A stretch of DNA of 64,000 nucleotides, from positions 256,875 through 320,874 of the forward strand of contig CAWJAS010000001.1 of NCBI GenBank assembly GCA_963840935.1. The letters are read 5' to 3'. Made by a program: the position numbers and the translations under genes. Shown piece after piece: positions 1-64,000 of the stretch. Source of the stretch: Candidatus Magasanikiibacteriota bacterium (GTDB taxonomy: Bacteria > Patescibacteriota > Patescibacteriia > Magasanikbacterales > GWA2-37-8). The notes under the pieces were generated by a model. It did no database searches. It saw only the letters and a program-made list of their open reading frames with translations, and was not told where the DNA came from. Within the stretch, counting starts at the first letter, position 1, and the number at the start of each line of letters is the position of its first letter.

Positions 1-1
1 T

Positions 2-733
2 TCATTGGCCGGCGCGCAAAATATTGATGTGAAAGCCAAAAGAACCCAACAATCGGGCGCCGAGCAAAGACCGGTAACTTCAACCGGCGGTGAAAGCCAT
101 GATGAAGAAAAAAAATATCTTAATGTAATTGTGAAAGCCGATACTTTGGGTTCGCTTGAGGCGATTATCGGGTCTTTGGAAAAAATAAAAAACGACGAAG
201 CGGCGGTGAAAGTGGTGGGTAAAGGTCTTGGCAATGTCAGCCCTGACGATGTTTTGCTTGCCGAAACAACCCAAGCAATCCTCTTTGGTTTTAATGTGTC
301 TCCCACTTCAATCGCCGAAGAAATGATTCGCGGAAAAAATACAAATTATAAATCATATAAAGTAATTTATGACTTGCTCGATTTTGTGAAAGATGAGCTT
401 GAAAAAATATTGAATCCGGAATTGATTATTACCGAACTTGGCAGTATCAAAATATCCGATATTTTTAGGACAGATAAACATACCATGATTTTGGGTGGGC
501 GAGTTCAGAGTGGGAAAATTATTAAAGATGTTAAGGTTAGAGTGGTCAGAAAAAAAGAAACAATCGGCATCGGCAAAATTACTCAATTGCAAATTGGCAA
601 ACAATCGGCGCCGGAAGTTCCGGATGGCACTGAATGCGGAATGCAATATGAGGGCAAATTAAAAGTTGAAGTCGGAGATGTTTTGGAAGCATACAAAGAA
701 GAAAAGAAAGAAAAGAAGTTGGTGCTGAACTAA
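2..733 (+). CDS. infB: Translation initiation factor IF-2, C-terminal portion (5' end lies outside the window)
   Basis: ORF open to the window edge. The translation matches the IF-2 C-terminal domains (VKADTLGSLEAI..., beta-barrel domain II/C2). Basis: established family knowledge. Confidence 0.8.
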   Translation, partial: SLAGAQNIDVKAKRTQQSGAEQRPVTSTGGESHDEEKKYLNVIVKADTLGSLEAIIGSLEKIKNDEAAVKVVGKGLGNVSPDDVLLAETTQAILFGFNVSPTSIAEEMIRGKNTNYKSYKVIYDLLDFVKDELEKILNPELIITELGSIKISDIFRTDKHTMILGGRVQSGKIIKDVKVRVVRKKETIGIGKITQLQIGKQSAPEVPDGTECGMQYEGKLKVEVGDVLEAYKEEKKEKKLVLN

Positions 734-762
734 TTTTAATTTTGATATTTAATTAATATTAT

Positions 763-1083
763 ATGGAGCATACTTTTACTGATGACAATTTTTCCACCGA
801 AGTGCTCGCTTCGAGCGATCCGGTGTTGGTGGATTTTTGGGCTACATGGTGCGGGCCTTGCCAAATGATGGGTCCGATTGTGGAAGAGTTGGCGAAAGAA
901 TATGAAGGCAAAAAAATAAAAATCGGAAAATTAAATGTTGATGAAAATCCGGAAACTGCCGGCAAGTATAATATTATGAGCATCCCTTCTTTTATGATTT
1001 TTAAGGGCGGTGACGTGGTTGATACTTTGAGCGGGGGAGTACAGAAGGAAAAATTGGCGGAATTGATTGATAAAAATCTCTAA
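763..1083 (+). CDS. trxA: Thioredoxin
   Basis: 106 aa with the canonical WCGPC active site and typical thioredoxin length. Confidence 0.9.
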   Translation: MEHTFTDDNFSTEVLASSDPVLVDFWATWCGPCQMMGPIVEELAKEYEGKKIKIGKLNVDENPETAGKYNIMSIPSFMIFKGGDVVDTLSGGVQKEKLAELIDKNL

Positions 1084-1103
1084 AAAAATTAAAATTTTTT
1101 TTT

Positions 1104-1128
1104 GGCTCCGGTTAGCGCCGGAGTTTTT
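1104..1128 (+). terminator. Rho-independent terminator after trxA
   Basis: GC hairpin ctccgg-ttagcg-ccggag followed by TTTTT. Confidence 0.55.
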
Positions 1129-1204
1129 AATTTTCTGTGGATAACTTGGCAAAAAAACATTCAATATTAATGTATATAGTGTTATAATATAGATGTAATA
1201 AAAA

Positions 1205-2242
1205 TTGATTATGGATAATCGGTCGGAAACGACTAAGATTAATGCTAGGCAAAGAAAACCGAAAGTTTTTTACTTGTTCGGATTGTTTGTTTTTGCCGTA
1301 TTTTTTATGGCTTCAGTTTTTACGATTAAAGCAAACACCGCTCCACCGCCATCAGTTGTTACTTATCAAGGCAAAATTTTGGTGGGCGGAGCTTCGGCCA
1401 CCACTTCACTCAACATGCATTTTAGAATTTATGACGCGTCGTCCGGGGGTACTTTGCTTTACACCGCCTCCGGTACTTTGGTGTCGCCCACGTCAATCAG
1501 TGTTACTCCGAATTCCGGATTGTTCTCGGTGATTTTTGGAGAGAGCGGAACCAATGCAATGGACCCATCAATTTTCAAAGACAATTCAGATATGTATTTG
1601 GAGGTTCAAGTTGAGTCAGAAATTTTGACTCCAAGAAAAAGAATTACATCCGCTCCGTACGCTTTTAACGCGAAATATTTGGACGGTTTTGCCCCAAGCC
1701 AAACCCCGACTAACACGGCATATATTCCAGTATCAGATGATGATGGTAATTTTAATTTTAGCGGAGTGACGACAACCAATCTTTATTCATCGGGTGATAT
1801 CACCGCCTCGGGAAGCGTGCAATCAAGTTTGTATTGCGATGAGGATGGTAGTAATTGTTTTGACCCGTCTACGGGGTGGTCAACCGGTCCGACTCAATTG
1901 GTTACGACGACCGCGTCATACAACGGTTCATTCGCGACAGGAACTTTGATTGGTTATCAGGCAGCGAATGATATGTGTAAAGCGCGATTAGCCGGCAGTC
2001 ATTTTTGCAGAACCGATGAAGTGATCGGTTTTATTCAAAGTCAAGATATTTCATTTTTTGCCGGCACTGCCTGGATTGCCGAAGGCCCGCCGGGTTACAC
2101 CGCCAATTCCAATGATTGCAATGGCTGGACTAATTCAAGCGATACAATGCTTGGCGCTTTTTGGCAATTTGTTTCAAACGGAGGCGGTATGGGTTGGCTC
2201 GTTAATTGTTCAGTCACCAAACCAATTGCTTGTTGTAAATAA
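1205..2242 (+). CDS. Secreted or membrane-anchored fibre-family protein of 345 aa
   Basis: N-terminal hydrophobic anchor. The N-terminal module (YQGKL...LYLEVQV...PRK...PYAFNA) is also found at the start of the 15554 gene. The Cys-rich C-terminal domain (GYQAAND.C......WIAEGPPGYTA.SNDC.GW...CCK) is shared with the 2246 gene. Confidence 0.6.
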   Translation: MIMDNRSETTKINARQRKPKVFYLFGLFVFAVFFMASVFTIKANTAPPPSVVTYQGKILVGGASATTSLNMHFRIYDASSGGTLLYTASGTLVSPTSISVTPNSGLFSVIFGESGTNAMDPSIFKDNSDMYLEVQVESEILTPRKRITSAPYAFNAKYLDGFAPSQTPTNTAYIPVSDDDGNFNFSGVTTTNLYSSGDITASGSVQSSLYCDEDGSNCFDPSTGWSTGPTQLVTTTASYNGSFATGTLIGYQAANDMCKARLAGSHFCRTDEVIGFIQSQDISFFAGTAWIAEGPPGYTANSNDCNGWTNSSDTMLGAFWQFVSNGGGMGWLVNCSVTKPIACCK

Positions 2243-2245
2243 TTT

Positions 2246-4120
2246 ATGATAAGAACGCGACTACAATTAATAATATTATTCGCAGTCATTACTGGCGGTT
2301 TGTTGTTCGCGATTTCCGCCAAATCTGCTTCATATTGGGTGACAAATCCTTCAACTTGTCCTTCAAGTGACCCGGTATTTTTTCCGGGTCAGAATTGCGT
2401 GCCGGATAATATTTGCGGAGACAGTTCCGGTATCGCCCAATGTTATTCAACTGCGGGTATCAGCGCGCCGTCCGCTTCAACCACTTCAAATGTTCAATAC
2501 AGCGCTTCGCATCCGAGTGGCGGGTATTTGTTAAATTGTTATGCCACCCAAGATGCGTCAGCTCCTTTTTGCGATAACAATGGGGCCATGTGGTGCAACC
2601 GCAACGAAACATGCTACGGCACAAATCACAAAGTAACCGAATGTACCGGCGGAGTTTTTGGTTCGGCTCTTTGCGGAGCGGACTGCGTTTCCGGTTATCA
2701 GGATTGCGACGCCACTCCGACTGTTTGCGAAGTGCAAACAGGTGTGACAAGTTGTTCCGCGGGAGCGAATAATAATATTGGCGCTTCATGCACCTGCCAG
2801 TGCGATAGTGGTTATGTGGATTGTGACGGTTCTACTCCCGGCGCGGGAACCGGTTGTGAAACCACAATCGGCGGTTCATGTTCCCTCGGTGGTTTGAACG
2901 GAGTGTGGAACGCTTCCTGCGTTTGCGTTGTTTCACCCCAAAATTTTGTTACCGGCGTTGAAGCGCAGTTTGCCACCGCGAGCCCGTTTCTTTGGGGCAC
3001 GCAATATGGAGGAGGGGATTTGATAAATATTTCACAAAATGATTTAACAACTTCCACTTTTCTTGTTTCCAATTCCGGCCAAGTCGGCATCGGTCTCACC
3101 TCGGTTCATGCCGCCGCCGCTCTTGAAGTTTCTTCCACAAGCAGAGGTGTTCTTTTCACGCGACTAACCACCGTCCAAAGAGACGGCATCGCGACACCTC
3201 CTGAAGGTCTTTTGATTTATAATATAGATAATAATCAATTTGAATATTATGCCACTTCAAGCTGGATGGCTATGGGTGCCGGTGGTTCGATTACATATTC
3301 GGCCGATGGAGAAGGTTTGGAGCTCACCGGCAATCAATTTTCCATTGAACTTGACGGAAACACACTTTTCAAATCCGCTTCCGGATTGCGTTTGGCGACC
3401 ACAACTGTAATGGCGGGCACATATGGCTCGTCAACTGAAATGGTCGTTTTCACGGTTGATGCCTACGGCCGTTTAACCGCGGTCACGACCACCACTCTTT
3501 CATTTTCTTCCGCCGATTTAATGGATTCTTCAACCATTGCTTATCTCAATCAAGACCAAACATTCACCGGCCAAAATACTTTTGCCAATACCACAACATT
3601 TAATTCGTCTACTGTTTTTAATAATCAAGTTTTTGTTAATACCACCACGGCTACAAGTTCGCTTAATCTCAAAGTGGCCGGCAAAATCGGAGCCAATTAT
3701 TATTGCGATGCAAATGGAGAAAATTGTTTTGACCCGTCAGCCGGTTTGGTGACATTGGTTAGCGATGTTACTTCCACGCCGATAAGCACTTTCAGCGGAA
3801 GCTTTTCTACGGGCACATTAAAAGGCTATCAAGCGGCGAACGATATTTGTAATTATTATTTCCCCGACTATCATCTTTGTTTTAGCGGTGAAATAATAAC
3901 TTTTATTCGAACTCATTCGATTGCCAAGTTTGCCGGTTTACCCCAAAGTTGGATTGCCGAAGGTCCGCCCGGTTACACCGCATATTCCAATGATTGTGGT
4001 GGCTACACAACAACATCAATGACATATTTGGGCGCGCTTTGGGCATATGACAGCGACGGCGGAGGCCAAGGTTGGCTTACCGGATGCAATAACACTCGCG
4101 CCATAAGCTGTTGCAAATAA
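2246..4120 (+). CDS. Secreted Cys-rich fibre-family protein of 624 aa
   Basis: Signal peptide, then a Cys-rich region and a conserved module (RGVLFTRLTTVQRD...LLIYNIDNNQFEYY) that also occurs in the 4127 gene. A phage-tail-fibre-like motif (GTYGSSTEMVVFTVDAYGRLT) is present. The C-terminal Cys-rich domain is shared with the 1205 gene. Starts 4 nt after the upstream gene, so operon-like. Confidence 0.65.
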   Translation: MIRTRLQLIILFAVITGGLLFAISAKSASYWVTNPSTCPSSDPVFFPGQNCVPDNICGDSSGIAQCYSTAGISAPSASTTSNVQYSASHPSGGYLLNCYATQDASAPFCDNNGAMWCNRNETCYGTNHKVTECTGGVFGSALCGADCVSGYQDCDATPTVCEVQTGVTSCSAGANNNIGASCTCQCDSGYVDCDGSTPGAGTGCETTIGGSCSLGGLNGVWNASCVCVVSPQNFVTGVEAQFATASPFLWGTQYGGGDLINISQNDLTTSTFLVSNSGQVGIGLTSVHAAAALEVSSTSRGVLFTRLTTVQRDGIATPPEGLLIYNIDNNQFEYYATSSWMAMGAGGSITYSADGEGLELTGNQFSIELDGNTLFKSASGLRLATTTVMAGTYGSSTEMVVFTVDAYGRLTAVTTTTLSFSSADLMDSSTIAYLNQDQTFTGQNTFANTTTFNSSTVFNNQVFVNTTTATSSLNLKVAGKIGANYYCDANGENCFDPSAGLVTLVSDVTSTPISTFSGSFSTGTLKGYQAANDICNYYFPDYHLCFSGEIITFIRTHSIAKFAGLPQSWIAEGPPGYTAYSNDCGGYTTTSMTYLGALWAYDSDGGGQGWLTGCNNTRAISCCK

Positions 4121-4126
4121 AATATT

Positions 4127-7100
4127 ATGGAAAAATTTGAAAAACAATTTAAAATTCGTGCGAGCATAAAATCAATGATGATTTTTGTGTTTGTATTTGG
4201 AATTTTTGTTGTTTTTGCAAATTCGGCAAGCGCCACAAATTGGAAGCCAAATCCAAATCAATGTCCGACCACATACAACGGTCAAATTGGTAATCCGGGC
4301 GAAGTGATGTGCGGTTTGAACAGTGGAGTGGCGCATTGGTATGACATGACGACTTTAGTTGGTTTGGTACCCGCGGGTAATACAACCGTTAACACTGGTG
4401 GGGGAACATACGGTGGTTATGTGGTTGATTGCGATGCTTTTGATGCGAGCGTTCCGCGTTGCGACAACACGGGTTCTTTTTGGTGCAGTCCGGACGCTAC
4501 TTGCAACAGTGCCTACAGAAAAACAGAATGTATTGGAACAAAATGGGCTACTGATTCCGGATCTTCTAATTGCGATGTTTGTCAAGATAATAGATGGGAT
4601 TGCGACACTAATAATACTTGCGAAACCGCGGATGGGGCCAGTTGCACGGCGACTCTTGGCGGTAATAATGTTCCCGGCACAATGAATTGCGTTACCGGCG
4701 CCGGTTCATGCTCTGATTTGGGAGCTACTCTTGCCACTTGTACTTGCGTACCGGGTGTTCAATATTTTCAAACGGGCATCCAAGCCCAGTTCGCCACAAC
4801 TTCGCCTTTGCTTTGGGGCACTCAATATGGTACCGGTGATTTAATAAATATTTCCAGCAATGATTTATCAACCACCACATTCATGGTTTCTAATTCCGGC
4901 CAAGTGGGTGTCGGTTTGGCTTCTGCAATAAACACCAATGTTGCTTTTGAAGTTTCGTCCACCAATCGAGGCGTGCTTTTGCCAAGATTAACAACCACGC
5001 AGAGAAACGCGATTTTAACTCCACCGGAAAGTTTGCTTGTATATAATATTGACAATCATCAATTTGAATATTATGCCACTTCAAGCTGGCTTGCCATGGG
5101 CTCGGGAGGTGGTTCGTTTACCGAAACCGACCCGATCTGGATGACGGCAAGTGGCACTTTGACTACCGCGCATTTTGCCACCAATACTGTTTCACAATGG
5201 TCTAATGACGCCGGTTATCTTACTTCATACACCACCACTTCACCCGCCGGCATAAATGGGCAAGTGCAATTTAATGATAATGGCGCATTTGGCGCGACTA
5301 ATACTCTTGTTTGGGATAACTTACTCGGTTCCTTGTCTGTGGGTGATAATTATACTTTTCTATCAGGTTCAAGGTCTTTTGTGCAGGGCCTTTATAGTCA
5401 GGCTACCGGCACAAATTCAATTGCCATGGGGCAATACGCGCAAGCAACAAATAATTTTGCCGTAGCTATCGGCGGTTCTTCTCCGGTATCATCCGGTAAT
5501 TCTTCCATTGCTATGGGTTCTGGCGCGCACGCGTATGGTAATAGTTCAATCGCGCTCGGCAATCTTGCATCAGCGGAAAATTTATCTTCCGTCGCCATTG
5601 GTTATCAAACCAGGTCAACCGGTAATTATGCGGTCGCTATCGGTGGAAATACTAGAGCGACCGGTTTGTTCAGCGTGGCGATTGGCAATAACAGTACCTC
5701 AAGCGGAAATTCATCTTTTGTCGGCGGTTATAATAATGATTCAAGCGGTAATTATTCAGCAGTATTTGGTTCTGACAACATTAACACGGGCGGAGATTAC
5801 GCTTTTATATCCGGCGACAATAATGTAAATTCAGGTGGCCTGTATTCCGCGATTTTCGGGGCCTACAACACATCAACCGGCCAATATTCATTTATCGGCG
5901 CCGGTTTAAATAGTGTGGCGAGCGGAATTAATTCAGTTGCTTTTGGTCGAAATTTGACAGTGTCCGGTAATTATTCTTTTGGGGTTAATGCCCACGGTTC
6001 AAATTCATATACCTTATCTCAAGCTAACACAGTTGCTCTTATGGGTGGCAATGTTGGCGTGGGGACTACGACTCCGGCCTATAGGTTAACCGTTTCCGGA
6101 GATTTCGCCGTTACTGGCACAATAAGAGTGGGGAATGCTATGACCCCGGGCACTTATGGCCAACTTCTAATGTCAACCGGCACGGGAGCGGTTTGGATGA
6201 GTACCAGTTCACTTGGTTTGGGCGGGGGAGGCGTCACAGGTTCCGGCACATCAACTGAAGTCGCTTTTTGGTCCGGCACAAATTCACTTTCATCCTCAAG
6301 TTCACTTTATTGGAATAACACGAATGGCAGACTTGGTATTAACAATGCAACTCCGGAATTCGCTTTAACTATTGGAAATGACGGGGGTATTATCGCAACC
6401 GGCACAGTTGGGTCCGGCGCGACTCTTTCTACCGCTGGCGCCGGCACCCGCATGATTTGGTACCCGCGTAAAGCCGCATTCAGAGCCGGTTATGTAAATG
6501 GAACGCAGTGGAATGACGCGAACATCGGAGAATATTCCGTAGCCATGGGGAACGGTTCAAGAGCCAGCGGATATGGTGACATTGCTATTGGTACTGGTGT
6601 AGTCGCAAGCGGTGGAAATTCCGCCACGGCAATAGGCGCTCTTAATACGGCAAGCGGTGATGGGGCGTTTGCCCTTGGCCGTTCAATGACAGTATCCGGC
6701 GACTATTCTTTTGGTGTTAATGTTTCCACAACCGGTGCCACATTATCCCAAGCGAGTACCATTGCTTTAATGGGTGGCAATGTTGGTGTTGGCACAACTT
6801 CTCCATTATTCAAATTAACAATTGACGGTGGAATTTATTCCACGGGTACTTTTAATGCGGGTGAAACTTTGTCTTATTCCGGTGCTGGTACCCGCATGAT
6901 TTGGTACCCACGTAAAGCCGCGTTTAGAGCGGGTAATGTAGATAGCACACAATGGAATGATGCGAATATCGGGACTTATTCCGTTGCTTTTGGAGAAGAC
7001 ACCGAAGCGAGCGGTGACCACGGGTCAACCGCCTTCGGAACCGGTTCAATTGCGAGCGGTGATTATGGGTCCGCCGCTTTTGGCTCGTGGACAGAAGCTT

Positions 7101-10100
7101 CCGGTCAAAGCTCGGCCGCTTTTAACATAGCCACAATTGCCAGTGGTAATTATTCAACCGCTTTTGGCAACACCACTGTGGCCAGTGGCATGACGGCGAC
7201 AGCTTTTGGTAATGGTACGACCGCCAGTGGTTATATTTCCACAGTATTTGGCAATAGCATGACAGTATCCGGTGATTATTCATTTGGCGTAAATGTTGGG
7301 GCTTCAGCTTCCCCTGTGCTCTCGCAAGCAAATACTATTGCTCTTATGGGTGGGAATGTCGGCATTGGTACAACTTCGCCACAATATCGATTGACAGTCG
7401 CTGGTGATTTGGCGGTTACAGGCACAATCAGAGTGGGGGATACTATGGCTTCCGGCACTTACGGCCAGATTTTGATGTCAACCGGCACAGGAGCTACCTG
7501 GATGAGCACCAGTTCACTTGGTTTGGGCGCTGGTACTGTTACAGGTTCCGGCACATCAACCGAAATAGCTTTTTGGTCCGGCACAAATTCACTTTCATCC
7601 TCAAGTTCACTTTATTGGAATAACACAACCGGCAAGTTAGGTATAAATAATTCAAATCCTGAATTCGCTTTAACTATTGGAAACGACGGCGGTATTATCG
7701 CAACAGGAACCTATGGTAGTGGAACTATTCTTACCACAGCAGGCGCCGGCACTCGAATGATTTGGTATCCGTATGGCGCGGCTTTTAGAGCTGGCATAAT
7801 CGACGGTACTCAGTGGAACGAATTTAATATCGGACATGGTTCCGTCGCTTTTGGCGCTAACACTATTGCGAGCGGAGCCGGCTCAATGGCTGTTGGTGCA
7901 GATACAGTAGCTTCAAATGCCTCGTCTTTTGCGTCGGGTTATGGAGCTGTTGCTTCAGGTTACGTTGGTTCTTCTATCGGTTTATATACAACTTCAAGCG
8001 GACATTATGGTTCATTTTCCATAGGCGAACGAACAGTAGCAAGTGGTAATCGCGCTTTTGCTGGTGGGTATTATTCCATAGCTTCAGGCACGGCCACACT
8101 TGCTTTTGGTCAAAACGCGAATGCATTAGGTAACAATTCAGTTGCGCTTGGTCAAAATGTTACCACCACATTGTCTTCAAGTAATAATTTTGCTCTTGGC
8201 AATAATATAATAGTTAGCGGTAATTATTCATTTGGTGTGAATGTTTCGTCAACTGTCGCGACTCTCGCGCAAGCCAACACTATTGCTCTAATGGGTGGTA
8301 ATGTCGGCATCGGCACAACGAGTCCGCCGTTAAAATTAACAATAGACGCGACTGTCGGTAGTGGCGGTTCTGAAGGAATTGGAATTTTTGGCGGTAATAG
8401 CACTACTGTTGCTCTTGGAAATTATAATAGCGGGGGCACATATACCGGAGTTTTGGCATTGTATCGCTCAGATTACTGGGGGCCAACCGCGATGTTTTCT
8501 GCCGGAGGTTCCGCTTCGCTTTATGGTTTTCATATTGGTACTTCCACTATTCCATCTACTATTTCACGTTTTACTGTTGGTTCAGATTTGGAATTTGCAA
8601 TAAGCAGTGACGGGGATATTACAAGAATAAATGACGTGCCCATGTCTTGGCCGTCGTCTCAAGGGGGAGTTGGCACGATTTTACAAAATGACGGTTCGGG
8701 TAATTTGTCTTGGGAGGCGACAAGTTCACTCGGGTTAATTGATGGCGAGGGTTCCGCCGGTTTTGTTACACTTTGGAATAGCAGTACCACTTTGTCTTAT
8801 GATGGTGATGGTATGTATTGGGACGGAATGGATAATCGATTGGGTATTGGGACAACGACTCCCTTGGGGAGACTGCATATGCGTACGAATATAAGTGGAG
8901 ATGGAATTTTTTTAAGTAATGATGTAGGTAAAGTGGCTTCAAAATTGTTTCTTATTTTAGATTCCGACAGCTATCAGTCAGGTAAACTATCTCTATTACA
9001 AAATGACGTGGAAAAAGTGTCTTTAGTTGCAAAAGGCAATTCTTATTTAACCGGCGGTAATGTGGGTATTGGCACATCAACACCGGAAACAGTATTGTCT
9101 GTTGCTGTTCCGGGGAATAATGGCATTGTTTTGTATGGATCCACAAATGGCTATCAATTGGCAGCACTTGCCAGCGGAGCCGGGAATGAAACGGGTGGTC
9201 TTGTGCTTTTTACCAACAATATATCTCAACCGAGTGTTTCCATTACTGGTGGAGTTGGAGGCGCGATTACTTATTTCGGCACTTCAACCTATCGTTTTGG
9301 CATTGCCACAAGTAGTCCTTTATCAGGGTTCACTTTTGTGGTTGCCGGCACTTCATCACAGCGTTCTATTTTACCGGAAACTAATTTGACTTACACATTG
9401 GGTGATTCTTCCAAGCGTTGGAATGAGTTGTGGACCGGCACGGCAAATATTGGTACAAGCACATGGTCGCTTACCACAACCGGCGCGGACCGATTTGGAA
9501 TTTTTAGCGGTCCGAGCGGAACGGCTACGGAAACAATATCGATTTTGCAGGATTTGGGTAATGTTGGTATCAACAACATATCACCATCAAAAACTTTAGA
9601 TGTTAACGGCAGTATTAATATTCCATCAACCGACACTACCACAGATTCAGGAATAATATATATGAATAGTAGCCGTTTTATTCATTCAGTGGGCGGAACA
9701 ACGAATTTTTATGCAGGCTTAGGATCCGCAAATACAAATGCCATTTCAGATTACAATACCGGTATTGGTGGCAATGCATTGATGAATATCACATCTGGCG
9801 ATGGCGCGAATGTTGCAGTTGGTTATAACGCTGGCAGAAGCATTACCACTGGAGCATATAATGTCGGTATTGGTATAAATAATTTTTATGAAAACGGAGG
9901 CGGTATTATTGGAAACGTAGCGATTGGTCGACACACCATGTATTCCACACAAAGTAATTCCAGTACCGCCGTTGGCTACGCTGCGATGAGAAATAACACG
10001 ACCGGTGAAGGTAATGTTGCCCTAGGATATTATGGACTTTATGCCAACTCTACAGGTAATTACAATACAGCCGTTGGTTTCGAAGCTTTGGCTACAACCA

Positions 10101-12919
10101 CAAATTCAAATAATACAGCTTTGGGTTATCAAGCATTATATGGGAGTAGAAGCGGTGCGCGCAATGTTGGTGTTGGTGTCCAATCGTTATATTCTTTGAC
10201 ATCGGGCAGTGACAACACTGCTCTTGGGTATAACGCTTTATATGGAATTACAAGTGGCTCATACAATGTTGGAGTCGGACCTTATTCTCTTTCAAGTATT
10301 TCCGGTACAACTATTACCAATAATACGGCAATAGGACAGCATGTTATGCGCGATGCGGTTGGCACAACCATGTATTATAATGTGGCAATTGGCTATGAAG
10401 CATTAAGATATTTATCAGTTTCCACGGCAACAGATAATGTGGCTATCGGCAGAGGCTCGATGAGTAATGCCTCCGGCACCCCAACAATAAATTACAATAT
10501 TGCTATCGGTCGAGAATCATTATTGAATACGGAAACTAGCGATAGTGTTGCTATTGGTGCATATGCTTTGCGTTATAATACTACAGGTGATGGCAATGTC
10601 GCGATTGGTTATGAAGCTTTGGAATTGAACGACACAGGCTCATATAATACAGCACTTGGTTATCGCGCTTTGGCTACTAATGATATCGCCATTGGTGGTA
10701 GTAATGTGGCTGTGGGTTATTCTGCGCTTGAAGACAGCTCAAACGGAGTGAACAATACTGCCTTGGGGTCAAGTGCGTTGTCAAATTTAACTTCGGGCAG
10801 TTACAATGTAGCCATTGGTAGCCAGTCTGGAAATGATGTGATATTTAGCACCGAGAATGGCAATACATTGATTGGCTACGCGACAGATATTCTTAATGGC
10901 GTCGAATATTCGACAGCTTTAGGCTATAGTGCAGTTGCAAGTACAAGTAATTCAATTTATTTGGGTCAATTAGGTAATGGTAATGGCAGGGTATTTTTTC
11001 CGGGAATATATGGCAGTGTGCCTGCAGCGACAAATTATGTTTGTATAAATCCAACAACCCGAGAAGTTGCCTATCAATCAACTGCCTGTGGTAGCTCCGA
11101 TGATAATTTAAAAATAAATGAAGAGAGTATCGCAGACGAGATTGATGTTTTAAATGCAGTCAAACAATTACGTGGCGTATTTTTTAATTGGGATTTATCT
11201 AATCCGGAAATGATGGGTGCGCCGTCAGATCGGCAGATTGGCGTAATAGCGCAAGAAGTTTTACCAATTTTACCAGAAGTAGTTGAATATAGCGAAGATT
11301 GGGGCTACTATTCGGTTGACTATCCCAAACTCACTGCTTTCCTCATCGAAGTCGCCAAAGCCCAGCAGAATATCCTCGACCCCATCACCGAGTCCATATT
11401 CATTAACACCACCACTCTAAACATGGCCTTTGGCTCATCTTCCACCCCATACAACCTGACCACCTATGGCAATCTGTCCTTCATATTACCTTCAGACTCC
11501 ACCTCAACTCACAAAATATCTTTTTCCAACACCGTTGATTTTGAATCTTCCGTCTCATCCACCCCCGACTCCCGCGCTTTCATCTTTAACGCTCTTAACT
11601 TTGATACCACATCAACCGACAAATACATATTATCTCTCCGTTCCAACAACAATCCGGTCTTTAGCGTCTCATCAAACGGCGATGTTCATTCCTCCGGCAA
11701 CATGTATGCCGCTTCCGCCGTCCTCGGCACATCCACCAACCCGGGTGACCTGGCAGAAAAAGTAGATATAAACCCCACGGAAACCGTGGAAGCAGGGGAT
11801 GTGATGATGGTTGACCCGGCCTCACCCGACAGATACCAAAAATCAAATCAAGCATACGAACCGACTGTGGCCGGCGTTATCTCCACGAACCCAACCATCA
11901 TTGTCGGCAACGGCAAAACCGACCAAACCGCTCCTCTTGCCATGGTTGGAAGGGTACCGGTCAAATTCAGTGAAGAAAACGGCGCAATACAAAGAGGCGA
12001 CCTCCTTGTATCGGCGAGCACTCCTGGCTATGCCATGAAATATGACCCGATTCTCGACAACTCCAGAAAAGTGGTCGGCATTATCGGTATTGCTCTTGAT
12101 AATTCCATGGAATCAACCAATGGTAAGATAATGACCCTTATCAGAACCGGTTGGGTCTACAACAAAACCCAAGCTGTCTCCAATCTTGAACAACAAGTTT
12201 ACTATGTCGCTTCAAGTGCCGGTGTTGACCTATCGGTTGACCCTGAACTCATGAATATTGAAACTACGAGCGAAGGATCTATCACCTACAACAGTGATAG
12301 CAACCTTAGTCTCAACAATTTCTCCATCACCAATGTCAAATCAATAATATCAACCAACAACAAATGGACCATAGATGAATACGGCCTCTTAATCACCAAA
12401 GTCATCACCGCTGAAGGAACTGAAAAGAATATCTACGGCATGACTTCTGAATCGGCGGAGATTACGCTGTCCGGCTCCGCCGAACTCATAAACGGTGAAG
12501 CAATAATTAACTTTGCCACCGATACACAGTGGTTGATTGATGAGACGCAAGAAATAAAAGTTATCCCAGCCTTAACTTCCGGTGATTGCAATGGAATATT
12601 TGTCAGCGAAAAATCATCTGCCGGCTTCACAATAAAGGAATTAAATAGTGGAACAAGTGCATCAACATTTGATTGGCTTGTGATTGCAAAAAGAAAAATA
12701 AATATTCAGGATGAAATAATTTATGAACCCACACCAACTCCGCCTATTGATGATACACCAACTACAACACCTTTGGTTGATTCTCCCACCACCACACCTC
12801 CAATTGATACATCTATCTCAACTCCACCAACAAGTACTCCATCCATAGACCCACCGACAACCACGCCTTCTGTAGAAGCCTCGTCTTCGCCAGATGAAAC
12901 AGCTATGGATGAATCATAA
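4127..12919 (+). CDS. Giant secreted fibre/adhesin-like protein of 2930 aa
   Basis: Uninterrupted 8.8-kb ORF. It contains a signal peptide, a Cys-rich cap, the RGVLLPRLTTTQRNA...EYY module, Hep_Hag/YadA-head-like repeats, large internal repeats carrying GAGTRMIWYPRKAAFRAG, an S74-type chaperone domain, a shared C-terminal module and a Pro/Thr-rich tail. Confidence 0.8.
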   Translation: MEKFEKQFKIRASIKSMMIFVFVFGIFVVFANSASATNWKPNPNQCPTTYNGQIGNPGEVMCGLNSGVAHWYDMTTLVGLVPAGNTTVNTGGGTYGGYVVDCDAFDASVPRCDNTGSFWCSPDATCNSAYRKTECIGTKWATDSGSSNCDVCQDNRWDCDTNNTCETADGASCTATLGGNNVPGTMNCVTGAGSCSDLGATLATCTCVPGVQYFQTGIQAQFATTSPLLWGTQYGTGDLINISSNDLSTTTFMVSNSGQVGVGLASAINTNVAFEVSSTNRGVLLPRLTTTQRNAILTPPESLLVYNIDNHQFEYYATSSWLAMGSGGGSFTETDPIWMTASGTLTTAHFATNTVSQWSNDAGYLTSYTTTSPAGINGQVQFNDNGAFGATNTLVWDNLLGSLSVGDNYTFLSGSRSFVQGLYSQATGTNSIAMGQYAQATNNFAVAIGGSSPVSSGNSSIAMGSGAHAYGNSSIALGNLASAENLSSVAIGYQTRSTGNYAVAIGGNTRATGLFSVAIGNNSTSSGNSSFVGGYNNDSSGNYSAVFGSDNINTGGDYAFISGDNNVNSGGLYSAIFGAYNTSTGQYSFIGAGLNSVASGINSVAFGRNLTVSGNYSFGVNAHGSNSYTLSQANTVALMGGNVGVGTTTPAYRLTVSGDFAVTGTIRVGNAMTPGTYGQLLMSTGTGAVWMSTSSLGLGGGGVTGSGTSTEVAFWSGTNSLSSSSSLYWNNTNGRLGINNATPEFALTIGNDGGIIATGTVGSGATLSTAGAGTRMIWYPRKAAFRAGYVNGTQWNDANIGEYSVAMGNGSRASGYGDIAIGTGVVASGGNSATAIGALNTASGDGAFALGRSMTVSGDYSFGVNVSTTGATLSQASTIALMGGNVGVGTTSPLFKLTIDGGIYSTGTFNAGETLSYSGAGTRMIWYPRKAAFRAGNVDSTQWNDANIGTYSVAFGEDTEASGDHGSTAFGTGSIASGDYGSAAFGSWTEASGQSSAAFNIATIASGNYSTAFGNTTVASGMTATAFGNGTTASGYISTVFGNSMTVSGDYSFGVNVGASASPVLSQANTIALMGGNVGIGTTSPQYRLTVAGDLAVTGTIRVGDTMASGTYGQILMSTGTGATWMSTSSLGLGAGTVTGSGTSTEIAFWSGTNSLSSSSSLYWNNTTGKLGINNSNPEFALTIGNDGGIIATGTYGSGTILTTAGAGTRMIWYPYGAAFRAGIIDGTQWNEFNIGHGSVAFGANTIASGAGSMAVGADTVASNASSFASGYGAVASGYVGSSIGLYTTSSGHYGSFSIGERTVASGNRAFAGGYYSIASGTATLAFGQNANALGNNSVALGQNVTTTLSSSNNFALGNNIIVSGNYSFGVNVSSTVATLAQANTIALMGGNVGIGTTSPPLKLTIDATVGSGGSEGIGIFGGNSTTVALGNYNSGGTYTGVLALYRSDYWGPTAMFSAGGSASLYGFHIGTSTIPSTISRFTVGSDLEFAISSDGDITRINDVPMSWPSSQGGVGTILQNDGSGNLSWEATSSLGLIDGEGSAGFVTLWNSSTTLSYDGDGMYWDGMDNRLGIGTTTPLGRLHMRTNISGDGIFLSNDVGKVASKLFLILDSDSYQSGKLSLLQNDVEKVSLVAKGNSYLTGGNVGIGTSTPETVLSVAVPGNNGIVLYGSTNGYQLAALASGAGNETGGLVLFTNNISQPSVSITGGVGGAITYFGTSTYRFGIATSSPLSGFTFVVAGTSSQRSILPETNLTYTLGDSSKRWNELWTGTANIGTSTWSLTTTGADRFGIFSGPSGTATETISILQDLGNVGINNISPSKTLDVNGSINIPSTDTTTDSGIIYMNSSRFIHSVGGTTNFYAGLGSANTNAISDYNTGIGGNALMNITSGDGANVAVGYNAGRSITTGAYNVGIGINNFYENGGGIIGNVAIGRHTMYSTQSNSSTAVGYAAMRNNTTGEGNVALGYYGLYANSTGNYNTAVGFEALATTTNSNNTALGYQALYGSRSGARNVGVGVQSLYSLTSGSDNTALGYNALYGITSGSYNVGVGPYSLSSISGTTITNNTAIGQHVMRDAVGTTMYYNVAIGYEALRYLSVSTATDNVAIGRGSMSNASGTPTINYNIAIGRESLLNTETSDSVAIGAYALRYNTTGDGNVAIGYEALELNDTGSYNTALGYRALATNDIAIGGSNVAVGYSALEDSSNGVNNTALGSSALSNLTSGSYNVAIGSQSGNDVIFSTENGNTLIGYATDILNGVEYSTALGYSAVASTSNSIYLGQLGNGNGRVFFPGIYGSVPAATNYVCINPTTREVAYQSTACGSSDDNLKINEESIADEIDVLNAVKQLRGVFFNWDLSNPEMMGAPSDRQIGVIAQEVLPILPEVVEYSEDWGYYSVDYPKLTAFLIEVAKAQQNILDPITESIFINTTTLNMAFGSSSTPYNLTTYGNLSFILPSDSTSTHKISFSNTVDFESSVSSTPDSRAFIFNALNFDTTSTDKYILSLRSNNNPVFSVSSNGDVHSSGNMYAASAVLGTSTNPGDLAEKVDINPTETVEAGDVMMVDPASPDRYQKSNQAYEPTVAGVISTNPTIIVGNGKTDQTAPLAMVGRVPVKFSEENGAIQRGDLLVSASTPGYAMKYDPILDNSRKVVGIIGIALDNSMESTNGKIMTLIRTGWVYNKTQAVSNLEQQVYYVASSAGVDLSVDPELMNIETTSEGSITYNSDSNLSLNNFSITNVKSIISTNNKWTIDEYGLLITKVITAEGTEKNIYGMTSESAEITLSGSAELINGEAIINFATDTQWLIDETQEIKVIPALTSGDCNGIFVSEKSSAGFTIKELNSGTSASTFDWLVIAKRKINIQDEIIYEPTPTPPIDDTPTTTPLVDSPTTTPPIDTSISTPPTSTPSIDPPTTTPSVEASSSPDETAMDES
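5400..5975 (+). other. Hep_Hag / YadA-head-like repeat region inside giant gene 1
   Basis: Repeated ..SIAMG..A.A.G..SVAIG..S.A.G.. units (e.g. NSSIALGNLASAENLSSVAIGYQTRSTGNYAVAIGGNTRATGLFSVAIG). Confidence 0.55.
5965..6555 (+). repeat. Copy 1 of a ~590-bp internal segmental repeat of giant gene 1
   Basis: The peptide YSFGVN...ALMGGNVGVGTT...GDFAVTGTIRVG...GAGTRMIWYPRKAAFRAG recurs at 7272-7860 with high identity. A shorter version lies at about 6700-6990. Confidence 0.6.
7272..7860 (+). repeat. Copy 2 of the ~590-bp internal segmental repeat of giant gene 1
   Basis: See copy 1. The peptide here is YSFGVNVGASASPVLSQANTIALMGGNVGIGTTSPQYRLTVAGDLAVTGTIRVG...GAGTRMIWYPYGAAFRAG. Confidence 0.6.
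11093..11380 (+). other. S74-type intramolecular-chaperone autoproteolysis domain, internal to giant gene 1
   Basis: The peptide SSDDNLKINEESIADEIDVLNAVKQLRGVFFNWDL...RQIGVIAQEVLPILPEVV...YYSVDYPKLTAFLIEVAKAQQ matches the SD(K/N)RLK...GLIAQEV..V.PE.V...Y..L..L.EA.K signature of the tail-spike/endosialidase C-terminal chaperone domain (Peptidase_S74). Confidence 0.6.
11546..12475 (+). repeat. About 930-bp block nearly identical to 25875-26795 in giant gene 2
   Basis: Direct nucleotide comparison shows only scattered mismatches across this block, whereas the flanking regions of the two genes are divergent. Confidence 0.75.
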
Positions 12920-12995
12920 TTGGTTTTGAAGAATATAAAAAACGCTTTTTTCGGCGTTTTTTGTTATATATTAGCCAAATTATTTGGGCATACTC

Positions 12996-13024
12996 TTGAC
13001 AAAAATCTAAAAATATGCTATATT
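12996..13024 (+). promoter_or_regulatory. Sigma70-like promoter (TTGACA-17-TATATT) upstream of the 13122 gene
   Basis: Consensus -35 hexamer, 17-nt spacer and a near-consensus -10. A strong SD (AAAGGAGG) lies 7 nt before the ATG. Confidence 0.55.
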
Positions 13025-13121
13025 ATGATGTTATTGTCATGATAATTTAAGGTTCATTAAAAATATTAAAATGTAACAAAATCAGTCTTAAGAGGCTGAT
13101 TTAGGAAAAAAGGAGGACGAA

Positions 13122-13637
13122 ATGTCGTTCAAGTCGATTGTTTTCTGTGTGGTGTTCACGCTCGCCATTCTTGGATGCCAGTCGAGCGCCAACTTTGAGG
13201 CGGGAGACGGAGATGATGGTTTCGAGTCGTACGTCTTCAACGCCCTGTACTTCGATATCGAGAATTCGCTGGTTTGGGAACTGGTTCCGTCGCACGAAAG
13301 CAGTTACAGCACTGCCATTTGGGCGGAAGCAGAGAAACACTGCGAGGATCTTCGGGTCGTAGGGGAGGAGGGCATTTACGAAGATTGGCGCCTTCCCACC
13401 ATCGATGAACTGCGCACACTCGTGGTCGGTTGCGACGAACCTTCGTGTCTGATCGAGGCTGGTACCGGTCCGAACGGCTGCTATTGGCCGGATGCTTTTT
13501 CCGGCGTTTGTGCCCGTTATTGGTCGTTGAGTCGGTGCGGTGAAGATAGCCGGTCGGCAGTCACATTTTCTTTTGCCAGAACGGATTGTTGGCCAGAAGA
13601 TCAGCCGGCAATCGTCCGCTGCGTCCGCGACCTCTAA
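13122..13637 (+). CDS. Short lipoprotein (171 aa) with a DUF1566/Lcl-C-terminal-like (C-type-lectin-like) domain
   Basis: Signal peptide with a lipobox (LAILGCQS). Motifs WRLPTIDELRTL, GCYWP and YWS are present, and the protein ends RCVRDL. The gene is GC-rich relative to its flanks. Confidence 0.75.
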   Translation: MSFKSIVFCVVFTLAILGCQSSANFEAGDGDDGFESYVFNALYFDIENSLVWELVPSHESSYSTAIWAEAEKHCEDLRVVGEEGIYEDWRLPTIDELRTLVVGCDEPSCLIEAGTGPNGCYWPDAFSGVCARYWSLSRCGEDSRSAVTFSFARTDCWPEDQPAIVRCVRDL

Positions 13638-13681
13638 CCATCCCGCCTCACACCCCGCTCTTTCCGCTCTTTCAACTCCCG

Positions 13682-13711
13682 CCCGCCGATATTCCATCGG
13701 CGGGTTTTTTT
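13682..13711 (+). terminator. Rho-independent terminator (cccgccgat-attcc-atcggcggg + T7)
   Basis: Perfect 9-bp stem followed by a T-run. The identical element recurs at 15405-15428. Confidence 0.7.
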
Positions 13712-13929
13712 ATCGTTAACTATTGACTTAATTCGCTAAAAATGGTATTTTAATATATTAAAAAATTCGTATTTTTATTATTCTAAGCGAAGTAAAAAAT
13801 ATAATTTTTTTTCTGCGCCTAGAATGATAATGATAGCTCGTTGAAAATATTAAAAAAACCGACACAATACTGTGCGTCCCCAAGAGGCGTTCGTGGGGGA
13901 TAAAGCATTCCCGAAAAAAGGAGTAGTTC

Positions 13930-15354
13930 ATGAAAAAAATAATGATAGTTCCGGTGATTCTTTTTGCAACTATTTTTTTTACCGCATGCGGTAAAAGCGC
14001 CCCGGTTCGCATCACTGATACCGATACCGAAGACGATGATTCAATCATCATTTCCGGCGCAATGCAGAAGGGTCCTTTTCTTACGGGAAGCACGCTCGCC
14101 ATTTCAATGCTTGATTCTGACGGAGAAGCAATCGGGCTTGATTATCAAACCGTTTCCGAGGATGATTTCGGCGCTTTTAGCACGACTGTTCAATCTGACG
14201 GCCCAAGTGAGTTTGCCTGTAGCGGAGTATACTTCAATGAAGTGGCCGACCGCTTGTCAGATTCGCATTCGCCTATAACCTTGCGAGCAGTTTACGACAT
14301 ATCGGATGAAAGCCAACACGAAGTCATTCTGAATGTGTTTACCCATATGAGCTCGGGCCTTGTTCTAAAAAGAATGGCTGAAGGCGAAACAATTGCGAAC
14401 GCAATAGCATACGCCGAGAACAAGCTTTTTGAAGAGATAGGTATCGTCCATCCGCTTGGTTCCTTGCAGGGCAATGGCACAAGCATGGATTTGGCCGGGC
14501 TGAATTCACCGGACAATCAATACATTGTTGCTTTGTCTTGTGTTGTCGCGAAGACCGCAGAACTCATGGCAGGTGATTCGTCCGAAGTGGATGAGCATCT
14601 CCGAGAGATGATTAATGATATTCGTTCCCAATTGGAAAACGATGAGATTATCTCTTCGGAGTACAAAGAATATCTGCGCGAGGCTGAGTCCGCTCTTAAT
14701 CCGATTGATGGATGCGTCGATAATTTGGCCGACTATATATATTACCAAGCGGGTGAGGTTGTGGAACTTCCCGACCCCGACCAATGTCTTGATAATGATC
14801 ACGACGGCACGGTTAACGCCGAAGATACAGATATTGACGGCGATGGAATTGTCAACGACGATGACGAAGCCCCATACAACATCAATATCGGCGGTGGCAT
14901 GTATTTTGATTACGCCACTAACCTGGCGTGGGAAAATATGCCAAAGAATTACAAAATTCTTTGGTCAGTAGCCAAGAATTATTGTTTGAACCTTGTCGTC
15001 TACGGTTATGATGACTGGCGCATGCCCGCTATTTCTGAGCTTCGAACTCTCGTCAGAGACTGTTCCAACACAGAAACAGGCGGTGAGTGCGCGGTCACCG
15101 ATAGTTGTTCGACCGTTAGTTGTTTTGATGAGATTGACTGCTTCGAGCCGTGTCCACAGGGTTCAGGCCCGGCGGAGCCGAACAACTGCTACTGGCTATC
15201 TGACCTTGGCGGTGAATGTAGCGCCGATATTCAATATTGGTCATATTCAGTCGCCGATGATTATAATGCTTGGATGATTGATTTTGATTACGCTTCAATC
15301 CATCTTGGTGATTACACCTATAACGGGGCTATCCGTTGCGTCCGCGACCTCTAA
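13930..15354 (+). CDS. Long lipoprotein (474 aa): paralogous N-domain, TSP3-like Ca-binding repeats and a DUF1566-like C-terminal domain
   Basis: Lipobox FFTACGKS. The N-domain is paralogous to that of the 28377 gene. DxDxDG repeats are present (DNDHDGTVNAEDTDIDGDGIVNDDDE). The C-terminus carries WRMPAISELRTL ... IRCVRDL. Confidence 0.75.
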   Translation: MKKIMIVPVILFATIFFTACGKSAPVRITDTDTEDDDSIIISGAMQKGPFLTGSTLAISMLDSDGEAIGLDYQTVSEDDFGAFSTTVQSDGPSEFACSGVYFNEVADRLSDSHSPITLRAVYDISDESQHEVILNVFTHMSSGLVLKRMAEGETIANAIAYAENKLFEEIGIVHPLGSLQGNGTSMDLAGLNSPDNQYIVALSCVVAKTAELMAGDSSEVDEHLREMINDIRSQLENDEIISSEYKEYLREAESALNPIDGCVDNLADYIYYQAGEVVELPDPDQCLDNDHDGTVNAEDTDIDGDGIVNDDDEAPYNINIGGGMYFDYATNLAWENMPKNYKILWSVAKNYCLNLVVYGYDDWRMPAISELRTLVRDCSNTETGGECAVTDSCSTVSCFDEIDCFEPCPQGSGPAEPNNCYWLSDLGGECSADIQYWSYSVADDYNAWMIDFDYASIHLGDYTYNGAIRCVRDL

Positions 15355-15404
15355 CCAATCCCGCCCCACCCCCGCTCTTTCCGCTCTTTCAACTCCCGCC
15401 CGCC

Positions 15405-15428
15405 GATATTCCATCGGCGGGTTTTTTT
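15405..15428 (+). terminator. Rho-independent terminator, a duplicate of the 13682 element
   Basis: The same hairpin and T-run. About 110 bp of the 3' end plus UTR is near-identical between the two genes. Confidence 0.7.
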
Positions 15429-15553
15429 ATCCCTAAAAAGCATCTTAATAAATTGTAATCAAATTGTGGATAACTTATAAATAATATCGAAAATAACACA
15501 AAAATGTGATATAATAATAATGTAAAAAACAAGCCGGCCAATAAAAAGGCAAC

Positions 15554-17434
15554 ATGTTTATGTTAAATTGGAAAAAGGCTAAATTCATTGCGCTAGCGAC
15601 CGTATTTTTTGCGTTGCTTTTTTTGGTATCTCCGGCAAAATCCGCTTTTAACCCTCAAATTAATTATCAAGGTAAATTAATGAATGCTGTTGGCCAGCCG
15701 GCTCCGAACGGCGATTATAATTTTAAATTTCAACTTTGTTCAGCCCCCGATAATTGCACCTCTCCGGTTTGGACTGAGACATATGAAAGTTCAAATAAAA
15801 TTACCGTCACTTCAAGTTTGTTCAGCGTGCTATTAGGTTCGCTTGAAGATTTTGACGGCGTTGATTTTAATCAAACTTTGTATTTGGAAGTTCAAGTTGG
15901 AGGAACGAGCACCCCGAGTTACGAGACATTATTACCCCGCAAAAAACTTGGCGCAGTCCCAGTTTCTTTTTACGCCTCCACTTCAACATACTCGAATAAC
16001 TCCGGCCAGCTTCAGGGTCAAACTTGGGCTTCGCCTGGCGCCATCGGAACAGACACCGCCACAACCGCGGTGTTCACAAATGCCACCACAACAAATATAT
16101 TGCGGGTAATCGGCAATTCATATTTCGGTACAGTGGCAAGCGGTACGTGGCAGGGGACGGTAGTAGCAAACACTTACGGTGGCACCGGACAAAATTCATC
16201 CGGCTGGACCGGGTTCGCCTATGTAACATCCGGTATCTGGAGTCCTACAACAAGCATTTCTTTATTTACTAACGACGCTGGATATTTAACCAGCTATACC
16301 GAAACTGACCCGGTTTGGACAACAGCAAGTGGTTCCCTAACTGTCGCTCATTTCGCGACTAATACAGTTTCACAATGGTATAACGACGCTGGCTATATCA
16401 CTTCATCCGCTACTACGTCGCCCGCTGGCAATGACGGCGAAATCCAATTTAATGATTCCGGCGCGTTCGGCGCGACCACAACTTTTGTTTGGGATAATTC
16501 TGCGGGGAGATTAGGTATAAACACAACCACGCCAGCCGGGAAAATTCATGTAGTAACCGGCGCGAGCGCTGAAATTACAATTGGCACCCCGTCAAATGTT
16601 CAGGTTACTCCTAATTACGCGTCAAAAAAATATTATACGGCGAACAGTTATTCACACAACATGCGAGTGTATGCTTTCAAAGACACATCTGCGGGCAGAG
16701 TTTATTCATCATCATATGATGACCTTGCGAGCGATTGGACAGACAATGGTTCAGCTGGTAAATACGACCTTTCCTGGACATGGGACGCTGTATCTGGGGC
16801 CAGTGGTTATCGAATTTTGAAATACGATACTTCGCATCCATATAATTATGATGTGTATAAAGATGTAGCCACGAATTCTTATACCGATGACAATGGTGAC
16901 GCATGGCTTTCTTCGCCGGTTATGACCCCGACTTCATTGTATGAATCCGGCAAGGCCTTAAGATTGGGTTATGACTCTGCAAATTATGTTGATTTTAATA
17001 TTAACAGCGACGCTTCTTTTGGCATGTTCAATAACGCGGGTACCGGCATATTGTATATGGATGAAGACGGAAAAATTGCCGTTGATAGTACTGATCCGTT
17101 GGCGCAATTTTATGTCGGCGGTACCGGGGACATAATTGCCGAGGGTATTTTTGACAATGAGGATAGCTTGGGTGTTTCCGGTGCTGGCACCAGAATGATG
17201 TGGTATCCGGAAAAAGCGGCATTCAGAGCGGGGCGCGTTACAGGAGATGATTGGGATGATGCAAATATTGGTGATTATTCAGCAGTTTTCGGAATGGAAA
17301 ACTTGGCATTAGGTGAAGCGTCTTTTATTGCCGGATCATCAAATGAAGATGCCGGTGCGGGTAATGCAGTATTTGGGACAATGAATACTGCTAATGGATA
17401 TTATTCAATCGTTGCTGGCTTGGAAATAGTATAA
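15554..17434 (+). CDS. N-terminal segment (626 aa) of giant fibre gene 2, ending at an in-frame TAA
   Basis: Signal peptide. The N-module is shared with the 1205 gene, and the DPVWTTASGSLTVAHFATNTVSQW... module is shared with gene 1. The reading frame continues in the same frame immediately after the TAA at 17432. Confidence 0.65.
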   Translation: MFMLNWKKAKFIALATVFFALLFLVSPAKSAFNPQINYQGKLMNAVGQPAPNGDYNFKFQLCSAPDNCTSPVWTETYESSNKITVTSSLFSVLLGSLEDFDGVDFNQTLYLEVQVGGTSTPSYETLLPRKKLGAVPVSFYASTSTYSNNSGQLQGQTWASPGAIGTDTATTAVFTNATTTNILRVIGNSYFGTVASGTWQGTVVANTYGGTGQNSSGWTGFAYVTSGIWSPTTSISLFTNDAGYLTSYTETDPVWTTASGSLTVAHFATNTVSQWYNDAGYITSSATTSPAGNDGEIQFNDSGAFGATTTFVWDNSAGRLGINTTTPAGKIHVVTGASAEITIGTPSNVQVTPNYASKKYYTANSYSHNMRVYAFKDTSAGRVYSSSYDDLASDWTDNGSAGKYDLSWTWDAVSGASGYRILKYDTSHPYNYDVYKDVATNSYTDDNGDAWLSSPVMTPTSLYESGKALRLGYDSANYVDFNINSDASFGMFNNAGTGILYMDEDGKIAVDSTDPLAQFYVGGTGDIIAEGIFDNEDSLGVSGAGTRMMWYPEKAAFRAGRVTGDDWDDANIGDYSAVFGMENLALGEASFIAGSSNEDAGAGNAVFGTMNTANGYYSIVAGLEIV

Positions 17435-18240
17435 ATATTCAGTTTTGGTTCTTATGCCGAATATAATGCGGTTTTTGGCACAAATAATCAATTGTATAAT
17501 ACTGCAAAGTATTCTTAGTTACCGGTGGTTTTAATAATGTCACTTCAACATATTCCAGCGCGTTTGGCCAATCTCATATTATTAAAGGAGATTATTCACA
17601 TCTTTTTGGTTATAGCATTGACAGCCAACAGCGAATTTATTCTTTTGGTGTTAATGTTAGTTCAACGGCAGTAACTATGAACACCCCCAATACCATCGCC
17701 CTTATGGGTGGGAATGTCGGTATTGGCACAACATCGCCGGCATCATTATTAACAATTGGTAGTGGTGGTCAGTTTCAAGTTAATTCGACCGGCAATTTAA
17801 CGAAAATTAACAATGTTCAATACTCATGGCCTTCCGCCAACGGAGCTTCCGGTACGCTATTTACCACCGATGCTTCGGGTAATTTATCTTGGGTTGCCAC
17901 AACTTCTCTTGGATTGGCAACCGGCAATGTCACCGGTTCGGGTTCGACCGGCATGGTTACTTTTTGGACCGACACCAATGTGATATCAGGTTCATCTTCA
18001 TTTATTTGGGATAATACCAATCGCTCTTTGTCGGCTGGCGGAGTCGGAAGCATGTTATTTGTCGGCACGAAAAACTCTTTTGTATTTTCGGATAACAGTA
18101 GTATACAAATTAACCCGGATTCTTTTATTGGCGGTGGTTATTCAAATGTAGTAGTTGCAACATCGTCTTTTGTTGGAGGCGGTTATTATAACGAAATTCG
18201 TGATGGGGGAAACCTTCATCATTTATTGGTGGGGGCATGA
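17432..18240 (+). pseudogene. Disrupted junction region of giant gene 2 with three lesions
   Basis: An in-frame TAA lies at 17432-17434, and the repeat-consistent translation continues after it (IFSFGSYAEYNAVFGTNNQLYNTAKYS). A TAG/frame change occurs near 17515-17521. A +/-1 shift occurs in a G5 run near 18200-18210 (GGYYNEIRDGG / KPSSFIGGGMSNVIAG). Confidence 0.6.
17677..18240 (+). CDS. Internal fragment (187 aa) of giant gene 2
   Basis: Repeat-type sequence (NTIALMGGNVGIGTTSP...) continuous in content with the upstream and downstream segments. Overlaps the next ORF by 4 nt in another frame. Confidence 0.5.
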   Translation: MNTPNTIALMGGNVGIGTTSPASLLTIGSGGQFQVNSTGNLTKINNVQYSWPSANGASGTLFTTDASGNLSWVATTSLGLATGNVTGSGSTGMVTFWTDTNVISGSSSFIWDNTNRSLSAGGVGSMLFVGTKNSFVFSDNSSIQINPDSFIGGGYSNVVVATSSFVGGGYYNEIRDGGNLHHLLVGA

Positions 18241-21200
18241 GCAATGTTATTGCCGGGCAACATTCAGGTGTGGTCGCAGGCACTTATAATATTGTTACTT
18301 CTTCGAATTCATTTATCGGAGGCGGTTCAAATAATCAAATAACAAATTCCGCATCGCGCTCGTTTATCGGTGGCGGTCAATATAATTTCGCGGATGGTTT
18401 AAATTCTTTTATTGGGGGCTACGCCAACACCACCACTGGTAATAATGCGACTGCCTTCGGGTATCAGATGCAAGTTGATGGTAATTACTCTTTTGGCATA
18501 AATGTTTCCTCGACTAATCCGGCCACAATTACAAATAATAATACTATAGCTTTAATGGGTGGGAATGTTGGAGTGGGCACCACAACGCCAGAAACAAAAT
18601 TAACCATTGATTCAACTGTAGGCGCTGGTTTATTTGGTGGAATATCTTTATCTGGCGGGGGTGCTCCAACTGCGATTTTAGGTCATGCCAATATAGTTAG
18701 TAATCATTCGGGTGTTTTAGCATTATATAACAATACCCCAGCCGAATTATTACCACCAGTATTTATTCCCGCATGGACTAAATCGGCAATATTACACGGC
18801 TTGAATATTGGTACGACATCATATTCGGGAACTGGGTTGTTAAATGTCGGTCTTACCCAACAATTCCGGGTTGATAACGATGGTGACATTGCAAGGATTA
18901 AAAATATTTCTTATGATTGGCCAGACTCTCAAGGTGCCGTTGGTACTATCTTACAAAATAACGGGGCAGGAGCATTATATTGGACTGCGACATCATCGCT
19001 CGGTTTTGTTGACACAGACACCACCACATCCCCGGCCGGTTTTGACGGGTATATTCAATTTAATGAAGACGGTGAATTCGCGGCGAGTCAGAATTTATAT
19101 TGGGCCACATCAACTGGACGATTGGGTGTTGGTGACGCATCGATAGCCGGAAGTCCGACCAATAAATTATCAATTGGCGCGACACCCAGCAGTGGTTCCG
19201 CTGACGGTATGTCTATATACGGTGATGACTTATTAACTGCCTTTGTCGGTAATTACAATTCCAGTGGTGTTTATACCGGTCGTATCGGACTTTATCGCGC
19301 CGAAGACGCTGATACTGAATTAAAAACATTCATCAGTGCCAGTGCTTCATATTTTGTCGGCGGTAATGTCGGAATCGGTGTTTCAACGACAATCCCGTCT
19401 TTGTTAACCGTTGGTTCAAATAGCGGTTTCCAAGTCAATTCTTCCGGCAATTTAACAAAAATTAACAATGTCACATATTCCTGGCCAGGATCACAAGGCG
19501 CGGCTAGCACAATTTTACAAAATGACGGTTCGGGCACATTAACTTGGGTCAATACCTCCACCCTCGGTTTCGCCACCTCTTCGCACACCCATGCCACGCT
19601 CTCACAAGGTACCGGTATCGCCGCGTTTTCATACAACGGTTCATCGGCCGCCACTGTCGGTCTGGCCACTTCGGGTGTTACTGCCGGCACTTATGGCACG
19701 GTTTCAGCAGTGCCTATCTTAGTAGTTGATACCTATGGTCGTATTACTTCGGCTTCCACATCATCAATTGCCATTTCTGCCAGTCAAATTACATCCGGGA
19801 TTCTTCCTATCGCTCGTGGTGGCACTAATTCTTCAACTATCGGCGCTGCCGGTTCGGTCCCATATTCCGATGCCACTTCATACCGTTTTACAGCCGTTGG
19901 CACCTCCGGTCAAATTCTACGCTCCAACGGGGCCGGAGCCCCAACTTGGGTTTCCACTTCAACTCTCGGCATTACTGTCACTGAAACCGATCCTGTTTTT
20001 GACGCCTTGCCGGCGGCCAAAGGTGATATATTTACCGCCACGGCCAATGATACACCATCAATTTTGTCTGTCGGTACGAATGGAAAAATATTAACAGCTT
20101 CTTCTTCCGCCACTAACGGCATAGATTGGATGACGACATCTTCTCTCATCGGCACTCTTGGCACCATGGCTTATCAAAATGCTAATAACGTAAATATTTC
20201 GGGGGGAACGATTACCAGTATAGGGGATGTTACAATTAACGAAGGTCAGCTTTATGTGCATGACAATTTATATATTACAGACGGTGATAGCGATACGGTG
20301 TCCGGCATATATTTGGGTGCCACCGAAGTCGGTCAATATTTTATAACCTCAGCCGGTACTGCCGGTCAACTTTGGTCGTCTGACGGAGATGGGCGCGGAA
20401 CATGGGTGGCGACATCTTCACTTGGTATTGCTAGCGCCGGTGGTTGGACTGATGATGGCATGGTAGTGCGATTGACCACCATTATAGACAATGTCGGCAT
20501 CGGCACAACCACACCGGCGGCTAAACTGCATGTAAATATCACAACTGGCGACGGTATCATATTAGGCTCAGGAAGCAGTGGAAGCGCAGTAGCTAAATTG
20601 TTTGCCAATGGTGACTATGGCGATGTTGGTAATATATCGTTGCATTATGGCTCAAGCCAAAAAGCTTTATTATCGGCCGACGGTGTTTCCTATCTTAATG
20701 GCGGGAATGTAGGCATTGGTACCACTTCACCGGCGGCTAAACTGCATGTAAATATCACAACTGGCGACGGTATCATATTAGGCTCAGGAAGCAGTGGAAG
20801 CGCAGTAGCTAAATTGTTTGCCAATGGTGACTATGGCGATGTTGGTAATATATCGTTGCATTATGGCTCAAGCCAAAAAGCTTTATTATCGGCCGACGGT
20901 GTTTCCTATCTTAATGGCGGGAATGTAGGCATTGGTACCACTTCACCGGCGGCTAAACTGCATGTAAATATCACAACTGGCGACGGTATCATATTAGGCT
21001 CAGGAAGCAGTGGAAGCGCAGTAGCTAAATTGTTTGCCAATGGTGACTATGGCGATGTTGGTAATATATCGTTGCATTATGGCTCAAGCCAAAAAGCTTT
21101 ATTATCGGCCGACGGTGTTTCCTATCTTAATGGCGGGAATGTCGGCATTGGTACCACTTCACCGTCATACAGCTTATCTGTTGCTGGTCATATGGCAGTT

Positions 21201-24200
21201 ACTGGAACGTTCAGAGTGGGGAATTCTCAAGATGCCGGTGCTTCAGGATATATTTTGCGATCAAATGGTTCATCGGTCGCCCCGACTTGGGTGGCCACAT
21301 CTTCGCTTGGCTTAATGAGTACTGCTCTTGCTTCCGCATACATTTGGGTAGGCAATGCTTCCGGCGTAGCAACTGCTGTTTCTATGAGCAGTGACGCTAC
21401 GATATCCAACACAGGTGCTCTAACTATTTCAGCCAATGCGGTTGGGTCAAATGAAATAATTAACAATTCAATTGCGCCGGTTGACATGGCTTCAAGTAGC
21501 GCCCCATCAGCAGTTGGAAATGTTTTAACCTATAACGGAAGTAACTTTAAATGGATTGCCACATCTTCTCTGGGAATCGCCTCTGCCGGTGGTTGGACTG
21601 ATGATGGTACGGTGGTCAGATTAACCGCAATTACAGATAGTGTCGGCATCGGCACAACCACTCCGCCATTTAAATTGGCGGTTCAAGCAGGATATAATGA
21701 TGGAATTACTTTATATAGCCCAACAGCGGTTGGGACTATTGGGATGGTTAGTATTCTTGGTGGTGGCGGTGGTCCGGCCGGAGTTTTGTTAGCAATGGAT
21801 ACTGGAGTAATAAAAACTCGTATTAGCGCCGACGCCAGCACGGATTCATATTTTGATGCTGGTGATGTCGGTATAGGTACAACTACCCCATCAAACAAAT
21901 TGCAGGTAAATGTCACTAGCAATAATGATGGCATATTATTGAGTGGCAATAGCACACTTGCTGCAAAATTATATTATGATGGTTCGAGTGGCCATATCGG
22001 ATATATGTCTTTATATGGCGGTGGAGCGGAAACCGTTAAATTATCAGCATCTGGCTATTCATATATAAATGGCGGTAATGTCGGCATCGGCACAACCACT
22101 CCGCCATTTAAATTGGCGGTTCAAGCAGGATATAATGATGGAATTACTTTATATAGCCCAACAGCGGTTGGGACTATTGGGATGGTTAGTATTCTTGGTG
22201 GTGGCGGTGGTCCGGCCGGAGTTTTGTTAGCAATGGATACTGGAGTAACAAAAATTAGAATAAGCGCTGACGCTAGTACTGATTCATATTTTAACGCTGG
22301 TGATGTCGGCATCGGCACAACAACCCCCGCCGGAAAACTGCATGTATTATCATCCGCAAGCGACGGCATATTATTAAGCGGAACAGATGATAACAAAATT
22401 GCGGCTAAACTTCATCACACTTACATGAGCGGAGCAACCGCGGGTTTGTTGTCCATGTACGATAATACAGTCCAAAAAATATATTTGAATGCCGGCGGTA
22501 TTTCGTATTTGAACGGAGGCAATGTGGGTATTGGCACTACTTCTCCTGCCTATAAATTAACTGTTGCCGGCGATTTACACGTTACAGGTACTTTAAGAGT
22601 AGGAAATAATTTTGATGCAGGTATTACCGGATACCTGTTGATGTCAAATGGCTCTTCTCTTGCACCTAGCTGGACATCAACAGCAACTTTATTTTCCTCT
22701 GCCGGTGGTTGGACTGACGATGGTACTATAGTAAGGTTGACTACATTGGGTGATAAAGTTGGAATTAATACATACAGCGCTTTTGCGCCCCTCCATGTTG
22801 GAGATACATCAAATGATGGCACTATTGTCGCAAAAGGATTACTAGGTTCTGGATACTCATTAAATTTAGATCAAGATCAACCATATTTTGTATGGAGTTC
22901 CAAGCGAGCAGCGTTAAGAGCTGGTATATCAGGGTCATCTTTAGCTTGGGATGATGCCTATGTTGGAAATTATTCTGTTGCCATGGGTTATTATTCGGCG
23001 GCAACAGGCACAGCATCAGTTGCAATCGGTGGAGCTAATATTGCCACAGCAGATTATGCAACAGCGCTTGGTTACAATATGACTGTTTCCGGCGCGCGTT
23101 CATTCGGTGTAAATGTTTCAACTACAGCCGCCACCCTCTCGCAGGCTGATACTATCGCCTTGATGGGTGGCAATGTTGGGGTTGGTAAAGTTAACCCAGA
23201 AAGAAAGCTCGATGTTAGCGGAGTGGCGCGAATTCAAAATTTTGCTTCTTTGAGCAATGTACAATATGATGCAGTCAATATTAATTATACGATGTTGGGC
23301 AACAACATCTACATGAATGAATATTCCGGTGTTCCTTATTTTGCTTATTTAAATACTGACAGCGGTGGAGCGACAGGTTATTCCGGTATGTTATTGGCTT
23401 CCGCTGGTTTTAATTTTTACGCCGATGTTTCTTCAACTGTTAAAGATGGTGTTTTGAGTGACCCAAATAAATTAATGGATTTATTATATGATGGGCAACT
23501 TATTTCATATGGCACTTATAGCGTAGGCGATTCTTTAACTGCGTCAGGCGCCGGCACCCGTATGATTTGGTTCCCAAAAAAATCCGCTTTTAGAGCGGGC
23601 ACAGCAGAAGGCACAGAATATAACGACGCGAATATTGGCAATTATTCATTTGCAGGAGGTTCTGGTAATCTTGCAAGCGGTGAATCTGCTACTGCCTTTG
23701 GAAGCAGAAATACTGCAAGTGGACAGTGGTCTTTTATCGCTGGCTCGCAAAATACCGCGTCTAATACGGCGTCCATCGCTTTGGGTCGCTCAAATAATGC
23801 CACTGGAATTTATTCTTTTACCGCTGGTTATGGTAACACTGCAAGCGGAATTTATTCCGTGGCTATTGGTAGAAGTTCAGTTGCGAGCGAAGAACACACT
23901 ACGGCTTTGGGCTATAATGCAACAGCAAGCGGTGAATATGCGACTGCTTTGGGTTATCAGAGTACCGCAAGTTTTTATGGTGCTTCTGCGTTTGGTTTTA
24001 GAAGTGTTGCTAGTAGCTTTTACTCTCTGGCTTTAGGTAACACTGTAACGTCAAGCGGATCAAACGCCGTTGCTATGGGTAGCTTTATTACTGTTTCTGG
24101 TTCTAGCTCGCTTGGTATTAATGTGTCTTCTACTGTGCCCGCAACACTTTCTCAAAATCACACTATCGCCTTAATGGGTGGGAATGTCGGTGTTGGCACA

Positions 24201-27200
24201 GTGACACCAAGTGAACAGTTGGCTGTTTGGGGTGATATGCGTGTCGCGACTACCACAGGAACTGCGCCCGCATTATATGTTGACGTATCGGCCAATGCGA
24301 TTGGTGTTCGAATGATAGCGCCACAAGAAGCTTTGCATGTTGAAGGCAATATTAGAATTCCTGGAACAGGTGCTTCAGACGGATATATTAAAATGGATGC
24401 TAATCGATATATCCATAGTTATGGGGGCACAACAAACTTTTTTGCCGGTGTTAATGCCGGTGGGCTGTCAATGACCGGTGATTACAACACAGGTGTTGGA
24501 GCTAGTTCATTAAATAATATTACATCCGGTCAAAACAATGTAGCTTTGGGTTACTACGCCTCACGAGATTTGCAAACCGGTTCAGATAATGTTGCGGTTG
24601 GAGTAAATGCGCTTTTTAATGCTACGGGTTATAGTGCCAATGTCGCCGTTGGTAAAGATGCTATGGCGGAAACTACTGCGAATTCAAGCACCGCAGTTGG
24701 TTATGAGGCGCTCAGTCGTAATACCAGTGGCGAAGGCTTGGTCGCGGTTGGTTATCAAGCTCTTACAACCAATTCCACAGGTAATTACAATTCGGCTCTT
24801 GGTTATCAAGCGCTTTATTCCAATACAACCGGTTTATATAACACGGCCTTTGGCTCTCAAACTCTTTATGATAATGTTAGCGCCCATGCCAATACCGCTT
24901 TGGGTTGGGGTGCGCTGGCGAACACAACGAACGCATCAAATACTGCGGTTGGTTTTGGAGCTTTAATTACTGATACAACTGGTTATAGTAATACTGCCGT
25001 GGGTTTGTACGCTCTAAGATATGTTTCTTCGGGCAGTTATAACGTTGCTATTGGGCTTGATGCGGGCGATAATTCTGTTTTTAATACCGAAAGTTATAAT
25101 ACTTTGATTGGAGCAAGAGCGGATGTTTCTGCTGATGCCATATCAAATTCAACCGCAATTGGCTATGACGCTGTGGTTGGTTCTAGCAACAGGGTCGTTC
25201 TTGGAAATGGCGATGTTACTTCTGTTTATATGTCCGATGATGGTGGAGCAAGTGTCTACTTCACGCCGGCTAGCACTCTTTATACTACTGCGTTATGTTG
25301 GGATAATTCCGGCCCGTCGAGTATATATGATTGTAACGGTTCGGCGACCGACTACATGGAATACTACGCGGTTGACAACGATGTTGAATCCGGGGATTTG
25401 GTTGTAATCGGAGATACTTATGTTTCAACAACCGAAGGTTTTACAATAGCAAAATTAGAAAAAGCGACAGGCCCATACGACCCGAAATTATTAGGTGTTA
25501 TTTCAATAAAAGAATGGGCTGGCGATTTCAATTCAATCGGTCAAAATAGTATTTACGAATCAGACAATCCGCACGTGCTTGCTCTTTCAGGTCGTATTCC
25601 CGTAAAGGTTACCACAGATAATGGTCCTATTTATAAAGGCGACAAGCTTACTTCATCTGATCGCCCTGGTTATGCCATGAAAGCCACCGAAGACGGTCCG
25701 ACTATTGGTATTGCTTTGGCAGATTTTACAGGTTCGGCCACAGGAACGGTTATGGTATTTATTGATCTTGGGTGGAATAATACAATTTATCGCGGATTAA
25801 CAATAAATGAAAGCGACTCGGAAATAACATTCAAAACACCAACTTTGGCTTTCACAACCACCACATATTTTACCTCTTCCGTCTCATCCACCCCCGACTC
25901 CCGCGCTTTCATCTTTAACGCTCTTAACTTTGATACCACATCAACCGACAAATACATATTATCTCTCCGTTCTAACAACAACCCGGTCTTCTCTGTCTCA
26001 TCAAACGGCGATGTTCATTCCTCCGGCAACATGTACGCCGCTTCGGCTGTCCTCGGTACTTCCACCAACCCGGGTGACTTGGCAGAAAAGGTAGACATAA
26101 ACCCCTCGGAAACCGTGGAAGCAGGGGATGTGATGATGGTTGACCCGGCATCACCCGACAGATACCAAAAATCAAATCAAGCATACGAACCGACTGTGGC
26201 CGGCGTTATCTCCACGAACCCAACCATCATTGTCGGCAACGGCAAAACCGACCAAACCGCTCCTCTTGCCATGGTCGGCAGGGTACCGGTCAAATTCAGT
26301 GAAGAAAATGGCGCAATACAAAGAGGTGACCTCCTTGTTTCCGCGAGTACCCCGGGCTATGCCATGAAATATGACCCGATTCTCGACAACTCCAGAAAAG
26401 TGGTCGGCATCATCGGTATTGCTCTTGATAATTCCATGGAATCAACCAATGGCAAAGTAATGACTCTCATCAGAACCGGTTGGGTCTACAACAAAACCCA
26501 AGCCGTCTCCAACCTTGAACAACAAGTTTACTATGTTGCTTCAAGCGCCGGTGTTGACCTATCGGTTGACCCTGAACTCATGAATATTGAAACTACTAGT
26601 GAAGGCTCTATCACCTACAACAGCGATAGCAACCTTAGTCTCAACAATTTCTCCATCACCAATGTCAAATCAATAATATCAACCAACAATAAATGGACCA
26701 TAGACGAGAACGGCATATTAATTTCTAAAATCATTACCGCTGAAGGCGCTGAAAAGAATATCTATGGCATGACTTCAGAATCTGCAGAGATTACGCTATC
26801 GGGAACCGGAACTTTGCAAATGGGTGAAATATTTATTTCTTTTGCGACCGATACAAAATCAATTATTGATGAATTAGAACCGATTAAAGTGAGTGTCACC
26901 TTAACTTCCATAGACGCAAAAGGAATCGCGGTTATAGAAAAATCCAATGAAGGATTTAAAGTTAAGGAATTGGATAATGGGACATCAAACGCCACATTTG
27001 ATTGGATTGTGATTGCCAAACGGCGTGCAATAATTAACGAATCAAGCAGTGAACCTGAAACTATTGATACTAAATCATCATCCGGTTCGCCGGTTGATGA
27101 GAGTTCTGTTGATGAGGAATTAACTCAAGCAGGAGAGGAAGACGAAACGACGGACTCGTCTTCTTCTCCTGCCGGTGATTCTTTCGAGGAACCGTTGGCT

Positions 27201-27299
27201 GAAGAACCGCCTGCAGACGAAGAACCATCTCTGGAAGAAACTCTGCCAGCCCCTGAACCTTCGGCAGAAGAGTCAACCCCTGAAGAATTTACCCCATAA
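18237..27299 (+). CDS. Main segment (3020 aa) of giant fibre/adhesin-like gene 2
   Basis: Contains Hep_Hag-like repeats, phage-fibre motifs (GVTAGTYGTVSAVPILVVDTYGRITSAS...ILPIARGGTN), perfect tandem repeats, GAGTRMIWFPKKSAFRAG, the C-terminal module shared with gene 1 and an acidic Pro/Glu-rich tail. Confidence 0.75.
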   Translation: MSNVIAGQHSGVVAGTYNIVTSSNSFIGGGSNNQITNSASRSFIGGGQYNFADGLNSFIGGYANTTTGNNATAFGYQMQVDGNYSFGINVSSTNPATITNNNTIALMGGNVGVGTTTPETKLTIDSTVGAGLFGGISLSGGGAPTAILGHANIVSNHSGVLALYNNTPAELLPPVFIPAWTKSAILHGLNIGTTSYSGTGLLNVGLTQQFRVDNDGDIARIKNISYDWPDSQGAVGTILQNNGAGALYWTATSSLGFVDTDTTTSPAGFDGYIQFNEDGEFAASQNLYWATSTGRLGVGDASIAGSPTNKLSIGATPSSGSADGMSIYGDDLLTAFVGNYNSSGVYTGRIGLYRAEDADTELKTFISASASYFVGGNVGIGVSTTIPSLLTVGSNSGFQVNSSGNLTKINNVTYSWPGSQGAASTILQNDGSGTLTWVNTSTLGFATSSHTHATLSQGTGIAAFSYNGSSAATVGLATSGVTAGTYGTVSAVPILVVDTYGRITSASTSSIAISASQITSGILPIARGGTNSSTIGAAGSVPYSDATSYRFTAVGTSGQILRSNGAGAPTWVSTSTLGITVTETDPVFDALPAAKGDIFTATANDTPSILSVGTNGKILTASSSATNGIDWMTTSSLIGTLGTMAYQNANNVNISGGTITSIGDVTINEGQLYVHDNLYITDGDSDTVSGIYLGATEVGQYFITSAGTAGQLWSSDGDGRGTWVATSSLGIASAGGWTDDGMVVRLTTIIDNVGIGTTTPAAKLHVNITTGDGIILGSGSSGSAVAKLFANGDYGDVGNISLHYGSSQKALLSADGVSYLNGGNVGIGTTSPAAKLHVNITTGDGIILGSGSSGSAVAKLFANGDYGDVGNISLHYGSSQKALLSADGVSYLNGGNVGIGTTSPAAKLHVNITTGDGIILGSGSSGSAVAKLFANGDYGDVGNISLHYGSSQKALLSADGVSYLNGGNVGIGTTSPSYSLSVAGHMAVTGTFRVGNSQDAGASGYILRSNGSSVAPTWVATSSLGLMSTALASAYIWVGNASGVATAVSMSSDATISNTGALTISANAVGSNEIINNSIAPVDMASSSAPSAVGNVLTYNGSNFKWIATSSLGIASAGGWTDDGTVVRLTAITDSVGIGTTTPPFKLAVQAGYNDGITLYSPTAVGTIGMVSILGGGGGPAGVLLAMDTGVIKTRISADASTDSYFDAGDVGIGTTTPSNKLQVNVTSNNDGILLSGNSTLAAKLYYDGSSGHIGYMSLYGGGAETVKLSASGYSYINGGNVGIGTTTPPFKLAVQAGYNDGITLYSPTAVGTIGMVSILGGGGGPAGVLLAMDTGVTKIRISADASTDSYFNAGDVGIGTTTPAGKLHVLSSASDGILLSGTDDNKIAAKLHHTYMSGATAGLLSMYDNTVQKIYLNAGGISYLNGGNVGIGTTSPAYKLTVAGDLHVTGTLRVGNNFDAGITGYLLMSNGSSLAPSWTSTATLFSSAGGWTDDGTIVRLTTLGDKVGINTYSAFAPLHVGDTSNDGTIVAKGLLGSGYSLNLDQDQPYFVWSSKRAALRAGISGSSLAWDDAYVGNYSVAMGYYSAATGTASVAIGGANIATADYATALGYNMTVSGARSFGVNVSTTAATLSQADTIALMGGNVGVGKVNPERKLDVSGVARIQNFASLSNVQYDAVNINYTMLGNNIYMNEYSGVPYFAYLNTDSGGATGYSGMLLASAGFNFYADVSSTVKDGVLSDPNKLMDLLYDGQLISYGTYSVGDSLTASGAGTRMIWFPKKSAFRAGTAEGTEYNDANIGNYSFAGGSGNLASGESATAFGSRNTASGQWSFIAGSQNTASNTASIALGRSNNATGIYSFTAGYGNTASGIYSVAIGRSSVASEEHTTALGYNATASGEYATALGYQSTASFYGASAFGFRSVASSFYSLALGNTVTSSGSNAVAMGSFITVSGSSSLGINVSSTVPATLSQNHTIALMGGNVGVGTVTPSEQLAVWGDMRVATTTGTAPALYVDVSANAIGVRMIAPQEALHVEGNIRIPGTGASDGYIKMDANRYIHSYGGTTNFFAGVNAGGLSMTGDYNTGVGASSLNNITSGQNNVALGYYASRDLQTGSDNVAVGVNALFNATGYSANVAVGKDAMAETTANSSTAVGYEALSRNTSGEGLVAVGYQALTTNSTGNYNSALGYQALYSNTTGLYNTAFGSQTLYDNVSAHANTALGWGALANTTNASNTAVGFGALITDTTGYSNTAVGLYALRYVSSGSYNVAIGLDAGDNSVFNTESYNTLIGARADVSADAISNSTAIGYDAVVGSSNRVVLGNGDVTSVYMSDDGGASVYFTPASTLYTTALCWDNSGPSSIYDCNGSATDYMEYYAVDNDVESGDLVVIGDTYVSTTEGFTIAKLEKATGPYDPKLLGVISIKEWAGDFNSIGQNSIYESDNPHVLALSGRIPVKVTTDNGPIYKGDKLTSSDRPGYAMKATEDGPTIGIALADFTGSATGTVMVFIDLGWNNTIYRGLTINESDSEITFKTPTLAFTTTTYFTSSVSSTPDSRAFIFNALNFDTTSTDKYILSLRSNNNPVFSVSSNGDVHSSGNMYAASAVLGTSTNPGDLAEKVDINPSETVEAGDVMMVDPASPDRYQKSNQAYEPTVAGVISTNPTIIVGNGKTDQTAPLAMVGRVPVKFSEENGAIQRGDLLVSASTPGYAMKYDPILDNSRKVVGIIGIALDNSMESTNGKVMTLIRTGWVYNKTQAVSNLEQQVYYVASSAGVDLSVDPELMNIETTSEGSITYNSDSNLSLNNFSITNVKSIISTNNKWTIDENGILISKIITAEGAEKNIYGMTSESAEITLSGTGTLQMGEIFISFATDTKSIIDELEPIKVSVTLTSIDAKGIAVIEKSNEGFKVKELDNGTSNATFDWIVIAKRRAIINESSSEPETIDTKSSSGSPVDESSVDEELTQAGEEDETTDSSSSPAGDSFEEPLAEEPPADEEPSLEETLPAPEPSAEESTPEEFTP
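20513..21169 (+). repeat. Perfect tandem repeat, 3 x 219 bp (73-aa unit), inside giant gene 2
   Basis: Three nucleotide-identical copies were seen. Each encodes AAKLHVNITTGDGIILGSGSSGSAVAKLFANGDYGDVGNISLHYGSSQKALLSADGVSYLNGGNVGIGTTSP. Confidence 0.8.
21643..22255 (+). repeat. Two ~438-bp tandem units with long identical stretches inside giant gene 2
   Basis: GIGTTTPPFKLAVQAGYNDGITLYSPTAVGTIGMVSILGGGGGPAGVLLAMDTGV... is repeated starting at 21643 and 22081. Confidence 0.65.
25875..26795 (+). repeat. About 930-bp block nearly identical to 11546-12475 in giant gene 1
   Basis: See the partner entry. A more diverged tandem copy of the same protein module lies just upstream, at about 25380-25800 (GDLVVIGDTYVS...GRIPVKVTTDNGPIYKGDKLTSSDRPGYAMKA...VMVFIDLGWNN). 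Confidence 0.75.
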
Positions 27300-27391
27300 A
27301 AACTATCGCGTAAAGTGATAGTTTTTTAAATGAATTATCTATTATATATCGCATCACGATATTTATTTTTTTATAAAAAGGGTGTCGGGGA

Positions 27392-27420
27392 TTGACAATT
27401 GTCATTAAATGTGCTATAAT
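27392..27420 (+). promoter_or_regulatory. Consensus sigma70 promoter (TTGACA-17-TATAAT) upstream of the 27509 gene
   Basis: Perfect -35 and -10 hexamers with a 17-nt spacer. The SD (AGGAGG) precedes the ATG. Confidence 0.6.
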
Positions 27421-27508
27421 AATGCGTTATAGTATATAAAGAAGTATTGGATTATTTTGATTGGCGTACCTTGAAAACAATTCAAAACAAAAAATATGAG
27501 GCATTGAA

Positions 27509-28153
27509 ATGTCTCAGGAGGATACCATGAAAAAAGTATTTTTGGTCCTGTTCTTTTCTGGCGTAATCGTTTGGATTGCCGGTTGCAATCAAATGTCATC
27601 AACTTTTGACTGCGATGAATGCGCCGATACGGACACTGAATCAGATGAGGATTCGGATAGCGATTCCGAGACCGATTCCGACGAAGATTCCGATGATACT
27701 TATGTCAGCGATGGCATGTATTTCACGGGTGGTGATATTGCTTGGCAAGTTGCACCGCCGGATGGTGTGCTCACCCTTGCAGATGCTGTTTATTACTGTG
27801 ATAGTCTAACACTTGGTGACCATGATGATTGGCGGATTCCGACTATTTCGGAGTTGCGATCAATTGTTGTTGGTTGCCCTTCGATTGAAACCGCAGGCGA
27901 GTGTGCCATCACGGACGAGCAAACATCAGTTACCGAGATGGAAAACTGTGATGGTTGTGAATTTCTGTCCGGCCCTGGTCTTGAAGGGTGCTACTGGCCA
28001 AGTAGTTTGACCGGCGTGTGTGGTGAATATTGGAGTTGGACTACTGCGACGGGGACCGATGCTGGCTCGATTTTTTATGAAATAAATTTCAATTTTGCCA
28101 GTGTGATAACAGGCGCTCAGTCGCCTCACGTACGCTGTGTCCGCGATCTCTAA
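27509..28153 (+). CDS. Short lipoprotein (214 aa) with an acidic D/E/S-rich linker and a DUF1566-like C-terminal domain
   Basis: Lipobox WIAGCNQ, an acidic low-complexity stretch, WRIPTISELRSIVVGC, CYWP, YWS, and the protein ends VRCVRDL. Confidence 0.75.
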   Translation: MSQEDTMKKVFLVLFFSGVIVWIAGCNQMSSTFDCDECADTDTESDEDSDSDSETDSDEDSDDTYVSDGMYFTGGDIAWQVAPPDGVLTLADAVYYCDSLTLGDHDDWRIPTISELRSIVVGCPSIETAGECAITDEQTSVTEMENCDGCEFLSGPGLEGCYWPSSLTGVCGEYWSWTTATGTDAGSIFYEINFNFASVITGAQSPHVRCVRDL

Positions 28154-28228
28154 TCGACTCACCCCCTCATATTCATGAGGGAAAAATACCTGCCTCAAAC
28201 CCTGCTCTTTAATCAAACCGTTCATTTA

Positions 28229-28267
28229 CCCGCCATGTCGCATGACCTCTGGCGGGTCTTTTTTTTA
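28229..28267 (+). terminator. Rho-independent terminator (cccgcca...tggcggg + T-run), duplicated at 29925
   Basis: Hairpin followed by TCTTTTTTTT. About 85 bp of 3' UTR is identical between the 27509 and 28377 genes. Confidence 0.65.
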
Positions 28268-28275
28268 TAAAAATA

Positions 28276-28304
28276 TTGACAAAATAAAGTATTTTTGTTA
28301 TAAT
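28276..28304 (+). promoter_or_regulatory. Consensus sigma70 promoter (TTGACA-17-TATAAT) upstream of the 28377 gene
   Basis: Perfect hexamers with a 17-nt spacer. Confidence 0.6.
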
Positions 28305-28376
28305 ATTTTGTTATCAGATTTGGATCTTTAACAATATACAAAAGCAAAAAAACTGGCATCGCAGAAAGGATAAAAA

Positions 28377-29849
28377 ATGGCAAGAAATATTGTTATTTTG
28401 TGTGGTTTTGTTTTTATATTCGTTTTCGGATGCGACCACATGGCGTCAGATATCGACTATGTTCCCGATTCGGACACTTCATCTGACGCGGATTCGGATT
28501 CTGATTCGGATACGGAAACAGAAAGCGAGGTTTGTACTCTGGTTTCCGGAGCCATACAAAAAGGGCCTTTTGTGTCTGATTCAACCCTTACCGTTTCCAT
28601 GCTTAACGCTACCGGAGCTCCGACCGGGCTTTTCTATTCCACGACGACCGAGGACGACCTGGGCACCTTCAATGTGGTCGTCCAGACCACAGGACCGTGT
28701 GAATTGGTTGCAAATGGTCTCTACTATAATGAGGTTGTGGGCAAGCTCTCAGGAGAGCCCATCACCTTGCGCGCTATCTACGAGATTTTCAATGGCGACT
28801 CGCAGAAGGCCTATTCAAATATATTTACCCACATGAGCTCGGGTCTTGCCAAGAAGCGTCTTTCTGAGGGTGACACGGTGGCCGAAGCGATTGTCTATGC
28901 TGAGAACAAGCTTTTCAACGAGCTTGGTATCCTGCACCCCTCCGGTGCCCTTGAGGGCAATGGTGCGGGGATGGACTTGATCGGAGCTAACTCGCCAGAT
29001 AATCAGTACATTGTGGCTTTGTCATGCATCGTCGCTAAGTCAGCTGAACTTCTGGCTGAGGATTCGACCGAGGTGGATGACAAATTGCAAATGCTTCTGA
29101 ATGACATCAGAAGTCAGGTGCAGGCAAGCGAAGCCATCAATCCGGAATACAAGCAGTATCTTCGAGATGGCGAAACCGCTCTTAATCCGGCAAAGGACTG
29201 CATCGAGAAATTGACTAGCTACTTGTACAATAAAACCGGCGAAGTCATGGGAATACCCGACCCGGATACTTGTTCTGACAATGATGGCGACGGTACTCCT
29301 AATTCTGCAGATCCGGACATCGACGGCGACGGCGTTCCCAATGAAGAGGACGAAGCACCCTACAACGCAAATGTTGGTGCCGGCATGTACTTCGACAGTG
29401 AGAGTGGTTACGCTTGGCAGTTAGTGTCGCCGGCCGAATATTATACATGGGCAGACGCGCAATCCTATTGCGAAGACCTTCTTGTTGGCGGGCACGACGA
29501 TTGGCGGATGCCAAGTATCAGCGAAATGCGTTCTCTTATTAGAGGATGTGCTTTAACTGAGACTAGTGGTGCGTGTGGGCTTACAGATGAATGCAACTAC
29601 CAATTGTGCTTTAATAATGCTTGTTATGTTGGTTGTTCCGGCCTTCAAGGACCCGGGATTGGTGGTTGCTATTGGCCGGATACTATGCAAGGTGAATGCG
29701 GAGCATATTGGTCGGCAACTAACAACCTAACTTTTCCTTATCTGTATTTTATTCCTATTTTTTCGCATGCATATATCGTTGCCGACCCGATTTCAACTTC
29801 GGAAACGTCTTTCGTAACGCACCTTATCCGTTGCGTCCGCGACATGTAA
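28377..29849 (+). CDS. Long lipoprotein (490 aa): paralogous N-domain, TSP3-like repeats and a DUF1566-like C-terminal domain
   Basis: Signal peptide with a lipobox (VFGCDH). The N-domain is paralogous to the 13930 gene. Repeats DNDGDGTPNSADPDIDGDGVPNEEDE, WRMPSISEMRSL, CYWP and YWS are present, and the protein ends RCVRDM. Confidence 0.75.
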   Translation: MARNIVILCGFVFIFVFGCDHMASDIDYVPDSDTSSDADSDSDSDTETESEVCTLVSGAIQKGPFVSDSTLTVSMLNATGAPTGLFYSTTTEDDLGTFNVVVQTTGPCELVANGLYYNEVVGKLSGEPITLRAIYEIFNGDSQKAYSNIFTHMSSGLAKKRLSEGDTVAEAIVYAENKLFNELGILHPSGALEGNGAGMDLIGANSPDNQYIVALSCIVAKSAELLAEDSTEVDDKLQMLLNDIRSQVQASEAINPEYKQYLRDGETALNPAKDCIEKLTSYLYNKTGEVMGIPDPDTCSDNDGDGTPNSADPDIDGDGVPNEEDEAPYNANVGAGMYFDSESGYAWQLVSPAEYYTWADAQSYCEDLLVGGHDDWRMPSISEMRSLIRGCALTETSGACGLTDECNYQLCFNNACYVGCSGLQGPGIGGCYWPDTMQGECGAYWSATNNLTFPYLYFIPIFSHAYIVADPISTSETSFVTHLIRCVRDM

Positions 29850-29924
29850 TACGCTCCACCGTCCTTCATCACGAAGGTAAATACCTGCCTCAAACCCTGC
29901 TCTTTAATCAAACCGTTCATTTAC

Positions 29925-29961
29925 CCGCCATGTCGCATGACCTCTGGCGGGTCTTTTTTTT
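29925..29961 (+). terminator. Rho-independent terminator, a duplicate of the 28229 element
   Basis: Identical hairpin and T-run. Confidence 0.65.
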
Positions 29962-29988
29962 GACTTTTTTCCGCTAAATTTATATAAT
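29960..29988 (+). promoter_or_regulatory. Sigma70-like promoter (TTGACT-17-TATAAT) upstream of leuS
   Basis: Near-consensus hexamers with a 17-nt spacer, 30 nt upstream of the leuS ATG. Confidence 0.5.
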
Positions 29989-30017
29989 AAACACAATATT
30001 AAAATCGATTTTTTATC

Positions 30018-32585
30018 ATGAAACAATACGACCCCAAAAAAATAGAGAAAAAATGGCAAAAAATTTGGAACAAGGAAAAAGCCTTTTCCACGCCAAAAGA
30101 CGCCATTGAAAAAAATAAATATTATATCTTGCCTCAATTGCCGTATCCTTCCGGCTCCGGTCTTCATGTCGGCCATGCCGAGGTTTATACTGCTTGCGAT
30201 ATTTATGCCCGCTACAAGCGCATGACCGGCAAAAAAGTCCTTCAAGTGATTGGTTGGGACGCTTTTGGTTTACCAGCAGAAAATTACGCCATAAAAACAA
30301 ATGTTCATCCGCGCAAATCAACCGATAAAGCGATTGATAATTTTCGTGAACAAATAAAATCTCTTGGCGTGTCTGTGGATTGGGGCAGGGAAGTGGGTTC
30401 GCATAATCCTGATTATTATAAATGGACGCAATGGTTTTTTCTGCTTTTCTACAAACGCGGACTGGCTTATCGCAAAAAACAATCGGTCAATTGGTGCGAT
30501 TCATGTAAAACAGTTTTGGCGAATGAACAAGTAACCGGTGACGGAAAATGCGAGAGGTGTGAGACTATTGTTGAACAAAGAGAGATGGAACAGTGGTATT
30601 TGAAAATTACGGATTATGCCGACCGATTACTAAAAGATTTAGATAAATTGGATTGGCCGGAAGAAACCAAAAAACGTCAGCGCGACTGGATCGGACGCTC
30701 TGACGGAGCCGAGGTTTATTTTAATGTCATTGCGAGAAGCGAAGCGCCGAAGCAATCTAATGGGATTGCTTCGTCACCTGCTACGCATGTTCCTCGCAAT
30801 GACAAAAAAATCACCGTTTTCACCACCCGGCCAGACACGTTGTTCGGCGCGACATTTATGGTACTCGCGCCCGAGCATAAATTAGTTCAGCAGTTAAAAG
30901 ACAAAATTAAGAATTGGAAAGAGGTTGAAAAATATATTAATGAAGCAAAACTCAAAACGGACCTCGACCGTCAAATACAAAAAGAAAAAACAGGAGTGGA
31001 ATTAAAAGGAATTAAGGCGATAAATCCGGCGAACAATGAAGAGATTCCTATTTTTATTGCCGATTATGTTTTGGCCACTTATGGCTTTGGCGCGATTATG
31101 GCCGTTCCGGCTCATGATGAGCGAGATTTTGAATTTGCAAAAAAATATGGGTTATTGGTTAAACAGGTTGTCATTGCGAGAAGCGAAGCGACGAAGCAAT
31201 CTCATGGGATCGCCGCGTCACTCGCTCCGCTTGTTCCTCGCGATGACAATAAGAGTTGTTATACCGGCGAAGGCGTTTCAATCAATTCCGATTTTTTAAA
31301 CGGCTTATCAACCAAAGAAGCATCTGCCAAAATGATTGGCTGGCTTCACGAAAAAAAATTGGGCAAGCGAAAAATTCAATACAAACTTCGCGACTGGTCG
31401 GTGTCCCGCCAACGCTTTTGGGGCGCCCCGATTCCTGTCCTGTATGATGAAAAAAATGAACTGCATCCGGTGTCGGAAAAAGATTTGCCGGTAATTTTGC
31501 CTGATGATGTTGATTTTAAGCCGACCGGTGAGTCGCCATTAAACTATTCAAAAAGTTTTAACAAGGGAGTAGAAAAAAAATACGGCAAGGGTTGGCACCG
31601 CGAACCCGATACGCTTGATACATTCATGTGTTCCAGTTGGTATTTTTTCCGCTATTTGGATCCGAAAAATGACAAAGCGTTTGCTTCGCCCGAAGCGCTG
31701 AAAACTTGGATGCCGGTGGATTTTTATTTGGGCGGAGCCGAGCATGTCAACAGCCATCTTTTGTATTCACGATTTTTTACCAAAGTTTTGTTTGATGAGG
31801 GGCTGATTGATTTTGATGAACCGTTTATAACCCATCGTCATCAAGGAATGATTTTGGGCGAAGATAATCACAAAATGAGCAAACGCTGGGGCAACGCGAT
31901 AAATCCGACCGATGTAATAAATGAATTTGGCGCGGATACTTTGCGCTGTTATGAAATGTTTATGGGACCTCTTGAGGCCGATAAACCATGGGATACAAAC
32001 GGTGTGCGTGGAATACGCAGATTTTTGGAGCGTGTTTGGAATTTACAGTCGCGTGTCATTGCGAGCGAAGCGAAGCAATCCCATGGGGTCGCTTCGTCGC
32101 TTGCTTCGCAGTCTCCTCGCGATGACAAATTGAATCGCCTCATCCACCAAACAATAAAAAAAGTGTCAGAGGATTTGGAAAATATGCGTTTTAATACCGC
32201 CATCGCCAAAATGATGGAATTGATTAACGAATTTTCAAAAGAGGAGAAGATTGCTAAAAGTAATTTTGAGGCGCTAATATTAATACTGGCGCCGTTTGCC
32301 CCGCATATGTGTGAGGAGCTTTGGAGTTTGCTGGGTCATAAGAATATTTTGGCTTTTGAAAAATTTCCGGAATATGATAAAAAATTGATTGAAGAAACTG
32401 AAATTACCTTGGCCGTGCAGGTTAACGGCAAATTGCGAGATACTTTGATTGTGCCGGCGGATATTACTGATAATGATGCTAAAAAATTGTCTTTGGCCAG
32501 TGAAAAGGTACAAAAATGGCTCGAGGGTAAAGAACCTAAAAAAATAATTTATATTAAAGGAAAACTGGTGAGCATTGTGGTTTGA
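30018..32585 (+). CDS. leuS: Leucyl-tRNA synthetase carrying three in-frame palindromic-element insertions
   Basis: HIGH-type motif (PYPSGSGLHVGHA), KMSKR, TTRPDT and a conserved C-terminal region. Three extra segments interrupt otherwise conserved blocks: VIARSEAPKQSNGIASSPATHVPRNDK, VIARSEATKQSHGIAASLAPLVPRDDNK and VIASEAKQSHGVASSLASQSPRDDK. Confidence 0.9.
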   Translation: MKQYDPKKIEKKWQKIWNKEKAFSTPKDAIEKNKYYILPQLPYPSGSGLHVGHAEVYTACDIYARYKRMTGKKVLQVIGWDAFGLPAENYAIKTNVHPRKSTDKAIDNFREQIKSLGVSVDWGREVGSHNPDYYKWTQWFFLLFYKRGLAYRKKQSVNWCDSCKTVLANEQVTGDGKCERCETIVEQREMEQWYLKITDYADRLLKDLDKLDWPEETKKRQRDWIGRSDGAEVYFNVIARSEAPKQSNGIASSPATHVPRNDKKITVFTTRPDTLFGATFMVLAPEHKLVQQLKDKIKNWKEVEKYINEAKLKTDLDRQIQKEKTGVELKGIKAINPANNEEIPIFIADYVLATYGFGAIMAVPAHDERDFEFAKKYGLLVKQVVIARSEATKQSHGIAASLAPLVPRDDNKSCYTGEGVSINSDFLNGLSTKEASAKMIGWLHEKKLGKRKIQYKLRDWSVSRQRFWGAPIPVLYDEKNELHPVSEKDLPVILPDDVDFKPTGESPLNYSKSFNKGVEKKYGKGWHREPDTLDTFMCSSWYFFRYLDPKNDKAFASPEALKTWMPVDFYLGGAEHVNSHLLYSRFFTKVLFDEGLIDFDEPFITHRHQGMILGEDNHKMSKRWGNAINPTDVINEFGADTLRCYEMFMGPLEADKPWDTNGVRGIRRFLERVWNLQSRVIASEAKQSHGVASSLASQSPRDDKLNRLIHQTIKKVSEDLENMRFNTAIAKMMELINEFSKEEKIAKSNFEALILILAPFAPHMCEELWSLLGHKNILAFEKFPEYDKKLIEETEITLAVQVNGKLRDTLIVPADITDNDAKKLSLASEKVQKWLEGKEPKKIIYIKGKLVSIVV
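30726..30803. repeat. Palindromic MITE-like element (78 bp) inserted in-frame in leuS
   Basis: Terminal inverted repeats gtcattgcgag ... ctcgcaatgac with an internal gaagcgaagc/gcttcg palindrome. Length is a multiple of 3. Located in the loop before TTRPDT. Confidence 0.75.
31170..31247. repeat. Palindromic MITE-like element (78 bp) inserted in-frame in leuS
   Basis: gtcattgcgag ... ctcgcgatgac. Length is a multiple of 3. Confidence 0.75.
32055..32126. repeat. Palindromic MITE-like element (72 bp) inserted in-frame in leuS
   Basis: gtcattgcgag ... ctcgcgatgac. Length is a multiple of 3. Confidence 0.75.
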
Positions 32586-34117
32586 TTATGATTTTTGAGG
32601 AGGGAATTATAAAAATAGCTAATTCAAAAAGCAAAACGTTTCTGACGTTTTGCTTTTGTTTTATTTTGGGCGTAGCTTTTGCTTCACTCAAATCAATGAC
32701 TGACCAAATAGATAATTTTATTTATGCGGTCATATCTTTGTTTTTGTTATTCTTTATTGCATTTTTTTGGCGCGATAAAAAAATTCGTCTGTATTTTTTA
32801 ATTGTCGCCGGTTTGTTTTTTGGTTTTTTTCGATACAATATATATTTTTTTAACGATTCAATTTTGCCTCGAGAAAAAATATTGCTCACGGCTCGCGTGG
32901 TTCAAGAGCCGAGCACTCGAACAAAAAATATATCATACACAATAAAAGCCGATGGTTTTAAACAAAATTTTTTGGCATATTTGCCGTTGTCTTCCGATTA
33001 CCGCTATGGGGACTCCATAAATTTGTGGTGTGATTTGGAAAAGCCAAATAGTGATTTTGCCGATGGATTCAGATATGATTTATTTTTGTCGGCTCAAGGC
33101 ATATCGGCAATATGCAATAATCCGGCAATTGTTCAGCTTGGCACGCCGATTGAATTTAAAAAAAATATTACGCAGATAATTTTTAGCCCGATTTATCGAT
33201 TCAAAGAAATCGTTGCCAGACAAGTAAAAAAATTGTGGCCCGAGCCGGAATCGGCCTTAATCGGCGGTTTGCTGTATGGCGAGCGGGCAAGTTTCCCGGA
33301 TGATTTGACGGAAAATTTTAACCGAGTTGGTCTGACTCATATTATCGCGGTTTCGGGTTTTAATATCAGCATTATCGCTTCATTTTTTATGTTTGCCTTA
33401 ATCGGCGTTGGTTTAAACAGACGCCAGGCATTTTGGGTGTCAATTATCGCAATAGGCGTTTTTGTATTTTTTTGCGGAGCTCCGGCATCCGCGGTTAGAG
33501 CGGGGATAATGGGTTCAATCGTTTTATTCGGACAATATTTGGGCCGTCCTTCTCGCGCCGGCCGAGCATTGTTTTTTACAATTTTTTTAATAGTTTTGTT
33601 TAATCCATTGGCTTTATTTTGGGACGCCGGGTTTCAACTTTCGGCAATCGCCACCGCCGGTTTGCTATATTTGCCATCAATTATAAAAGAAAAAGTTTTA
33701 AATTGTTCGTTGATTAGTAAAATTTCTAAATTAAAAATATTTTTTGAAACGAGCGTGTTTGCAGAAATTATTTTTGCCACGTTATCGGCTATTATCGCCA
33801 CATTGCCTTTGATTCTGTTTCAATTTGGTCGGTTGTCTGTTGTCGCTTTGCCCGTGAACCTGCTTGTTTTATGGCTTATCCCATATATTATGCTTTTTGG
33901 TTTTTTGGCCGTTACTTCTAGCGCTATTTTTTATCCGGCCGGACTTGTGGTCGCCTGGTTTACCGGATTTGGTTTGAAGTATATAATTATGATAAGCGAA
34001 TTTTTTGGTTCGCTTAGCTGGTCATCAGTTGATATAAAGATTCCTTGGTGGGTGATGATTGTAACGTATGGTTTGCTAATATTTTTTATTAAGCGTGAAT
34101 ATGCCCAAAAAAATTAA
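32582..34117 (+). CDS. comEC: ComEC/Rec2-like competence membrane channel, N-terminal part (DUF4131 plus competence domain)
   Basis: Polytopic membrane protein carrying the competence-domain signature GLTHIIAVSGFNISI...AVRAG. The start is TTG at 32582 or ATG at 32588, overlapping the leuS stop. Confidence 0.7.
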   Translation: MIMIFEEGIIKIANSKSKTFLTFCFCFILGVAFASLKSMTDQIDNFIYAVISLFLLFFIAFFWRDKKIRLYFLIVAGLFFGFFRYNIYFFNDSILPREKILLTARVVQEPSTRTKNISYTIKADGFKQNFLAYLPLSSDYRYGDSINLWCDLEKPNSDFADGFRYDLFLSAQGISAICNNPAIVQLGTPIEFKKNITQIIFSPIYRFKEIVARQVKKLWPEPESALIGGLLYGERASFPDDLTENFNRVGLTHIIAVSGFNISIIASFFMFALIGVGLNRRQAFWVSIIAIGVFVFFCGAPASAVRAGIMGSIVLFGQYLGRPSRAGRALFFTIFLIVLFNPLALFWDAGFQLSAIATAGLLYLPSIIKEKVLNCSLISKISKLKIFFETSVFAEIIFATLSAIIATLPLILFQFGRLSVVALPVNLLVLWLIPYIMLFGFLAVTSSAIFYPAGLVVAWFTGFGLKYIIMISEFFGSLSWSSVDIKIPWWVMIVTYGLLIFFIKREYAQKN

Positions 34118-34709
34118 AATATTATCCTCGCAAACGGGTTATGATTTAGCCGCGTTTGATTACGACAAAAAAGAAGCCTATTTAAACAGTTTTGAAAAAA
34201 GCCAACTTTTGCCGTTGCTTGGCGATATAAAAAACAAAACAATTCTTGATGTTGGTGCAGGTACCGGCCGATTGGCAATAAATCTTTCTAAAATTGGAGC
34301 CGAAGTAACAGCGCTTGATCTATCTCAAAAAATGCTTGATGAACTTCATAAAAAAAATCCGAATATCAAAATATCGCTTGGCGATGCCGAATCATTGCCT
34401 TTTTTGGATAATAGTTTTGATTTTGTGATTGCCGTGTTTTTGATTGTCCACCTAAAAAATCCTTCGATATTTTTTGAAGAAGCGTACCGAGTTCTCAAAG
34501 ACGGTGGAAAATTATTGGTTACAAACATTAATCAAAAAGAACCGCCGGAAATCAAAACTAAGGATGGACTGATAAAAATTGAATCATATTACCATCAGCC
34601 AAAAAATATTATTGACGCGCTTGAACAAATTGCCTTTGGTGTTGAAAAAGAATTATTTGTTAAAGAAAATGATTTATGGGTGAACCAGATAGTACTCGCG
34701 CAAAAATAA
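34095..34709 (+). CDS. Class I SAM-dependent methyltransferase
   Basis: ILDVGAGTGRLA glycine-rich SAM-binding motif. 204 aa. Confidence 0.65.
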   Translation: MNMPKKIKILSSQTGYDLAAFDYDKKEAYLNSFEKSQLLPLLGDIKNKTILDVGAGTGRLAINLSKIGAEVTALDLSQKMLDELHKKNPNIKISLGDAESLPFLDNSFDFVIAVFLIVHLKNPSIFFEEAYRVLKDGGKLLVTNINQKEPPEIKTKDGLIKIESYYHQPKNIIDALEQIAFGVEKELFVKENDLWVNQIVLAQK

Positions 34710-35539
34710 TGTCATATATTATAGTGCTTTTGATTATAACTTTGGCGATTTTGGTTTATTTAAAATTTTTTGAACAAATAAATTATCGCGTTATTTTTTT
34801 TGATATCGGCCAAGGGGATTCCGCCTTAATTAGATTTGAAAATAAAGAAAAAATGCTTGTTGATTGCGGTCCCGACCGGAGTGTTTTGAATAAATTAGGG
34901 CGGTACCTTCCGTTTTATGATCGGACGATTGATTATTTGGTCGTCACTCATTTTGATTTGGATCATTATGGCGGATGCGATGAAGTTCTTGAGAGGTATA
35001 AAGTAAAAAATATTTTAATTAATTCGGACAATAAAAGCGGAGATAAATATTTTGATAACTGGGCCGTTAGTTTAAAAGAAGAAAGGGCAAATGTAAAAAT
35101 AGTTACCAGTTCGTTTTCTTTTGATATTGCCGGAGCGCGGATTGAGGTTTTGTCGCCCGACCCGAATATACCTTCGTCAATAGTCTCCGGCAATAATCAT
35201 TCTATTGTGTTCCGACTGACTCATGGAACGACGACCGTGTTTTTTTCGGCCGACATGGAAGAGCCGGTAGAAAAAGAATTAATTAATTATTGGTGCGAAA
35301 CCCTGGAAAATGGGGAATTATGCCAAAATTTACAATCAGAATATCTCAAAGTCGGTCATCACGGCAGTGATTCATCATCCGGAAGCGATTTTTTGTCTGC
35401 AATTAGCCCAAAAAATGCCATTATTTCCGTTGGTAAGAATCATTTTGGTCACCCGTCCCTTCGCGTTTTGCGCCGACTTGAAAGAATCGGCGCGCAAATC
35501 TGGCGAACAGACGAGTTAACTGATATAATAGTTAGGTAA
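34676..35539 (+). CDS. Membrane-anchored metallo-beta-lactamase-fold protein, resembling the ComEC C-terminal MBL domain
   Basis: One TM helix followed by MBL motifs (VVTHFDLDHYGG, KVGHHGS..S, GHPS). Confidence 0.65.
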   Translation: MGEPDSTRAKIMSYIIVLLIITLAILVYLKFFEQINYRVIFFDIGQGDSALIRFENKEKMLVDCGPDRSVLNKLGRYLPFYDRTIDYLVVTHFDLDHYGGCDEVLERYKVKNILINSDNKSGDKYFDNWAVSLKEERANVKIVTSSFSFDIAGARIEVLSPDPNIPSSIVSGNNHSIVFRLTHGTTTVFFSADMEEPVEKELINYWCETLENGELCQNLQSEYLKVGHHGSDSSSGSDFLSAISPKNAIISVGKNHFGHPSLRVLRRLERIGAQIWRTDELTDIIVR

Positions 35540-35562
35540 ATAAGGGGGAATAACGATAAATT

Positions 35563-36330
35563 ATGGTTATCAGCGCTTTGGTGACAACTACGATTATGGC
35601 TGGTTTTTTGTTGCCCGCAACGCCCCATGACCTTGACGCGGATGGTTTGAATGATATTCAAGAAACGTATATTTATCATACCGACCCAAATTTGAGAGAT
35701 ACCGATGGAGATGGGTATGCCGACGGAATTGAAATTAAATACGGATTTTCGCCACTTCATGGAAATAACAAAAAATTATCGGAAGTCGATACTGATTCTG
35801 ACGGATTAAATGATGAATTGGAATTGGAGTTGGGCTCCAATCTAAACAGTCCGGACTCTGACGGTGACGGGCATTCGGACGGTGAAGAAGTATTAAACGG
35901 TTGGAATCCTTCAGCCGGCTTGGAAACCAGAGATGTGGCTCGTCGAATTTTAGTGAATCGTTCCACGCAGTCGCTTGATTATTTTTTGAACGGAGTAAAA
36001 ATCGGAACAATTCCCGTGTCGACCGGTTTGCGGGCCACAGAAACTCCGCTTGGCGAATTTCGTATTACTCGCAAAGCGCCCGTCGTGCATTATATCGGGC
36101 CCGGATATAATTTGCCAAATACAAAATGGAACTTGGAATTTAAACGCAGTTATTATATTCACGGCGCCTATTGGCACAATCAATTTGGCATTAGGCCGAT
36201 GAGTCACGGGTGTGTTAATGTTTCTTATAAAGACGTAGAAGCCCTATACAAATTTGCTCAAGTAGGAGATAAAGTGGAAATTATCGGAGAAACGCCAAAA
36301 GGAAAAGTGAATGTTGCTTCGGCGCGTTAG
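35563..36330 (+). CDS. L,D-transpeptidase (YkuD domain) with N-terminal TSP3-like Ca-binding repeats
   Basis: Four DxDxDG-type repeats (DADGLND, DTDGDGYADG, DTDSDGLND, DSDGDGHSDG), then a YkuD catalytic region with the SHGCVNV motif. Confidence 0.7.
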   Translation: MVISALVTTTIMAGFLLPATPHDLDADGLNDIQETYIYHTDPNLRDTDGDGYADGIEIKYGFSPLHGNNKKLSEVDTDSDGLNDELELELGSNLNSPDSDGDGHSDGEEVLNGWNPSAGLETRDVARRILVNRSTQSLDYFLNGVKIGTIPVSTGLRATETPLGEFRITRKAPVVHYIGPGYNLPNTKWNLEFKRSYYIHGAYWHNQFGIRPMSHGCVNVSYKDVEALYKFAQVGDKVEIIGETPKGKVNVASAR

Positions 36331-36352
36331 TTGTTATTGATAATATGCGAGA

Positions 36353-36381
36353 TTGACAAAGCTTTTGAAGCGTGTTATGAT
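36353..36381 (+). promoter_or_regulatory. Sigma70-like promoter (TTGACA-17-TATGAT) upstream of nusA
   Basis: Consensus -35 hexamer, 17-nt spacer and a near-consensus -10. Confidence 0.45.
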
Positions 36382-36444
36382 GAATTATAAGCGCTTCAAT
36401 CATGAAGTTGCTTTTTTGTTAAAAAATTATTAATTTAAAAATTT

Positions 36445-37710
36445 ATGTCCAGCGAAATTTCAAAAGCCATCCAGACTTTGTGCGATGAAAAAAACCTTTC
36501 GTATGATGTGGTTATGGAAACCATTGAAGCCGCACTCGCGGCCGCTTATCGTAAGGATTTTGGTAATAAACAGCAAAATATCCAGGTTAAATTCGACCCG
36601 GAAACCGGTGACATCGCCGCTTGGGATGTGAAAACCGTGGTTGAAGATATTGAAGAAGAAGTTTTGGAAAAAGCCCAAGAAGAATTGGCCGGCAGGCGCG
36701 AAAAAGCCAGGGAAGAAGAGCGTGAACTGACCGAGGAGGAAATTGAAGATTTACCTCGTTTTAATCCAAAAACCGAAATGATGATAAGTGAGGCAAAAAA
36801 AATAAATAAAAAAGCCAAACTTGGCGATGTTTTGGAAATACCTTTAGAAGTGACAAGGGATTTTGGCAGAATGGCCGCGCAAACCGCCAAGCAAGTGATT
36901 ATACAAAAAATTCGCGAAGCTGAAAGGAACATGGTTTACGGGTCATACAAAGACCAAGAAGGAAAAATTATTACCGGCATAATTCAAAGAGTGGAAGGAC
37001 GCAAAGTTTTGATCGACCTTGGTAAAGTGACGGCAATAATGCCTTCAGACCAACAAATCAGCCGTGAATTCTATCGACCGGGAGCTAGGATGAAATTTTT
37101 TGTGCTTGCGGTAAATATGACAGCTAGAGGTCCGGAGATTATATTGTCCAGAAATAGCACCGGAATTATTGAAGAAATTTTTAGGCAAGAAATTCCGGAA
37201 ATCGGCGATGGTGTGATTGAAATAAAAAATATTGCCCGAGACGCAGGTTGGCGTTCCAAAATCGCTGTTTATACCGACGATAATTCCATTGACCCGATTG
37301 GTTCATGTATCGGCCAGCGCGGTGGCAGAATCAACACGATTATTGAAGAATTGGGCGGAGAAAAAATCGATGTGATTAAATGGTCTGATGATCCGGCAGT
37401 TTATATTGGTAACGCCTTATCTCCGGCAAAAGTTTTGCATACGGAAATTGATGAGGACAGCAAAGAAGCCGAAGTATATGTGATACCGGACCAATTTTCT
37501 TTGGCCATCGGGAAAAACGGCCAAAATGTTCGCTTGGCGTCGGAATTGACCGGTTGGTCTATCCGCGTTAAAGAGGAGGGAGGAACACAAGAAATATCAA
37601 GCGAAGAAATTGCAGAGCCTGAAGCAGAGGTGGAGCTCGAAGCGGAAGAGAAAGAAAACACTGAAGAAACGGCAGCGCCGGTGGAAACAGAAGAAAAAAA
37701 GAGCGAATAA
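36445..37710 (+). CDS. nusA: Transcription termination/antitermination factor NusA, with an acidic insertion and an acidic C-terminal tail
   Basis: NusA N-terminal domain, S1 and two KH regions (GSCIGQRGGRINTIIEELGGEKIDVIKW). Confidence 0.85.
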   Translation: MSSEISKAIQTLCDEKNLSYDVVMETIEAALAAAYRKDFGNKQQNIQVKFDPETGDIAAWDVKTVVEDIEEEVLEKAQEELAGRREKAREEERELTEEEIEDLPRFNPKTEMMISEAKKINKKAKLGDVLEIPLEVTRDFGRMAAQTAKQVIIQKIREAERNMVYGSYKDQEGKIITGIIQRVEGRKVLIDLGKVTAIMPSDQQISREFYRPGARMKFFVLAVNMTARGPEIILSRNSTGIIEEIFRQEIPEIGDGVIEIKNIARDAGWRSKIAVYTDDNSIDPIGSCIGQRGGRINTIIEELGGEKIDVIKWSDDPAVYIGNALSPAKVLHTEIDEDSKEAEVYVIPDQFSLAIGKNGQNVRLASELTGWSIRVKEEGGTQEISSEEIAEPEAEVELEAEEKENTEETAAPVETEEKKSE

Positions 37711-37757
37711 ATAATAAAACCCGTCGCTCACGAGCGACAGGTAAAAATTCTTTTTAT

Positions 37758-38540
37758 ATGATTACTTCATTTTTTCACACAATATTATACCAGCCGATAT
37801 TTAATTTATTTGTCGGTATTTATAATATTATTCCGGGCCATGATGTTGGAGTGGTGATTATCATAATCACTCTTATTGTGCGATTAGTGGTTTATCCTTT
37901 GGCTTCAAAATCAATCAAAGCGCAAAAATCGGTTCAGGACCTTCAGCCAAAAATTGATGCCATAAAAAAGGAATACGCGGATGACAAGCAAAAGCAATCT
38001 TTAATGCTCATGAATGCATATAAAGAAAATAAAGTTAATCCTTTTGCTTCTTGCTTGCCTTTGCTTATTCAATTGCCGATTTTGATTGCTTTGTATATGG
38101 TGATGAGAGACGGGCTAACAGCCGATAAATTTTCGCAGGAATTGTATTCGTTTGTGACTAATCCGGGCAAATTAAATCCGATATCTTTTGGATTTATTGA
38201 TATGTCCGCTTCCAAAAATTATATTTTGGCAATTCTTGCCGGCGCGGCGCAATATTGGCAGGCCAAGGGAATGCTTTTGCGACAACCGCCGAAAGAAGCC
38301 GGTGCGGGTGGAAAAGACGAAAACATGGCGTCAATGATGAGCAAACAAATGCTGTATTTTATGCCATTAATGACTGTGGTCATCGGCGTTTCTTTGCCGG
38401 CCGGTCTTACTCTTTATTGGTTATTCAGCACCTTGTTCACTATTGCCCAGCAAACATATTTACTTCGCAAAAAAGACGATGAAGGCCCGAAAAATGAAGA
38501 CAAAAATAAAATCATTGAAGGAGAAGTAGTAAATAAATAA
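37758..38540 (+). CDS. yidC: Membrane protein insertase YidC (short form)
   Basis: Five-TM 60-kDa-insertase core (PLASKSIKAQKSVQDLQPKIDAIKKEY...NPFASCLPLLIQLPILIALY). Confidence 0.8.
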   Translation: MITSFFHTILYQPIFNLFVGIYNIIPGHDVGVVIIIITLIVRLVVYPLASKSIKAQKSVQDLQPKIDAIKKEYADDKQKQSLMLMNAYKENKVNPFASCLPLLIQLPILIALYMVMRDGLTADKFSQELYSFVTNPGKLNPISFGFIDMSASKNYILAILAGAAQYWQAKGMLLRQPPKEAGAGGKDENMASMMSKQMLYFMPLMTVVIGVSLPAGLTLYWLFSTLFTIAQQTYLLRKKDDEGPKNEDKNKIIEGEVVNK

Positions 38541-38548
38541 TTTTATTC

Positions 38549-39121
38549 ATGACTCCTCTCGCGGATTCAATCAATAAAACCCTTTCTTACTTTTCGCTTT
38601 TTAGCTATCCTTTAACCAAAGAGGAATTATTCGCTTTTTTATGGCAACCCCCGTTAGTAAGTTATGAAGATTTTTTGATTAACGGTTTGCCGAATATAAA
38701 TGAAAAATACGGCTATTATTATTTGGGGAATGAAAGCGATATCGTTGATAAACGACGGGAGCGACTATTGATTTGCGAGCAAAAAATAAAAGTTGCCATT
38801 AAAGCGGTGCGAAAAATCAGGTCTGTGCCTTTTATTCGCGCTGTTTTTGTTTGTAATACCGTTGGAGCGGGGACGGCCAATCAAAAAAGTGATATTGATT
38901 TTTTTATTATAACCGCGCCAAAACGCGTTTGGCTGGTCAGATTTTTTACCAATTTAATTTTAAAATTTTGGAATTTGAGAGTTTCGGCGAATAATACGAA
39001 AAGCAAAATTTGTTTATCTTTTTTTGTTGATGCCGATAATTTGAATTTGGATAAACTTCGAAATCGTGAACGAGGATGTCTATTTAGCCTATTGGACCCA
39101 TCAGTTAATTCCTATTTTTGA
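38549..39121 (+). CDS. Hypothetical protein with a nucleotidyltransferase-fold-like motif (GAGTANQKSDIDFFII), possibly the 5' part of a frameshifted gene
   Basis: G[GS]-x-D.D-type motif. It overlaps the next ORF by 56 nt in another frame. Confidence 0.4.
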   Translation: MTPLADSINKTLSYFSLFSYPLTKEELFAFLWQPPLVSYEDFLINGLPNINEKYGYYYLGNESDIVDKRRERLLICEQKIKVAIKAVRKIRSVPFIRAVFVCNTVGAGTANQKSDIDFFIITAPKRVWLVRFFTNLILKFWNLRVSANNTKSKICLSFFVDADNLNLDKLRNRERGCLFSLLDPSVNSYF

Positions 39122-39464
39122 CCCGAATAATTATTATGAGGAATTTTTAAAATCCAATAATTGGACGGTAAAATTTTTGCCCAATGCTTATCGATTAACT
39201 TCAAAATATTTAAGCGAAGTCAAAGACACAAAAAAATCTCGTGTCTGGCGTGGAATTTGGCAAAAAATGTGGAGTGGAATTTATGGCGATATAATCGAAG
39301 GTCAGGTTAAGCAAATTCAAATGTCGATTTTCAAAAAAACGATTAAAAAAATGCCCGAAGCGGGAGATAAAGGAATGGTGATAAGCGACACCATATTAAA
39401 ATTTCATGAAAACGACGCCAGACGACAAATTTTTGAAAATTGGAAAAAAAGAATTAATCAATAA
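39066..39464 (+). CDS. Hypothetical protein, possibly the 3' part of the 38549 gene
   Basis: GTG start inside the upstream ORF. No recognisable family. Confidence 0.35.
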   Translation: MNEDVYLAYWTHQLIPIFDPNNYYEEFLKSNNWTVKFLPNAYRLTSKYLSEVKDTKKSRVWRGIWQKMWSGIYGDIIEGQVKQIQMSIFKKTIKKMPEAGDKGMVISDTILKFHENDARRQIFENWKKRINQ

Positions 39465-39470
39465 TTATAT

Positions 39471-40763
39471 ATGATTAATTTATCAAAAATTACCGATTAT
39501 TTAATTTTAATTTTTTTATTTTTGTTACCATGGCAAACGCGCTGGATTTATGGCGAAGCTTTGTTAAATGGCAGAGCATGGGAATATGGCACTTTGAGTT
39601 TTTACGGCACGGAAATTTTGCTGTGGTTAATTATTATTTTTACCGGCATAAAATTGTTTGGCAATAAGGAGTTTTGGCAACAAATAAAAAAACCATCTTG
39701 GTCGTGGCGTTTATTTGTTTTTGCCCTTGGCATGGCTATGATATTTTTTGGCTTGTATTCATACGCCGTGTCGCCGGTGAGGGAAGTGAGCGTGCAGTTT
39801 ATGAGCAGATTGATTGGGTCAATTTGCTTGATGTTTTGTTTAATAAAATCTGATTTGGGATTCAAAAAAATGGGTTTGGCATTTTGGGGCGGGGGAGTAT
39901 TGCAAGGACTTTTGGCAATTTGGCAATTTTTATCACAATCTGTTTTTTCCAGTAAATGGCTGGGGCTCGCGGGGCACAAAGCGTCAGACATCGGCGCTTC
40001 GGTTATTCAAACAGCTGATGAGCGATGGCTTCGCGCTTACGGCTCTTTTGGTTGGCCGAATTCATTGGGAATTTTTTTGGCTGTTATTTTTGTTTTGGGA
40101 ATATTGCTTACGCAAAAATTTGATAAAAAATATTTGCCGTTTTTTTTGGCCGGCCAAATGATTATTATCGCCGGTTTGATATTTTCTTTTTCAAGAGCGG
40201 CGTGGCTGTCGGCAATTATCGGTCTTGTTGGTTTATTAGCCATATCAATTTGGCAAAAAAATAATCAGATTATTACATTGATTTTGAAAAATGCCATAGC
40301 ATCTTTGTTGGTTGTGCTTACTTTGTCTGCTCTATTTCCAAATTTATTTTTGAGTCGCGTTCAAGCTTCCGGCTATTTGGAACAGTTGTCCATCAGCGAA
40401 AGAGTATCTCAATATGATACTGCCGGAAAAATTATTGCCGATAATTTTTTTATGGGAGTGGGGCCCGGGTTGTACACATATTATTTAGCGGAGAATTTTG
40501 ACCCAGTCGCCTATGGTCTTTATCAGCCGGTTCATAATGTTTACTTGCTTGCTTTGACGGAATTTGGCATTATTTGGTTTGTAATTTTTCTAATAGGATT
40601 AGTATTTCTGATCGCGCATTTGTATAAAAAAAATATTTTATTTTTGCCTTTAATTATCGTTTTGTTTTGTTTTGGTTTTTTTGATCATTATTTGTGGACG
40701 TTGTTTACCGGGCAAGCGATATTTTTTACGGTTTTTGGGCTTTCTTTGGCCAAAAACGATTAA
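39471..40763 (+). CDS. O-antigen ligase/polymerase (Wzy/WaaL-like) family polytopic membrane protein
   Basis: About 10 TM helices with a Wzy_C-like segment (FSFSRAAWLSAIIGLVGLL). Confidence 0.55.
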   Translation: MINLSKITDYLILIFLFLLPWQTRWIYGEALLNGRAWEYGTLSFYGTEILLWLIIIFTGIKLFGNKEFWQQIKKPSWSWRLFVFALGMAMIFFGLYSYAVSPVREVSVQFMSRLIGSICLMFCLIKSDLGFKKMGLAFWGGGVLQGLLAIWQFLSQSVFSSKWLGLAGHKASDIGASVIQTADERWLRAYGSFGWPNSLGIFLAVIFVLGILLTQKFDKKYLPFFLAGQMIIIAGLIFSFSRAAWLSAIIGLVGLLAISIWQKNNQIITLILKNAIASLLVVLTLSALFPNLFLSRVQASGYLEQLSISERVSQYDTAGKIIADNFFMGVGPGLYTYYLAENFDPVAYGLYQPVHNVYLLALTEFGIIWFVIFLIGLVFLIAHLYKKNILFLPLIIVLFCFGFFDHYLWTLFTGQAIFFTVFGLSLAKND

Positions 40764-40789
40764 TTAACCGGCTTGTCAAGGATGGGGTA

Positions 40790-40817
40790 TTGACAAGTTT
40801 TTTTATTAGGCTAAAAT
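40790..40817 (+). promoter_or_regulatory. Candidate groESL promoter (TTGACA-16-TAAAAT)
   Basis: Consensus -35 hexamer with a 16-nt spacer, immediately upstream of the CIRCE-like element. Confidence 0.45.
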
Positions 40818-40826
40818 GTAATCAAA

Positions 40827-40853
40827 TTATCACTCCATTATCAAGAGTGATAA
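40827..40853. promoter_or_regulatory. CIRCE-like HrcA operator (TTATCACTC-N9-GAGTGATAA)
   Basis: Perfect 9-bp inverted repeat with a 9-nt spacer. It differs from the canonical CIRCE (TTAGCACTC-N9-GAGTGCTAA) by one compensated position per arm. It sits between the promoter and groES. Confidence 0.6.
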
Positions 40854-40863
40854 ATCGTTCAGT

Positions 40864-40987
40864 GTCATTGCGAGCCGCCAAAGGGGGCGCGGCAATCCCA
40901 TTGTTTTCAGAGCTATGTTGTTGGTTCAAAATACCGTGGGATCGCCACGTCGCTTCCTGCCTGCAGGCAGGCGCTCCTCGCGATGAC
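40864..40987. repeat. Palindromic MITE-like element (124 bp) in the groES 5' UTR
   Basis: Same termini as the leuS copies (gtcattgcgag ... ctcgcgatgac), with an extra internal palindrome cctgcctgcaggcagg. Confidence 0.7.
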
Positions 40988-41011
40988 AAATAATTTATTA
41001 ATTTTATATAT

Positions 41012-41317
41012 ATGAACATAAAACCATTAGGTGACCGAGTGTTGGTCAAGCCAACAAAAGAGGAAGAGGTGACCGCGTCCGGAATTGTTTTGCCGGATAC
41101 TGTGGATAAAGAAAAAAAGGCCGAAGGTGAGATTGTTGCTGTCGGTAATGGCGAATATATCACCAAGTTAGGATTGAAAGTCGGTGATAAAATTTTATAT
41201 AAAAAATGGGGAGGGGAAGACGTGAAGACAGGTCGCGGAAAAGATGACCCGGAATACAAAATTTTGTATGTGGGCCGTGAAGAAGATAAAAGCGATGTTG
41301 TGGCTGTGATAGAATAA
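41012..41317 (+). CDS. groES: Co-chaperonin GroES
   Basis: 101 aa, [14 protein letters not shown]... Confidence 0.9.
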
Positions 41318-41341
41318 ATATTTAATCGCATAAAATTTTAA

Positions 41342-42985
<1,644 letters not shown>

Positions 42986-43012
42986 AGACGAATGTTAAAT
43001 GCTTAAAACTTT

Positions 43013-43040
43013 AAGCGCGCCTTGTCAGGCGCGCTTTTTG
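43013..43040 (+). terminator. Rho-independent terminator after groEL
   Basis: aagcgcgcc-ttgtca-ggcgcgctt followed by TTTT. Confidence 0.65.
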
Positions 43041-43107
43041 TTATCTTCCTTTTTCCTGGTAAATATACTATACTAAATATAGCGTTTTTCAAATCATAAT
43101 AATCAAT

Positions 43108-44949
43108 ATGAAAAAAATATTACTTTATGGCTCGGGAGCCATTTTAGCGTTTTTTTTGTTTTTTGTTTCGAGTACTCAAGTTTCCGCTGAAACAAAAACC
43201 AGAATACCTAGGACCGGTGAAAATATAGCTTCAGTGGGAACGATTGCCTGGACAAATCCGGATAATATTACTGGTAACGACGTCATATCTGCCGTTGCTT
43301 CATCTGTACCTGCCGGTGGCGGCATTACTAATTATTTGCAAGGTACTGATTTTAGATTTTCCAATGTACCCATTCCGGACGATGCCTTCATCCAAGGAAT
43401 AAGACTGCGCATCAAAAGGTTTTCGTCTTCTGACGGTACCGGCCAGCGCTTGAGAGATAGTGTTGTAAGTTTAATGAAAAATGGTATTATCGTTGGTGAT
43501 AATAAAGCGGTAACAAGTACAAATTGGCCGACCGATTTTGCGGTTAGAGCATATGGCGGAGAAAATGATTTGTGGGGCACAACTTGGACTCCCGCCGATA
43601 TAAATACTTCAACATTCGGAGCCGTACTATCCGCGGCCAATAATAACGGGTCTTTAGCTCGAACCGGAACTGTAGATTATTTTCAAGTAGTTGTTTATTA
43701 TTTTAGAACTTCGACTTTGGAAGTTGGAGACGCAACGGGAATATATGGCGGATCGGTCAATTTAACAGCTACTTTAACCCCGGCAGTTAGCGGACAAAGC
43801 ATTGTCTTTTCTCTTAATGGTACTGATGTGGGGACTTCAACAATAGACATAAATGGAGTAGCCATGTTGAGCGACGCCAGTTTAAGTGGTATTGACGTGG
43901 GCGCGTATCCCACCGGTGTTGGAGCGGTATTTGCCGGTGATGATTATTATGTTTCGAGCACTGCTTCAAATACATTAACTATTAGTGCCAAACCATTGAC
44001 TATTACTGCTCTAGATAAAAATAAATATGTCGGCGAAGTTGACCCGGTTTTAACATATACATCTTCTGATTCCTCGGCGTCTTTTTCTGGGTCTTTGACC
44101 AGAACTACCGGAGAAACATCGGGAACTTATGAAATTCAGCAAGGTACATTGGCAATTGTTGGCACAAATTATTTTATCAATAGCTTTGTACCGGCGTATT
44201 TAACCATCCAACATAAAGGCGGTTCAAGTTTACCGGATGGTTTTAATTTACCCCCGATAGCGCCCGTAGGCGGATTTAGCGTTCATCTTTCAGATAACAA
44301 ACAAACCACTTCAAATCGCATAGTAACTTTAAATCTATCTGGTGGCTCAGCTGTCAGAATGGCAATTTCTAATTTTTCAGATTTCAGATTTGCCGGTCAA
44401 ATTCCCTATAGTCCCATTATTAATTGGAATATTTGCGAAGGCAAAGAAAGCTGTGTGTGGGGTATAAACAAGATTTATGTTAAGTTTTTTACACAATATG
44501 GATATTCATCTGAAACATTAGTTTTTGAGGTAAATTATACGGGTCAAGATATAGAAAAAATTGAAGATTCGAACGAATTTTTTGTTGGAGGAGAATATAA
44601 CCAAGATGATATATTGGCTTTGATTAATAGTATTAAAATTGGCGAAAGAAATGAAAAAGTCAAACAACTGCAAACAATATTAAAGAATAAAGATTTTTTC
44701 CGGTATTCAACAGCCACAGGTTATTACGGTAATATTACCAAACAAGCGATTATTGATTATTTAATTAGTATTAAAAAAGACGGTCTGGGCTCTTTGGTAA
44801 AAATTATCAGATATGGCGAAAGAAGCGAAGCGATTAAATATGTTCAAACACAATTGAAAGAAATGGGGTTTTTTGAATATCCCACAATTACAGGTTTTTA
44901 TGGGGCTATTACACAAAAGGCCATTAATGATTATTTAGCAATTCAATAG
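43108..44949 (+). CDS. Secreted protein with an MBG/Ig-like domain and two C-terminal peptidoglycan-binding (PG_binding_1-like) repeats
   Basis: Signal peptide, an MBG-like segment (LTITALDKNKYVGEVDPVLTYT...TGETSGTYEI), and duplicated ...FFRYSTATGYYGNITKQAIIDYL / FFEYPTITGFYGAITQKAINDYL repeats. Confidence 0.55.
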   Translation: MKKILLYGSGAILAFFLFFVSSTQVSAETKTRIPRTGENIASVGTIAWTNPDNITGNDVISAVASSVPAGGGITNYLQGTDFRFSNVPIPDDAFIQGIRLRIKRFSSSDGTGQRLRDSVVSLMKNGIIVGDNKAVTSTNWPTDFAVRAYGGENDLWGTTWTPADINTSTFGAVLSAANNNGSLARTGTVDYFQVVVYYFRTSTLEVGDATGIYGGSVNLTATLTPAVSGQSIVFSLNGTDVGTSTIDINGVAMLSDASLSGIDVGAYPTGVGAVFAGDDYYVSSTASNTLTISAKPLTITALDKNKYVGEVDPVLTYTSSDSSASFSGSLTRTTGETSGTYEIQQGTLAIVGTNYFINSFVPAYLTIQHKGGSSLPDGFNLPPIAPVGGFSVHLSDNKQTTSNRIVTLNLSGGSAVRMAISNFSDFRFAGQIPYSPIINWNICEGKESCVWGINKIYVKFFTQYGYSSETLVFEVNYTGQDIEKIEDSNEFFVGGEYNQDDILALINSIKIGERNEKVKQLQTILKNKDFFRYSTATGYYGNITKQAIIDYLISIKKDGLGSLVKIIRYGERSEAIKYVQTQLKEMGFFEYPTITGFYGAITQKAINDYLAIQ

Positions 44950-44956
44950 ACGGATA

Positions 44957-45460
44957 TTGTTAATTTTTATGGTTTATTCTATAGCCCACTTTTTTATCTC
45001 ATTTCCGCCGGCAATCGCAACTGTTTTGATGGCGATGACCCCGGTCGGGGAATTGCGACTGGCTTTGCCTATAGCTATTTTAGTTTTCAAAATGCCAATT
45101 TGGCAAGTGATGCCCCTTGTTATTTTGGGGAATTTTATTCCCGCTTTTATAATTATGTTTTTTGCCAAGCGATTTCATGAATATATTGATAAAAAATCCG
45201 GAATTTTGTCGCGCGGATGGATAAAGGCATTGCATCGGGCGCAAGAAAAATTATCAGGCAAATATCAAAAATACGGTCTGATTGGTTTACTGCTTTTTGT
45301 GGGAATTCCTTTGCCATTTACCGGGGCTTGGACTGGCGCTTTAGGGGCATTTGTGTTTGGCATTCCTTTGCGCAAGGCCTGGCCGTTTATGCTTGGCGGT
45401 ATAATCATGTCATCAATTATCACATTATTCGTAACAGTTGGGGCTAATAGAATATTTTAA
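44957..45460 (+). CDS. Small polytopic membrane protein (COG2426-like)
   Basis: Four or five TM helices, 167 aa. Confidence 0.45.
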   Translation: MLIFMVYSIAHFFISFPPAIATVLMAMTPVGELRLALPIAILVFKMPIWQVMPLVILGNFIPAFIIMFFAKRFHEYIDKKSGILSRGWIKALHRAQEKLSGKYQKYGLIGLLLFVGIPLPFTGAWTGALGAFVFGIPLRKAWPFMLGGIIMSSIITLFVTVGANRIF

Positions 45461-45468
45461 TTTTTAAT

Positions 45469-45654
45469 ATGGAAAAATATAAACCGGAAATTAATTTTAA
45501 TCAAATTAATTCAATAGAAGGACAATTAGAAAAATTGCGTTCCGAATACGCCCGGGCAAAAAATGATCCCCGTCACAAAACAAGAGCGCAAGAATTGTTG
45601 CGAAAAATAAACCAGCTTGAAAAAGCAAAATATAATTCGCTTTATAAAAAATGA
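45469..45654 (+). CDS. Small basic coiled-coil hypothetical protein
   Basis: 61 aa, ending 4 nt into uvrB. Confidence 0.3.
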   Translation: MEKYKPEINFNQINSIEGQLEKLRSEYARAKNDPRHKTRAQELLRKINQLEKAKYNSLYKK

Positions 45655-46967
45655 AATTTAAATTACATTCAAAATACAAACCGGCTGGAGATCAGCCAAA
45701 GGCCATCGACCAATTGGTCGATGGTTTAAAAAAAGGGTTTGATAAACAAACTCTGCTTGGTGTTACCGGTTCGGGAAAAACATTTACCGTCGCCAATGTA
45801 ATTGAAAAATCGCAATTACCAACTTTGGTTATCGCGCACAACAAAACTTTGGCAGCGCAATTGTGTAATGAGTTCCGTGAATTTTTTCCGAATAATGCGG
45901 TTGAATATTTTGTTTCATATTATGATTATTATCAACCGGAAGCGTATTTGCCAGGGTCAGACACATACATAGAAAAAGAAGCAATGATCAACCAAGAAAT
46001 TGATCGCTTGCGCCATGCTTGCACGCAAGCGCTTTTAACTCGGCGCGATGTTATTATTGTCGCTTCGGTTTCCGCTATTTATGGATTAGGTTCGCCTAAA
46101 CAATATGAAAATATTGTTTTGCATTTAACCGTCCACCAAAAATTAAACCGCTCAAAACTCCTTAAACAATTGATTGATATGCAATTTGGGCGGACCAGTA
46201 CCGATTTAAAAAGAGGGGAGTTTCGCTTGCGCGGACAAGTTTTGGAAATTATGCCGGTCAACGAAGAAATGATTTATCGTCTTCAAGTGAACGAACAAAT
46301 TGAATCAATTGAAGCAATAGACCCGCTTACAAGAAAAATGAAGCGCGAACAAAATGATCTCTGGCTTTTTCCGTCAAAACATTACGTGGTCGGCGAAGAA
46401 GCAAAAGAAAATGCTTTCAAAGAAATACGCGATGAATTAAAAAAACAACTCAAGAATTTTGAAAAAGCTGGAAAAGTTTTGGAATATGAAAGATTAAAAC
46501 GCCGAACGAATTATGATTTGGAGATGATAAAAAATATCGGTTATTGCAATGGCATTGAAAATTATTCCAGGCATTTTGACGGGCGAGTGTCGGGTGAACC
46601 ACCATTTACTCTTCTTGATTATTTTGCTTATGGAAATAGTGATGGTTTTCTAACAATAATTGATGAATCACATGTGACCGTTCCGCAAATTCGTGGAATG
46701 TATTTTGGTGACAGGTCGCGCAAAGATACATTGGTTGAACATGGGTTCAGATTGCCAAGCGCTCGCGACAATCGCCCGCTTCAATTTGATGAATTTGAAT
46801 TGAGAACAAAAAATACCATATATATGTCTGCCACTCCGAGCGACTATGAAATTAAAGAAAGCGACCAAGTGGTTGAGCAGATTGTTCGGCCGACCGGTTT
46901 GATTGACCCGGAGGTTATTATTAGGCCGGTGACGGGAAAAGAAGGTGAAATTGTCGCAGGTGGATGA
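45651..46967 (+). CDS. uvrB: Excinuclease ABC subunit B, N-terminal ~435 aa (gene is interrupted downstream)
   Basis: Walker A ([10 protein letters not shown]), the beta-hairpin region [10 protein letters not shown], and helicase motifs. Confidence 0.85.
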
Positions 46968-47245
46968 TCTGTTGGTGAGAATTGATGAGCGGATTAAAAT
47001 CGGTGAGCGTGTTTTGGCAACAACTTTAACTAAAAAGATGGCAGAAGATCTGTCTGAATATTTGGAAAAGAAAGAAAATTAAAGTTAAATATTTACATAG
47101 CGACATAGATACGATTGAACGAATAGAAATTATTACTGATTTGCGTTTGGGTAAAATTGATGTGATTGTCGGCGTGAATTTGCTTCGCGAAGGTTTGGAT
47201 ATGCCGGAAGTTTCTTTGGTGGCGATTCTTGGACGCGGATAAAGA
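46940..47245 (+). pseudogene. uvrB: uvrB central segment carrying three +/-1 frameshifts
   Basis: Conserved UvrB peptides can be read only by switching frames three times: [39 protein letters not shown], then [50 protein letters not shown], then DADKEGFLR. The implied indels are in short homopolymers. Confidence 0.7.
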
Positions 47246-47726
47246 AGGATTTTTGCGCAATTCCACCTCTCTCATACAAACAATCGGCCGGGCGGCTCGA
47301 AATGTGAATGGGCAAGTTGTTTTGTATGCCGATGTAATTACCGGTTCAATTAAACAAGCCGTTCGAGAGACTGATAGACGGCGTAAAATACAAATTGAGT
47401 ACAACAAACAACATGGCATTACGCCAAAAACAATTGAAAAAAATATCAGAAATATTTTGGAGGAGTTTGGCCTATCTTCATCAAAAAACAAGAACACAAA
47501 AACATTAAAACAAAAACGCGACCGAACGATTGCGGAATTGGATACATTGGGAGACGGTAGGCCGACGGAGGAAATTATCAGAGACAAAGAAAAACAAATG
47601 CGTAAATCGGCGAAGAATTTACAATTCGAACTGGCGGCTATTTTGCGGGATGAAATACATGAATTGAGTAAAAAGTCAGATGTGTCATCGCGAGGAGGAG
47701 CAAAGCGACGACGTGGCAATCTATAA
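47229..47726 (+). CDS. uvrB: Excinuclease ABC subunit B, C-terminal part including the UVR domain
   Basis: [27 protein letters not shown] ... [11 protein letters not shown]. Confidence 0.8.
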
Positions 47727-47814
47727 TTTTTTGGGTATGAATGGTAGACAATAAAAAAACGGACCGAGATAGAATCTCGGTCCGAGTGTTTATATGAATG
47801 AGCTTGCAAGGCTA

Positions 47815-48597
47815 CTAAACAGTAGGGTCTGGTTTGTTTGCGAACAGCTTGTTTTCTATGCGTCTATAGAGAAAATGAGCGAGTACGGCGCTTGTCGGCA
47901 TGAGTAGATAGAATGTCGCGCCAAAACCAACAGCACTCCACGTCGTTGGATTAGCTCCTGAAAAAATAACCGCTGTGATTATTAAATTTGGAAATATTGA
48001 AGACGCGATGATTGCAAAATAAATTTTTTTACTTTCTATTCCAATTATCACACCGAACATCACAATAACAAATGCCACGCCGATGAGTATCCAATTCACC
48101 GAACTTTCCTTTTTTTTAACTTCCGAAAAAGTCATTCCTCCGAACGCGTTTTTTTGCACGGTAAGTTCGGCGGAGACATCATTACTTATAAACCAATTAA
48201 ACGTCGTCTTACCTCTTTTCGGTAATTTTTTATCGTTATACGTGGAGACGATTGCTTCGCTTGGCGTGATGCCCCAGTTTTTGGTGAGGTCTTTCGGGAA
48301 TACAGCCTTTATCGTTTCGGTTTTTACGTTCGCGCGGTCAACGAATTGGAAGGTTCCGTCAGGCCGTTTTTCGAATCCGTATCCTAATTGCGATTCGAAA
48401 AAGCCTTCAGTTTTGATGGCCACGCACCACAAGCCGGTTTCACCCGGGCACGGAGCGGCGAATATGGCACGCTTGGGCAGGCTGTCGGTTTTGCCGTTTT
48501 CGGCTGTAGCCGCTCCCGCGAGCACCGTCACAAATAGAGCTACAAACATTATCATTGTCACGAATAGAACTACAAACATCATCTTTGCGTCTTTCAT
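47815..48597 (-). CDS. Hypothetical membrane-anchored protein of 260 aa
   Basis: N-terminal TM helix encoded by a short tandem duplication (FVVLFVTMIM / FVALFVTVL), plus C-terminal TM helices. Confidence 0.45.
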   Translation of the reverse strand: MKDAKMMFVVLFVTMIMFVALFVTVLAGAATAENGKTDSLPKRAIFAAPCPGETGLWCVAIKTEGFFESQLGYGFEKRPDGTFQFVDRANVKTETIKAVFPKDLTKNWGITPSEAIVSTYNDKKLPKRGKTTFNWFISNDVSAELTVQKNAFGGMTFSEVKKKESSVNWILIGVAFVIVMFGVIIGIESKKIYFAIIASSIFPNLIITAVIFSGANPTTWSAVGFGATFYLLMPTSAVLAHFLYRRIENKLFANKPDPTV

Positions 48598-48777
48598 CTT
48601 TCGTCCCTTTTGTTCTCCGGATCTAATCCGATTGAATTGTTATAGAACTGTTTCACTGACAGATTAAGTTAACATTAAAATTATGAAAATGTCAAGATTG
48701 ACACCGGGACTGCTCTGATCAGTGTATTATTCACTGACCCCCTAGTATCGCAAGATGCCGGGGCTTTTGGCTTTTTA

Positions 48778-51537
48778 TTGAAACGCATGCAGGAAAAAAT
48801 CATAATTAAAGGCGCGCGGGAACATAATTTGAAGAATATAAATCTTGAAATTCCGCGCAACAAAATGATTGTGTTCACAGGACTGTCCGGCTCGGGCAAG
48901 TCCTCTTTGGCATTTGATACGATTTTTGCCGAAGGCCAACGCCGTTATGTGGAATCTTTGTCCGCTTATGCCCGACAATTTTTGGGCGGAATGCAAAAAC
49001 CGGATGTTGATGAAATTGAAGGATTGTCTCCGGCCATTTCCATTGACCAAAAAGCGCACAGCGCCAACCCGCGCTCCACGGTCGCCACAATCACCGAAAT
49101 TTATGATTATTTGCGCGTTTTGTTTGCCCGCGTTGGTACGCCATTTTGCCCGATTTGCGGTCACAAAATTGAGAAGATGACAGTTGATGAAATAAAAGAA
49201 AAAATTATTGATGGCGTCGAATCAATCGTCGCGTGTCATCCCCGCGTCCCGAAGGGATCCCTTTGGGAAAGACGGGAATCCAGACAACAGATCCTTCACT
49301 CCGTTCAGGATGACAAAATGAGATTGCCACGTCGCTCTTCGGTCGCTTCTCGCAATAACACTATCAAAGAACTTGTTATTCTTTCCCCCGTAGTTCGAGG
49401 AAGAAAAGGGGAGTATTACCAGATGCTTTATGATTTGTATAATTCCGGTTTTGCCGAAGTGCGAATCGATAATAAATTTTATGGTTTGAAAGACAGGATA
49501 GTTTTGTCAAAAAATAAAAAACACACGATTGAAGTGGTAGTCGACAGAATATTTTTTGATGATGCTAAAAAATTAAATAGTGACAAAGAATTAAAACAAA
49601 GATTTGCCGAAGCGATTGAGACAGCAGTTGATTTGTCCAACGGACTCGCGAATGTTGTTTTCCCCGATAAAAATGAACAAATTTTTTCCACGGAATATTC
49701 ATGCCCGAATGACGGTTTTAGCTTTCCGGAAATTGAGCCTCGTCTTTTTAGTTTTAATAGTCCTTATGGCTATTGTGAGGCTTGCACCGGCCTTGGCACG
49801 AAGGAATTATTCAGCGAAGAGATTTGCCCCAAATGCAACGGGAAACGCTTGAATGACAATGCTTTGAGCGTGCGTATTTACAATAAAAATATTTGGGAGA
49901 TAGTATCCATGACAATTTCTGAAGCGCGGGAATTTTTTACACATCTGGAAAATAATTTGGGAGCGAAAGAAAAAGAAATTTCCGGAGCGGTGATTCGGGA
50001 AATCAATAACCGACTGGATTTTATGTTTAATGTTGGTTTGCACTATTTAACTTTGGAAAGACGAGCCGGATCGTTGTCTGGCGGTGAAGCTCAGCGAATA
50101 CGCCTGGCTTCGCAAGTCGGCACGCGTTTGGTTGGCGCTCTTTATGTTTTGGACGAACCGACAATCGGATTGCATCAGAAAGACAATGAACAGCTGGTAA
50201 AAACTTTGCGTAATCTTTGCGATATTGGTAATACGATTATTGTGGTTGAACATGATGAAGACACGATACTTGCGAGCGATTGGGTGGTGGATATCGGACC
50301 GGGTGCCGGTAAACACGGCGGAGAGATAGTTTACTCGGGACCGCTCGATGTCATTCTGAACGGAGCGAAGCGAAGTGAAGAATCTTTGGAAAATAATAAA
50401 GGATCCTTCGCTATCGCTCAGGATGACAAAACGGACTACTACGCTATCGTTGGCAACCCGATAGCTTCTCTCACCGGTCAATATTTACGAGGAGAGAAAA
50501 AAATTGCCATGCCTGATAAGCGTCGGAAAGTTGACAATACAACGCCGAAATTAAAAATTAAAGGAGCGGTAGCTCACAATTTAAAAAATATTGATGTTCA
50601 AATTCCTTTGCGCCGTTTTGTTTGTTTAACCGGAGTATCCGGTTCGGGCAAGTCAACGTTAATGCACGATATAATCGAGCGCAATTTACAAAATAGATTT
50701 TTTAGGATGAACAAACAATCGGGCCAAGTAAAATCCATTACCGGCAGTGAATACTTAGACGGCGTAATTACCATTAATCAATCGCCGATAGGGCGTACCC
50801 CACGTTCCAATCCGGCAACATATACCAAAGCATTTGACCATATTCGCGAAATATTTTCCGCCACTCCCGAAGCCCGAATGCGCGGATTTGGCCCGGGTAG
50901 ATTCAGTTTTAATGTGCCCGGAGGAAGATGCGAAAATTGTGAAGGGCGTGGAGCGCTCCAAATTGAAATGCATTTTTTGCCGAGTGTAGAAATTGTTTGT
51001 GACGTATGCAAAGGCAAAAGATTTAATCAAGAAACTTTAGCCGTCCACTATAAAGGAAAAAATATTTCTGATATTCTAAATATGACGATAGAAGAAGCGC
51101 AGGTGTTTTTTAAAGATATTCCGCAGATAAACGATAAGCTAAAAATGCTTAATGAAGTTGGCTTGGATTATTTGACGTTGGGTCAGTCGGCCACCACGCT
51201 TTCCGGCGGTGAAGCCCAGCGAATAAAATTATCAAAAGAATTATCAAGGTATGGCCACACAAAAACCCTCTATCTTTTGGATGAACCGACTACAGGATTG
51301 CACTATGATGACGTAAAAAAATTATTGGAAGTTTTACAGCGTCTTGTTTCTCAAGGCAATACCGTTTTGGTAATCGAACATAATTTGGATGTTATTAAAT
51401 GCGCCGACTGGGTAATTGATTTGGGTCCGGAAGGCGGGGATAAGGGCGGTGAATTAGTTGCCGATGGTACTCCTGAAGAAGTGGCGAGAAAATCAGGTAG
51501 TCATACCGGTTTTTATTTGCGGAGATTTTTAAAATAA
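48778..51537 (+). CDS. uvrA: Excinuclease ABC subunit A, with two in-frame repeat-element insertions
   Basis: Two ABC ATPase modules (GLSGSGKSSLAFDT, GVSGSGKSTL, LSGGEAQRI x2) and zinc-finger cysteines. Extra segments lie at about aa 150-195 and about aa 525-550. Confidence 0.9.
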   Translation: MKRMQEKIIIKGAREHNLKNINLEIPRNKMIVFTGLSGSGKSSLAFDTIFAEGQRRYVESLSAYARQFLGGMQKPDVDEIEGLSPAISIDQKAHSANPRSTVATITEIYDYLRVLFARVGTPFCPICGHKIEKMTVDEIKEKIIDGVESIVACHPRVPKGSLWERRESRQQILHSVQDDKMRLPRRSSVASRNNTIKELVILSPVVRGRKGEYYQMLYDLYNSGFAEVRIDNKFYGLKDRIVLSKNKKHTIEVVVDRIFFDDAKKLNSDKELKQRFAEAIETAVDLSNGLANVVFPDKNEQIFSTEYSCPNDGFSFPEIEPRLFSFNSPYGYCEACTGLGTKELFSEEICPKCNGKRLNDNALSVRIYNKNIWEIVSMTISEAREFFTHLENNLGAKEKEISGAVIREINNRLDFMFNVGLHYLTLERRAGSLSGGEAQRIRLASQVGTRLVGALYVLDEPTIGLHQKDNEQLVKTLRNLCDIGNTIIVVEHDEDTILASDWVVDIGPGAGKHGGEIVYSGPLDVILNGAKRSEESLENNKGSFAIAQDDKTDYYAIVGNPIASLTGQYLRGEKKIAMPDKRRKVDNTTPKLKIKGAVAHNLKNIDVQIPLRRFVCLTGVSGSGKSTLMHDIIERNLQNRFFRMNKQSGQVKSITGSEYLDGVITINQSPIGRTPRSNPATYTKAFDHIREIFSATPEARMRGFGPGRFSFNVPGGRCENCEGRGALQIEMHFLPSVEIVCDVCKGKRFNQETLAVHYKGKNISDILNMTIEEAQVFFKDIPQINDKLKMLNEVGLDYLTLGQSATTLSGGEAQRIKLSKELSRYGHTKTLYLLDEPTTGLHYDDVKKLLEVLQRLVSQGNTVLVIEHNLDVIKCADWVIDLGPEGGDKGGELVADGTPEEVARKSGSHTGFYLRRFLK
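49235..49365. repeat. Diverged palindromic MITE-like element(s) (about 130 bp, one full plus one partial copy) in-frame in uvrA
   Basis: gtcatcc...ggatgac inverted repeats, then gccacgtcgctcttcggtcgcttctcgcaataac, which resembles the leuS copy (gccgcgtcactcgctccgcttgttcctcgcgatgac). Confidence 0.5.
50350..50427. repeat. Diverged palindromic MITE-like element (78 bp) in-frame in uvrA
   Basis: gtcattctgaacggagcgaagcgaag ... gctcaggatgac. Compare the leuS copies gtcattgcgagaagcgaagcg ... cctcgcgatgac. Length is a multiple of 3. Confidence 0.55.
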
Positions 51538-51578
51538 AAAAGAGGCGGTTAGCCTCTTTAAGATCGGATGAGAGCGGA

Positions 51579-51839
51579 TTAATGAGCGGAGTTGCGGAGA
51601 GAAACAGTGACTTTGACGATTCCGGTTTTGCGGTTGATGACTTTGAAGGCATTGTAGCCTTGTTCGCGAAGATGCGAGATCAAGTCGTTTGCGATCTCAT
51701 CATCTGTCCCGGGCATGATAATTCTTCCGCGAAAAAGATCGGTGAAAAAACCGCCTATGCCAGGCCGTCTTTCGGCGATATAATTTCTATAGATATGAAC
51801 AGCCGTTTCATTTCGCCCATTTTTTCTGGCGCGATTCAA
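51579..51839 (-). CDS. Small hypothetical protein of 86 aa
   Basis: Convergent with uvrA, with a shared hairpin between them. An overlapping plus-strand ORF of similar size exists, so the coding strand is uncertain. Confidence 0.3.
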   Translation of the reverse strand: MNRARKNGRNETAVHIYRNYIAERRPGIGGFFTDLFRGRIIMPGTDDEIANDLISHLREQGYNAFKVINRKTGIVKVTVSLRNSAH

Positions 51840-51892
51840 TTGATAAAGAGCTGCGCGAATTAATTCGGATAAAATCTTTTCACGTATCTTGC

Positions 51893-53212
51893 TTGTTAAG
51901 CATTTATTCTCCTTTCTGTGTATTCACCATTATGCCAAAAAATATGAATTTGTCAAGAGGTATATCGGTCGACAAACAATCATTAAAAAATATTCCGAGC
52001 AAACCGGGTGTTTATTTGTTTTATACAAAGAAAAAAGAGTTAATTTATGTGGGCAAGGCGATTTCCCTGAAAAACAGAGTAAAAAGTTATTTTTCCGGGC
52101 CAAAAAATCATCGCCCAATAGAATTGATGATACACGAGGTTTATTTGATAAAATACGTTGTAACCGATTCCGCATTGGATGCCATTATTCTTGAAGGAAA
52201 TTTAATAAAAAAATATCGTCCAAAGTACAACGTTTTGTGGAAAGATGATAAAAGCTGGAATTACATCACCATCAGCAAAGATGAATATCCCAAAGTTGGA
52301 ACCGCGCGGGAACGTGAGTTGAGCTTGTTGACTGACAGTCAGATAACAAATAATTATTGTGCTTTATTTGGTCCTTATCCCGGTCTTAAAACAAAGGAAA
52401 CGATGAAAATTTTACGAAGAATGTTTAATATTTCCACGTGCACTTCGAATGCCAAAAGAGCTTGCCTTTATCGTCAAATGGGTGAATGTTTGGGTGTTTG
52501 CACCGGAGAAATTTCAACCAACGAATATAAAAAAAAAGTAATCACACCTCTTAAATTATTTTTGGAAGGGAAAAAAGAAAAATTGATTCAAAAAATTAAG
52601 AAGGCAATGATGTCGGCTTCAAAAAATCAGAATTTTGAAGAAGCTGGTCGTTTACGAGATACGATAAAATCACTTCAACATGTCAAAGATATTTCTTTAG
52701 TAAATGATTCGTTCATTAAAGAAAAATTTGAAAATACTAACGGAAAATTTTTGGTAAAACGAATTGAAGGGTATGACATTTCCAATCTTGGTGTTGCCGA
52801 CAAGGTCGGCTCAATGGTTGTTTTTGATTCTAATGAGCCGATAAAGTCGGAATATCGTAAATTTATTATTCGTTCAATAAAGGGTCAAAGCGATGTTGGC
52901 TGTCTAAAAGAAATAATATCAAGACGACTAAATCGAAAAGATTGGATGTTGCCCGATATAATATTGGTTGACGGCGGTATTGCTCAAATTCGAGCAGTTA
53001 AAAAAACTCTTCAAGAAAAAAATATAGCAATTCCAATCGTGGGTATCGCTAAAGGCCAAAAAAGATTAAGAAATGATTTTTATTTAATCTCGAGAAATCC
53101 GGCAGTAATAGATTGGACGAAAAAAAATAAAAATTTGTTAATTCGTGTTCGCGACGAAGCGCATCGTTTTGCGATCGCTTTTCATCGTCAGAAAAGACTT
53201 ATTTTAAAATAA
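51893..53212 (+). CDS. uvrC: Excinuclease ABC subunit C, short form lacking the C-terminal (HhH)2 region
   Basis: GIY-YIG (VYLFYTKKKELIYVGKA...LKNRVKSYF), a UvrB-interacting/UVR motif, and an RNaseH-like endonuclease region (EGYDISN). The true start may be the internal MPKNMN. Confidence 0.75.
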   Translation: MLSIYSPFCVFTIMPKNMNLSRGISVDKQSLKNIPSKPGVYLFYTKKKELIYVGKAISLKNRVKSYFSGPKNHRPIELMIHEVYLIKYVVTDSALDAIILEGNLIKKYRPKYNVLWKDDKSWNYITISKDEYPKVGTARERELSLLTDSQITNNYCALFGPYPGLKTKETMKILRRMFNISTCTSNAKRACLYRQMGECLGVCTGEISTNEYKKKVITPLKLFLEGKKEKLIQKIKKAMMSASKNQNFEEAGRLRDTIKSLQHVKDISLVNDSFIKEKFENTNGKFLVKRIEGYDISNLGVADKVGSMVVFDSNEPIKSEYRKFIIRSIKGQSDVGCLKEIISRRLNRKDWMLPDIILVDGGIAQIRAVKKTLQEKNIAIPIVGIAKGQKRLRNDFYLISRNPAVIDWTKKNKNLLIRVRDEAHRFAIAFHRQKRLILK

Positions 53213-53221
53213 AAAAGGCGA

Positions 53222-53244
53222 GTGCTTGAAGCGCTCGCCCGGAC
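53222..53244. terminator. Hairpin between convergent uvrC and the 53273 minus-strand gene
   Basis: ggcgagtgc-ttgaa-gcgctcgcc. An A/T run on the 5' side would act as the T-tract for the minus-strand transcript. Confidence 0.45.
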
Positions 53245-53272
53245 AAAGTCGAAAGAAAGAACGAAATTAATT

Positions 53273-53584
53273 TTAATAAAGCGCGGACGAATTGGGTTTG
53301 ACAGAGTGAAGACCCGCCAGCTTGAACAAGCTCGGGCAATCAGATTTGCATGCTCCGCATTTGGGGCAGTGATGCCATTTGCAATCCGGACAGCGATTAT
53401 CCGGCGTACCCACTATATCGGCTCCGCATCGCCAGCAATTATTGAAATAAATTGTGTTTCCACAATTGGGGCAGGCGAGTACGCTTGCGTATTGAGTCGG
53501 AACAAGTTCTTCAATACAGAAGGGGCACAGTCGTTTTTTTTCCATTTTCCCATCCTTTTTGCTTTTAGCGTCTTGACGACGCAT
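53273..53584 (-). CDS. Cys-rich zinc-ribbon protein of 103 aa
   Basis: Multiple CxxC pairs (CPFC...CPNC...CWRC...CPDC...CPKCGAC). Confidence 0.5.
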   Translation of the reverse strand: MRRQDAKSKKDGKMEKKRLCPFCIEELVPTQYASVLACPNCGNTIYFNNCWRCGADIVGTPDNRCPDCKWHHCPKCGACKSDCPSLFKLAGLHSVKPNSSALY

Positions 53585-53666
53585 TTGTTAAAATGAGCGG
53601 TTACAGTGTTCAAAAATAACACTTTTTTGAACAAACGTCAACCCTTTTTCCGTAAATGGCAAATAT

Positions 53667-54374
53667 TTGAATATTTGCTATTTTTTTGTTATAATTTATT
53701 CAATAAATCATAACAATTTAAATAGTAATATGAAATTAAAAACTCTAATTATAGCGGTTATTTTGCTGGCAATAGCGGGTGTTTTTTTGATAATTAACCG
53801 TTCAATTGCCCCGACTGCCGACAATATTAAAAATAATCATGTAATAATCGATGAAACATCACCGGCGGATGAGGAAAAATTAACGGAAAAAAATTTGCCT
53901 TGGGTGGAAGTTTTATCCAGCTTGGTTGAAAAAAAGTCCGGAGAGGAGTGGCTGGAATTAATTTCCGGCGATCAGTTAAAAAGCGGTGATATTGTCAAAA
54001 CCGATTCTTCAGGGTTGGCCAATATTTATTTTCCCGATGGCTCTGTAATCAGGTTGGATTCCAATTCGCAAATTGTTATATCCGAAGCCGATTATGATAA
54101 CAATACAAAAACATTAAAATTAAAAATTAAATTATTGGCTGGAAGGGTTTGGTCAAAAATTTTTGAATTAGCCACAAATGAATCTTATTGGGAAGTGGAA
54201 ACCGCCAATGCCGTGGCTGCGGTCAGGGGAACGGCTTTTGGCGTGGAATATGAGAATAATGAAACGGTTGTCATCGGCTGGGAAAATACGGTTGAAGTGG
54301 AAGCGGTTGATATTTATAGCGGTCGCAATCTAGGTGTAGTCAACAGTATCGGCGAACAAAATATTGCGTATTAA
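53667..54374 (+). CDS. Secreted FecR-domain protein
   Basis: Signal anchor, then a FecR-like segment (DSSGLANIYFPDGSVIRLDSNSQIVI ... AAVRGTAFGVEYENNETVV). Confidence 0.55.
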   Translation: MNICYFFVIIYSINHNNLNSNMKLKTLIIAVILLAIAGVFLIINRSIAPTADNIKNNHVIIDETSPADEEKLTEKNLPWVEVLSSLVEKKSGEEWLELISGDQLKSGDIVKTDSSGLANIYFPDGSVIRLDSNSQIVISEADYDNNTKTLKLKIKLLAGRVWSKIFELATNESYWEVETANAVAAVRGTAFGVEYENNETVVIGWENTVEVEAVDIYSGRNLGVVNSIGEQNIAY

Positions 54375-54618
54375 TGAAGCGACCGCAAGAATGAGTGTGA
54401 ATGAAAGATATGTTTTGTCGGATGCGGTGGATGATTTACCTTTGGAAATGCAAAATTTGGAGTGGGTTAAGAGGTCGATTAATGCTGACGTCGGTTTGTT
54501 TGAAGAGGAAGATACGAACGAAGATTTGATTGTTGATGGAATTGAGCAAGTTGAGCCGGAAGAAGATTCAATTGAGCTTCTTGACGTTAGCGCGCCAATT
54601 ATTAATCAGCGCAAATAA
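54364..54618 (+). CDS. Acidic 84-aa ORF, possibly a frameshifted C-terminal extension of the FecR-domain gene
   Basis: TTG start overlapping the upstream stop by 11 nt in another frame. Confidence 0.3.
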   Translation: MRINEATARMSVNERYVLSDAVDDLPLEMQNLEWVKRSINADVGLFEEEDTNEDLIVDGIEQVEPEEDSIELLDVSAPIINQRK

Positions 54619-54624
54619 AAATAT

Positions 54625-54855
54625 ATGATGGGAAAAAAAACACCTTTTATCACTATTAGTTTATTTGTCGGACTGTTGTTCGCTTGGTCTTTTTGGAGTG
54701 GAATTTTTTCCGGTCCGGAAAACTTTTTTGAGGATTTGTTATTTTCGGCCAAACCGATTGACGGCCGTGTAGTTGTGCTGGCTGTTGATAATGAATCACT
54801 GCAAAAAATTGGCCAATGGCCTTGGCCGAGAGAAGTATTTGCGCAAAGCGATTGA
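54625..54855 (+). CDS. CHASE2 sensor adenylate/guanylate cyclase, 5' fragment (frameshifted)
   Basis: TM helix followed by the CHASE2 start (VVVLAVDNESLQKIGQWPWPRE). The reading frame changes near 54840-54850 (gcgcaaagcg). Confidence 0.6.
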   Translation: MMGKKTPFITISLFVGLLFAWSFWSGIFSGPENFFEDLLFSAKPIDGRVVVLAVDNESLQKIGQWPWPREVFAQSD

Positions 54856-56386
54856 AAATTTGAAAGATTACGCGCCAAAGGCGTTGGCAATCGACGTTTT
54901 ATTTGCCGAACCATCTCGCTTGGGTGAAGACGACGACCAAATTTTGGCTGATGCGTTTTCAGGTTCCAAATTTCCCATTGTTTTGGCTACCGAAGCGAAT
55001 AATGTGTTTTTATCCAAAGATAGTCTGCCTATGGCCGATTATTTTATGGAGCCTTTGGATATGTTTTATGGCACGTCGCAAATATTTTTGGGGCAAGTCA
55101 GCATTATTGTCGATAAAGATGGCGTGGTCAGAAAGTTTCCCTTGGAAGTGCGTGGCAGACAGAGTGGTAAAATTTACAAATCACTTTCATACGAAACCGT
55201 AATTCAAAGCGGAGCGGAAATTCCTCGCGCCAATTCTTTAAATTTGGTAAATAGAATCGTGTACGCCGCTCCGGCCGGTTCTGTAAGGACAATTCCTTTT
55301 TGGCGATTATACGAAAACTCTTCGGGTGACATGCTCAAAGACAAAATTATTTTTTTGGGTGCGACCGCCCCGGATTTGCATGACAGACGAACGGTTGCCT
55401 ATGGGCGCGAAAAAGACATGCCCGGAGTGGAAATTCAGGCAAATATCGCCAATATGATTCTTCAGGGGTATAGAATTAATCCGCTTTCAAAAAGCGTTAA
55501 CGCGTTATGGATTATTTTGGCCGCGCTTTTGCCGGCATTATTCTTTATTTATTTCAGACGTTTGAGGTTTGCTTTGATTGTTAGTTCTCTTGTCGGTATT
55601 TTTCACCTTGTGGCGGTAATTATTCTTTTCCAACAGGGGATAGCGGTTAATTTTATTAATTTGACTTTGGCTTGGATTATTTCCATCATCGGCCAGTTCG
55701 CTTATCGTTATTTTGTCGGTGAAAAAGAAAAACACCAACTAAAAGATATTTTTTCCCGTTATGTTTCCAAAGAAGTGGTTAAAGAAATAATCGACGACCC
55801 GTCAAAAGTTCATTTGGGTGGAGAAGAGAAAAAAATTACCGTATTTTTTTCCGATATTCGAAGCTTCACCACTTTATCGGAAAAGGCCGGGCCGGTTAAA
55901 TTGGTGCATATTTTGAATCGTTATTTCACCGCCATGACCGAAGAAATTTTATCTCAAAAAGGAGTGCTCGATAAATATATCGGCGACGCCATCATGGCTT
56001 TTTGGGGAGCTCCGATTGATGACCCGGACCAGGTTGACCACGCTTTATCATCTTCCATTGCCATGCTTCAAAAATTAAAAAAATTAAACAAAGAATTAGA
56101 AAAAGAAGGGATAGACCCGATCAATATTGGTATTGGTCTTTATACTGGTCCGGCTGTTGTCGGCAATATGGGCTCGGAAATACGTCTTAATTACACGGCC
56201 ATGGGCGACACGGTTAATGTGGCTTCGCGGTTGGAAGGGTTAAACAAAGAATTCAAAACAAACATAATTGTCGGCGAGAGTGTAAAGAATAATGCCAAAG
56301 GGAATTATGCTTGGAAATCGCTTGGCTCGGTTCAAGTTAAAGGGCGAGTTGAACCGGTTAGTATTTACACGTTAGATTTACCGTAG
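54773..56386 (+). CDS. CHASE2 sensor fused to a class III adenylate/guanylate cyclase, main segment
   Basis: CHASE2 continuation, three TM helices, and a cyclase homology domain (ITVFFSDIRSFTTLSE ... YIGDAIMAFWGAP ... NVASRLEG). Confidence 0.75.
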   Translation: MCWLLIMNHCKKLANGLGREKYLRKAIENLKDYAPKALAIDVLFAEPSRLGEDDDQILADAFSGSKFPIVLATEANNVFLSKDSLPMADYFMEPLDMFYGTSQIFLGQVSIIVDKDGVVRKFPLEVRGRQSGKIYKSLSYETVIQSGAEIPRANSLNLVNRIVYAAPAGSVRTIPFWRLYENSSGDMLKDKIIFLGATAPDLHDRRTVAYGREKDMPGVEIQANIANMILQGYRINPLSKSVNALWIILAALLPALFFIYFRRLRFALIVSSLVGIFHLVAVIILFQQGIAVNFINLTLAWIISIIGQFAYRYFVGEKEKHQLKDIFSRYVSKEVVKEIIDDPSKVHLGGEEKKITVFFSDIRSFTTLSEKAGPVKLVHILNRYFTAMTEEILSQKGVLDKYIGDAIMAFWGAPIDDPDQVDHALSSSIAMLQKLKKLNKELEKEGIDPINIGIGLYTGPAVVGNMGSEIRLNYTAMGDTVNVASRLEGLNKEFKTNIIVGESVKNNAKGNYAWKSLGSVQVKGRVEPVSIYTLDLP

Positions 56387-56411
56387 TAAATAAATTAATA
56401 ATTTTAATAAT

Positions 56412-56735
56412 ATGGAGGATCAAAAAAAATCATTAGTTAATCCGGATTTTATTCAGGGCCAAATTATTTCGCGTCTTAATTTGGATTATTTGCCGGAAGA
56501 AGATAGGGTAAAATTACTGGACAGCATGGCTGAAGTAGTCAGCCAACGAGTTTTTTTGAAAGTTTTGGAATCATTGCCCAAAGAAAAAAGTGAGGAATTG
56601 GCAAAATTACTCGATACTGGCAGTGATGACCAAGTGGCGGAATTTATGGAAAACAATGTGGCAGATTTTTTGAAAATTTTGCAAACAGAAATTGACGCAG
56701 TGAGCGAAGGTTTAATAAAAGCGTCGCAAAAATAA
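56412..56735 (+). CDS. Hypothetical acidic protein of 107 aa
   Basis: ORF only. No recognisable family. Confidence 0.35.
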   Translation: MEDQKKSLVNPDFIQGQIISRLNLDYLPEEDRVKLLDSMAEVVSQRVFLKVLESLPKEKSEELAKLLDTGSDDQVAEFMENNVADFLKILQTEIDAVSEGLIKASQK

Positions 56736-56741
56736 ATTTGT

Positions 56742-56948
56742 ATGGAGGGAGATGATAAAAAAACAAATGATAATTCCGCGGATAACACCGAAAAAATTAA
56801 TAAGATAAACGGTCTGATTAATGATTTGCAAAATGAAATAAAATCTCTTGATGCCGAAGGAGAAGCAATTGCTGTGGCAATATTAAAAAATATTGACCAA
56901 ATTAAAATAAAAAAAATAAGCCAATTTATCAATAAAATTCCAGATTAG
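56742..56948 (+). CDS. Hypothetical small coiled-coil protein of 68 aa
   Basis: ORF only. Confidence 0.3.
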   Translation: MEGDDKKTNDNSADNTEKINKINGLINDLQNEIKSLDAEGEAIAVAILKNIDQIKIKKISQFINKIPD

Positions 56949-56949
56949 T

Positions 56950-57573
56950 ATGGGGCGGACAAAAAAAATTAAAAAAGAAGACAGGGATGAGGGCGCTTAT
57001 CCCATGCATTCCAAACCTTCATCCGGCGGTTATAAAATGAACGAAGAAAAGGCGGAGCCTGATTTGTCGGATGCTCTTTTGGAATTGGACCCGACAAAAG
57101 AACCCACCGAACCATCGTCCGAATCCGCGCCGGAAATACCGGCGGATGTTGAAATTGATTCTGCCGAAAGTGTACCCCAACAAAAAACAAATGAAATTTT
57201 AACAGCTCGTGTTGAATTAATAAAATCAATTGCCACGGCTCATGATAGATTAAAAGAAATTGACGACATGAGAGGGTTAAGAACAGAGGCGCAAAAAAGT
57301 AAAATCGCGAAAGTTTTTAAAAAATTAGAAAAAATTTCAGTCGGACTCAAAGAAACGGAAAATTTGCCGGTAAAGGAAATGGAAAAAAGAATAGAGCAAT
57401 TCAATAAGAGAATTGAAAAATTCAATAATAGAATATCGTCTCTCAAAAAAGAGATAAAAGAAATGGTGGATAAACTAATTGAAGAAGGAAAAGAGCCGGC
57501 AAAAAAATTTGTAGAAACTAGCAGACGGAAGATGGTTATACTGTTAAAATTGGGCAAGAAGTTAAAGCTTTAA
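56950..57573 (+). CDS. Hypothetical coiled-coil protein of 207 aa
   Basis: ORF only. Protein-like reading continues downstream in other frames, which suggests frameshifts. Confidence 0.35.
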   Translation: MGRTKKIKKEDRDEGAYPMHSKPSSGGYKMNEEKAEPDLSDALLELDPTKEPTEPSSESAPEIPADVEIDSAESVPQQKTNEILTARVELIKSIATAHDRLKEIDDMRGLRTEAQKSKIAKVFKKLEKISVGLKETENLPVKEMEKRIEQFNKRIEKFNNRISSLKKEIKEMVDKLIEEGKEPAKKFVETSRRKMVILLKLGKKLKL

Positions 57574-58009
57574 GATGAAGTGGTGAGTTAGATGCTGGCT
57601 GGATTGTTGAAAGTATTGACGGAGATACAGTAACGTTGGATAAACGAAAGCCAGCAAAAAAGGCGGACTAAAAAATACGATGTTTTAATAAGTGATTTAA
57701 AAAAATGGAATGAGCAACCAAAAATTGTTGAACCTGTTACAAAAGAGGGAATAATCATTAAAAATGAAGATGATATAAAAATCGGACAAATTTTGCGTTT
57801 GAAGCGAACTAGTGGAGAGATGGACGATGGGTGGAAAGTTGACTTTATTTTGGACAAACAAGTTGCATTGCAAAAAGAAGCGCCTGACGGCACATTAAAT
57901 AAGGTTGTTTTACTATCTGAGCTTGTTGAATGGAACGGGACCGATATTCCACAGAAGAAAACAGCTCCGGATGTTAGTTCGGATACAGACGCCAAACTAG
58001 CTTGAAGAT

Positions 58010-58300
58010 GTGTCTGCGGTTGAAGAAATTACGCCATCATCGGAAACAATCATGCCAACTCCGGAAACAATGGAAAATCCGCCGGAAGATATTTTTGAAT
58101 TGAAAAACACGGGCGAGATTAAAGAACAATATGAACTAATTCAAAAACTATCTTTGCGCTTGGGAGAAGCGCGGAACAGATTAAAAGAAGCGTTTGTAAA
58201 AAAAGAAAAGGCATCGGGTTTTGTCGGGAAATTCAAAAAAATGTTCGGTTCAAAAGATTCTGAAATCAGCCAACCAAGAATACGAGACCGCTTGGAATGA
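58010..58300 (+). CDS. Probable 5' fragment of the large 58221 gene, in a different frame
   Basis: Plausible protein sequence in both frames across 58221-58300, consistent with an indel. Confidence 0.3.
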   Translation: MSAVEEITPSSETIMPTPETMENPPEDIFELKNTGEIKEQYELIQKLSLRLGEARNRLKEAFVKKEKASGFVGKFKKMFGSKDSEISQPRIRDRLE

Positions 58301-60998
58301 ATACGCGAATTTGCAAAAAGAAATGATTGAAGCAAGCCAAGCCCAAGCAGGAAATTTGCGTGAATTTTTGAACCAAGAATCAAGCGATTTGCAGGCAAAA
58401 ATCGGGGAGTATTATAAAGGAAAAGAAAATATTATTTCCAAGGTTTGGCGCCGTTTGGGCGAAATGAATCTGGCAAATTATTTGGAAAAAAAATCCGCCA
58501 CTGTTAAGGCAATGGAAGAACAGGGCGAGGAGATTGGAAAATGGGATAAATTTTGGGCTAATCGAGCAAAAGAATTGGAACAAAGCAATAAACTGTATAA
58601 AATCGGTGCCAAAGTTTTGAGCGTCAGATTGGGGCTTTCCATGGGTCTTCTTGGTGGAGGTATTTTTGGCATACCGGGCGCGGCCGTTGCCCGTGGCGCT
58701 TTTGTTGGCCTGGGTTCTGCCATGGGTTCGCGCCATTTGGAAGACGCGGCACAAAACAAAATTCAGCGCTGGCTTGGGAATCGCGGAGAATTTTATTCTT
58801 CAAGCGAAGAAGCGCAAAAGATAATGGCTGAAAAATACGGTCTTGTTGAAAAAACCATGGATGAAGGCGCGGACCCGAATGAACCGGAAGACAAAAAAAC
58901 CGTTCGCAGACGCAAAAAATTTGAAAAATTACTTGGGCAAGCGGAAAAAGAAATACTTGGTTTTGAATCATTGCCGGTTGATAAAAGAATAGAAAAAATA
59001 CAAGAAAAAATTTCCGCCATTGAGGCCTATGCCTATGTTAATGGATTGGATTTGTCAAAAGATACAAGTTATCAGCAATTGATAATGGCGCGCGAAATAA
59101 ACATGGAGAAATTTTTGTCGGAAAAAGCTGTGGAAATTGGCGATGACCGGCCGGTAGTTCGTCCGGATTCTTTGGAAGATGCAATGGCATTTTTGGAATC
59201 ACGAAAAAAAGAATTGGCAAAAACAGCAGAAAAAGTCGCTGGTGAAAAAAAATTACGCTGGGCCAAAAGATTGGTCTCAGTCGCGGTCGGAGCAGTATCC
59301 GGTACTTATGCCTATTTAGCCACTTTAAGTCGAGCAGAACTTTTTAACGGTGGCGGTTCCACAACAGAAGCCACTCCCGCGCCTATTGCGCCCGTTGTGG
59401 AAGCCGGAAGTCCTGCGCCAACTTCAAATATTGGAGAATTTGGGGTAGGTGAAAATGTTGTTATGGAGGATGAATTAGTACCAATGAATTCCGAAGATTT
59501 GGCAATGGTCAAAAATTTTGTCACGGTTGCCGATGGAAATGAAAAAGTAATGGAAGCTTTTAATAAAGCAATAAACGAAGGCCGTTCGCCAAAAGAAATT
59601 TATGAATCGTTCATGGTTCACAAAGGTGATGGTATGGAGAGAATTCTGCAGAGGCAATTAACCGTAAATCCCGAGAAATTTGGTTATCAGGGTGATTTGG
59701 AAGACGCAAACGCGATAAAAAAATGGGCCGGACGAGAAGCCAGTTTGATTGCGCAAAAACAGGGTATTGCCGACAAATATTTTGTTTATAATGAAAATAA
59801 ACCTCAGTTTTTAATTTTAAATGAAGATAAATCAGTTGATTCTCTTGGCCGTCTTCACCATGTCTCCGAAATTTTAAAAGCCAAAGCGGTTGAGGCGGCT
59901 CGTTTGGCAGAGGATTCGGCGGAACAAGTTTCACCACCATCGTCTGAAGGTGGCGTGTTTGAAGTTCGGCAAGTGATTGATGCTATGGCCGGTGGGCCAA
60001 AAATGATGACCAATGCTGAACAAATAGAATTCGACAATTTATTTGATAGCGGTAAATACGAAGAAGCGATGGAGTATATGTTGGAGCATCGGACGCGTGG
60101 ACCGATTTTTGAGTTATCGGATGGTACGCAGGTGCACAGAGCCGATATCGGCGGGTGGGAAGGAAACGCGCCGGATATTGAACTTCCAAGCGGTTCCAAA
60201 ATTGAATTTTTAGAAAATTCTACTATAGCCAACTGGAAACCGTCCTCTGGACCAACCATAGACATGGATGAATATTTGGCCGAAAGAAGCATCCCCGAAA
60301 AATTGGTTGGAATAGTCGGGGAAGGAAAAACTGACCAGTTTTTATATCATGAGCGGATGGGTCGTATTAATGACTACAGTCAGGCGCTTGAGCAAGTTAA
60401 TCCGGATTCTGATGAATACAAGGCAATTGTTAATAAATTAAAAAGAGAATTTGAATTATTTAATCAAGACACCGGGCAAGATCCATCAGAATTTTTTAGC
60501 AAGGATATTATTGATAGAATTAATTTCGAATCTGTCGCGCCAAAGCCGGCAGTTGACTTTGAAGCTAACGAACCCCTTGACCAAGAAGAAATAACGACAC
60601 AGATTTTTGAGTCCGCGCCTTTGAATTCAGTTAATACCAGGTATGGTGATATAAAATTTGATTATGATAACGGCCAACCCACAGCATTCGATTTGCCGGA
60701 TATTCCGAGAGATGCCCAAAAATCGTTGGTTAGTGTATTGGCATCGTCTGAAACCGGCGAAGTTACAGCTTCTTCTTTATCATCAAATTTGGATGTTGTT
60801 CATTGCGAATTGGTTGATGCATATAATAAAATTTATATTGATATGCAAAATCAGGGTTTGCAAAATACCGCTGAAGCAAGGTTTATGAAAGATAAAATTA
60901 GGGAATTGGCGATGACTATTTCAGAGAACACTTCAAAATCGCCAGAAGAATTATTCAACGATGATATTGTCAATCGATATAATTTAAAAAATAATTAA
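58221..60998 (+). CDS. Large hypothetical protein of 925 aa with Gly-rich membrane segments and coiled-coil regions
   Basis: Long ORF. Putative TM segments LSMGLLGGGIFGIPGAAVARGAFVGLGSAMG and VSVAVGAVSGTYAYLA. Confidence 0.55.
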   Translation: MSGNSKKCSVQKILKSANQEYETAWNEYANLQKEMIEASQAQAGNLREFLNQESSDLQAKIGEYYKGKENIISKVWRRLGEMNLANYLEKKSATVKAMEEQGEEIGKWDKFWANRAKELEQSNKLYKIGAKVLSVRLGLSMGLLGGGIFGIPGAAVARGAFVGLGSAMGSRHLEDAAQNKIQRWLGNRGEFYSSSEEAQKIMAEKYGLVEKTMDEGADPNEPEDKKTVRRRKKFEKLLGQAEKEILGFESLPVDKRIEKIQEKISAIEAYAYVNGLDLSKDTSYQQLIMAREINMEKFLSEKAVEIGDDRPVVRPDSLEDAMAFLESRKKELAKTAEKVAGEKKLRWAKRLVSVAVGAVSGTYAYLATLSRAELFNGGGSTTEATPAPIAPVVEAGSPAPTSNIGEFGVGENVVMEDELVPMNSEDLAMVKNFVTVADGNEKVMEAFNKAINEGRSPKEIYESFMVHKGDGMERILQRQLTVNPEKFGYQGDLEDANAIKKWAGREASLIAQKQGIADKYFVYNENKPQFLILNEDKSVDSLGRLHHVSEILKAKAVEAARLAEDSAEQVSPPSSEGGVFEVRQVIDAMAGGPKMMTNAEQIEFDNLFDSGKYEEAMEYMLEHRTRGPIFELSDGTQVHRADIGGWEGNAPDIELPSGSKIEFLENSTIANWKPSSGPTIDMDEYLAERSIPEKLVGIVGEGKTDQFLYHERMGRINDYSQALEQVNPDSDEYKAIVNKLKREFELFNQDTGQDPSEFFSKDIIDRINFESVAPKPAVDFEANEPLDQEEITTQIFESAPLNSVNTRYGDIKFDYDNGQPTAFDLPDIPRDAQKSLVSVLASSETGEVTASSLSSNLDVVHCELVDAYNKIYIDMQNQGLQNTAEARFMKDKIRELAMTISENTSKSPEELFNDDIVNRYNLKNN

Positions 60999-61018
60999 TT
61001 AAATTAATAAAAAGACAT

Positions 61019-63082
61019 ATGTTACAAACACATATTAGCACAAAAGTCGGTGTGATTATTTTAACAGCCACTCTTGTGATTTGCGCCGGAATTTTATTTT
61101 TTTTGGCGTCAAAGCTGGATTTTGAAATTTCATTTAATCCGGCGACTCCGGGCATCAAAATTACTGAAGATGTTTTTGAAGTTGATGCGGGTGAGTTAAA
61201 AAAATTCGCTTCCTTGGATGAATTTAAAAAATATTTATCAGATAACCAAAGCGATTCGAATTATTACGGAATCGGCATGGGGTCGGCTCGTAATGAAGCG
61301 GTATCGATGGATGTCGCCATGGAATCATCCGCCGGTGGTGTGGCGCCAAAGACAGCCCCGATGCCGGCCACGGATTCTTCTCAATCGCTTTCGGCTGATC
61401 GAGTTTCCGAGACCAACGTTCAAGTGATTGGGATTGATGAGCCGGATATTGTGAAAACAGACGGCAAAGAAATATATTATTCAAGAAGTGGAGGATATTA
61501 TCCTTGGCGCGGGGGAACAACGCCGGAAATAATGGTAGAAAAGGCAATAATGCCATATCCGGATTATAATAAAGGACAAACTGATTTAATCTTGGCTTTT
61601 CCGCCGGACACAATGAAAAAAGATTCCACGATTGAGCAAAGCGGTAATTTGCTTTTGGACGATAGTACTTTGATAGTGCTTTCCAATGACCAAAAAATAT
61701 TGGCTTACGATGTTTCCAATAAGGCGGAACCAAAAGAAAAATGGACGGCAAAATTAGGTGACAGAGAATACTTGGTTAACGCTCGCTTAATGGACGGTAA
61801 AATTTATTTAGCCACTCGACACGGAATTGATTACAATAACCCGTGTCCGATTGTTCCTATGGTTGTCGGTGATAATGAAGTTACGATTTCATGCTCGGAT
61901 ATTTATTATCCAAGCAGAGGCGGATACGCGGACGCCACATATAATTTTATGATTATGGATGTGGATGACGGCAAAGTGGAAAAGAAAACGTCATTTATCG
62001 GTTCGTATGGCCAAACCGTATTTTATATGTCGGAAAAAGCGATTTATTTGACCTATCCCGTTCAAATCGATTCAACGCAAATTGCTTATAAGTTTTTTTC
62101 AGAAAATTCAGATATTGTGCCAAGCTGGGTGATTGAACGGCTTGCTAAAGTAAGTTCGTATGACTTGAGTCCGAGCGCCAAGTCGGCTGAATTGTATTCT
62201 ATTCTTGAAAAATATAGAAATTCTTTGAATAACGACCAAATGTTAAAAATGGAAAATGAAATGACCAATAGAATGGAAAAATTTTATTCCGTACATCGCC
62301 GTTCAATAGAAAAAACCGGAGTTATCAAGGTGTCTCTTGATAATTTTTCCGCTATCGTTGGTGAAGTACCCGGCGCTCCTTTAAATCAATTTTCGCTTGA
62401 TGAATACGACAATCATCTGCGGATCGCCGTGACAATTGGGCAGAATTGGTGGGGGATTGCCGGTTTTGGGTCAAGCGGAAAGACCGTGAGCGATGTTTAT
62501 GTTTTGGACAAGAATTTGGATATTACAGGCTCGGTTAAAGATTTGGGCGAGACAGAAAGAATTTATTCAGTTAGATTTATTGAAGATCGCGGTTATGTCG
62601 TCACATTCCGTCAAATTGATCCTTTCTATGTTCTTGATATGAGTAGTCATACAAATCCGGTAATGCGCGGGGAATTAAAAATTCCGGGGTATTCTTCATA
62701 TTTGCATCCGTTAGCTGAACACAAAGTTCTCGGCATCGGGCGCGATGAAAATAAAGTAAAATTATCAATTTTTGACACCACTCGGGCTGAAGATCCAAAG
62801 GAAGTGGATAAATATTTACTGAGTGAATATTGGTCAGAAGCGTTAGATAATCATCGAGCGTTTCTTCAGGATAAAAAGCATCAAGTGATATTTATTCCCG
62901 GAAGTCAAGGTGGATATGTGTTCAGTTACGCCGGAGATAAGCTTAAATTAGAAACAGCTGTAAGCGGATCGAATATTTCGCGGGCTATTTATTTGAATGA
63001 CTACATGTATTTAATTGGCTCGGAAAAGATCATAGTTCTCGATGAGAAAACATGGGAAAAAATTAAGGAATTTGACCTGTAA
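61019..63082 (+). CDS. Secreted beta-propeller-domain protein (Beta_propel-like family, common in CPR and archaea)
   Basis: N-terminal signal anchor. The C-terminal region (YSVRFIEDRGYVVTFRQIDPFYVLDMSSHTNPVMRGELKIPGYSSYLHP) is typical of that family. Confidence 0.6.
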   Translation: MLQTHISTKVGVIILTATLVICAGILFFLASKLDFEISFNPATPGIKITEDVFEVDAGELKKFASLDEFKKYLSDNQSDSNYYGIGMGSARNEAVSMDVAMESSAGGVAPKTAPMPATDSSQSLSADRVSETNVQVIGIDEPDIVKTDGKEIYYSRSGGYYPWRGGTTPEIMVEKAIMPYPDYNKGQTDLILAFPPDTMKKDSTIEQSGNLLLDDSTLIVLSNDQKILAYDVSNKAEPKEKWTAKLGDREYLVNARLMDGKIYLATRHGIDYNNPCPIVPMVVGDNEVTISCSDIYYPSRGGYADATYNFMIMDVDDGKVEKKTSFIGSYGQTVFYMSEKAIYLTYPVQIDSTQIAYKFFSENSDIVPSWVIERLAKVSSYDLSPSAKSAELYSILEKYRNSLNNDQMLKMENEMTNRMEKFYSVHRRSIEKTGVIKVSLDNFSAIVGEVPGAPLNQFSLDEYDNHLRIAVTIGQNWWGIAGFGSSGKTVSDVYVLDKNLDITGSVKDLGETERIYSVRFIEDRGYVVTFRQIDPFYVLDMSSHTNPVMRGELKIPGYSSYLHPLAEHKVLGIGRDENKVKLSIFDTTRAEDPKEVDKYLLSEYWSEALDNHRAFLQDKKHQVIFIPGSQGGYVFSYAGDKLKLETAVSGSNISRAIYLNDYMYLIGSEKIIVLDEKTWEKIKEFDL

Positions 63083-63140
63083 AACAGGCTATTTTGGGCG
63101 ATAAATGCCGATTAACAGGCATTTATCGCTACTATTTGTC

Positions 63141-63169
63141 TTGACAAAAAGCGTAAAATAAATTACTAT
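63141..63169 (+). promoter_or_regulatory. Sigma70-like promoter (TTGACA-17-TACTAT)
   Basis: Consensus -35 hexamer with a 17-nt spacer, 12 nt upstream of the 63181 ATG. Confidence 0.4.
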
Positions 63170-63180
63170 ATCGGCGATTT

Positions 63181-63516
63181 ATGTTTGGTGCAAAAAAAAG
63201 CCGTCTCTCATGGCATGACGCATTAAAATTCATTAATAAATGCCCTTCTTGCGGAGCCGTTTACTCCACAGACAAAGCGCGTCTTTTTGCGCAAAGTAAT
63301 TCCGCCAACCTGGTGCACATTACTTGTTCTGATTGCGGAGGGGGATTCATCGCGATGATTTTGGTGATGAATCAAGGCATCAGCACAATCGGCATGCTTA
63401 GTGATTTAAGCTTTGAGGATGCTGAAAGGCTTTATACCCTTCCGCCGATAAGTATTGATGAGTTAATTGAAGGCAGAGAAGCAGTAAAAAAATTTGTTTA
63501 CCCATTAAGTATTTAA
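63181..63516 (+). CDS. Hypothetical zinc-ribbon protein of 111 aa
   Basis: CPSCGAVY ... CSDCGG. Probably leaderless or short-leadered. Confidence 0.4.
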   Translation: MFGAKKSRLSWHDALKFINKCPSCGAVYSTDKARLFAQSNSANLVHITCSDCGGGFIAMILVMNQGISTIGMLSDLSFEDAERLYTLPPISIDELIEGREAVKKFVYPLSI

Positions 63517-63524
63517 TAGTTGAA

Positions 63525-64000
63525 TATGTATAAATTGTCCGCGGTTAGACGCGAAATTAAAGGAGAAAAAGTTCGAAAAGAAGGCTTATTGCCGGCCGTT
63601 GTTTATGGCGCCGGTTCAAGCGAATTGGAATCCATTTCACTGGTGTATAATGATTTTTTAAAATTATATAATGAAGCTGGCGAGTCATCTTTGATTGATT
63701 TTGATATAGATAATAAAGATGCCGGAAAAATTTTGGTACACTCCGTTCAATATGATCCGGTATCAGGACGCGTGGCGCATGTTGATTTGAGAAAAATCGA
63801 TATGAAAAAGATTATTGACGCCTCCATTGAATTGGTTTTCATAAACGAAGCCCCGGCGGTTAAAGAGCTGGGTGGAACATTGGTAAAAAACTTTGACAGT
63901 ATTGATGTCGAATGTTTACCGGAAGATTTGATTAATCATATTGATGTTGATTTATCCACGCTCAAAACTTTTGACGACGCAATTACAGTGGCTGATTTGG
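63525..64000 (+). CDS. rplY: Ribosomal protein bL25 (general stress protein Ctc family), 5' portion (3' end lies outside the window)
   Basis: MYKLSAVRREIKGEKVRKEGLLPAVVYGAG ... typical of L25/Ctc. The ORF is open to the window end. Confidence 0.75.

Follow-up and report, generated by a model that had tools for sequence, protein, structure and literature searches.

Layout of the island

The window analysed here is a 64-kb stretch of DNA in which positions 1205-29849, between the genes for thioredoxin and LeuRS (leuS), are occupied by genes for predicted surface fibres interleaved with genes for lectin-like lipoproteins. This island contains four fibre genes resembling those of phage tail fibres, two short (up345 and up624) and two giant (fibres 1 and 2), and four genes for Lcl_C lipoproteins, two short (S1 and S2) and two long (L1 and L2); the flanking genes (IF-2, thioredoxin, LeuRS, ComEC) are housekeeping genes. 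Its genes are:

1205-2242, plus strand: up345, short fibre paralog; N-domain of type A (MAT_N-like), Cys-rich C-terminal tip of type X
2246-4120, plus strand: up624, short fibre paralog; Cys-rich N-domain of type B (as in fibre 1), tip of type X (as in up345)
4127-12919, plus strand: giant fibre 1, 2930 aa; YadA_head and Peptidase_S74 (Pfam), tail spike (PHROG)
13122-13637, plus strand: S1, short lipoprotein, 171 aa; lipobox, then Lcl_C (Pfam Lcl_C 1e-13)
13930-15354, plus strand: L1, long lipoprotein, 474 aa; lipobox, pedestal, two TSP3-like repeats, Lcl_C (Pfam Lcl_C 4.9e-15)
15554-17434, plus strand: fibre 2, first fragment, 626 aa; signal peptide, MAT_N-like N-domain of type A
17677-18240, plus strand: fibre 2, middle fragment; second frame, open from about 17519 (three-frame translation, comparison with L018)
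18237-27299, plus strand: fibre 2, main fragment, 3020 aa; third frame, without its own signal peptide
27509-28153, plus strand: S2, short lipoprotein, 214 aa; acidic Asp/Ser linker, then Lcl_C (Pfam Lcl_C 2.5e-11)
28377-29849, plus strand: L2, long lipoprotein, 490 aa; lipobox and acidic linker, pedestal, two TSP3 repeats, Cys-rich Lcl_C

The start of up345 is likely the ATG at 1211, and that of S2 is more likely at 27527 (MKKVFL...IAGC) than at 27509. The first-pass annotation had described a tandem three-gene module, and the order of fibre, short Lcl_C (DUF1566) lipoprotein and long lipoprotein with TSP3 repeats and Lcl_C is indeed present twice, with the ORFs for fibre 1 and all four lipoproteins where they had been placed. 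The symmetry did not hold up; because the fibre paralogs up345 and up624 precede fibre 1, the block begins outside 4127-29849 and the "modules" are asymmetric.

The host is a tiny, Magasanikbacteria-like Patescibacteria genome, as had been anticipated in calling the organism CPR-like; the closest loci are found in metagenome-assembled genomes of Candidatus Magasanikbacteria, with LeuRS 77-83% identical. The L2 protein is encoded on a contig of 770,905 bp.

The fibre proteins

Giant fibre 1 runs from a signal peptide and the Cys-rich N-domain B through YadA-head-like and tail-spike-like repeats to an S74 intramolecular chaperone, which is followed by a gp12-CTD-like domain, an Ig-like domain and a Pro/Thr-rich tail. 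Pfam YadA_head matches across 8 stretches (E 2.6e-33) and Peptidase_S74 at residues 2324-2386 (E 7.6e-9), PHROG tail spike matches with 8e-44, and NCBIfam Bdello_MAT_N gave no match; the motif SDDNLK fits the SDxxxK that defines S74 (PMC10769870). The internal position of this segment, with ~540 residues still to come, is unusual.

11096-11284, plus strand: Peptidase_S74 (endosialidase-type intramolecular chaperone) segment of fibre 1; Pfam match, motif SDDNLK
11741-12163, plus strand: phi29 gp12 C-terminal-fragment-like domain of fibre 1 (auto-chaperone / phage decoration-protein fold)
11538-12350 (fibre 1) and 25867-26679 (fibre 2), plus strand: shared patch, 91-99% DNA identity (blastn, windowed identity)

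The second giant gene had been taken as one gene spanning 15554-27299; under table 11 it falls into three ORFs. The first ends at an in-frame TAA (17432-17434), a frameshift lies near 17505-17517, and 2 nt inserted near 18216-18217 shift the reading into the frame of the main fragment. Its ortholog in the related locus L018 is a single uninterrupted frame (1046 codons, 0 stops), and fibre 2 is a giant fibre disrupted in this assembly. In the main fragment, a 216-nt unit is repeated in tandem 3.1 times, near-perfectly, at 20490-21164, and a gp12-like domain lies at about 26070-26492, with another, diverged version of it at about 25350-25800; S74 was not matched in fibre 2 by Pfam.

The four fibre genes are mosaics. 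The two giants have non-homologous N-termini, repeats that are 35-40% identical and a last ~470 aa that is 76% identical; up345 is 32% identical to fibre 2 at its N-terminus and 50% identical to up624 over its C-terminal 161 aa; up624, for which searches of Pfam, NCBIfam and PHROG returned no match, is 45% identical to residues 10-328 of fibre 1. With Y as the C-terminal module of the giants, all four pairings of N- and C-modules occur (up345 A/X, up624 B/X, fibre 1 B/Y, fibre 2 A/Y). The patch shared by the giants is probably a recent gene-conversion tract; outside it, the two blocks are at most ~67% identical in DNA.

This architecture recalls the mosaic adhesive trimer (MAT) fibres of Bdellovibrio bacteriovorus, a superfamily of intertwined homotrimers on the cell surface with a conserved ~130-aa beta-rich N-terminal domain straight after the signal peptide (PMC10769870). 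Common to both are the signal peptide, a long phage-like shaft, the coexistence of members with S74 (SDxxxK; here fibre 1) and without it (here fibre 2), the swapping of terminal modules between paralogs, and a lifestyle that depends on recognising other bacteria. A beta-rich N-domain behind the signal peptide is a tentative further parallel. The NCBIfam profile Bdello_MAT_N matches the first fragment of fibre 2 (E 4e-6, 26.7 bits), up345 (E 1.3e-4) and the L018 ortholog (4.4e-6), in each case below the 60-bit cut-off and over profile positions 3-82 of 162, and it matches the second fibre of the relative L002 marginally (E 0.037). Unlike the MAT fibres, however, fibre 1 and up624 begin with another N-domain that is rich in Cys, the giants reach about 3 times the length, S74 lies within the chain with gp12-like and Ig-like domains and a low-complexity tail behind it, the lectin fold resides on separate lipoproteins instead of the fibre tip, and the host is a CPR bacterium.

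As to anchoring, sequence inspection and Pfam revealed no LPXTG motif, transmembrane segment or beta-barrel anchor, and the giants end in the Ig-like domain and low-complexity tail instead of a YadA_anchor beta-barrel (Pfam: YadA_head only). As a CPR bacterium, the host is presumed to be monoderm, and an outer membrane is not expected. Thus, although the YadA_head repeats and the fibre-like build are shared with trimeric autotransporter adhesins such as YadA and Ata, assignment to that class was rejected, since the C-terminal YadA_anchor is absent and an outer membrane is not expected.

The matches to tail-spike PHROGs and S74 and the phi29 gp12-like domain could also point to the remains of a prophage or tailocin, with the fibres as leftover tail fibres. 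This is very improbable, as the flanks hold no other phage gene, the fibres have Sec signal peptides, several genomes have kept this locus and its relatives were not found on viral contigs. Tail spikes and tail fibres of phages that end in an auto-chaperone (S74 in K1F endosialidase and T5 pb1; phi29 gp12) further differ in that the genes described here are chromosomal, without virion genes nearby, and in that both chaperone types, S74 and gp12, are predicted to be joined in one protein.

The lipoproteins

All four lipoproteins exceed the gathering cut-off of PF07603 (Lcl_C, formerly DUF1566; 34.9 bits), with 52 bits for S1, 56.3 for L1, 44.3 for S2 and 46.5 for L2 and with E values for the set of 1e-13 to 5e-12, so the earlier DUF1566 calls were correct. 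In each of them the N-terminal hydrophobic segment ends in a Cys (ILGC, FTAC, IAGC and VFGC, by sequence inspection), and the lipobox cysteines are conserved across 15 homologs, with Cys19 invariant in 13. The TSP3 call proved right as well: L2 matches Pfam TSP_3 below the cut-off (E 0.0015), and a family profile matches the TSP3 regions of thrombospondin, COMP and OmpA with 6e-12 to 5e-9. As had been proposed, the long lipoproteins are paralogs over their whole length (50% identical over 443 aa, E 3e-157) and the short ones resemble each other in the C-terminal domain only (33.5% identical over Lcl_C); the repetition is beyond chance, because the homology is highly significant.

The AF2 model of L2 (pLDDT 90.5, pTM 0.82) comprises a pedestal (aa 54-287), two TSP3 repeats (aa ~297-334) and Lcl_C (aa 339-489); in L1, too, the pedestal consists of a beta-sandwich plus a helical bundle. 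By Foldseek, the modelled L2 pedestal resembles the lipid-anchor-proximal non-heme domain of Geobacter PgcA (best match 9i0d; E 4e-4, TM 0.43 on the target, 17% identity), a moderate match. The two have in common the order of lipid anchor, first structural domain, flexible linker and functional modules, and they differ in cargo, which is a lectin domain in the L proteins and haem domains in PgcA (PMC11520253). The pedestal family comprises 2561 cluster representatives and sits close to the N-terminus in proteins that range from 243 to 2207 aa; the homologs from a separate search carry many different Pfam domains on the C-terminal side.

The C-terminal domain of Legionella Lcl is a C-type-lectin-like, trimeric glycan binder (PMC11162425), and the role of Lcl_C here is probably glycan recognition and/or trimerisation. 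Apart from the shared Lcl_C, the proteins differ: Lcl is secreted by the T2SS, the present ones are predicted to be lipid-anchored; Lcl-CTD is without disulfides, the present head is Cys-rich. The lipoproteins were rejected as Lcl orthologs for want of a collagen-like GXY stalk upstream of Lcl_C; Pfam matches no collagen domain in them, their sequences lack GXY repeats, and pedestal and TSP3 repeats take the place of the stalk.

Transcription signals and 3′ elements

The gaps between the genes of the two modules measure 199-292 nt, and each holds a terminator-like hairpin and a promoter-like site; hairpin-plus-T terminators lie 3′ of fibre 1, S1, L1, S2 and L2. Near-consensus promoters had been claimed for every lipoprotein gene, which is true of S2 (27392-27420) and L2 (28276-28304), both 12/12 sigma-70 matches with extended -10 (TG), and of S1 (12996-13024; 11/12, TTGACA-17-TATATT, TG), but not of L1 (9/12); a promoter-like site also precedes fibre 2 (15487-15515). 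Of the strong SD and terminator attributed to each of them, the terminator is present in all four cases and an AGGAGG-like SD in S1, L1 and S2 (the last given the start ATG at 27527). As judged from these signals, each lipoprotein gene is predicted to be its own transcription unit. A single operon was considered and discarded, as these gaps hold terminators and promoters and only up345, up624 and fibre 1 are tightly packed (gaps of 3 and 6 nt); these three are apparently co-transcribed.

12935-12964, plus strand: terminator-like hairpin 3′ of fibre 1; the S1 promoter lies downstream of it
13640-13714, plus strand: 3′ element after S1; C-rich unstructured tract, 10-bp GC hairpin, T run
28184-28266, plus strand: 83-nt 3′ element with terminator after S2; 100% identical to 29879-29961 after L2

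The S1 element recurs after L1 (15358-15431, 97% identical) and, with 95-98% identity, after the L1 ortholog of L018; the S2/L2 element has a counterpart 3′ of the L gene in L001 (86-95% identity). Diversity-generating retroelements (DGRs) are common in CPR bacteria. DUF1566 is a known DGR target domain, listed as a target class in the literature, and a GC-rich hairpin with a conserved tract lies directly 3′ of each lipoprotein gene, so the lipoproteins might be DGR targets and the 3′ element a homing signal. This reading is largely refuted and retains hardly any probability: the ORFs scanned in the 64-kb window include no reverse transcriptase, no Lcl_C 3′ coding region has a template-repeat partner (no TR/VR repeat), and a strain variant of L2 (P0071) differs along the whole protein, with merely 2 changes in the conserved last ~45 residues.

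Conservation in related genomes

A fibre gene directly followed by an L gene is found in four relatives (for example L001, L002 and L018); the order is fibre-L-fibre in L002, and in L018 the end of a fibre gene, La, Lb and the fibre 2 ortholog. The conserved synteny of a fibre with a DUF1566 pair, as formerly asserted, is thus borne out for fibre and L in L001, L002 and L018, but the short lipoprotein is absent. It is not part of any conserved unit, because no S gene was found in any relative examined, none of 5.8 billion proteins exceeds 36% identity to S1, and L018 has a full-length L-type gene in the place of S1.

The link also fails in both directions, either of which the first-pass annotation had named as grounds for refutation. 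Six other Patescibacteria loci (L024, L025, L026, L027, L028 and L029/L030) encode the same fibre C-module (45-65% identity) with no Lcl_C neighbour by the fibres, as far as the near neighbourhood goes in loci that are mostly contig ends or fragmented assemblies; L024 occupies the same leuS-comEC position, with LeuRS at 76% compared with 77% for L001. Conversely, L homologs (43-54% identical) occur in Myxococcota and Deltaproteobacteria contigs of 62-68% GC that have no such fibres.

These data bear on the possibility of an obligate attachment apparatus, in which the L and S lipoproteins would dock the adjacent fibre at the membrane or take part in its assembly, with, for example, a trimeric Lcl_C head holding the proximal end of a trimeric fibre. 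Favouring it are the L gene straight after the fibre (twice in the window and in L001, L002 and L018), the ability of Lcl_C to drive trimer formation, the missing anchors of the fibres and the MAT N-domain, which has no identified cell-surface partner (PMC10769870). We nevertheless regard it as rather unlikely, given homologous fibres in L024-L030 without Lcl_C neighbours, L in other phyla without fibres, separate transcription units, giant-fibre N-domains that are unrelated though L1 and L2 are 50% identical, up345 and up624 without a lipoprotein gene of their own, and S genes that are not conserved. A complex of the lipoproteins with the fibre C-module, which had been put forward for modelling, was not upheld, as this module is structurally an auto-chaperone or trimerisation domain.

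At the other extreme, fibres and lipoproteins may have no functional relation, the latter being horizontally acquired glycan-binding proteins for the cell's own envelope or nutrient capture in a locus that merely tolerates insertions and duplications. The lipoprotein genes are richer in GC (S1 55%, the others 47-49%) than the background (~40%), they resemble the proteins on the GC-rich Myxococcota and Deltaproteobacteria contigs, and what the locus holds varies among relatives, with RCC1, GIY-YIG and AbiEii toxin-antitoxin genes among the examples. This is unlikely, as adjacency is kept across species differing by 15-50% in the L protein and both gene kinds encode predicted surface binders.

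The duplication is ancient except for the patch of ~0.8 kb in the fibre 3′ ends, since L1 has an 85% identical ortholog in L018 and L2 groups with proteins of other species. The gene order does repeat, but the repetition is old and uneven, broken in part and only loosely conserved, and the region therefore has the look of an adhesin island and not of a fixed three-gene machine.

Proposed function

Set beside the observed domain content, paralogy, transcription signals, lesions and synteny pattern, our preferred reading (probability about 0.55) is that a CPR bacterium has here a variable island of cell-surface adhesins in which fibres and lipoproteins are linked facultatively and do not form an obligatory complex. 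The linkage is taken as facultative because of the separate transcription signals, the lack of adjacency in L024-L030, the occurrence of L without fibres in Myxococcota and the missing S orthologs. An adhesion role is reasonable; by analogy with known fibres, trimeric state and surface display would follow, and the type of ligand and any cooperation between fibres and lipoproteins are likewise inferred.

The fibres would then work like the Bdellovibrio MAT fibres, with a Sec signal peptide, a presumably cell-proximal N-terminal domain, a long, presumably trimeric repeat shaft and C-terminal folding or trimerisation modules (in fibre 1 the S74 chaperone, and in both giants the domain resembling the C-terminus of phi29 gp12), the terminal modules being shuffled among the four genes. 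The long lipoproteins would be lipid-anchored via the N-terminal Cys and raised on the pedestal (transthyretin-like sandwich plus helical bundle), with two Ca-binding TSP3 repeats as a hinge and the Cys-rich, C-type-lectin-like head at the end. Both kinds of protein may bind glycans or other features of the host-cell surface, the fibres at long range and the lectin lipoproteins at the membrane, in the same process. The repeated order would have arisen by an old duplication in a recombination-prone island, followed by module swapping, gene conversion, decay of fibre 2 and acquisition of the short lipoproteins.

A bolder and quite improbable idea would make the lectin-like lipoproteins the partners, so far missing, to which MAT-type fibres dock at the cell surface. 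A trimeric Lcl_C head, carried by its lipid-anchored pedestal, would grip the trimeric fibre at its proximal end, either directly or through a glycan, and keep it at an envelope without outer membrane. If so, each fibre-lipoprotein pair would be a matched set of anchor and fibre, with a hint at how Bdellovibrio retains its MAT fibres. Among genomes of the clade having L, the L gene directly follows a fibre gene in all 5 of the 5 resolvable cases, and the functional tie could be tighter than assumed.

Gene Order and Age of the Duplication

The order of a giant fibre gene, a short DUF1566 lipoprotein (S) and a long lipoprotein with TSP3 repeats plus DUF1566 (L), described in the first-pass annotation as a module present twice in tandem, is indeed repeated, and the repeated order is the product of duplication; it is, however, old, asymmetric and partly decayed, and lies inside a variable adhesin island. 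The ORF coordinates of fibre 1, S1, L1, S2 and L2 (table 11) agree with those first listed, whereas the start of the module, set at 4127, has to be moved upstream, as two short fibre genes, up345 and up624, precede fibre 1:

1205-2242, up345, short fibre gene
2246-4120, up624, short fibre gene
4127-12919, fibre 1, table-11 ORF of 2930 aa
13122-13637, S1, short lipoprotein, table-11 ORF
13930-15354, L1, long lipoprotein, table-11 ORF
15554-17434, 17677-18240 and 18237-27299, the pieces of fibre 2
27509-28153, S2, short lipoprotein, table-11 ORF
28377-29849, L2, long lipoprotein, table-11 ORF

The genes up345 and up624 are 3 nt apart and up624 ends 6 nt before fibre 1, with no terminator in between.

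L1 and L2 were rightly taken for paralogs over their whole length, being 50% identical end to end, and the identity of S1 and S2 (33.5%) is confined to the lectin domain, as proposed. In a neighbour-joining tree L1 pairs with its 85% ortholog in L018, a related metagenome contig, and L2 groups with proteins of other genomes, including that of locus L031, which is located upstream of leuS as L2 is; the L1/L2 split is therefore older than those species. DNA identity between the two blocks is at most ~67%, save for 11538-12350 versus 25867-26679 (91-99%), which suggests that the 3′ ends of the fibre genes recently underwent gene conversion. No signal was found for a derivation of the S genes from neighbouring L genes, Lcl_C identities being 32-40% in every pairing; the sole tie between S and L inside each block is their shared 3′ elements.

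Fibre 2, previously presented as a single gene, is split at three sites: by an in-frame TAA (17432-17434), by a shift of frame at about 17505-17517 and by 2 nt inserted near 18216-18217. All three fall in an 800-bp stretch of a gene of ~11.7 kb that is open elsewhere, the other 9 kb being stop-free. An alternative genetic code was rejected because recoding cannot account for the frameshifts, which make up two of the three lesions. Since the fibre 2 ortholog of L018 (72-79% protein identity) has one open frame through all three lesion sites and the long third fragment (18237-27299) is without a signal peptide, either fibre 2 became a pseudogene very recently or this repeat-rich gene has been locally misassembled. 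The same gene contains, at 20490-21164, a 216-nt (72-aa) unit repeated in tandem 3.1 times with 97-98% identity, where recombination would be likely to change the length of the gene.

The Fibres

Fibre 1 contains eight YadA_head stretches and one Peptidase_S74 domain (Pfam), YadA_head is also present in fibre 2, and the fibres match tail-spike families (PHROGs). A trimeric autotransporter was ruled out, as the anchor domain was not found with Pfam. The conserved C-terminal module of the fibres has no match in Pfam or in a PDB profile search; its AF2 model consists of two confident domains, and a likeness to gp12, the phi29 tail protein, is seen by fold only and not by sequence. The gp12 fragment concerned is an auto-chaperone that is cleaved off once the trimer has assembled, and for this reason the fibre module would, by analogy, be a folding or trimerisation device and not a docking site.

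The S74 segment of fibre 1 bears SDDNLK, which fits SDxxxK, the motif of S74 members in the mosaic adhesive trimer (MAT) family of Bdellovibrio (PMC10769870). At the N-terminus, Bdello_MAT_N (NCBIfam) matches fibre 2 (4e-6), up345 (1.3e-4) and the L018 ortholog (4.4e-6), all below the curated cut-off; fibre 1 and up624 have in common a Cys-rich N-domain distinct from that of fibre 2 and up345. The two N-types and the two C-types occur in all four possible combinations among the four fibre genes, which is the mosaic logic of the MAT fibres (PMC10769870). The two short fibres, up345 (1800-2242) and up624 (3650-4120), also share a Cys-rich tip of ~150 aa (…WIAEGPPGYTA.SNDC…CCK), which has no sequence match in Pfam, NCBIfam, PHROG or PDB and is a candidate for a new fibre-tip binding domain.

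The Lipoproteins

All four lipoproteins score above the Pfam gathering threshold for PF07603 (Lcl_C, previously called DUF1566), and in each a Cys, invariant in 13 homologs, ends the N-terminal hydrophobic stretch. The C-terminal domain of Lcl forms a C-type-lectin-like trimer and has glycosaminoglycans as ligands (PMC11162425). TSP3 is weak on Pfam when L2 alone is used (E 0.0015); with the family profile, which reaches 6e-12 to thrombospondin-type repeats in the PDB, the assignment becomes solid. As a YkuD L,D-transpeptidase (35563-36330) carries bacterial TSP3 repeats as well, such linkers serve other envelope proteins of this genome too.

The confident model of L2 (pLDDT 90.5, pTM 0.82) predicts a beta-sandwich at residues 54-148 and a helical bundle at 149-287, after which come the TSP3 stretch and the Lcl_C head. 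Among PDB structures the model is closest to the non-heme domain of Geobacter PgcA (E 4e-4), with transthyretin-like sandwiches ranking next; PgcA is lipid-anchored and its non-heme domain comes first after the anchor (PMC11520253). The sandwich and bundle together (28536-29237, residues 54-287), here called the pedestal, are without a Pfam family. A pedestal-only search returned 2561 cluster representatives at 50% identity, in which the pedestal nearly always sits close to the N-terminus, the proteins ranging from 243 to 2207 aa. The C-terminal domains of homologs from a separate search vary widely (FG-GAP/VCBS, LRR, LamG, FGE-sulfatase and Fib_succ_major among them); we infer a general platform presenting variable binding heads. 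A protein identical to L2 is present in the protein collection searched, although an exact look-up of L2 returned nothing.

S1 has a GC content of 55% versus ~40% in its neighbourhood, a composition that suggests recent foreign origin. The 198-aa antisense ORF opposite S1 (13101-13697) is spurious, a product of this high GC.

Synteny in Relatives

The proposal that fibres and lipoproteins function together rested on conserved synteny, which holds in part: fibre and L are adjacent in three loci and lack this adjacency at six.

L001 (Magasanikbacteria MAG): giant fibre, L, LeuRS and ComEC
L002: fibre, L, second fibre
L018: fibre end, L-type gene in the S1 slot, L1 ortholog, fibre 2 ortholog

The same fibre C-module (45-65% identity) occurs without an Lcl_C neighbour in L024, L025, L026, L027, L028 and L029/L030. 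L024 lies at the same locus, with a LeuRS 76% identical, and carries RCC1, GIY-YIG, LeuRS and ComEC; in L029/L030 ribonucleotide reductase adjoins the fibre. Conversely, L genes without fibres (43-54% identity) are found on contigs of Myxococcota and Deltaproteobacteria with 62-68% GC, one of them adjoining a 1254-aa CarboxypepD_reg plus Lcl_C protein. S genes were not found in any relative, the 460 bp in front of L in L031 holding none either, and no S1 homolog above 36% identity was present in a large protein collection. A fixed three-gene machine is unsupported; the conserved core of the clade is a fibre followed by an L-type lipoprotein, itself facultative, and a true fibre-lipoprotein complex, of which such adjacency might be a sign, seems improbable given the loci where either partner stands alone.

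A metagenome scan with the L alignment gave no true relatives, the generic TSP3 pattern DxDIDGD dominating its output; no match to either L or the fibre C-module turned up in scans of viral contigs. A prophage or tailocin was rejected on context, with housekeeping flanks and no viral relatives. No paper describing this fibre-lipoprotein arrangement was found in the literature library that was searched.

In other Patescibacteria fibres are flanked by CarboxypepD_reg (transthyretin-like) proteins, and in Myxococcota the L gene comes after a large CarboxypepD_reg plus Lcl_C protein. CarboxypepD_reg proteins near fibres or L are:

L026, 1174-4206
L027, 180-1160
L028, 382-1032 and 7525-9465
L032, 4201-7965

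Because the L pedestal opens with the same kind of sandwich, these proteins, fibres and L may form a wider association.

Transcription Signals and 3′ Elements

Promoters and terminators were called as consensus matches, which are mutually consistent. Separate promoters had been claimed for all lipoprotein genes; S2 and L2 (12/12, sigma-70-like with extended -10) and S1 (11/12) bear this out, L1 reaches 9/12, and a promoter-like site of fibre 2 scores 10/12. The terminators are present as described, a GC hairpin with a T run after each of S1, L1, S2 and L2, and a terminator-like hairpin lies 3′ of fibre 1. Strong SD sequences precede S1 and L1, and S2 on condition that its start is 27527. Judged by these signals, each lipoprotein gene seems to be transcribed on its own and not as part of an operon with the fibre.

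The S and L genes of the same block end in a common 3′ flank: in block 1 its two copies are 97% identical across 75 nt, and in block 2 all 83 nt agree. This flank consists of a C-rich unstructured tract (CCyGCCyCAmACCCyGCTCTTT) and a strong terminator hairpin:

13640-13714, 3′ element of S1
15358-15431, 3′ element of L1
28184-28266, 3′ element of S2
29879-29961, 3′ element of L2
L018, 3850-3914
L001, 11295-11398

Between species it is 86-98% conserved, versus 50-85% protein identity of the genes preceding it; no Rfam family matched anywhere in the 64-kb window, this element included. DUF1566 together with conserved 3′ hairpins raised the idea of targeting by a diversity-generating retroelement, which was rejected: the ORFs scanned in the window include no reverse transcriptase, a template repeat was not found, and the C-terminus is not hypervariable in a strain variant of L2.

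Function

Apart from type IV pili, little is known of the means by which ultrasmall CPR episymbionts recognise and hold their hosts. The reading we prefer is host-cell attachment through two independent kinds of binder, with a probability of roughly 0.55. The locus suggests that a Magasanikbacteria-like lineage shares a phage-derived, module-swapping fibre design with the predator Bdellovibrio, its lectin lipoproteins belonging to a family that Myxococcota and Deltaproteobacteria also have. With the three-gene machine unsupported, the value of the locus is therefore mainly that of a parts list and not of a new system: the Lcl_C heads, the Cys-rich tip of the two short fibres and the fibre shafts are concrete candidates for binding studies, and the lipoprotein pedestal, with about 2,500 clusters at the 50% level, comes to light as a large domain still without a name.

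Other Features of the Window

Within leuS (30018-32585) three GC-rich, in-frame repeats of ~84 nt encode ~28-residue peptides such as VIARSEAPKQSNGIASSPATHVPRNDK:

30725-30808, LeuRS repeat
31169-31252, LeuRS repeat
32048-32131, LeuRS repeat

At those sites they are absent in the LeuRS of L024, present in L031 and different in L001, and the whole has the appearance of a mobile repeat element that has entered an essential gene in frame. A UvrB-like ORF (45651-46967), with the helicase N-part and the UvrB interaction domain, may be truncated or split, because it has only 438 aa and two unannotated ORFs on the reverse strand lie between it and uvrA.

Follow-up and report, generated by a model that had tools for sequence, protein, structure and literature searches.

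Between infB and leuS in a Magasanikbacteria-like patescibacterium lies a 29-kb chromosomal stretch of fibre genes, whose products are probably exported by Sec and assembled by chaperones into chimeric surface fibres, most likely as homotrimers; in function they would be a giant, monoderm form of the MAT-type fibres that serve host or prey recognition. The repertoire comprises a short fibre (A), a medium fibre (B), a giant one (C) and a second giant whose frame is broken (F-G-H), together with four lectin-domain lipoproteins (Table 1). The island fibres most resemble the chimeric prey-recognition fibres of Bdellovibrio, which makes them candidate host-recognition proteins. The source organism is tiny and probably host-dependent. 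It counts against a recognition role for the fibres that experiments have until now linked the attachment of Patescibacteria to hosts chiefly with type IV pili (PMC11665869).

The fibre genes occupy a conserved but apparently hypervariable chromosomal site. In related Patescibacteria, the infB...leuS site is syntenic and holds a smaller cassette of the A-B-C type. In the window, that is, the whole 64-kb stretch of DNA analysed, the fibre genes are flanked by housekeeping genes only; it contains no phage genes, whether for capsid, portal, terminase, tail tube, sheath, baseplate or integrase. Fibre and housekeeping genes have equal GC3, a native codon composition. A prophage reading of the island was rejected on the absence of phage genes nearby, the native codon composition and the syntenic site, and a toxin-delivery reading on the absence of a toxin domain. 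Genes A, B and C, separated by gaps of 3 and 6 nt, form one operon. Among the lipoproteins, D and E match Pfam Lcl_C at E 1e-13 and 4.9e-15, the pairs E-J and D-I are 50% and 32% identical, and identical 83-nt terminator repeats stand downstream of I and J. Since I and J are paralogous to D and E, the island is a diverged duplication of a unit made of a giant fibre, a small Lcl_C lipoprotein and a large Lcl_C lipoprotein. An earlier note on this DNA had placed the mosaic at 4127–27299; the genes there are real, but two of those it discussed, starting at 1205 and 2246, begin upstream. The motifs and shared modules listed in that note were all recovered.

Table 1. Features of the fibre island (nucleotide positions refer to the window; aa, residues of the encoded protein).
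Feature	Position (nt)	Strand	Residues	Description
A	1205–2242	+	345 aa	Short fibre, signal peptide
A, N-module	1334–1702	+	aa 44–166	MAT_N-like beta-sandwich, then disordered linker
A, tip	1892–2239	+	aa 230–345	Cys-rich, C-type-lectin-like
B	2246–4120	+	624 aa	Medium fibre, signal peptide
B, Cys-rich cap	~2333–2935	+		22 Cys in aa 38–227
B, collar	~2936–3280	+		PTL_trimer type, carries RGVLFTRLTTVQR
B, GTYG..VD.YGR motif	3416–3472	+		Regular expression
B, tip	~3743–4117	+		Lectin-like, common to A
C	4127–12919	+	2930 aa	Giant fibre, uninterrupted 8.8-kb ORF
C, N-terminal region	4235–5461	+		Cap, collar, connector
C, Cys-rich cap			aa 37–210	16 Cys in aa 46–207
C, collar			aa 211–330	PTL_trimer type
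C, connector DPIW..HFATNTVSQW			aa 330–445	Common to F
C, YadA-head arrays	5384–8326	+		Left-handed beta-roll; Pfam YadA_head E 2.6e-33, 8 stretches
C, tail-spike/tail-fibre-like repeats	9809–11026	+		NTA.G..AL units; PHROG 4636 tail spike E 8e-44
C, Peptidase_S74	11096–11284	+		Intramolecular chaperone; Pfam PF13884 E 7.6e-9
C, beta-tulip	11744–12166	+		phi29 gp12 C-terminal autochaperone fold; begins at conserved PGDLAE
C, terminal beta-sandwich and tail	12344–12916	+	sandwich aa ~2740–2860	Tail Pro/Thr-rich, low-complexity
Hairpin after C	12935–12964			Terminator-like
D	13122–13637	+		Lipoprotein; lectin-like Lcl_C (DUF1566) at C-terminus; Lipobox-like Cys after signal peptide
E	13930–15354	+		As D
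F	15554–17434	+	626 aa	
G	17677–18240	+	187 aa	
H	18237–27299	+	3020 aa	
F+G+H	15554–27299	+	~3,900 codons	One former 11.7-kb reading frame
H, GTYGTVSAVPILVVDTYGR and ILPIARGGT	19686–19826	+		Phage-fibre-type motifs, motif level only
H, tandem repeats	20490–21164	+		3.1 near-perfect copies of a 216-nt (72-aa) unit, 98%
H, repeats at 438-nt spacing	21638–22346	+		91% identical
H, YadA-head array, then tail-spike-like repeats	23595–25181	+	aa 1787–2008, then aa 2100–2315	
H, two beta-tulip copies	25347–26501	+	aa ~2371–2520; aa ~2613–2755	gp12-type; divergent copy, then copy shared with C
I	27509–28153	+		D/E paralog; Pfam Lcl_C
J	28377–29849	+		D/E paralog; Pfam Lcl_C

The MAT (mosaic adhesive trimer) fibres of Bdellovibrio bacteriovorus (Caulton et al. 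2024, PMC10769870) consist of a signal peptide, a conserved beta-rich N-domain of ~130 aa, an intertwined homotrimeric beta-helix/prism shaft and a variable tip that is either S74 or a non-S74 adhesive domain of C-type-lectin, TNF-like or beta-sandwich type; they are located on the surface and bind envelope glycans of prey or host. In the island, A and F likewise place a beta-rich module of ~120–130 aa directly after the signal peptide (nt 15632–16009 in F). That the genes at 1205 and 15554 share this module, as had been proposed, is borne out by blastp (32% identity, E 1e-8), and AF2 predicts a confident beta-sandwich at aa 51–150. The NCBIfam profile Bdello_MAT_N (NF053851) matches A at E 3.7e-3 (17 bits) and F at E 7.3e-5 (23 bits), below the curated 60-bit cutoff and over profile positions 3–79 of 162, i.e., its first half. 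This similarity is weak but recurrent: 28 of 50 homologs match the same profile (best E 6.8e-8), all under the 60-bit cutoff. A profile search with the N-module returned 45,766 representative proteins of up to 4,591 aa, in which the module always directly follows the signal peptide. A genome scan with a 23-sequence alignment was driven by lectin-tip patterns and therefore says little about the N-module. The lectin-like tip was also found in DPANN archaea.

Genes B and C do not carry the MAT_N-like module; their N-terminus is a Cys-rich cap followed by a PTL_trimer-type collar. The Cys-rich caps, and the sharing of cap and collar by the genes at 2246 and 4127, had been described beforehand, and the alignment of B(2–486) with C(10–470) agrees with this (503 aa, 37% identity, E 3e-80), as does the RGVL(L/F)(P/T)RLTT.QR module, found by regular expression once in each (B aa 300, C aa 281). 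P0001, an ortholog of B (94% identical), has a listed precomputed match to PF26696 PTL_trimer, and such matches are also precomputed for C-like neighbours in L001 and L002. B itself gave no match in PHROGs, NCBIfam or a Pfam copy without PF26696; A, F and G also yielded almost nothing in these collections. The profile of the cap and collar had no matches among PDB sequences, the model of A had none in the PDB at E<=1e-3 (Foldseek), and PF26696 is mentioned by no paper in the literature searched. At the opposite end, the C-termini of A and B are 50% identical (E 2e-50), a sharing that the earlier note did not contain.

Gene C joins adhesin-type and phage-type modules in one chain. Its head arrays, assigned to Pfam YadA_head (formerly Hep_Hag) in agreement with the Hep_Hag/YadA-like arrays first proposed, match YadA (PDB 1p9h), CbpF (9u93) and BpaC (7o23). 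They alternate with GAGTRMIWYP..AAFRAG and ..NTIALMGGNVGIGTT.. connector units in large imperfect repeats of ~1.3 kb (DNA repeat families D2, D4 and D6). The tail-spike-like region also matches PHROGs 23837 and 6002 (virion structural) and, by tblastn, shows 29–36% identity at 74–95% query cover to tail fibre or tailspike genes of Roseobacter, Pelagibacter and Bacillus SPO1-type phages. Peptidase_S74, whose presence had been suggested for checking, was recovered at 36.2 bits (cutoff 22) over profile positions 1–57 of 58. Its Ser/Lys motif SDxxxK, as defined in PMC10769870, is intact (S2324-D-D-N-L-K2329); phmmer of this region against the PDB gave nothing above noise (MyRF, E 1.1). The domain is atypical in being internal, with 544 aa downstream, as it also is in the relatives P0052, P0053, P0204 and P0254. 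Fifteen GGNVG(I/V)G..P...L units, whose spacing is one residue off the MAT/S74 'capping loop' consensus V-G-G/N-pi-x-x-P-x-x-x-L, offer a lead.

The beta-tulip downstream of S74 folds like the C-terminal fragment of phi29 gp12 (PDB 3GQH). For Peptidase_G2 (Pfam PF11962), the island beta-tulip copies had no matches, and a single homolog, P0056, reached E 1.6e-4, its 21.6 bits falling short of the cutoff of 25. The terminal beta-sandwich of C is possibly lectin-like. The D-L-A-E at the beta-tulip start might correspond to gp12 cleavage or catalytic residues, an idea on which no claim is built. The post-S74 module found no relative in IMG/VR and no match when its profile was run against PDB sequences, and a tandem of S74 and a gp12-like beta-tulip is not described in the literature searched.

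The PHROG tail spike and virion structural matches, the S74 and gp12-type chaperone domains and the identity to annotated phage tail fibres would also suit structural tail-fibre or tailspike genes of an integrated prophage, a tailocin or another phage-derived particle at infB/leuS. Such an origin is very improbable and already largely refuted: the 64 kb hold neither phage structural genes nor an integrase, Sec signal peptides open all the fibre genes whereas virion proteins lack them, the locus is syntenic across several related genomes with native GC3, and the post-S74 module has no viral relative in IMG/VR. Of the suggestion that the modules may have been acquired from or shared with phages, the acquisition part is weak, as the best phage matches are 29–36% identical and none exceeds 60%; together with native GC3, synteny and the lack of phage genes, this points to ancient shared module ancestry rather than to recent acquisition.

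The second giant open reading frame noted earlier, H, exists as called; however, it is only the 3' part of the frame at 15554–27299 and has no signal peptide of its own, its start falling mid-repeat. Three lesions separate F, G and H: an in-frame TAA (17432–17434), a 1-nt deletion near 17497 in an A-run, and a 1-nt deletion placeable at G5 (18205–18209). In three-frame translation, the repeat units run on across each break. The GTYG...VD.YGR motif (B aa 391, H aa 484) and ILPIARGGT (H aa 522) were recovered by regular expression; Phage_fiber_2, in contrast, gave no Pfam match in B at E<=1 or in H at E<=0.01, so 'phage fibre repeat' is here a description of motifs. The head array of H matches Pfam YadA_head (E 3.7e-17) and, in the PDB, BpaC (E 2.7e-10), Hep_Hag 3s6l and UspA1, and its tail-spike-like repeats match PHROG 4636 (E 3.4e-23). 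The divergent beta-tulip directly follows these repeats and is 32% identical to the copy in C (blastp, E 4e-17); the beta-tulip region also has a weak Pfam match to XM1_gp53_minor_capsid, and Pfam finds no S74 in H.

That F-G-H is not intact as sequenced counts against the fibre model. Another explanation is that the giant frames, or if not the frames then the breaks in them, arose through faulty assembly or sequencing of repeat-rich metagenomic DNA. The three lesions fall within 800 nt, two of them at short homopolymers, and the frame of uvrB, also in this window, changes three times in ~300 nt, which suggests a locally poor consensus; near-identical repeats also mis-assemble easily. Against this, C is uninterrupted, and its first 1.8 kb are colinear with the independent contig L003 at 82% identity, colinearity being lost within the repeat region. 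Independent assemblies commonly contain proteins of 2,000–4,600 aa that carry the MAT_N-like module, and artefacts would account for the breaks but not for the architecture. This explanation is considered unlikely.

As judged from the alignments, module sharing among the island genes far exceeds chance. Besides the shared ends described above, C(330–445) and F(247–356) are 58% identical over 116 aa (blastp, E 5e-33), with DP(I/V)W.TASG and HFATNTVSQW found in both by regular expression, as had been claimed; the large-repeat motif GAGTRM(I/M)W(Y/F)P...AFRAG likewise occurs three times in C and once each in F and H. The proposed shuffling of modules between genes is clearest in a patch of ~900 nt with sharp edges, in which 11540–12430 (C) and 25870–26760 (H) are ~94% identical in DNA while the flanks fall to 40–65%. 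This pattern indicates a recent exchange by gene conversion. The repertoire diversifies as units are duplicated in tandem, modules change places and segments are converted between genes, all of which the DNA shows.

The proposed mosaics are borne out as combinations of modules homologous to obligately trimeric families (YadA head, S74, PHROG 4636, PTL_trimer on the ortholog and the gp12-type fold), and a trimeric beta-helical state is the predicted one; structure prediction itself covered monomer AF2 models. Strong YadA_head arrays with matches to the YadA, BpaC, UspA1 and CbpF heads, and weak NCBIfam YadA/Ata matches, might place the proteins among classical trimeric autotransporter adhesins (type Vc secretion), of which YadA, BpaC, UspA1, AtaA and CbpF share the very long alternation of beta-roll arrays and connectors. 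PMC13082670 gives the AtaA fibre a length of ~260 nm, from which the island fibres would very roughly scale to 100–250 nm. The NCBIfam matches, however, score 24–31 bits against cutoffs of 750–2500. YadA_anchor or any other beta-barrel domain is absent (Pfam, NCBIfam), the C-termini being Pro/Thr-rich or acidic low-complexity tails, and phage-type assembly domains are present. Patescibacteria lack an outer membrane into which a barrel could insert, and the island fibres probably have the opposite polarity, their N-terminus being the proximal end. Because the anchor domain is missing, type Vc membership is refuted, and of all the alternatives this one retains the least credence.

Other known systems resemble the island fibres in part. 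The K1F endosialidase and the T5 pb1 L-shaped fibre share with C tail-spike-like repeats directly upstream of an S74 with SDxxxK; in C, unlike these, the gene is in a cellular chromosome, has a signal peptide and a non-terminal S74, and identity is at most 36%. Sequence similarity to phi29 gp12 is marginal, and the beta-tulip of C stands in tandem with S74 and has further domains downstream. The ICA domain of MyRF is also an S74-type domain in mid-protein, where self-cleavage would split a trimeric N-part from a substantial C-part, but MyRF is a eukaryotic membrane-bound transcription factor and homology is confined to the S74/ICA domain.

The closest parallel, the MAT fibres (PMC10769870), which the earlier note did not consider, extends beyond the N-domain to a shaft resembling a phage tail fibre, to multiple paralogs in each genome between which modules are swapped, and to an organism that relies, in the case of the patescibacterium probably, on contact with other bacteria. 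Tips are interchangeable in both: S74 with SDxxxK in C, and in A and B a non-S74 tip of C-type-lectin fold, as in Bd2740. The differences lie in the host of the genes, a monoderm patescibacterium rather than a diderm predator; in size, 2,930 to ~3,900 aa where MAT fibres have ~1,000 aa; in the long YadA-head arrays; in the cap and PTL_trimer N-terminus of B and C; and in the internal S74 of C, followed by beta-tulip and beta-sandwich. The profile scores of the island fibres also lie under the family cutoff.

On the preferred reading of surface fibres, the chains would be exported via signal peptides cleavable at AXA-type sites. Phage-type C-terminal intramolecular chaperones (in C, S74 and one phi29 gp12-like beta-tulip; in F-G-H, a pair of beta-tulips) would nucleate trimers and set the register of the beta-roll/beta-helix shaft, by homology to endoNF, T5 pb1 and phi29 gp12. 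With its SDDNLK motif present, S74 probably cleaves itself at S2324, shedding a C-terminal piece of 607 residues. The N-terminal module, MAT_N-like in A and F-G-H and cap plus collar in B and C, may then keep each fibre attached to the cell, an analogy drawn from the MAT fibres of Bdellovibrio; neither end of the fibre proteins shows a motif for anchoring in the cell wall, and the end of C lacks LPXTG, a TM segment and an anchor. Glycans or proteins on the surface of a host cell may be bound by the YadA-head arrays, the tail-spike-like repeats and the C-type-lectin-like tips. It is less likely, though the strongest of the competing views, that surface or secreted fibres serve mainly another role, as a tailspike-like polysaccharide depolymerase, an envelope or matrix scaffold, or a phage decoy.

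Beyond type IV pili, little is known of the way in which ultrasmall episymbiotic bacteria select hosts and stay attached to them (PMC11665869, PMC10633639). The island supplies concrete candidates for both tasks, namely modular fibres whose lectin-like and adhesin-head parts are exchangeable and which are akin to the prey-recognition fibres of Bdellovibrio by design and distantly by sequence. It also shows S74 and gp12-like assembly chaperones, both of phage type, combined in cellular proteins that reach ~3,900 residues, and an N-terminal module that defines a very large and mostly unannotated family. A broader proposal can be put forward only tentatively: Patescibacteria, and perhaps DPANN archaea, may recognise and hold hosts through a vast, fast-recombining family of trimeric fibres that resemble phage receptor-binding proteins and carry a MAT_N-type N-module (~46,000 representative proteins). 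If so, the infB-leuS island would be a host-range locus, its fibres would be assembled by two phage-type self-cleaving chaperones in tandem, S74 and then the gp12-like beta-tulip, and bacteria living on other bacteria would use MAT-type fibres in general, Bdellovibrio being no special case.

The fibre genes of this island are native to the chromosome and not a recent import. Ten plus-strand ORFs (A to J; see the table) fill the opening 30 kb of the window, flanked by the infB 3' end (5-733) and by leuS (30018-32585): a short (A), a medium (B) and a giant (C) fibre gene, a second giant in three pieces (F, G, H), and four lipoprotein genes (D, E, I, J). GC3 of the fibre genes (0.36-0.42) is equal to that of the housekeeping genes (0.30-0.45), and their higher overall GC comes from second codon positions, reflecting richness in Gly, Ala, Ser and Thr, which argues for native origin. 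No phage genes were found in the rest of the window, which is ordinary chromosome (ComEC, NusA, YidC, GroEL, UvrA/B/C, adenylate cyclase and others). Gaps of 3 and 6 nt between A, B and C, together with a terminator-like hairpin after C (12935-12964), indicate that the three form one operon.

Features of the fibre island and of its proteins C and F-G-H
Feature	Position	Strand	Remark
A	1205-2242	+	ORF
B	2246-4120	+	ORF
C	4127-12919	+	ORF
D	13122-13637	+	ORF
E	13930-15354	+	ORF
F	15554-17434	+	ORF
G	17677-18240	+	ORF
H	18237-27299	+	ORF
I	27509-28153	+	ORF
J	28377-29849	+	ORF
C shaft part 1	aa ~420-1400	+	YadA-head arrays alternating with connector units
C shaft part 2	between parts 1 and 3	+	region without family assignment
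C shaft part 3	aa ~1895-2300	+	tail-spike-like repeats
C Peptidase_S74	aa 2324-2386	+	S-D-D-N-L-K, the SDxxxK Ser/Lys motif
F-G-H lesion 1	17432-17434	+	in-frame TAA; ends F
F-G-H lesion 2	near 17497	+	one-base frame shift; site compatible with an A-run
F-G-H lesion 3	18205-18209	+	second frame shift, placeable at the G5 run; repeat unit restored by one G

The arrangement of a giant fibre gene, a small Lcl_C lipoprotein gene and a large one is present twice (C-D-E and FGH-I-J), and the lipoproteins form paralogous pairs (E-J, 50% identity; D-I, 32%). In all four (13122-15354, 27509-29849) the C-terminal domain is lectin-like (Lcl_C/DUF1566), and Asp/Ser-rich linkers and TSP3-like repeats are also present. 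GC3 of D, E and J (0.48-0.62) is above that of the rest of the window, so these genes may have arrived later than the fibre genes. Additionally, an 83-nt terminator-containing 3' region is 100% identical after I and J (28184-28266 and 29879-29961), and one of 118 nt is 86% identical after D and E (13615-13732 and 15332-15449) with an identical 10-bp GC stem, which indicates that intergenic sequence in the island was homogenised recently. The flanking leuS contains three in-frame copies of an ~84-nt palindromic element (30725-30808, 31169-31252, 32048-32131; copies 2 and 3 are 87% and 62% identical to the first), each encoding a peptide like IARSEA(P/T)KQS.GIASS....VPR(N/D)DK and resembling the Rickettsia palindromic elements found in-frame in essential genes. 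Beyond the island lie a 925-aa secreted-looking ORF without a Pfam match (58221-60998) and a 613-aa secreted-looking protein with MBG_2 and peptidoglycan-binding domains (43108-44949).

AXA-type signal peptide sites occur in A, B, C and F and in their homologs. An AF2 model of A, built from a 50-sequence alignment, comprises a hydrophobic leader helix, a beta-sandwich at aa 51-150 (pLDDT >90), a disordered linker and, at the C-terminus, a second domain modelled with confidence. The sandwich of A and F matches NCBIfam NF053851 (Bdello_MAT_N, mosaic adhesive trimer family chimeric fiber protein) below the curated cutoff (E 7.3e-5 for F, 3.7e-3 for A), and 28 of the 50 homologs match it independently, again all below the cutoff (best 6.8e-8); the similarity appears real but sub-threshold. 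Run against the 1.84-billion library, the N-module profile matches 45,766 representative proteins at E<=1e-3, of which 9,307 reach E<=1e-10. The module stands at about residues 40-165, directly after the leader, in nearly all of the top 150 matches (total length 186-4,591 aa); it thus defines a very large fibre family of widely varying length. The N-terminus of B and C differs, consisting of a Cys-rich cap (22 Cys in B, 16 in C) and a collar, annotated as PF26696 PTL_trimer in a 94%-identical ortholog of B; no sequence relatives of cap or collar were found in the PDB.

The earlier note had proposed that these proteins are mosaics of tail-fibre modules and YadA-head-like repeats, and profile searches recovered both kinds of similarity. 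Pfam YadA_head (formerly Hep_Hag) matches C (E 2.6e-33) and H (3.7e-17), and the arrays match the head domains of YadA, CbpF, BpaC and UspA1 among PDB sequences. PHROG tail-spike family 4636 matches the same two proteins (E 8e-44 and 3e-23), and the tail-spike-like region of C shows 29-36% identity, along most of its extent, to proteins annotated as tail fibres or tailspikes in Roseobacter, Pelagibacter and Bacillus SPO1-type phages. All quoted motifs lie in the genes named, but Pfam did not detect Phage_fiber_2, so GTYG..VD.YGR and ILPIARGGT are resemblances at the motif level. A connector motif, GGNVG(I/V)G(T)T.P...L, occurs at 15 sites in 4127-27299 (for instance C aa 640, 883, 1075, 1390 and 1643; H aa 108-1981) and resembles the capping-loop consensus of MAT/S74 beta-helices, V-G-G/N-pi-x-x-P-x-x-x-L, with spacing that differs by one residue.

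Peptidase_S74, suggested for checking, is present in C (Pfam E 7.6e-9) and is unusually internal, with 544 residues downstream. There follow a beta-tulip (11744-12166), that is, a domain with the fold of the phi29 gp12 C-terminal domain, a cleaved autochaperone (PMC3357383), then another beta-sandwich and, at the end of the protein, a tail rich in Pro and Thr. H has no S74 and two beta-tulips, one directly after the tail-spike repeats (32% identical to the C copy, E 4e-17). The order S74 then beta-tulip recurs in two relatives (P0052, P0053), and in other N-module giants S74 likewise lies far from the C-terminal end, at a distance of 257 residues in P0254 and of 558 in P0204.

The proposed shuffling of modules between genes was likewise borne out: A and F share the N-module (32% identity, E 1e-8), B(2-486) and C(10-470) the cap and collar (37%, E 3e-80), and C(330-445) and F(247-356) a further module (58%, E 5e-33). 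C and H can be aligned over ~2,900 residues at 34%. Moreover, A and B have in common a C-terminal Cys-rich domain that had gone unlisted (50%, E 2e-50), with a C-type-lectin/Link/endostatin-like fold. This tip is promiscuous, being fused in other Patescibacteria to collagen, LVIVD, YadA-head or PTL_trimer parts. Copies of 39-46% identity on contigs binned as DPANN (L044, L045, L046; Woesearchaeota, Nanoarchaeia, Nanobdellota) suggest that ultrasmall episymbionts of the two domains have exchanged it, or that the contigs were misbinned.

Of the two giant ORFs, C is uninterrupted; H is the 3' part of a broken frame, and F supplies the N-module and signal peptide of that frame. H lacks a signal peptide and starts mid-repeat, and in three-frame translation repeat units continue across both the F/G and G/H boundaries, so F-G-H reads as one former frame of ~3,900 codons (15554-27299). 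One G added back to the G5 run yields ...NEIRDGGKPSSFIGGGMSNVIAG..., a normal repeat unit. The three lesions could represent genuine decay, phase-off states or errors in the sequence. In the same window, uvrB (45651-47726) is in two pieces (45651-46967 and 47229-47726), and its intervening helicase-C segment is readable only via three frame changes in ~300 nt, once at A-runs; this split reflects either an error in the local sequence or decay of the gene, and it places more weight on local sequence error for F-G-H.

Diversification is visible in the sequence as well. A ~900-nt patch is ~94% identical between C (11540-12430) and H (25870-26760) with flanks at 40-65%, a pattern that bears the signature of recent gene conversion, and a 216-nt unit in H is present in 3.1 copies at 98% identity, with further repeats at 91%. 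A close relative (L003; 82-87% DNA identity to window 1-5895) is colinear up to the start of the C repeat region, where colinearity is lost. Metagenome bins of Patescibacteria (Magasanikbacteria, Moranbacteria, Falkowbacteria, Peribacteria, Parcubacteria) account for almost all homologs of A, of B and of the C-terminal module. A smaller island stands at the same site in L001, L002, L003, L005 and L006, the last of these a contig of 906 kb from Magasanikbacteria. In every case infB is accompanied by a small thioredoxin gene (annotated as such in L001 and L003), by genes resembling A and B (the latter of 600-1,200 aa) and, where the contig extends far enough, by a third gene of 630-1,480 aa, which carries PTL_trimer and S74 in L001 and L002 and is known by ORF length alone in L005 and L006. 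leuS lies downstream in L001 and L002, the only loci with an annotated far flank. The cassette is enlarged in the window, with C doubled in length and a second unit added.

In design, the Bdellovibrio MAT superfamily comes closest, with a signal peptide, an N-domain of ~130 aa, a trimeric phage-like shaft and an S74 or non-S74 tip (PMC10769870); A and F-G-H appear to conform to this plan. The window proteins differ in coming from a monoderm lineage, in being up to four times longer, in containing YadA heads, in the second N-terminus type of B and C, and in the tandem S74 and beta-tulip. An autotransporter identity was rejected, the fibres having no anchor domain, as was a phage-gene identity. 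No paper tying Patescibacteria to MAT-type or S74 fibres was found in the literature searched, and according to reviews little is known of how Patescibacteria attach to their hosts apart from type IV pili and unnamed adhesins (PMC11665869, PMC10633639).

Parts of these proteins are homologous to adhesin and phage receptor-binding families that are obligate trimers, and the signal peptides, the intact S74 motif, the module exchange and the native chromosomal context were observed directly. In the proposed mechanism, the fibre chains would be exported by Sec, and C-terminal chaperone domains would set the trimer register. S74 would cut at S2324, shedding a 607-residue C-terminal piece. As has been suggested for MAT fibres (PMC10769870), retention at the cell surface may depend on the N-terminal module. 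The four Lcl_C lipoproteins, tied to the fibres by position only, may be additional short-range lectins, and the heads, repeats and lectin tips would bind envelope glycans of a host bacterium.

Follow-up and report, generated by a model that had tools for sequence, protein, structure and literature searches.

Gene 1 of the window (the whole 64,000-nucleotide stretch analyzed) encodes a giant surface fibre of a tiny uncultured bacterium of the CPR/Magasanikbacteria type. Its Peptidase_S74 intramolecular chaperone (ICA) domain is internal because a second, different chaperone domain and a conserved end-piece come after it (Table 1). Profile searches and a structural model identify the second domain as a distant relative of the phi29 gp12/Peptidase_G2 autochaperone.

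Table 1. Features of genes 1 and 2, in window positions.
Feature	Residues (aa)	Positions	Strand	Motif or basis
Gene 1 ORF, exported fibre precursor	2930 in total	4127..12919	+	ORF list, translation
Gene 1 N-terminal signal peptide	1-36			Cut between ...ANSASA and TN
Gene 1 Cys-rich N-domain, then YadA_head-repeat fibre	After signal peptide			
Peptidase_S74/ICA intramolecular chaperone domain	2324 to ~2423	11096..11395	+	Pfam, PHROG, PDB profile
Predicted S74 catalytic dyad	Ser2324, Lys2329	11096-11098, 11111-11113	+	Motif SSDDNLK
Mini-stalk (short, beta-rich, between both chaperone domains)	2424-2540	11396..11746	+	Model, alignment
G2-like (phi29 gp12-type) autochaperone domain	2541 to ~2680	11747..12166	+	PDB profile, hhalign, Foldseek
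G2-like motif	Asp2541-Leu-Ala-Glu2544	11747-11749 (Asp), 11756-11758 (Glu)	+	
Predicted helix NKTQAVSNLEQQVYYVA	2681-2697	12167..12217	+	AF2 model residues 382-398
Constant C-terminal unit (A4 domain)	2699-2859	12221..12703	+	Alignment A4
A4 beta-sandwich	~2737-2857			Motif at end, FDW..IAKRK
Pro/Thr/Ser-rich low-complexity tail, without hydrophobic anchor	2858-2930	12698..12916	+	Composition
Gene 2 first G2-like domain		25350..25796	+	Thr2371, then (after the predicted cut) Asp2372-Tyr-Met-Glu2375
Gene 2 shared module: second G2-like domain, helix, A4 beta-sandwich		26076..27032	+	Asp2614-Leu-Ala-Glu
Gene 2 acidic low-complexity tail	After shared module	to 27296	+	

The first-pass annotation had pointed to an internal S74 signature, and three kinds of profile search agreed with it. 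Pfam PF13884 matched aa 2324-2386 (E=7.6e-9), scoring 36.2 bits where the curated cut-off is 22, and PHROG tail-fibre profiles matched aa ~2319-2414, always close to the profile end. A 3-sequence profile of the domain retrieved solved S74/ICA domains from the PDB (6f45, 1.4e-6; 8jov, 6e-5; MYRF 7dc3, 3.6e-4), aligning SSDxxLK of gene 1 with their SSDRRIK and SASDERLK. Both members of the Ser-Lys dyad are present. The spacing of 5 between them recurs in MyRF (S587/K592) and endoNF (S911/K916) (PMC8326128) and in T5 pb1 (S1264/K1269) (PMC4690869), and S-x4-K was retained in every homologue examined that combines S74 with a G2-like domain. By analogy with MyRF, which is cut between P586 and S587 (PMC8326128), and with S1264 of T5 pb1 (PMC4690869), the predicted scissile bond joins Ser2323, whose codon begins at position 11093, to Ser2324. 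The expected split into about 2330 and 600 residues was thus arithmetically right, at ~2323 and 607. A 25-residue S74 C-terminal helix was predicted (AF2 model residues 100-124), the S74 region being of low confidence in the AF2 monomer model. After the signature's end (...IEVAKAQQ, aa 2414) we counted 516 residues, close to the ~520 first reported.

Those residues had been treated as a plain module with a single cleavage site upstream; that description did not survive, since a second chaperone family lies inside them. Searched against the PDB, the G2-like profile found gp12 (6qz9, 1.3e-3; 3gqh, 2e-3), its Asp and Glu aligning with DFAE. The invariant Asp fell on residue 1 of 3gqh, the cleaved gp12 C-terminal fragment, and 3suc, the "pre-mature" crystal form, has Gln opposite the invariant Glu. 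Residue 691 is the last of mature gp12* (PMC6542822); the Asp-x-x-Glu of gene 1 falls exactly on the gp12 cleavage site (691/692). The structural model (pLDDT 82-94) had 3suc as its best Foldseek match (E=5e-5), and hhalign against gp12 gave a probability of 92.7% (E=4e-7) over the first 77 columns only. The relationship is very distant: PF11962 matched 11 of 36 G2-like members, and a Pfam search returned no PF11962 score for gene 1's own copy. A profile built only from proteins with a terminal domain matched the region at 1.9e-44, and Asp and Glu were present in all 36 diverse sequences, internal copies included. Because this second domain is also of an autoprocessing type, at least two cleavage sites are predicted rather than one, the additional one lying between Gly2540 and Asp2541. 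The mini-stalk, ~115 aa long and modeled with beta strands (pLDDT 58-77), is the stalk segment lying before the predicted cut of the G2-like domain; the same segment occurs in proteins in which a first G2-like domain replaces S74 (alignment A3).

The helix that follows is a possible coiled-coil connector, judging from the model; in one related protein, P0267, the equivalent helix runs straight on from the S74 C-terminal helix. The A4 beta-sandwich was modeled with high confidence (pLDDT 92-98). Its first-ranked Foldseek match was the C-terminal domain of the Pam1 tailspike (7eea, 7.6e-4), followed by the K64-1 depolymerase, K1 lyase, an R-pyocin fibre and the Sf6 tailspike; matches to FlgD_ig were weak. 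Of the final 73 residues, 17 are Thr, 16 are Pro and 10 are Ser, in keeping with the Pro/Thr-rich tail noted earlier.

Comparison with gene 2 bore out the near-identity of the two C-terminal modules (86% over 402 aa). Near-identity starts at aa 2475 of gene 1, and 291 of 298 residues are identical over aa 2478-2775, the second G2-like copy of gene 2 being part of the shared module. Across these 298 codons there are 43 silent and 7 amino-acid changes, so the module is under strong purifying selection. The low-complexity tails of the two genes are wholly dissimilar. Gene 2 had been said to lack the chaperone domain. This holds for S74, which was detected in gene 2 neither by Pfam nor by a custom HMM searched against the window in every one of its six reading frames; however, a G2-like domain (HMM, 4e-43; independent profile, 1.3e-31) occupies the position of S74, and the two fibres are colinear up to ~40 aa before the one domain or the other. 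S74 and G2-like domains are therefore interchangeable at one position in these paralogues, as in the homologous appendage proteins of GA-1, which uses S74, and phi29, which uses G2 (PMC4690869).

The same parts recur in 72 related loci, mostly from Magasanikbacteria. The constant end-piece is preceded by one G2-like domain in 36 loci, by two in 27 and by S74 plus a G2-like domain in 4; the A4 domain itself was present in 67 of the 72. S74, G2-like and A4 domains with both motifs intact were found in P0127, P0001, P0003, L004, L009, L018 and L044 (44-62% identity), and a Bacteroidota protein carries two S74 followed by two G2-like domains. That S74 forms the extreme C-terminus, as first assumed, is accurate for phages, where 116 of 116 matching records match the S74 part only, but does not hold generally: in MYRF the domain is internal, and of the 150 S74 proteins that scored best among 1.84 billion cluster representatives, 53 extend >100 aa beyond their last S74 domain. 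Many of these 150 have 2-4 tandem copies (P0126 has four, ~1100 aa apart), so internal and tandem S74 domains are common in environmental proteins. G2-like domains, by comparison, are C-terminal in most relatives: of the 91 that lack the CPR-type end-piece, 80 have the domain within 15 residues of the C-terminus, the usual site of a removable chaperone.

From M17 onward, gene 1 is identical to P0123, a database protein encoded on a contig of 770,905 bp. Hydrophobic 19-mers were confined to aa 10-36, and a hydrophobicity scan of gene 1 found no second hydrophobic segment besides the signal peptide. Much of the fibre consists of YadA_head-type repeats (Pfam, 2.6e-33), and by analogy with the YadA trimeric autotransporter adhesins its surface role is probably adhesive. 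Gene 1 has no YadA membrane-anchor or translocator domain. We know of no outer membrane in this organism. Small neighboring proteins share the N-terminal domain of gene 1.

The likeliest reading, to which we give about an even chance, is that the product of gene 1 is exported by Sec as the precursor of a giant trimeric surface fibre, with its last 607 residues forming a stacked, self-removing folding and processing cassette. The chain would leave the cell unfolded, entering a compartment without chaperones or ATP. The C-terminal units would trimerize first and nucleate folding toward the N-terminus, with the G2-like domain as template for the short stalk and S74 as template for the main fibre, the S74 C-terminal helices resting on the C-terminal trimer. 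Once each trimer was correct, S74 and the G2-like domain would cut at their predicted sites, yielding a mature fibre of aa ~37-2323 and a cassette detached as two fragments of ~217 and ~390 residues. We infer proteolysis in gene 1 by analogy. In the K1F endosialidase, T5 pb1 L-shaped fibre and GA-1 neck appendage (ICA/CIMCD, MEROPS S74, PF13884), a domain of the same family with the same Ser-x4-Lys dyad likewise ends a long trimeric beta-structured fibre, its C-terminal helix last. These, however, are virion proteins with a terminal, discarded domain, whereas gene 1 is a Sec-exported cellular protein with a chaperone of another family beyond S74. The phi29 gp12 pre-neck appendage (MEROPS G2, PF11962; 3GQH, 3SUC) is alike in fold and profile to the G2-like domain, but its chaperone too is terminal. 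That neither type is terminal in gene 1, although both are in characterized phage systems, counts against the cassette, as do the missing PF11962 score of its G2-like copy and the low model confidence of its S74 region. Xiang et al. (2009) are said to have described ATP-dependent chaperone release in phi29; because the gene 1 copy is extracellular, release in that style is implausible.

An unlikely alternative is a release switch like that of MYRF/MrfA, the eukaryotic membrane-bound transcription factors in which ICA/S74 is also internal. The constant C-terminal unit, here taken as G2-like domain, helix, beta-sandwich and low-complexity tail, would anchor the precursor at an assembly site or on the envelope until S74 cleavage on trimerization, N-terminal to the catalytic Ser, freed the N-terminal trimer; or the unit might survive as a separate, functional product of a small polyprotein. 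Internal ICA works this way in MYRF (PMC8326128), A4 and the tail are constant while the upstream chaperones vary, the module is under strong purifying selection, the sandwich resembles lectin-like, receptor-binding or trimerization domains, and proteins with several S74 domains such as P0126 look polyprotein-like. Yet the MYRF remainder has a transmembrane anchor, whereas in gene 1 no transmembrane segment follows S74 (maximum Kyte-Doolittle 19-mer after aa 2324, 1.05), and Pfam revealed neither a lipobox nor a sortase signal nor any known wall-binding domain in that part; the tails of genes 1 and 2 differ completely; and the N-terminus, judged from phage fibres and the small neighbors, is more likely the cell-proximal end.

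We likewise give only a minor chance to S74 and the G2-like domain being trimerization knots kept in the mature fibre, with the trailing trimeric protein perhaps blocking the cleavage geometry. The auto-chaperone C-terminal domain of the P22 tailspike is not cleaved (PMC4690869, PMC3357383), and A4 looks like a mature tailspike end. However, the Ser/Lys pair is as frequent in internal (129/136) as in terminal (69/72) S74 domains, which, with the invariant G2-like Asp and Glu, is hard to explain without catalysis, and cleavage does take place in MYRF, where the domain is internal too (PMC8326128). An artefact, whether an assembly chimera or a missed stop or frameshift joining a gene that ends in S74 to a module lying downstream, is very improbable. 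The two frameshifts and one in-frame stop that break neighboring gene 2 mean that errors or decay occur in this repeat-rich region, but gene 1 reads unbroken over 8.8 kb to the final base of its TAA stop (12919). Moreover, seven or more contigs or samples, independent of one another, show the order S74, stalk, G2-like, A4, among them the intact 3252-aa gene of P0127.

Returning to the self-removing cassette, its parts are of phage tail-fibre and tailspike type, and it is the arrangement of known parts that is unusual. Because A4 resembles receptor-binding-capable domains that stay in mature tailspikes, discarding it is not the only sensible reading, and its constancy across the related loci suggests that it may be more than a disposable cap. 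In place of the YadA anchor, assembly of this fibre seems to depend on self-cleaving chaperones of the phage type.

The first-pass annotation had read an S74-type intramolecular chaperone and autoprotease domain (S74/ICA) as lying inside gene 1, the precursor of a giant exported fiber, with further sequence behind it. The interval that it marked runs from the codon for Ser2323 to the stop codon of one continuous open reading frame of 8.8 kb (ORF 4127-12919; 2930 aa), in which Peptidase_S74 was detected above the Pfam cut-off (see table). PHROG tail-fiber profiles aligned with residues ~2319 to 2414 of gene 1, always close to the ends of the profiles. A single-sequence phmmer search of the PDB with residues 2273 to 2930 returned nothing at E ≤ 1, after which a three-sequence profile of the S74 domain was used; this profile matched solved S74/ICA domains (phage S16 fiber 6f45, 1.4e-6; 8jov, 6e-5; MYRF 7dc3, 3.6e-4), aligning SSDxxLK of gene 1 with SSDRRIK and SASDERLK. 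Both residues of the catalytic dyad are present in the gene 1 motif SSDDNLK, with Lys2329 five residues after Ser2324. The same spacing is found in MyRF (S587/K592) and endoNF (S911/K916) (PMC8326128) and in T5 pb1 (S1264/K1269) (PMC4690869). Because MyRF is cut at P586|S587 (PMC8326128), the scissile bond of gene 1 is predicted at Ser2323|Ser2324. A further 516 residues lie beyond the S74 domain, and the extreme C-terminal position of the phage members is therefore absent.

Homologues of gene 1 residues 2273 to 2930 are Patescibacteria proteins, and a ~140-residue core of the part downstream of S74 also forms the extreme C terminus of proteins of ~460 aa across many phyla. This core carries the motif D-[LVIY]-A-E ... 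GD.. ... VAGVIST.P ... LALAGRVPVK ... GD.L..S..PGYAMK. We aligned 36 diverse copies; Asp16 and Glu19 of the alignment (gene 1 Asp2541 and Glu2544) were invariant in all 36. A profile HMM of the alignment matched the phi29 pre-neck appendage protein gp12 in the PDB (6qz9, 1.3e-3; 3gqh, 2e-3), as did hhalign (probability 92.7%, E = 4.3e-7). In the alignment, the invariant Asp coincides with the first residue of the C-terminal fragment that gp12 cleavage produces (3gqh), and in the "pre-mature" uncleaved crystal form (3suc) the position aligned with the invariant Glu is Gln. Since the last residue of mature gp12* is 691 (PMC6542822), the Asp-x-x-Glu motif falls exactly at the gp12 self-cleavage site, S691|D692...E695, and gene 1 has the same motif at D2541 and E2544. 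In an AlphaFold2 model of residues 2300 to 2870, pLDDT was 82 to 94 over this domain, for which the top Foldseek match in the PDB was 3suc (E = 5.1e-5, probability 1.00), with phage cement proteins that share the fold ranking next. Given the combined profile, hhalign, Foldseek, and motif evidence, we named it the G2-like (gp12-type) autochaperone domain (G2L). Release of the gp12 chaperone is reportedly ATP dependent.

Pfam Peptidase_G2 (PF11962) was matched weakly by 11 of the 36 aligned copies (best, 7e-5) and did not match gene 1's own copy even at E ≤ 1; no Pfam family was found in the gene 1 downstream module. A profile built from the terminal-domain proteins alone matched gene 1 at 1.9e-44. 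The gene 1 domain is thus a distant gp12-type branch outside Pfam membership. Among 91 relatives that lack the end-piece typical of these CPR bacteria, G2L lies within 15 residues of the protein end in 80; about 250 further residues follow it in gene 1. We also observed a large, mostly unannotated family of ~400- to 600-aa signal-peptide proteins from many phyla that end in G2L with GGAD[VL]AE...GRVPVK... (for example, P0035 from Caldilineaceae and P0088 from Bipolaricaulota). Of these database proteins (P0032 to P0120), P0076 alone has a precomputed Peptidase_G2 match.

Downstream of G2L, gene 1 encodes a predicted helix and then a beta-sandwich with pLDDT above 90, the constant C-terminal unit that we call A4. 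Its best structural matches were R-pyocin fibers and the C-terminal domains of tailspikes and depolymerases (Pam1 7eea, 7.6e-4; K64-1 S2-4; K1 lyase; Sf6). By sequence, A4 gave weak FlgD_ig-type matches only in Pfam and no match in the PDB. The annotation had described this C-terminal module as nearly identical to the end of the neighboring paralog, gene 2, and as followed by a Pro/Thr-rich tail; identity is 86% over 402 aa, and the last 73 residues of gene 1 are rich in Pro, Thr, and Ser. Its observation was borne out in every particular. Across gene 1 residues 2478 to 2775, the two genes differ by 7 residue replacements and 43 silent codon changes, which argues for purifying selection on the shared module and rules out recent gene conversion as the sole cause of its near identity.

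Neither Pfam nor an HMM scan of the window found an S74 domain in gene 2; across the window, the only S74 domain is that of gene 1, and of the three G2L domains gene 1 carries one and gene 2 the other two. The two fibers are colinear until ~40 residues before S74 in gene 1 and before the first G2L in gene 2, indicating that the two chaperones share one slot. A similar swap is known from phage appendage proteins that are homologous to each other, where GA-1 uses S74 and phi29 uses G2 (PMC4690869). The interpretation offered in the first-pass annotation was therefore right in part: gene 2 does lack S74, but the alternative family stands at that position, and the S74 cleavage site is indeed predicted, but sequence predicts two cuts, from two different families, where one was foreseen.

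Gene 2 (18237-27299) resembles the 3' portion of a longer, disrupted gene with upstream pieces within 15554-18240. ORF 15554-17434 has a signal peptide and 60% identity to the N terminus of P0127, an intact homologous gene of 3252 aa; it stops at an in-frame TAA beyond which the YadA-type repeats go on, and the reading frame changes twice, first to that of ORF 17677-18240 and again just before 18237. Either gene 2 is a pseudogene or the repeat-rich region contains assembly errors. An alternative genetic code that would rescue the stops was ruled out, as leuS uses TGA as a stop and the pieces lie in three frames. Gene 2 also contains two sets of internal repeats (see table).

To place these genes among their relatives, we scanned one genome per species and recovered 72 loci with the module, mostly in Candidatus Magasanikbacteria, and scored their architectures within 3 kb. 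On one contig (loci L004 and L006), an S74-type gene stands beside a non-S74-type gene, as in the window. S-x4-K and DLAE are both intact in all S74-G2L proteins examined (P0127, P0001, P0003, L004, L009, L018, and L044). In another protein, P0267, A4 directly follows S74, and one Bacteroidota protein has the order S74-S74-G2L-G2L. Judged from these sequences, the constant part is the A4 unit with its low-complexity tail, and the variable part is the putative self-processing domain or domains upstream. Many of the contigs among L007 to L075 are titled "uncultured Gammaproteobacteria bacterium" (TPA metagenome-assembled genomes [MAGs]) yet encode Magasanikbacteria-type proteins; these titles are probably placeholder mislabels.

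Features of the window, domain orders at related loci, and residues following the last S74 domain in database proteins
Feature	Position or set	Result
Peptidase_S74 (PF13884)	gene 1 aa 2324-2386	Pfam 36.2 bits vs gathering score 22, E = 7.6e-9
Cys-rich N-terminal domain of gene 1	4127-5110 (aa 10-328)	44% identity to N terminus of ORF 2246-4120
Lcl_C (DUF1566-type) gene	13122-13637	
Lcl_C (DUF1566-type) gene	13930-15354	
Lcl_C (DUF1566-type) gene	27509-28153	
Lcl_C (DUF1566-type) gene	28377-29849	
Tandem repeats in gene 2	20490-21164	three copies, 97-100% alike, period 216 nt (72 aa)
Second repeat pair in gene 2	21638-22346	spacing 438 nt
G2L-A4	72 loci	36 loci
G2L-G2L-A4	72 loci	27 loci
S74-G2L-A4	72 loci	3 loci by HMM, plus L009 by motif
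≤30 residues after last S74	best 150 of 130,881 proteins	70
31-100 residues after last S74	best 150 of 130,881 proteins	27
101-250 residues after last S74	best 150 of 130,881 proteins	40
>250 residues after last S74	best 150 of 130,881 proteins	13

Self-cleaving intramolecular chaperones are a textbook feature of phage tail fibers, with MYRF as the familiar example of an internal copy. Word-indexed searching for homologues of just the S74 region gave two matches, too few to be informative, and an exhaustive HMMER search over 1.84 billion cluster representatives was used instead, which recovered 130,881 proteins with an S74 domain. More than 100 residues follow the last S74 in 53 of the best 150, and a C-terminal position is therefore not universal in the family; this "internal" fraction of 35% is biased upward, since the set was ranked by whole-protein score, which favors multidomain proteins. 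The S-x4-K motif was kept in 129 of 136 internal and 69 of 72 terminal S74 domains, and many of the 150 proteins carry two to four tandem copies. From these position counts, cellular proteins from the environment carry an internal S74 domain not infrequently. The stack of S74 and G2L is uncommon, and no description of it was found in the literature. A tblastn-sensitivity search of 50,697 phage genomes gave 116 matching records, all to the S74 part only, with no S74-then-G2L order.

In several environmental proteins (P0126, P0130, P0138, P0144, P0162, and P0208), S74 is present two to four times with S-x4-K preserved. P0126 (5473 aa, on a 47.8-kb NCBI contig) has four copies spaced ~1100 aa apart and would be a fiber "polyprotein" if all four cut. 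By eye, many post-S74 extensions (P0249, P0261, P0238, P0194, P0126, and P0138) consist of a coiled-coil-like stretch and then a C-terminal sandwich ending in [FV][DN]W, reminiscent of FDW..IAKRK in A4; the A4 HMM did not detect these tails at E ≤ 0.01, and the kinship is a by-eye likeness.

The best-supported reading of these results is a folding cassette, complete in itself, that serves an exported trimeric fiber. Building on the observed identity, motifs, conservation, and interchangeability of the domains, we infer an order of events in which the C-terminal units would trimerize before the rest of the chain, each chaperone would template the segment upstream of it, and each would then cleave the chain at the N-terminal edge of its own domain (S2323|S2324 and G2540|D2541). 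A rival reading assigns the constant end-piece a MYRF-like release or polyprotein function. In MYRF the ICA likewise lies away from the extreme C terminus, but gene 1 lacks a transmembrane anchor after the ICA: apart from the signal peptide at the N terminus, it has no hydrophobic segment (maximum 19-residue Kyte-Doolittle mean beyond residue 2324, 1.05), and membership among MYRF-type membrane tethers was ruled out. Another rival takes S74 and G2L as structural nodes that do not cleave. That the internal S74 is an artefact is very unlikely because the architecture recurs across loci.

Two other identities were rejected. Although gene 1 has YadA_head repeats, these are its only YadA family domains; Pfam and NCBIfam found no YadA anchor or translocator (NCBIfam scores were far below cut-offs), which rules out a trimeric autotransporter. 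The window flanks carry chromosomal genes (IF-2, LeuRS, ComEC, and Lcl_C lipoproteins), and a phage origin was ruled out by the flanking IF-2, thioredoxin-like, LeuRS, and ComEC genes together with homologues in Magasanikbacteria MAGs. Four Lcl_C genes with lipoprotein-like or signal-peptide N termini lie on either side of both giant genes, and at locus L003 an Lcl_C gene is also found 3' of the homologous giant gene. ORFs 1205-2242 and 2246-4120 have a common Cys-rich C-terminal domain that ends in CCK and has no Pfam match. The surface proteins of the window appear to have exchanged N- and C-terminal units.

As a further reading, we considered a dual-protease, chaperone-free maturation of giant extracellular fibers in CPR bacteria (Magasanikbacteria), which we regard as unlikely. 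A constant C-terminal platform of G2L, coiled coil, and tailspike-type sandwich would nucleate trimerization outside the cell, and interchangeable self-cleaving S74 and G2L cassettes would act as checkpoints severing the finished fiber from the platform. If this is true, bacteria would possess an equivalent of the MYRF release switch, and the multi-S74 proteins would be genuine fiber polyproteins.

The kinds of component are already known (S74/ICA, gp12-type G2, and MYRF-like internal placement), and with known parts and a predicted cleavage the practical value is moderate; interest would grow with demonstrated cleavage or with an anchoring or release role for the constant end-piece. The widespread, unannotated G2L branch, recognizable by D-[LVIY]-A-E ... 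GRVPVK, flags pro-domains at protein C termini across many phyla and could help to annotate surface proteins now listed as "hypothetical". If confirmed, three results would be useful: the use of self-cleaving chaperone domains by ultra-small CPR bacteria in their giant surface proteins, two unrelated autoprocessing families stacked in one chain and swapped between paralogs, and a constant beta-sandwich end-piece behind the stacked domains. Together, these results suggest a route for folding multi-thousand-residue trimeric fibers outside the cell without periplasmic chaperones.

Follow-up and report, generated by a model that had tools for sequence, protein, structure and literature searches.

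Probable repeated gene conversion of a phi29 gp12-like module shared by two giant fiber genes of a Magasanikiibacteriota bacterium

Two giant genes of Candidatus Magasanikiibacteriota bacterium share a homogenized block near their 3′ ends, and sequence comparisons support gene conversion between diverged paralogs as the cause of its identity. The block most likely encodes a folding and self-cleavage module of the phage-tailspike type rather than a receptor-binding tip. Taken together, repeated conversion of a block that encodes a gp12-like autochaperone/self-cleavage module is the best explanation, and in our judgment a probable one. The window analyzed is a stretch of 64,000 nucleotides (GCA_963840935.1 CAWJAS010000001.1:256875-320874), and positions are counted from its first letter.

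The window probably holds two old tandem paralogs for giant, probably trimeric, surface fiber proteins; the flanking neighbor paralogs (genes of 474 aa and 490 aa) can be called old because they are only 50% identical. Both genes, with the features described within them, are on the + strand. Gene 1 (4127..12919) is an ORF of 2930 aa that reads, in order, N-terminal signal peptide (MEKFEKQFKIRASIKSMMIFVFVFGIFVVFANSASA), YadA_head repeats (Pfam, E 2.6e-33), Peptidase_S74, the shared block, a beta-sandwich, and a Pro/Thr-rich tail. The Peptidase_S74 intramolecular chaperone domain (PF13884; aa 2324-2386, 11096..11284; 38.9 bits against a cut-off of 22, E 1.1e-9) has its Ser-Lys motif (a Ser-x4-Lys dyad) as SSDDNLK at aa 2323-2329, and lies 90 aa upstream of the homogenized block, of which it is not a part. 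Gene 2 (18237..27299; YadA_head) is an ORF of 3020 aa as called, and in that form has no signal peptide. Judging from the sequence, its real 5′ end is probably further upstream, at 17677 or 15554, across a frameshift: in-frame codons upstream of the called start continue the SFIGGG repeat, and the ortholog in a related locus (L001) is a single fused ORF. The low-complexity C-terminal tails (Pro/Thr-rich in gene 1, 12698..12919; acidic in gene 2, 27027-27299) are not alignable with one another.

There is one long DNA match between the genes, 11538-12691 against 25867-27020 (88% over 1158 nt, ungapped, offset 14329), and each remaining match is no longer than 124 nt (68-89%). The homogenized core comprises codons 2476-2751 of gene 1 (276 codons, 11552..12379) and 2549-2824 of gene 2 (25881..26708), which are 94.9% identical at the nucleotide level and encode the same amino acid at 274 of 276 positions. 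The initial annotation spoke of only scattered substitutions, and this is what we found: 42 differences, 38 of them synonymous (Sd 38, Nd 4, dS 0.23, dN 0.006, dN/dS ~0.03). The per-window comparison that it proposed gave identities (60-nt windows) of 0.15-0.5 before 11552, 0.88-1.0 within the block, 0.85 at 12392-12451, 0.60-0.73 as far as 12691, and ~0.3 (chance) thereafter. The repeat is real, although “near-identical” is too strong a description of the core, and of the limits first given, the start at 11546 holds, whereas the end at 12475 is ~95 nt inside the diverging zone and the gene 2 end at 26795 falls 9 nt short of register. The two flanks are not diverged in the same sense: directly upstream the genes have no homology, whereas downstream the homology goes on, into a beta-sandwich (12380..12697 in gene 1, 26709..27026 in gene 2) with 65% amino acid identity and a dS of ~1.26 (estimates 0.78-2.7).

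The converted stretch would consist of the last fiber beta strands, a 136-aa tandem beta-tulip module, and a helical linker. In gene 1, the predicted strands (aa 2476-2540, 11552..11746; residues 25-47 of model m88671cc9610a) are 86% identical to L001 at the amino acid level. The Peptidase-G2-like module follows, from Asp2541 to Trp2676 (11747..12154), and opens with a D-L-A-E motif (11747-11758); its gene 2 counterpart starts at Asp2614 (26076..26483). After the module comes a helix (aa 2680-2697, 12164..12217; model residues 205-222), probably a coiled-coil segment according to the model, which starts a fast-evolving linker (aa 2678-2751) that is the same in both genes. The module peptides quoted in the initial annotation are found in the translation of the block, and the diverged second copy that it placed just upstream in gene 2 is there also (25341..25769; family profile E 8e-35). 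This copy has not been homogenized: it shares 32% identity with the module of gene 1, has the motif D-Y-M-E (Asp2372 at 25350), and its GC3 (0.34) is not raised.

Three observations support conversion. First, synonymous divergence changes at the block edge: pS is 38/192.5 in the tract against 44/72.3 in the downstream homologous flank, and dS is 0.23 in the block against at least 0.8-1.3 in that flank. Second, gene 2 groups with its orthologs in the flank but with gene 1 in the block. In the downstream domain it is 77% identical to P0007 (from a second Patescibacteria MAG, JBAZKA01) and 73% to L001, as against 65% to gene 1; across the block, 99-100% of residues agree between the two genes (beta module 99%, linker 100%), and relatives reach 24-86% (24-84% between genomes for those two parts). 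Gene order at L001 and at a further locus, L012, matches that around gene 2, and leuS lies downstream. Searches of genome, metagenome, and protein collections found no relative above 71% amino acid identity. Third, JBAZKA01, an independent MAG, shows a like pattern in an equal layout, an S74-type gene adjoining a two-module gene. Its two proteins (P0007 and P0008) have 117 identical residues in common, and over its first 354 nt this stretch has only nine differences, eight of them silent. The repeat and this conversion signature are direct observations.

It is highly improbable that an ancient duplicate was kept protein-identical by extreme purifying selection alone. The predominance of synonymous differences and the low dN/dS are what such selection would produce, but the dS of the adjacent homologous segment exceeds that of the block at least three- to fivefold, and the ortholog and paralog groupings of block and flank conflict. 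Moreover, the two paralogs have 100% identical linkers, although this segment evolves fast between genomes (24-38% identical to relatives, dN 0.54 to L001). The block has no match in Rfam and contains no long overlapping ORF. Still less credible is an assembly artifact, in which a repeat was collapsed or made chimeric in this metagenome-assembled genome. The block did break the assembly of the related MAG, the contigs of JBAZKA01 ending at an exact 127-nt overlap within it. However, the 42 sites that distinguish the present copies follow a codon-aware pattern, each copy runs in frame into a different flank, and public data include a 3020-aa protein identical to that of gene 2, on a contig of 770,905 nt.

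Gene conversion between diverged paralogs, as originally proposed, is thus upheld by the dS contrast, the discordant groupings, and the replicate in JBAZKA01. Ectopic homologous recombination would repeatedly have copied ~830 bp of one gene, near its 3′ end, into the other, and strong purifying selection would since have acted on both copies. At its 5′ edge, the tract would be limited by the end of homology, where an S74 domain (gene 1) faces a diverged extra module (gene 2); the 3′ edge appears to differ between lineages. The suggestion that homogenization was recent needs qualification: with 42 differences, 38 of them synonymous, it is not very recent, and a complete AGC-to-TCT switch of a serine codon has also arisen since the last event. 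Concerted evolution by gene conversion is familiar from paralogous bacterial genes such as tufA/tufB and surface-protein gene families. As in those cases, within-genome paralogs are closer than orthologs, the tract is discrete, and synonymous divergence is lower inside it. Unlike cases of the tufA/tufB type, homogenization here is confined to a single internal module within a gene of 9 kb, a change of domain architecture sets the 5′ limit, and a rise in GC3 is confined to the homogenized copies. This rise may reflect GC-biased gene conversion.

The profile search envisaged in the initial annotation links the module of both genes to a very large family (33,521 clusters; E 5.7e-48 for gene 1) and, through it, to domain D4 of the phi29 pre-neck appendage (tailspike) protein gp12, of which the module is a distant relative (MEROPS/Pfam Peptidase_G2). 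Against the PDB, the A3 family profile matches 3gqh_A (E 6.6e-5) and 6qz9_A (E 4.1e-4), and hhalign of the family with gp12 gives a probability of 92% (E 6.3e-7, 82 columns). The domain model (pLDDT 92.3, pTM 0.87) has as its top Foldseek match the released gp12 fragment, 3gqh_A (E 2.4e-4, probability 1.00, TM 0.63/0.56), followed by 3suc, premature phi29 gp12, which is also the best PDB match of the full model. Homology, fold, and motif conservation with respect to gp12 D4 are all observed. Across 352 module copies, the Asp, Ala, and Glu of D-x-A-E are conserved in 96%, 95%, and 98%, respectively; in A3, Asp and Glu never vary, and the motif is DLAE in the block modules of both genes. In the 3gqh_A alignment the motif Asp falls on residue 1 (DFAEYF); this is Asp692, with which the released phi29 fragment begins, and the D-[FL]-A-E motif lines up with the Ser691|Asp692 cleavage site. 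Asp692 and Glu695 reportedly have a role in phi29 catalysis. The last residue of mature gp12 is 691 (PMC6542822), and a preprint describes D4 as an autochaperone of tandem beta-tulip fold (bioRxiv 10.1101/216911). Residues 643-854 of gp12 match Pfam Peptidase_G2 (PF11962) with 325 bits; neither gene matches this profile even at E up to 10, and in the family it is matched below threshold by six of 34 members (best E 4.4e-4).

The module and gp12 D4 (MEROPS G2; 3gqh, 3suc) have in common the tandem beta-tulip fold, the motif, and a place toward the C-terminal end of a fibrous protein that is trimeric in phi29 and presumably here. The differences are that D4 belongs to a phage and this module to giant fiber genes of a cellular host (Patescibacteria), that D4 has 163 aa against 136 aa here, where the middle insertion of gp12 is lacking, and that D4 is the extreme C-terminus, whereas here a helix, the beta-sandwich, and a low-complexity tail come after. 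Furthermore, unlike D4, the module is paired with an upstream S74 domain (gene 1) or second module (gene 2), and cleavage and ATP dependence of the gp12 D4 kind are putative for it. The Peptidase_S74 chaperone of endosialidases and phage tail fibers, a C-terminal, self-cleaving, portable trimerization chaperone, would do a like job with an unrelated fold and catalytic residues.

An unlikely alternative, under which conversion would still explain the identity, is that the module stays uncleaved in the mature fiber as a beta-tulip trimerization collar or cement that holds the distal beta-sandwich. More folded domains do come after the module (254 aa remain in gene 1 and 261 aa in gene 2), and family modules are mostly internal and often in tandem: among the top matches listed, 272 of 346 complete modules are >100 aa from the protein end, and 70 form the exact C-terminus, as do those of the distant relatives P0035, P0045, and P0057. 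The next-best structural matches, moreover, are capsid decoration/cement proteins (lambda gpD type, XM1 gp53, TW1, Pam3), which have the tandem beta-tulip fold and a trimer-forming role, and Phage_cement_2 and XM1_gp53 are matched below threshold within the family. These, however, are free-standing capsid proteins with neither the D-x-A-E cleavage motif nor an attached fiber, and the best matches in both sequence and fold are to gp12 D4. The 95-98% conservation of D-x-A-E exactly at the phi29 cleavage position, internal copies included, is hard to account for if this is a purely structural N-terminal strand.

The initial annotation had regarded the block as a receptor-binding or cell-anchoring tip, constrained and swapped as a cassette between the paralogs, which we now think very improbable. 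The signal peptide at the fiber N-terminus makes the C-terminal end probably distal, the ~65 aa of the block that come before the putative cut would make up the C-terminal end of the mature fiber, and tailspike-like and lectin-like folds are among the full-model matches. On the other hand, the conserved core matches an autochaperone in sequence and fold, not a binding domain (none was recognized within the block using Pfam, NCBIfam, or the PDB), and like modules are present on thousands of unrelated fiber proteins across phyla. Neither gene has a C-terminal transmembrane segment or sorting motif, and the tails are without a hydrophobic stretch. The segment that does look like the distal part of a tailspike is the beta-sandwich just past the block, which in gene 1 is similar to the final domain of the tailspike of cyanophage Pam1 (7eea; Foldseek E 7e-4, rmsd 2.3, 72 columns; profile against 7eea residues 598-662, E 0.13), and it is this part that has diverged.

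For the gp12-like autochaperone, we infer trimerization, chaperone action, and self-cleavage by the putative module. After export, it would nucleate trimerization and folding of the fiber from the C-terminal end, and then cut the chain via D-x-A-E at Gly2540|Asp2541 (gene 1) and Gly2613|Asp2614 (gene 2), in which case the segment of aa 2476-2540 would become the new C-terminus of gene 1. Several findings count against this. Both genes have another putative self-cleavage module or site upstream of the block module, both miss the Peptidase_G2 threshold, and the similarity to gp12 spans only the first ~80 residues of the module. Cleavage would also discard ~250 residues, including the helix, the tailspike-like beta-sandwich, and the low-complexity tail, and the related beta-tulip domains of capsid decoration proteins are not proteases. 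Because the job of such a module would be generic and independent of the cargo fiber, swapping it between paralogs should be harmless, and, as the most conserved DNA common to both genes, it would be a natural substrate for conversion. The homogenized block would then reflect gene conversion, an ordinary process, in a domain that is very common yet lacks annotation.

Comparison of the gene 1 and gene 2 regions by blastn yields a single long match, 11538-12691 against 25867-27020 (88% identity over 1158 nt, ungapped), and all other matches represent short repeat similarity (68%-89%). Codon-level comparison separates this match into zones. In the core block (gene 1, 11552-12379, codons 2476-2751; gene 2, 25881-26708, codons 2549-2824), nucleotide identity is 94.9% and only two of 276 amino acids differ (Sd 38, Nd 4; dS 0.23, dN 0.006). 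In the downstream flank (gene 1, 12380-12697), identity falls to 68% and 37 of 106 amino acids differ (Sd 44, Nd 59; dS 1.26, dN 0.29). The tails beyond 12697 cannot be aligned between the two genes, and identity upstream of 11552 is at chance level. Given these zones and the chance-level identity upstream, the shared block is real and far beyond chance. The near-identical repeat reported in the initial annotation thus stands, as does its higher identity relative to the flanks, but the high-identity part stops ~95 nt short of the end originally assigned to it. Nor is the block freshly copied, as the proposal of recent homogenization would have it: it carries 38 silent differences, and one serine codon is fully switched (AGC to TCT). 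Across 11538-12379, third codon positions account for 38 of the 45 differing bases. We also considered patchy subtracts within the block, but a rough hand calculation puts its longest stretches free of differences (92 and 125 nt) within what chance allows.

Silent-site divergence in the block is at least three- to fivefold lower than in the adjoining, still homologous segment, and the protein products of the duplicated neighbor genes share only 50% identity. For these reasons, we consider the duplication to be old and the block young. The groupings of block and flank also conflict. For gene 2, the downstream domain is closer to that of a database protein, P0007 (77% identity), and of the syntenic L001 ortholog (73%) than to that of gene 1 (only 65%). 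In the 136-aa beta module of the block, the gene 1 and gene 2 products are 99% identical, versus 72%-84% to relatives, and in the helical linker that follows it they are 100% identical, versus 24%-38% to relatives. Purifying selection alone cannot account for both the lower silent divergence and the conflicting groupings, although it does explain why changes since conversion are almost exclusively silent. An overlapping gene or RNA was rejected as the source of the silent-site pattern (there are only short ORFs over the block, and no Rfam matches in the window). Together with the recurrence of the pattern in a second lineage (see below), these comparisons support gene conversion of the C-terminal module between gene 1 and gene 2, as originally suggested. 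The nearest relatives share 64% identity at best in the protein database and 71% at best in genomes (L001), and no relative closer than 71% was found among metagenome contigs for breakpoint mapping.

The second lineage is represented by JBAZKA01, a Patescibacteria MAG from the same sample as the Ga0265297 contigs. One of its giant genes (on contig L005) ends in an S74 domain plus the block, and in a second (L006, 3034-10836), the block is preceded by an upstream module. The tails differ: one (P0008) is on L006 and the other (P0007) on L012, the latter followed by leuS, as is gene 2 in the window. The two tail proteins share 117 identical residues and then diverge abruptly; at the DNA level, nine of the first 354 positions differ, eight of them silently. 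Over 311 nt, the 5′ parts of the JBAZKA01 blocks match at 93.6%, and 15 of the 20 mismatches fall at third codon positions. The three contigs start or end within the block, with exact 127-nt overlaps, and thus the public assembly was broken by the block repeat. The giant genes could be rejoined, L005 to one tail and the second gene of L006 to the other. The shared pattern indicates that the two-gene arrangement predates the split of the lineages, with the block homogenized independently in each. In both, the 5′ tract limit is the point at which homology between the two genes ends, and the 3′ limit varies (past the linker in the window, directly after the module in JBAZKA01).

Both giant genes are on the forward strand (gene 1, 4127-12919, 2930 aa; gene 2, 18237-27299, 3020 aa), both are followed by genes with Lcl_C domains, and leuS and comEC lie downstream. 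Both proteins contain YadA_head repeats, and on this basis are probably trimeric fibers. No phage genes were seen surrounding them in the window. In L001, from a Candidatus Magasanikbacteria MAG, a 3217-aa giant gene is followed by the same gene order as in the window, and the closest relatives in the protein database search are all Patescibacteria.

Other repeats and partial copies occur nearby. A 624-aa ORF directly before gene 1 (2246-4120) shares 45% identity with residues 10-328 of the gene 1 product (4127-5110), and a 345-aa ORF (1205-2242) that precedes it matches the C terminus of the 624-aa ORF at 50%; together with the start of gene 1, these form a nest of partial paralogs of the fiber N terminus. 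The only signal peptide available to gene 2 is carried by an upstream ORF of ~625 aa (15554-17434). Gene 2 probably starts upstream of its annotated ATG: the in-frame codons before this ATG (18213-18236) read PSSFIGGG, a continuation of the SFIGGG repeat. An ORF at 17677-18240 stops in another frame just past a GGGGGAAA run (18205-18212), and in L001 the counterparts of this ORF and gene 2 are fused in the single 3217-aa ORF. The break could reflect a one-base frameshift introduced by a sequencing error, recent pseudogenization, or phase switching at the homopolymer. Within gene 2, three tandem 216-nt (72-aa) repeats at 20490-21164 (97%-98% identical) are a second site of homogenization or expansion. 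Local duplication or conversion has left traces elsewhere as well: an 83-nt terminator-like repeat (28184-28266 and 29879-29961, 100% identical), each copy after an Lcl_C-domain gene, and a 118-nt repeat (13615-13732 and 15332-15449, 86% identity) after two Lcl_C genes behind gene 1. The neighboring Lcl_C genes led us to consider a diversity-generating retroelement, which was rejected because the repeats behind these genes are intergenic and terminator-like rather than template/variable pairs. The leuS gene (30018-32585) contains three in-frame palindromic repeats of ~84 nt (30725-30808, 31169-31252, and 32048-32131), each contributing ~28 aa (VIARSEA[PT]KQSHGIA...PR[ND]DK), which resemble Rickettsia palindromic elements inserted in frame. 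In the L001 leuS ortholog, one of these sites has no insertion, and the other two hold a different short element, of the IPAQAGIQ type.

The block region was modeled using AlphaFold2 with 65 homologs (mean pLDDT 84.7). In the model, short strands precede a 136-residue all-beta domain (pLDDT above 90), which is followed by a helix and a C-terminal beta-sandwich; the top PDB match of the whole model is 3suc, the premature form of phi29 gp12. For the module alone (pLDDT 92.3, pTM 0.87), the top match is the released gp12 fragment (3gqh_A, E 2.4e-4, TM 0.63/0.56), followed by beta-tulip capsid decoration proteins. Profile comparison gave the same answer: A3, built from 34 trimmed family members, finds 3gqh_A at E 6.6e-5, and hhalign gives 92% probability. 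The only PDB match to A3 outside phi29 (9flp_A, E 3.5, not significant) is GhpA, the 5898-aa grappling-hook protein of Aureispira, likewise a giant bacterial fiber.

The Asp of the D-x-A-E motif of the module aligns to residue 1 of the released gp12 fragment (DFAEYF...), which is Asp692 by phi29 gene numbering. The C-terminal residue of mature gp12 is 691 (PMC6542822), and gp12 D4 is a tandem beta-tulip autochaperone required for trimer assembly (bioRxiv 10.1101/216911). Both Asp and Glu of the motif are invariant among the 34 aligned sequences and are kept in 96% and 98%, respectively, of 352 module copies (212 proteins). In phi29, Asp692 and Glu695 are reportedly the catalytic residues. Residues 643-854 of gp12 match Pfam Peptidase_G2, which is described as an "IMC autoproteolytic cleavage domain." That model scores below threshold on both window proteins, so we place the module in a distant, unannotated branch of the Peptidase_G2 family. 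Other searches yielded little: phmmer against the PDB with a single block sequence gave zero matches, NCBIfam gave only noise for the block, Pfam gave no match within it, PHROGs gave merely a weak head-scaffolding match for gene 2, tblastn of the block found no match in 50,697 phage genomes, and a scan of IMG/VR found no relative of the block.

In gene 1, a bona fide Peptidase_S74 domain of the chaperone type (aa 2324-2386, Ser-Lys motif SSDDNLK) lies 90 aa upstream of the block. In its place, gene 2 has an extra G2-like module, which confirms the diverged second copy noted initially and places it at 25341-25769 (its motif is DYME). The beta-sandwich downstream of the block is structurally similar to the C-terminal ~65 residues of the tailspike of cyanophage Pam1 (E 7e-4, rmsd 2.3 Å, 26% identity), with a sequence profile match of only E 0.13, and no hydrophobic anchor was found in the low-complexity tail that follows. 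With an S74 or G2-like module, the block, a tailspike-like beta-sandwich, and a tail, the whole 3′ end is built like that of a phage tailspike or fiber gene. A receptor-binding or anchoring tip, the function first proposed, fits poorly, given that the candidate distal domain just outside the homogenized core is the diverged part. Judging from motif and predicted fold, the block is probably a peptidase-G2-like autochaperone module instead. In the reading with the best support, this module would act as a C-terminal trimerization and folding nucleus of the fiber and would then cut itself off at Gly|Asp-Leu-Ala-Glu. The main rival is that it remains in the mature fiber as a structural collar. Some 250 residues follow the module in both proteins, and in most family members it is internal and often in tandem, as a collar might be; however, the D-x-A-E motif is near universal and is retained in internal copies too, and we consider a collar unlikely. 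If the module is a self-cleaving nucleus, it is generic, and its conversion between paralogs would be harmless; conversion would also be favored because the block is the longest well-conserved DNA common to both genes.

Homogenized module copies have a higher GC3 (0.53-0.58) than the rest of the same genes, nonhomogenized sister modules, and relatives with nonhomogenized modules (0.34-0.49). The values are 0.53 for gene 1 (11732-12148; whole gene 0.38), 0.55 for gene 2 (26061-26477; whole gene 0.36), and 0.54-0.58 for JBAZKA01 (L005 and L006; whole gene 0.44-0.49). Upstream nonhomogenized modules have 0.34 in gene 2 and 0.42 in JBAZKA01 (whole gene 0.36 and 0.45), and single relatives have 0.34 (L001; whole gene 0.36), 0.37-0.38 (L002; 0.33), and 0.47 (L004; 0.48). 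The rise is limited to homogenized copies, from two lineages only, and would fit GC-biased gene conversion; in gene 1 it starts ~125 codons upstream of the block. That it is the footprint of biased conversion, and that the module constitutes a very large, unannotated cellular branch of the peptidase-G2 autochaperone superfamily (no fewer than 33,521 clusters at the 50% identity level), is a combined proposal that we advance tentatively. If it is true, serial self-cleavage by up to six module copies per protein would split giant fibers into several pieces, and the setting for GC-biased conversion would be an ultra-small Patescibacteria genome. With its recurrence in a second lineage and its local GC3 rise, the conversion pattern offers a small but clean setting in which to test for biased conversion in bacteria.

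Of 1.84 billion cluster representatives searched with the module profile, 33,521 match at E ≤ 1e-3, gene 2 itself among them (P0064, 100% identical), and 11,871 match at E ≤ 1e-30. Among the best 150 of the 33,521 matches, many are 1000-5766 aa long with two to six modules. Both the process (gene conversion) and the type of module are of already-known kinds, and the value lies in re-annotation, a replicated example of concerted evolution, and a hint of biased conversion. Contrary to a tempting misreading, the most conserved, homogenized part of the two giant surface genes is probably not their business end and probably encodes a disposable module for folding and cleavage. The family, tens of thousands of sequence clusters in size and often borne by proteins of 1000-5700 aa, is missed by current Pfam and NCBIfam models; once annotated, it would show likely cut sites in the giant fibers of uncultured bacteria, which would in turn reveal which part is the mature exposed tip.
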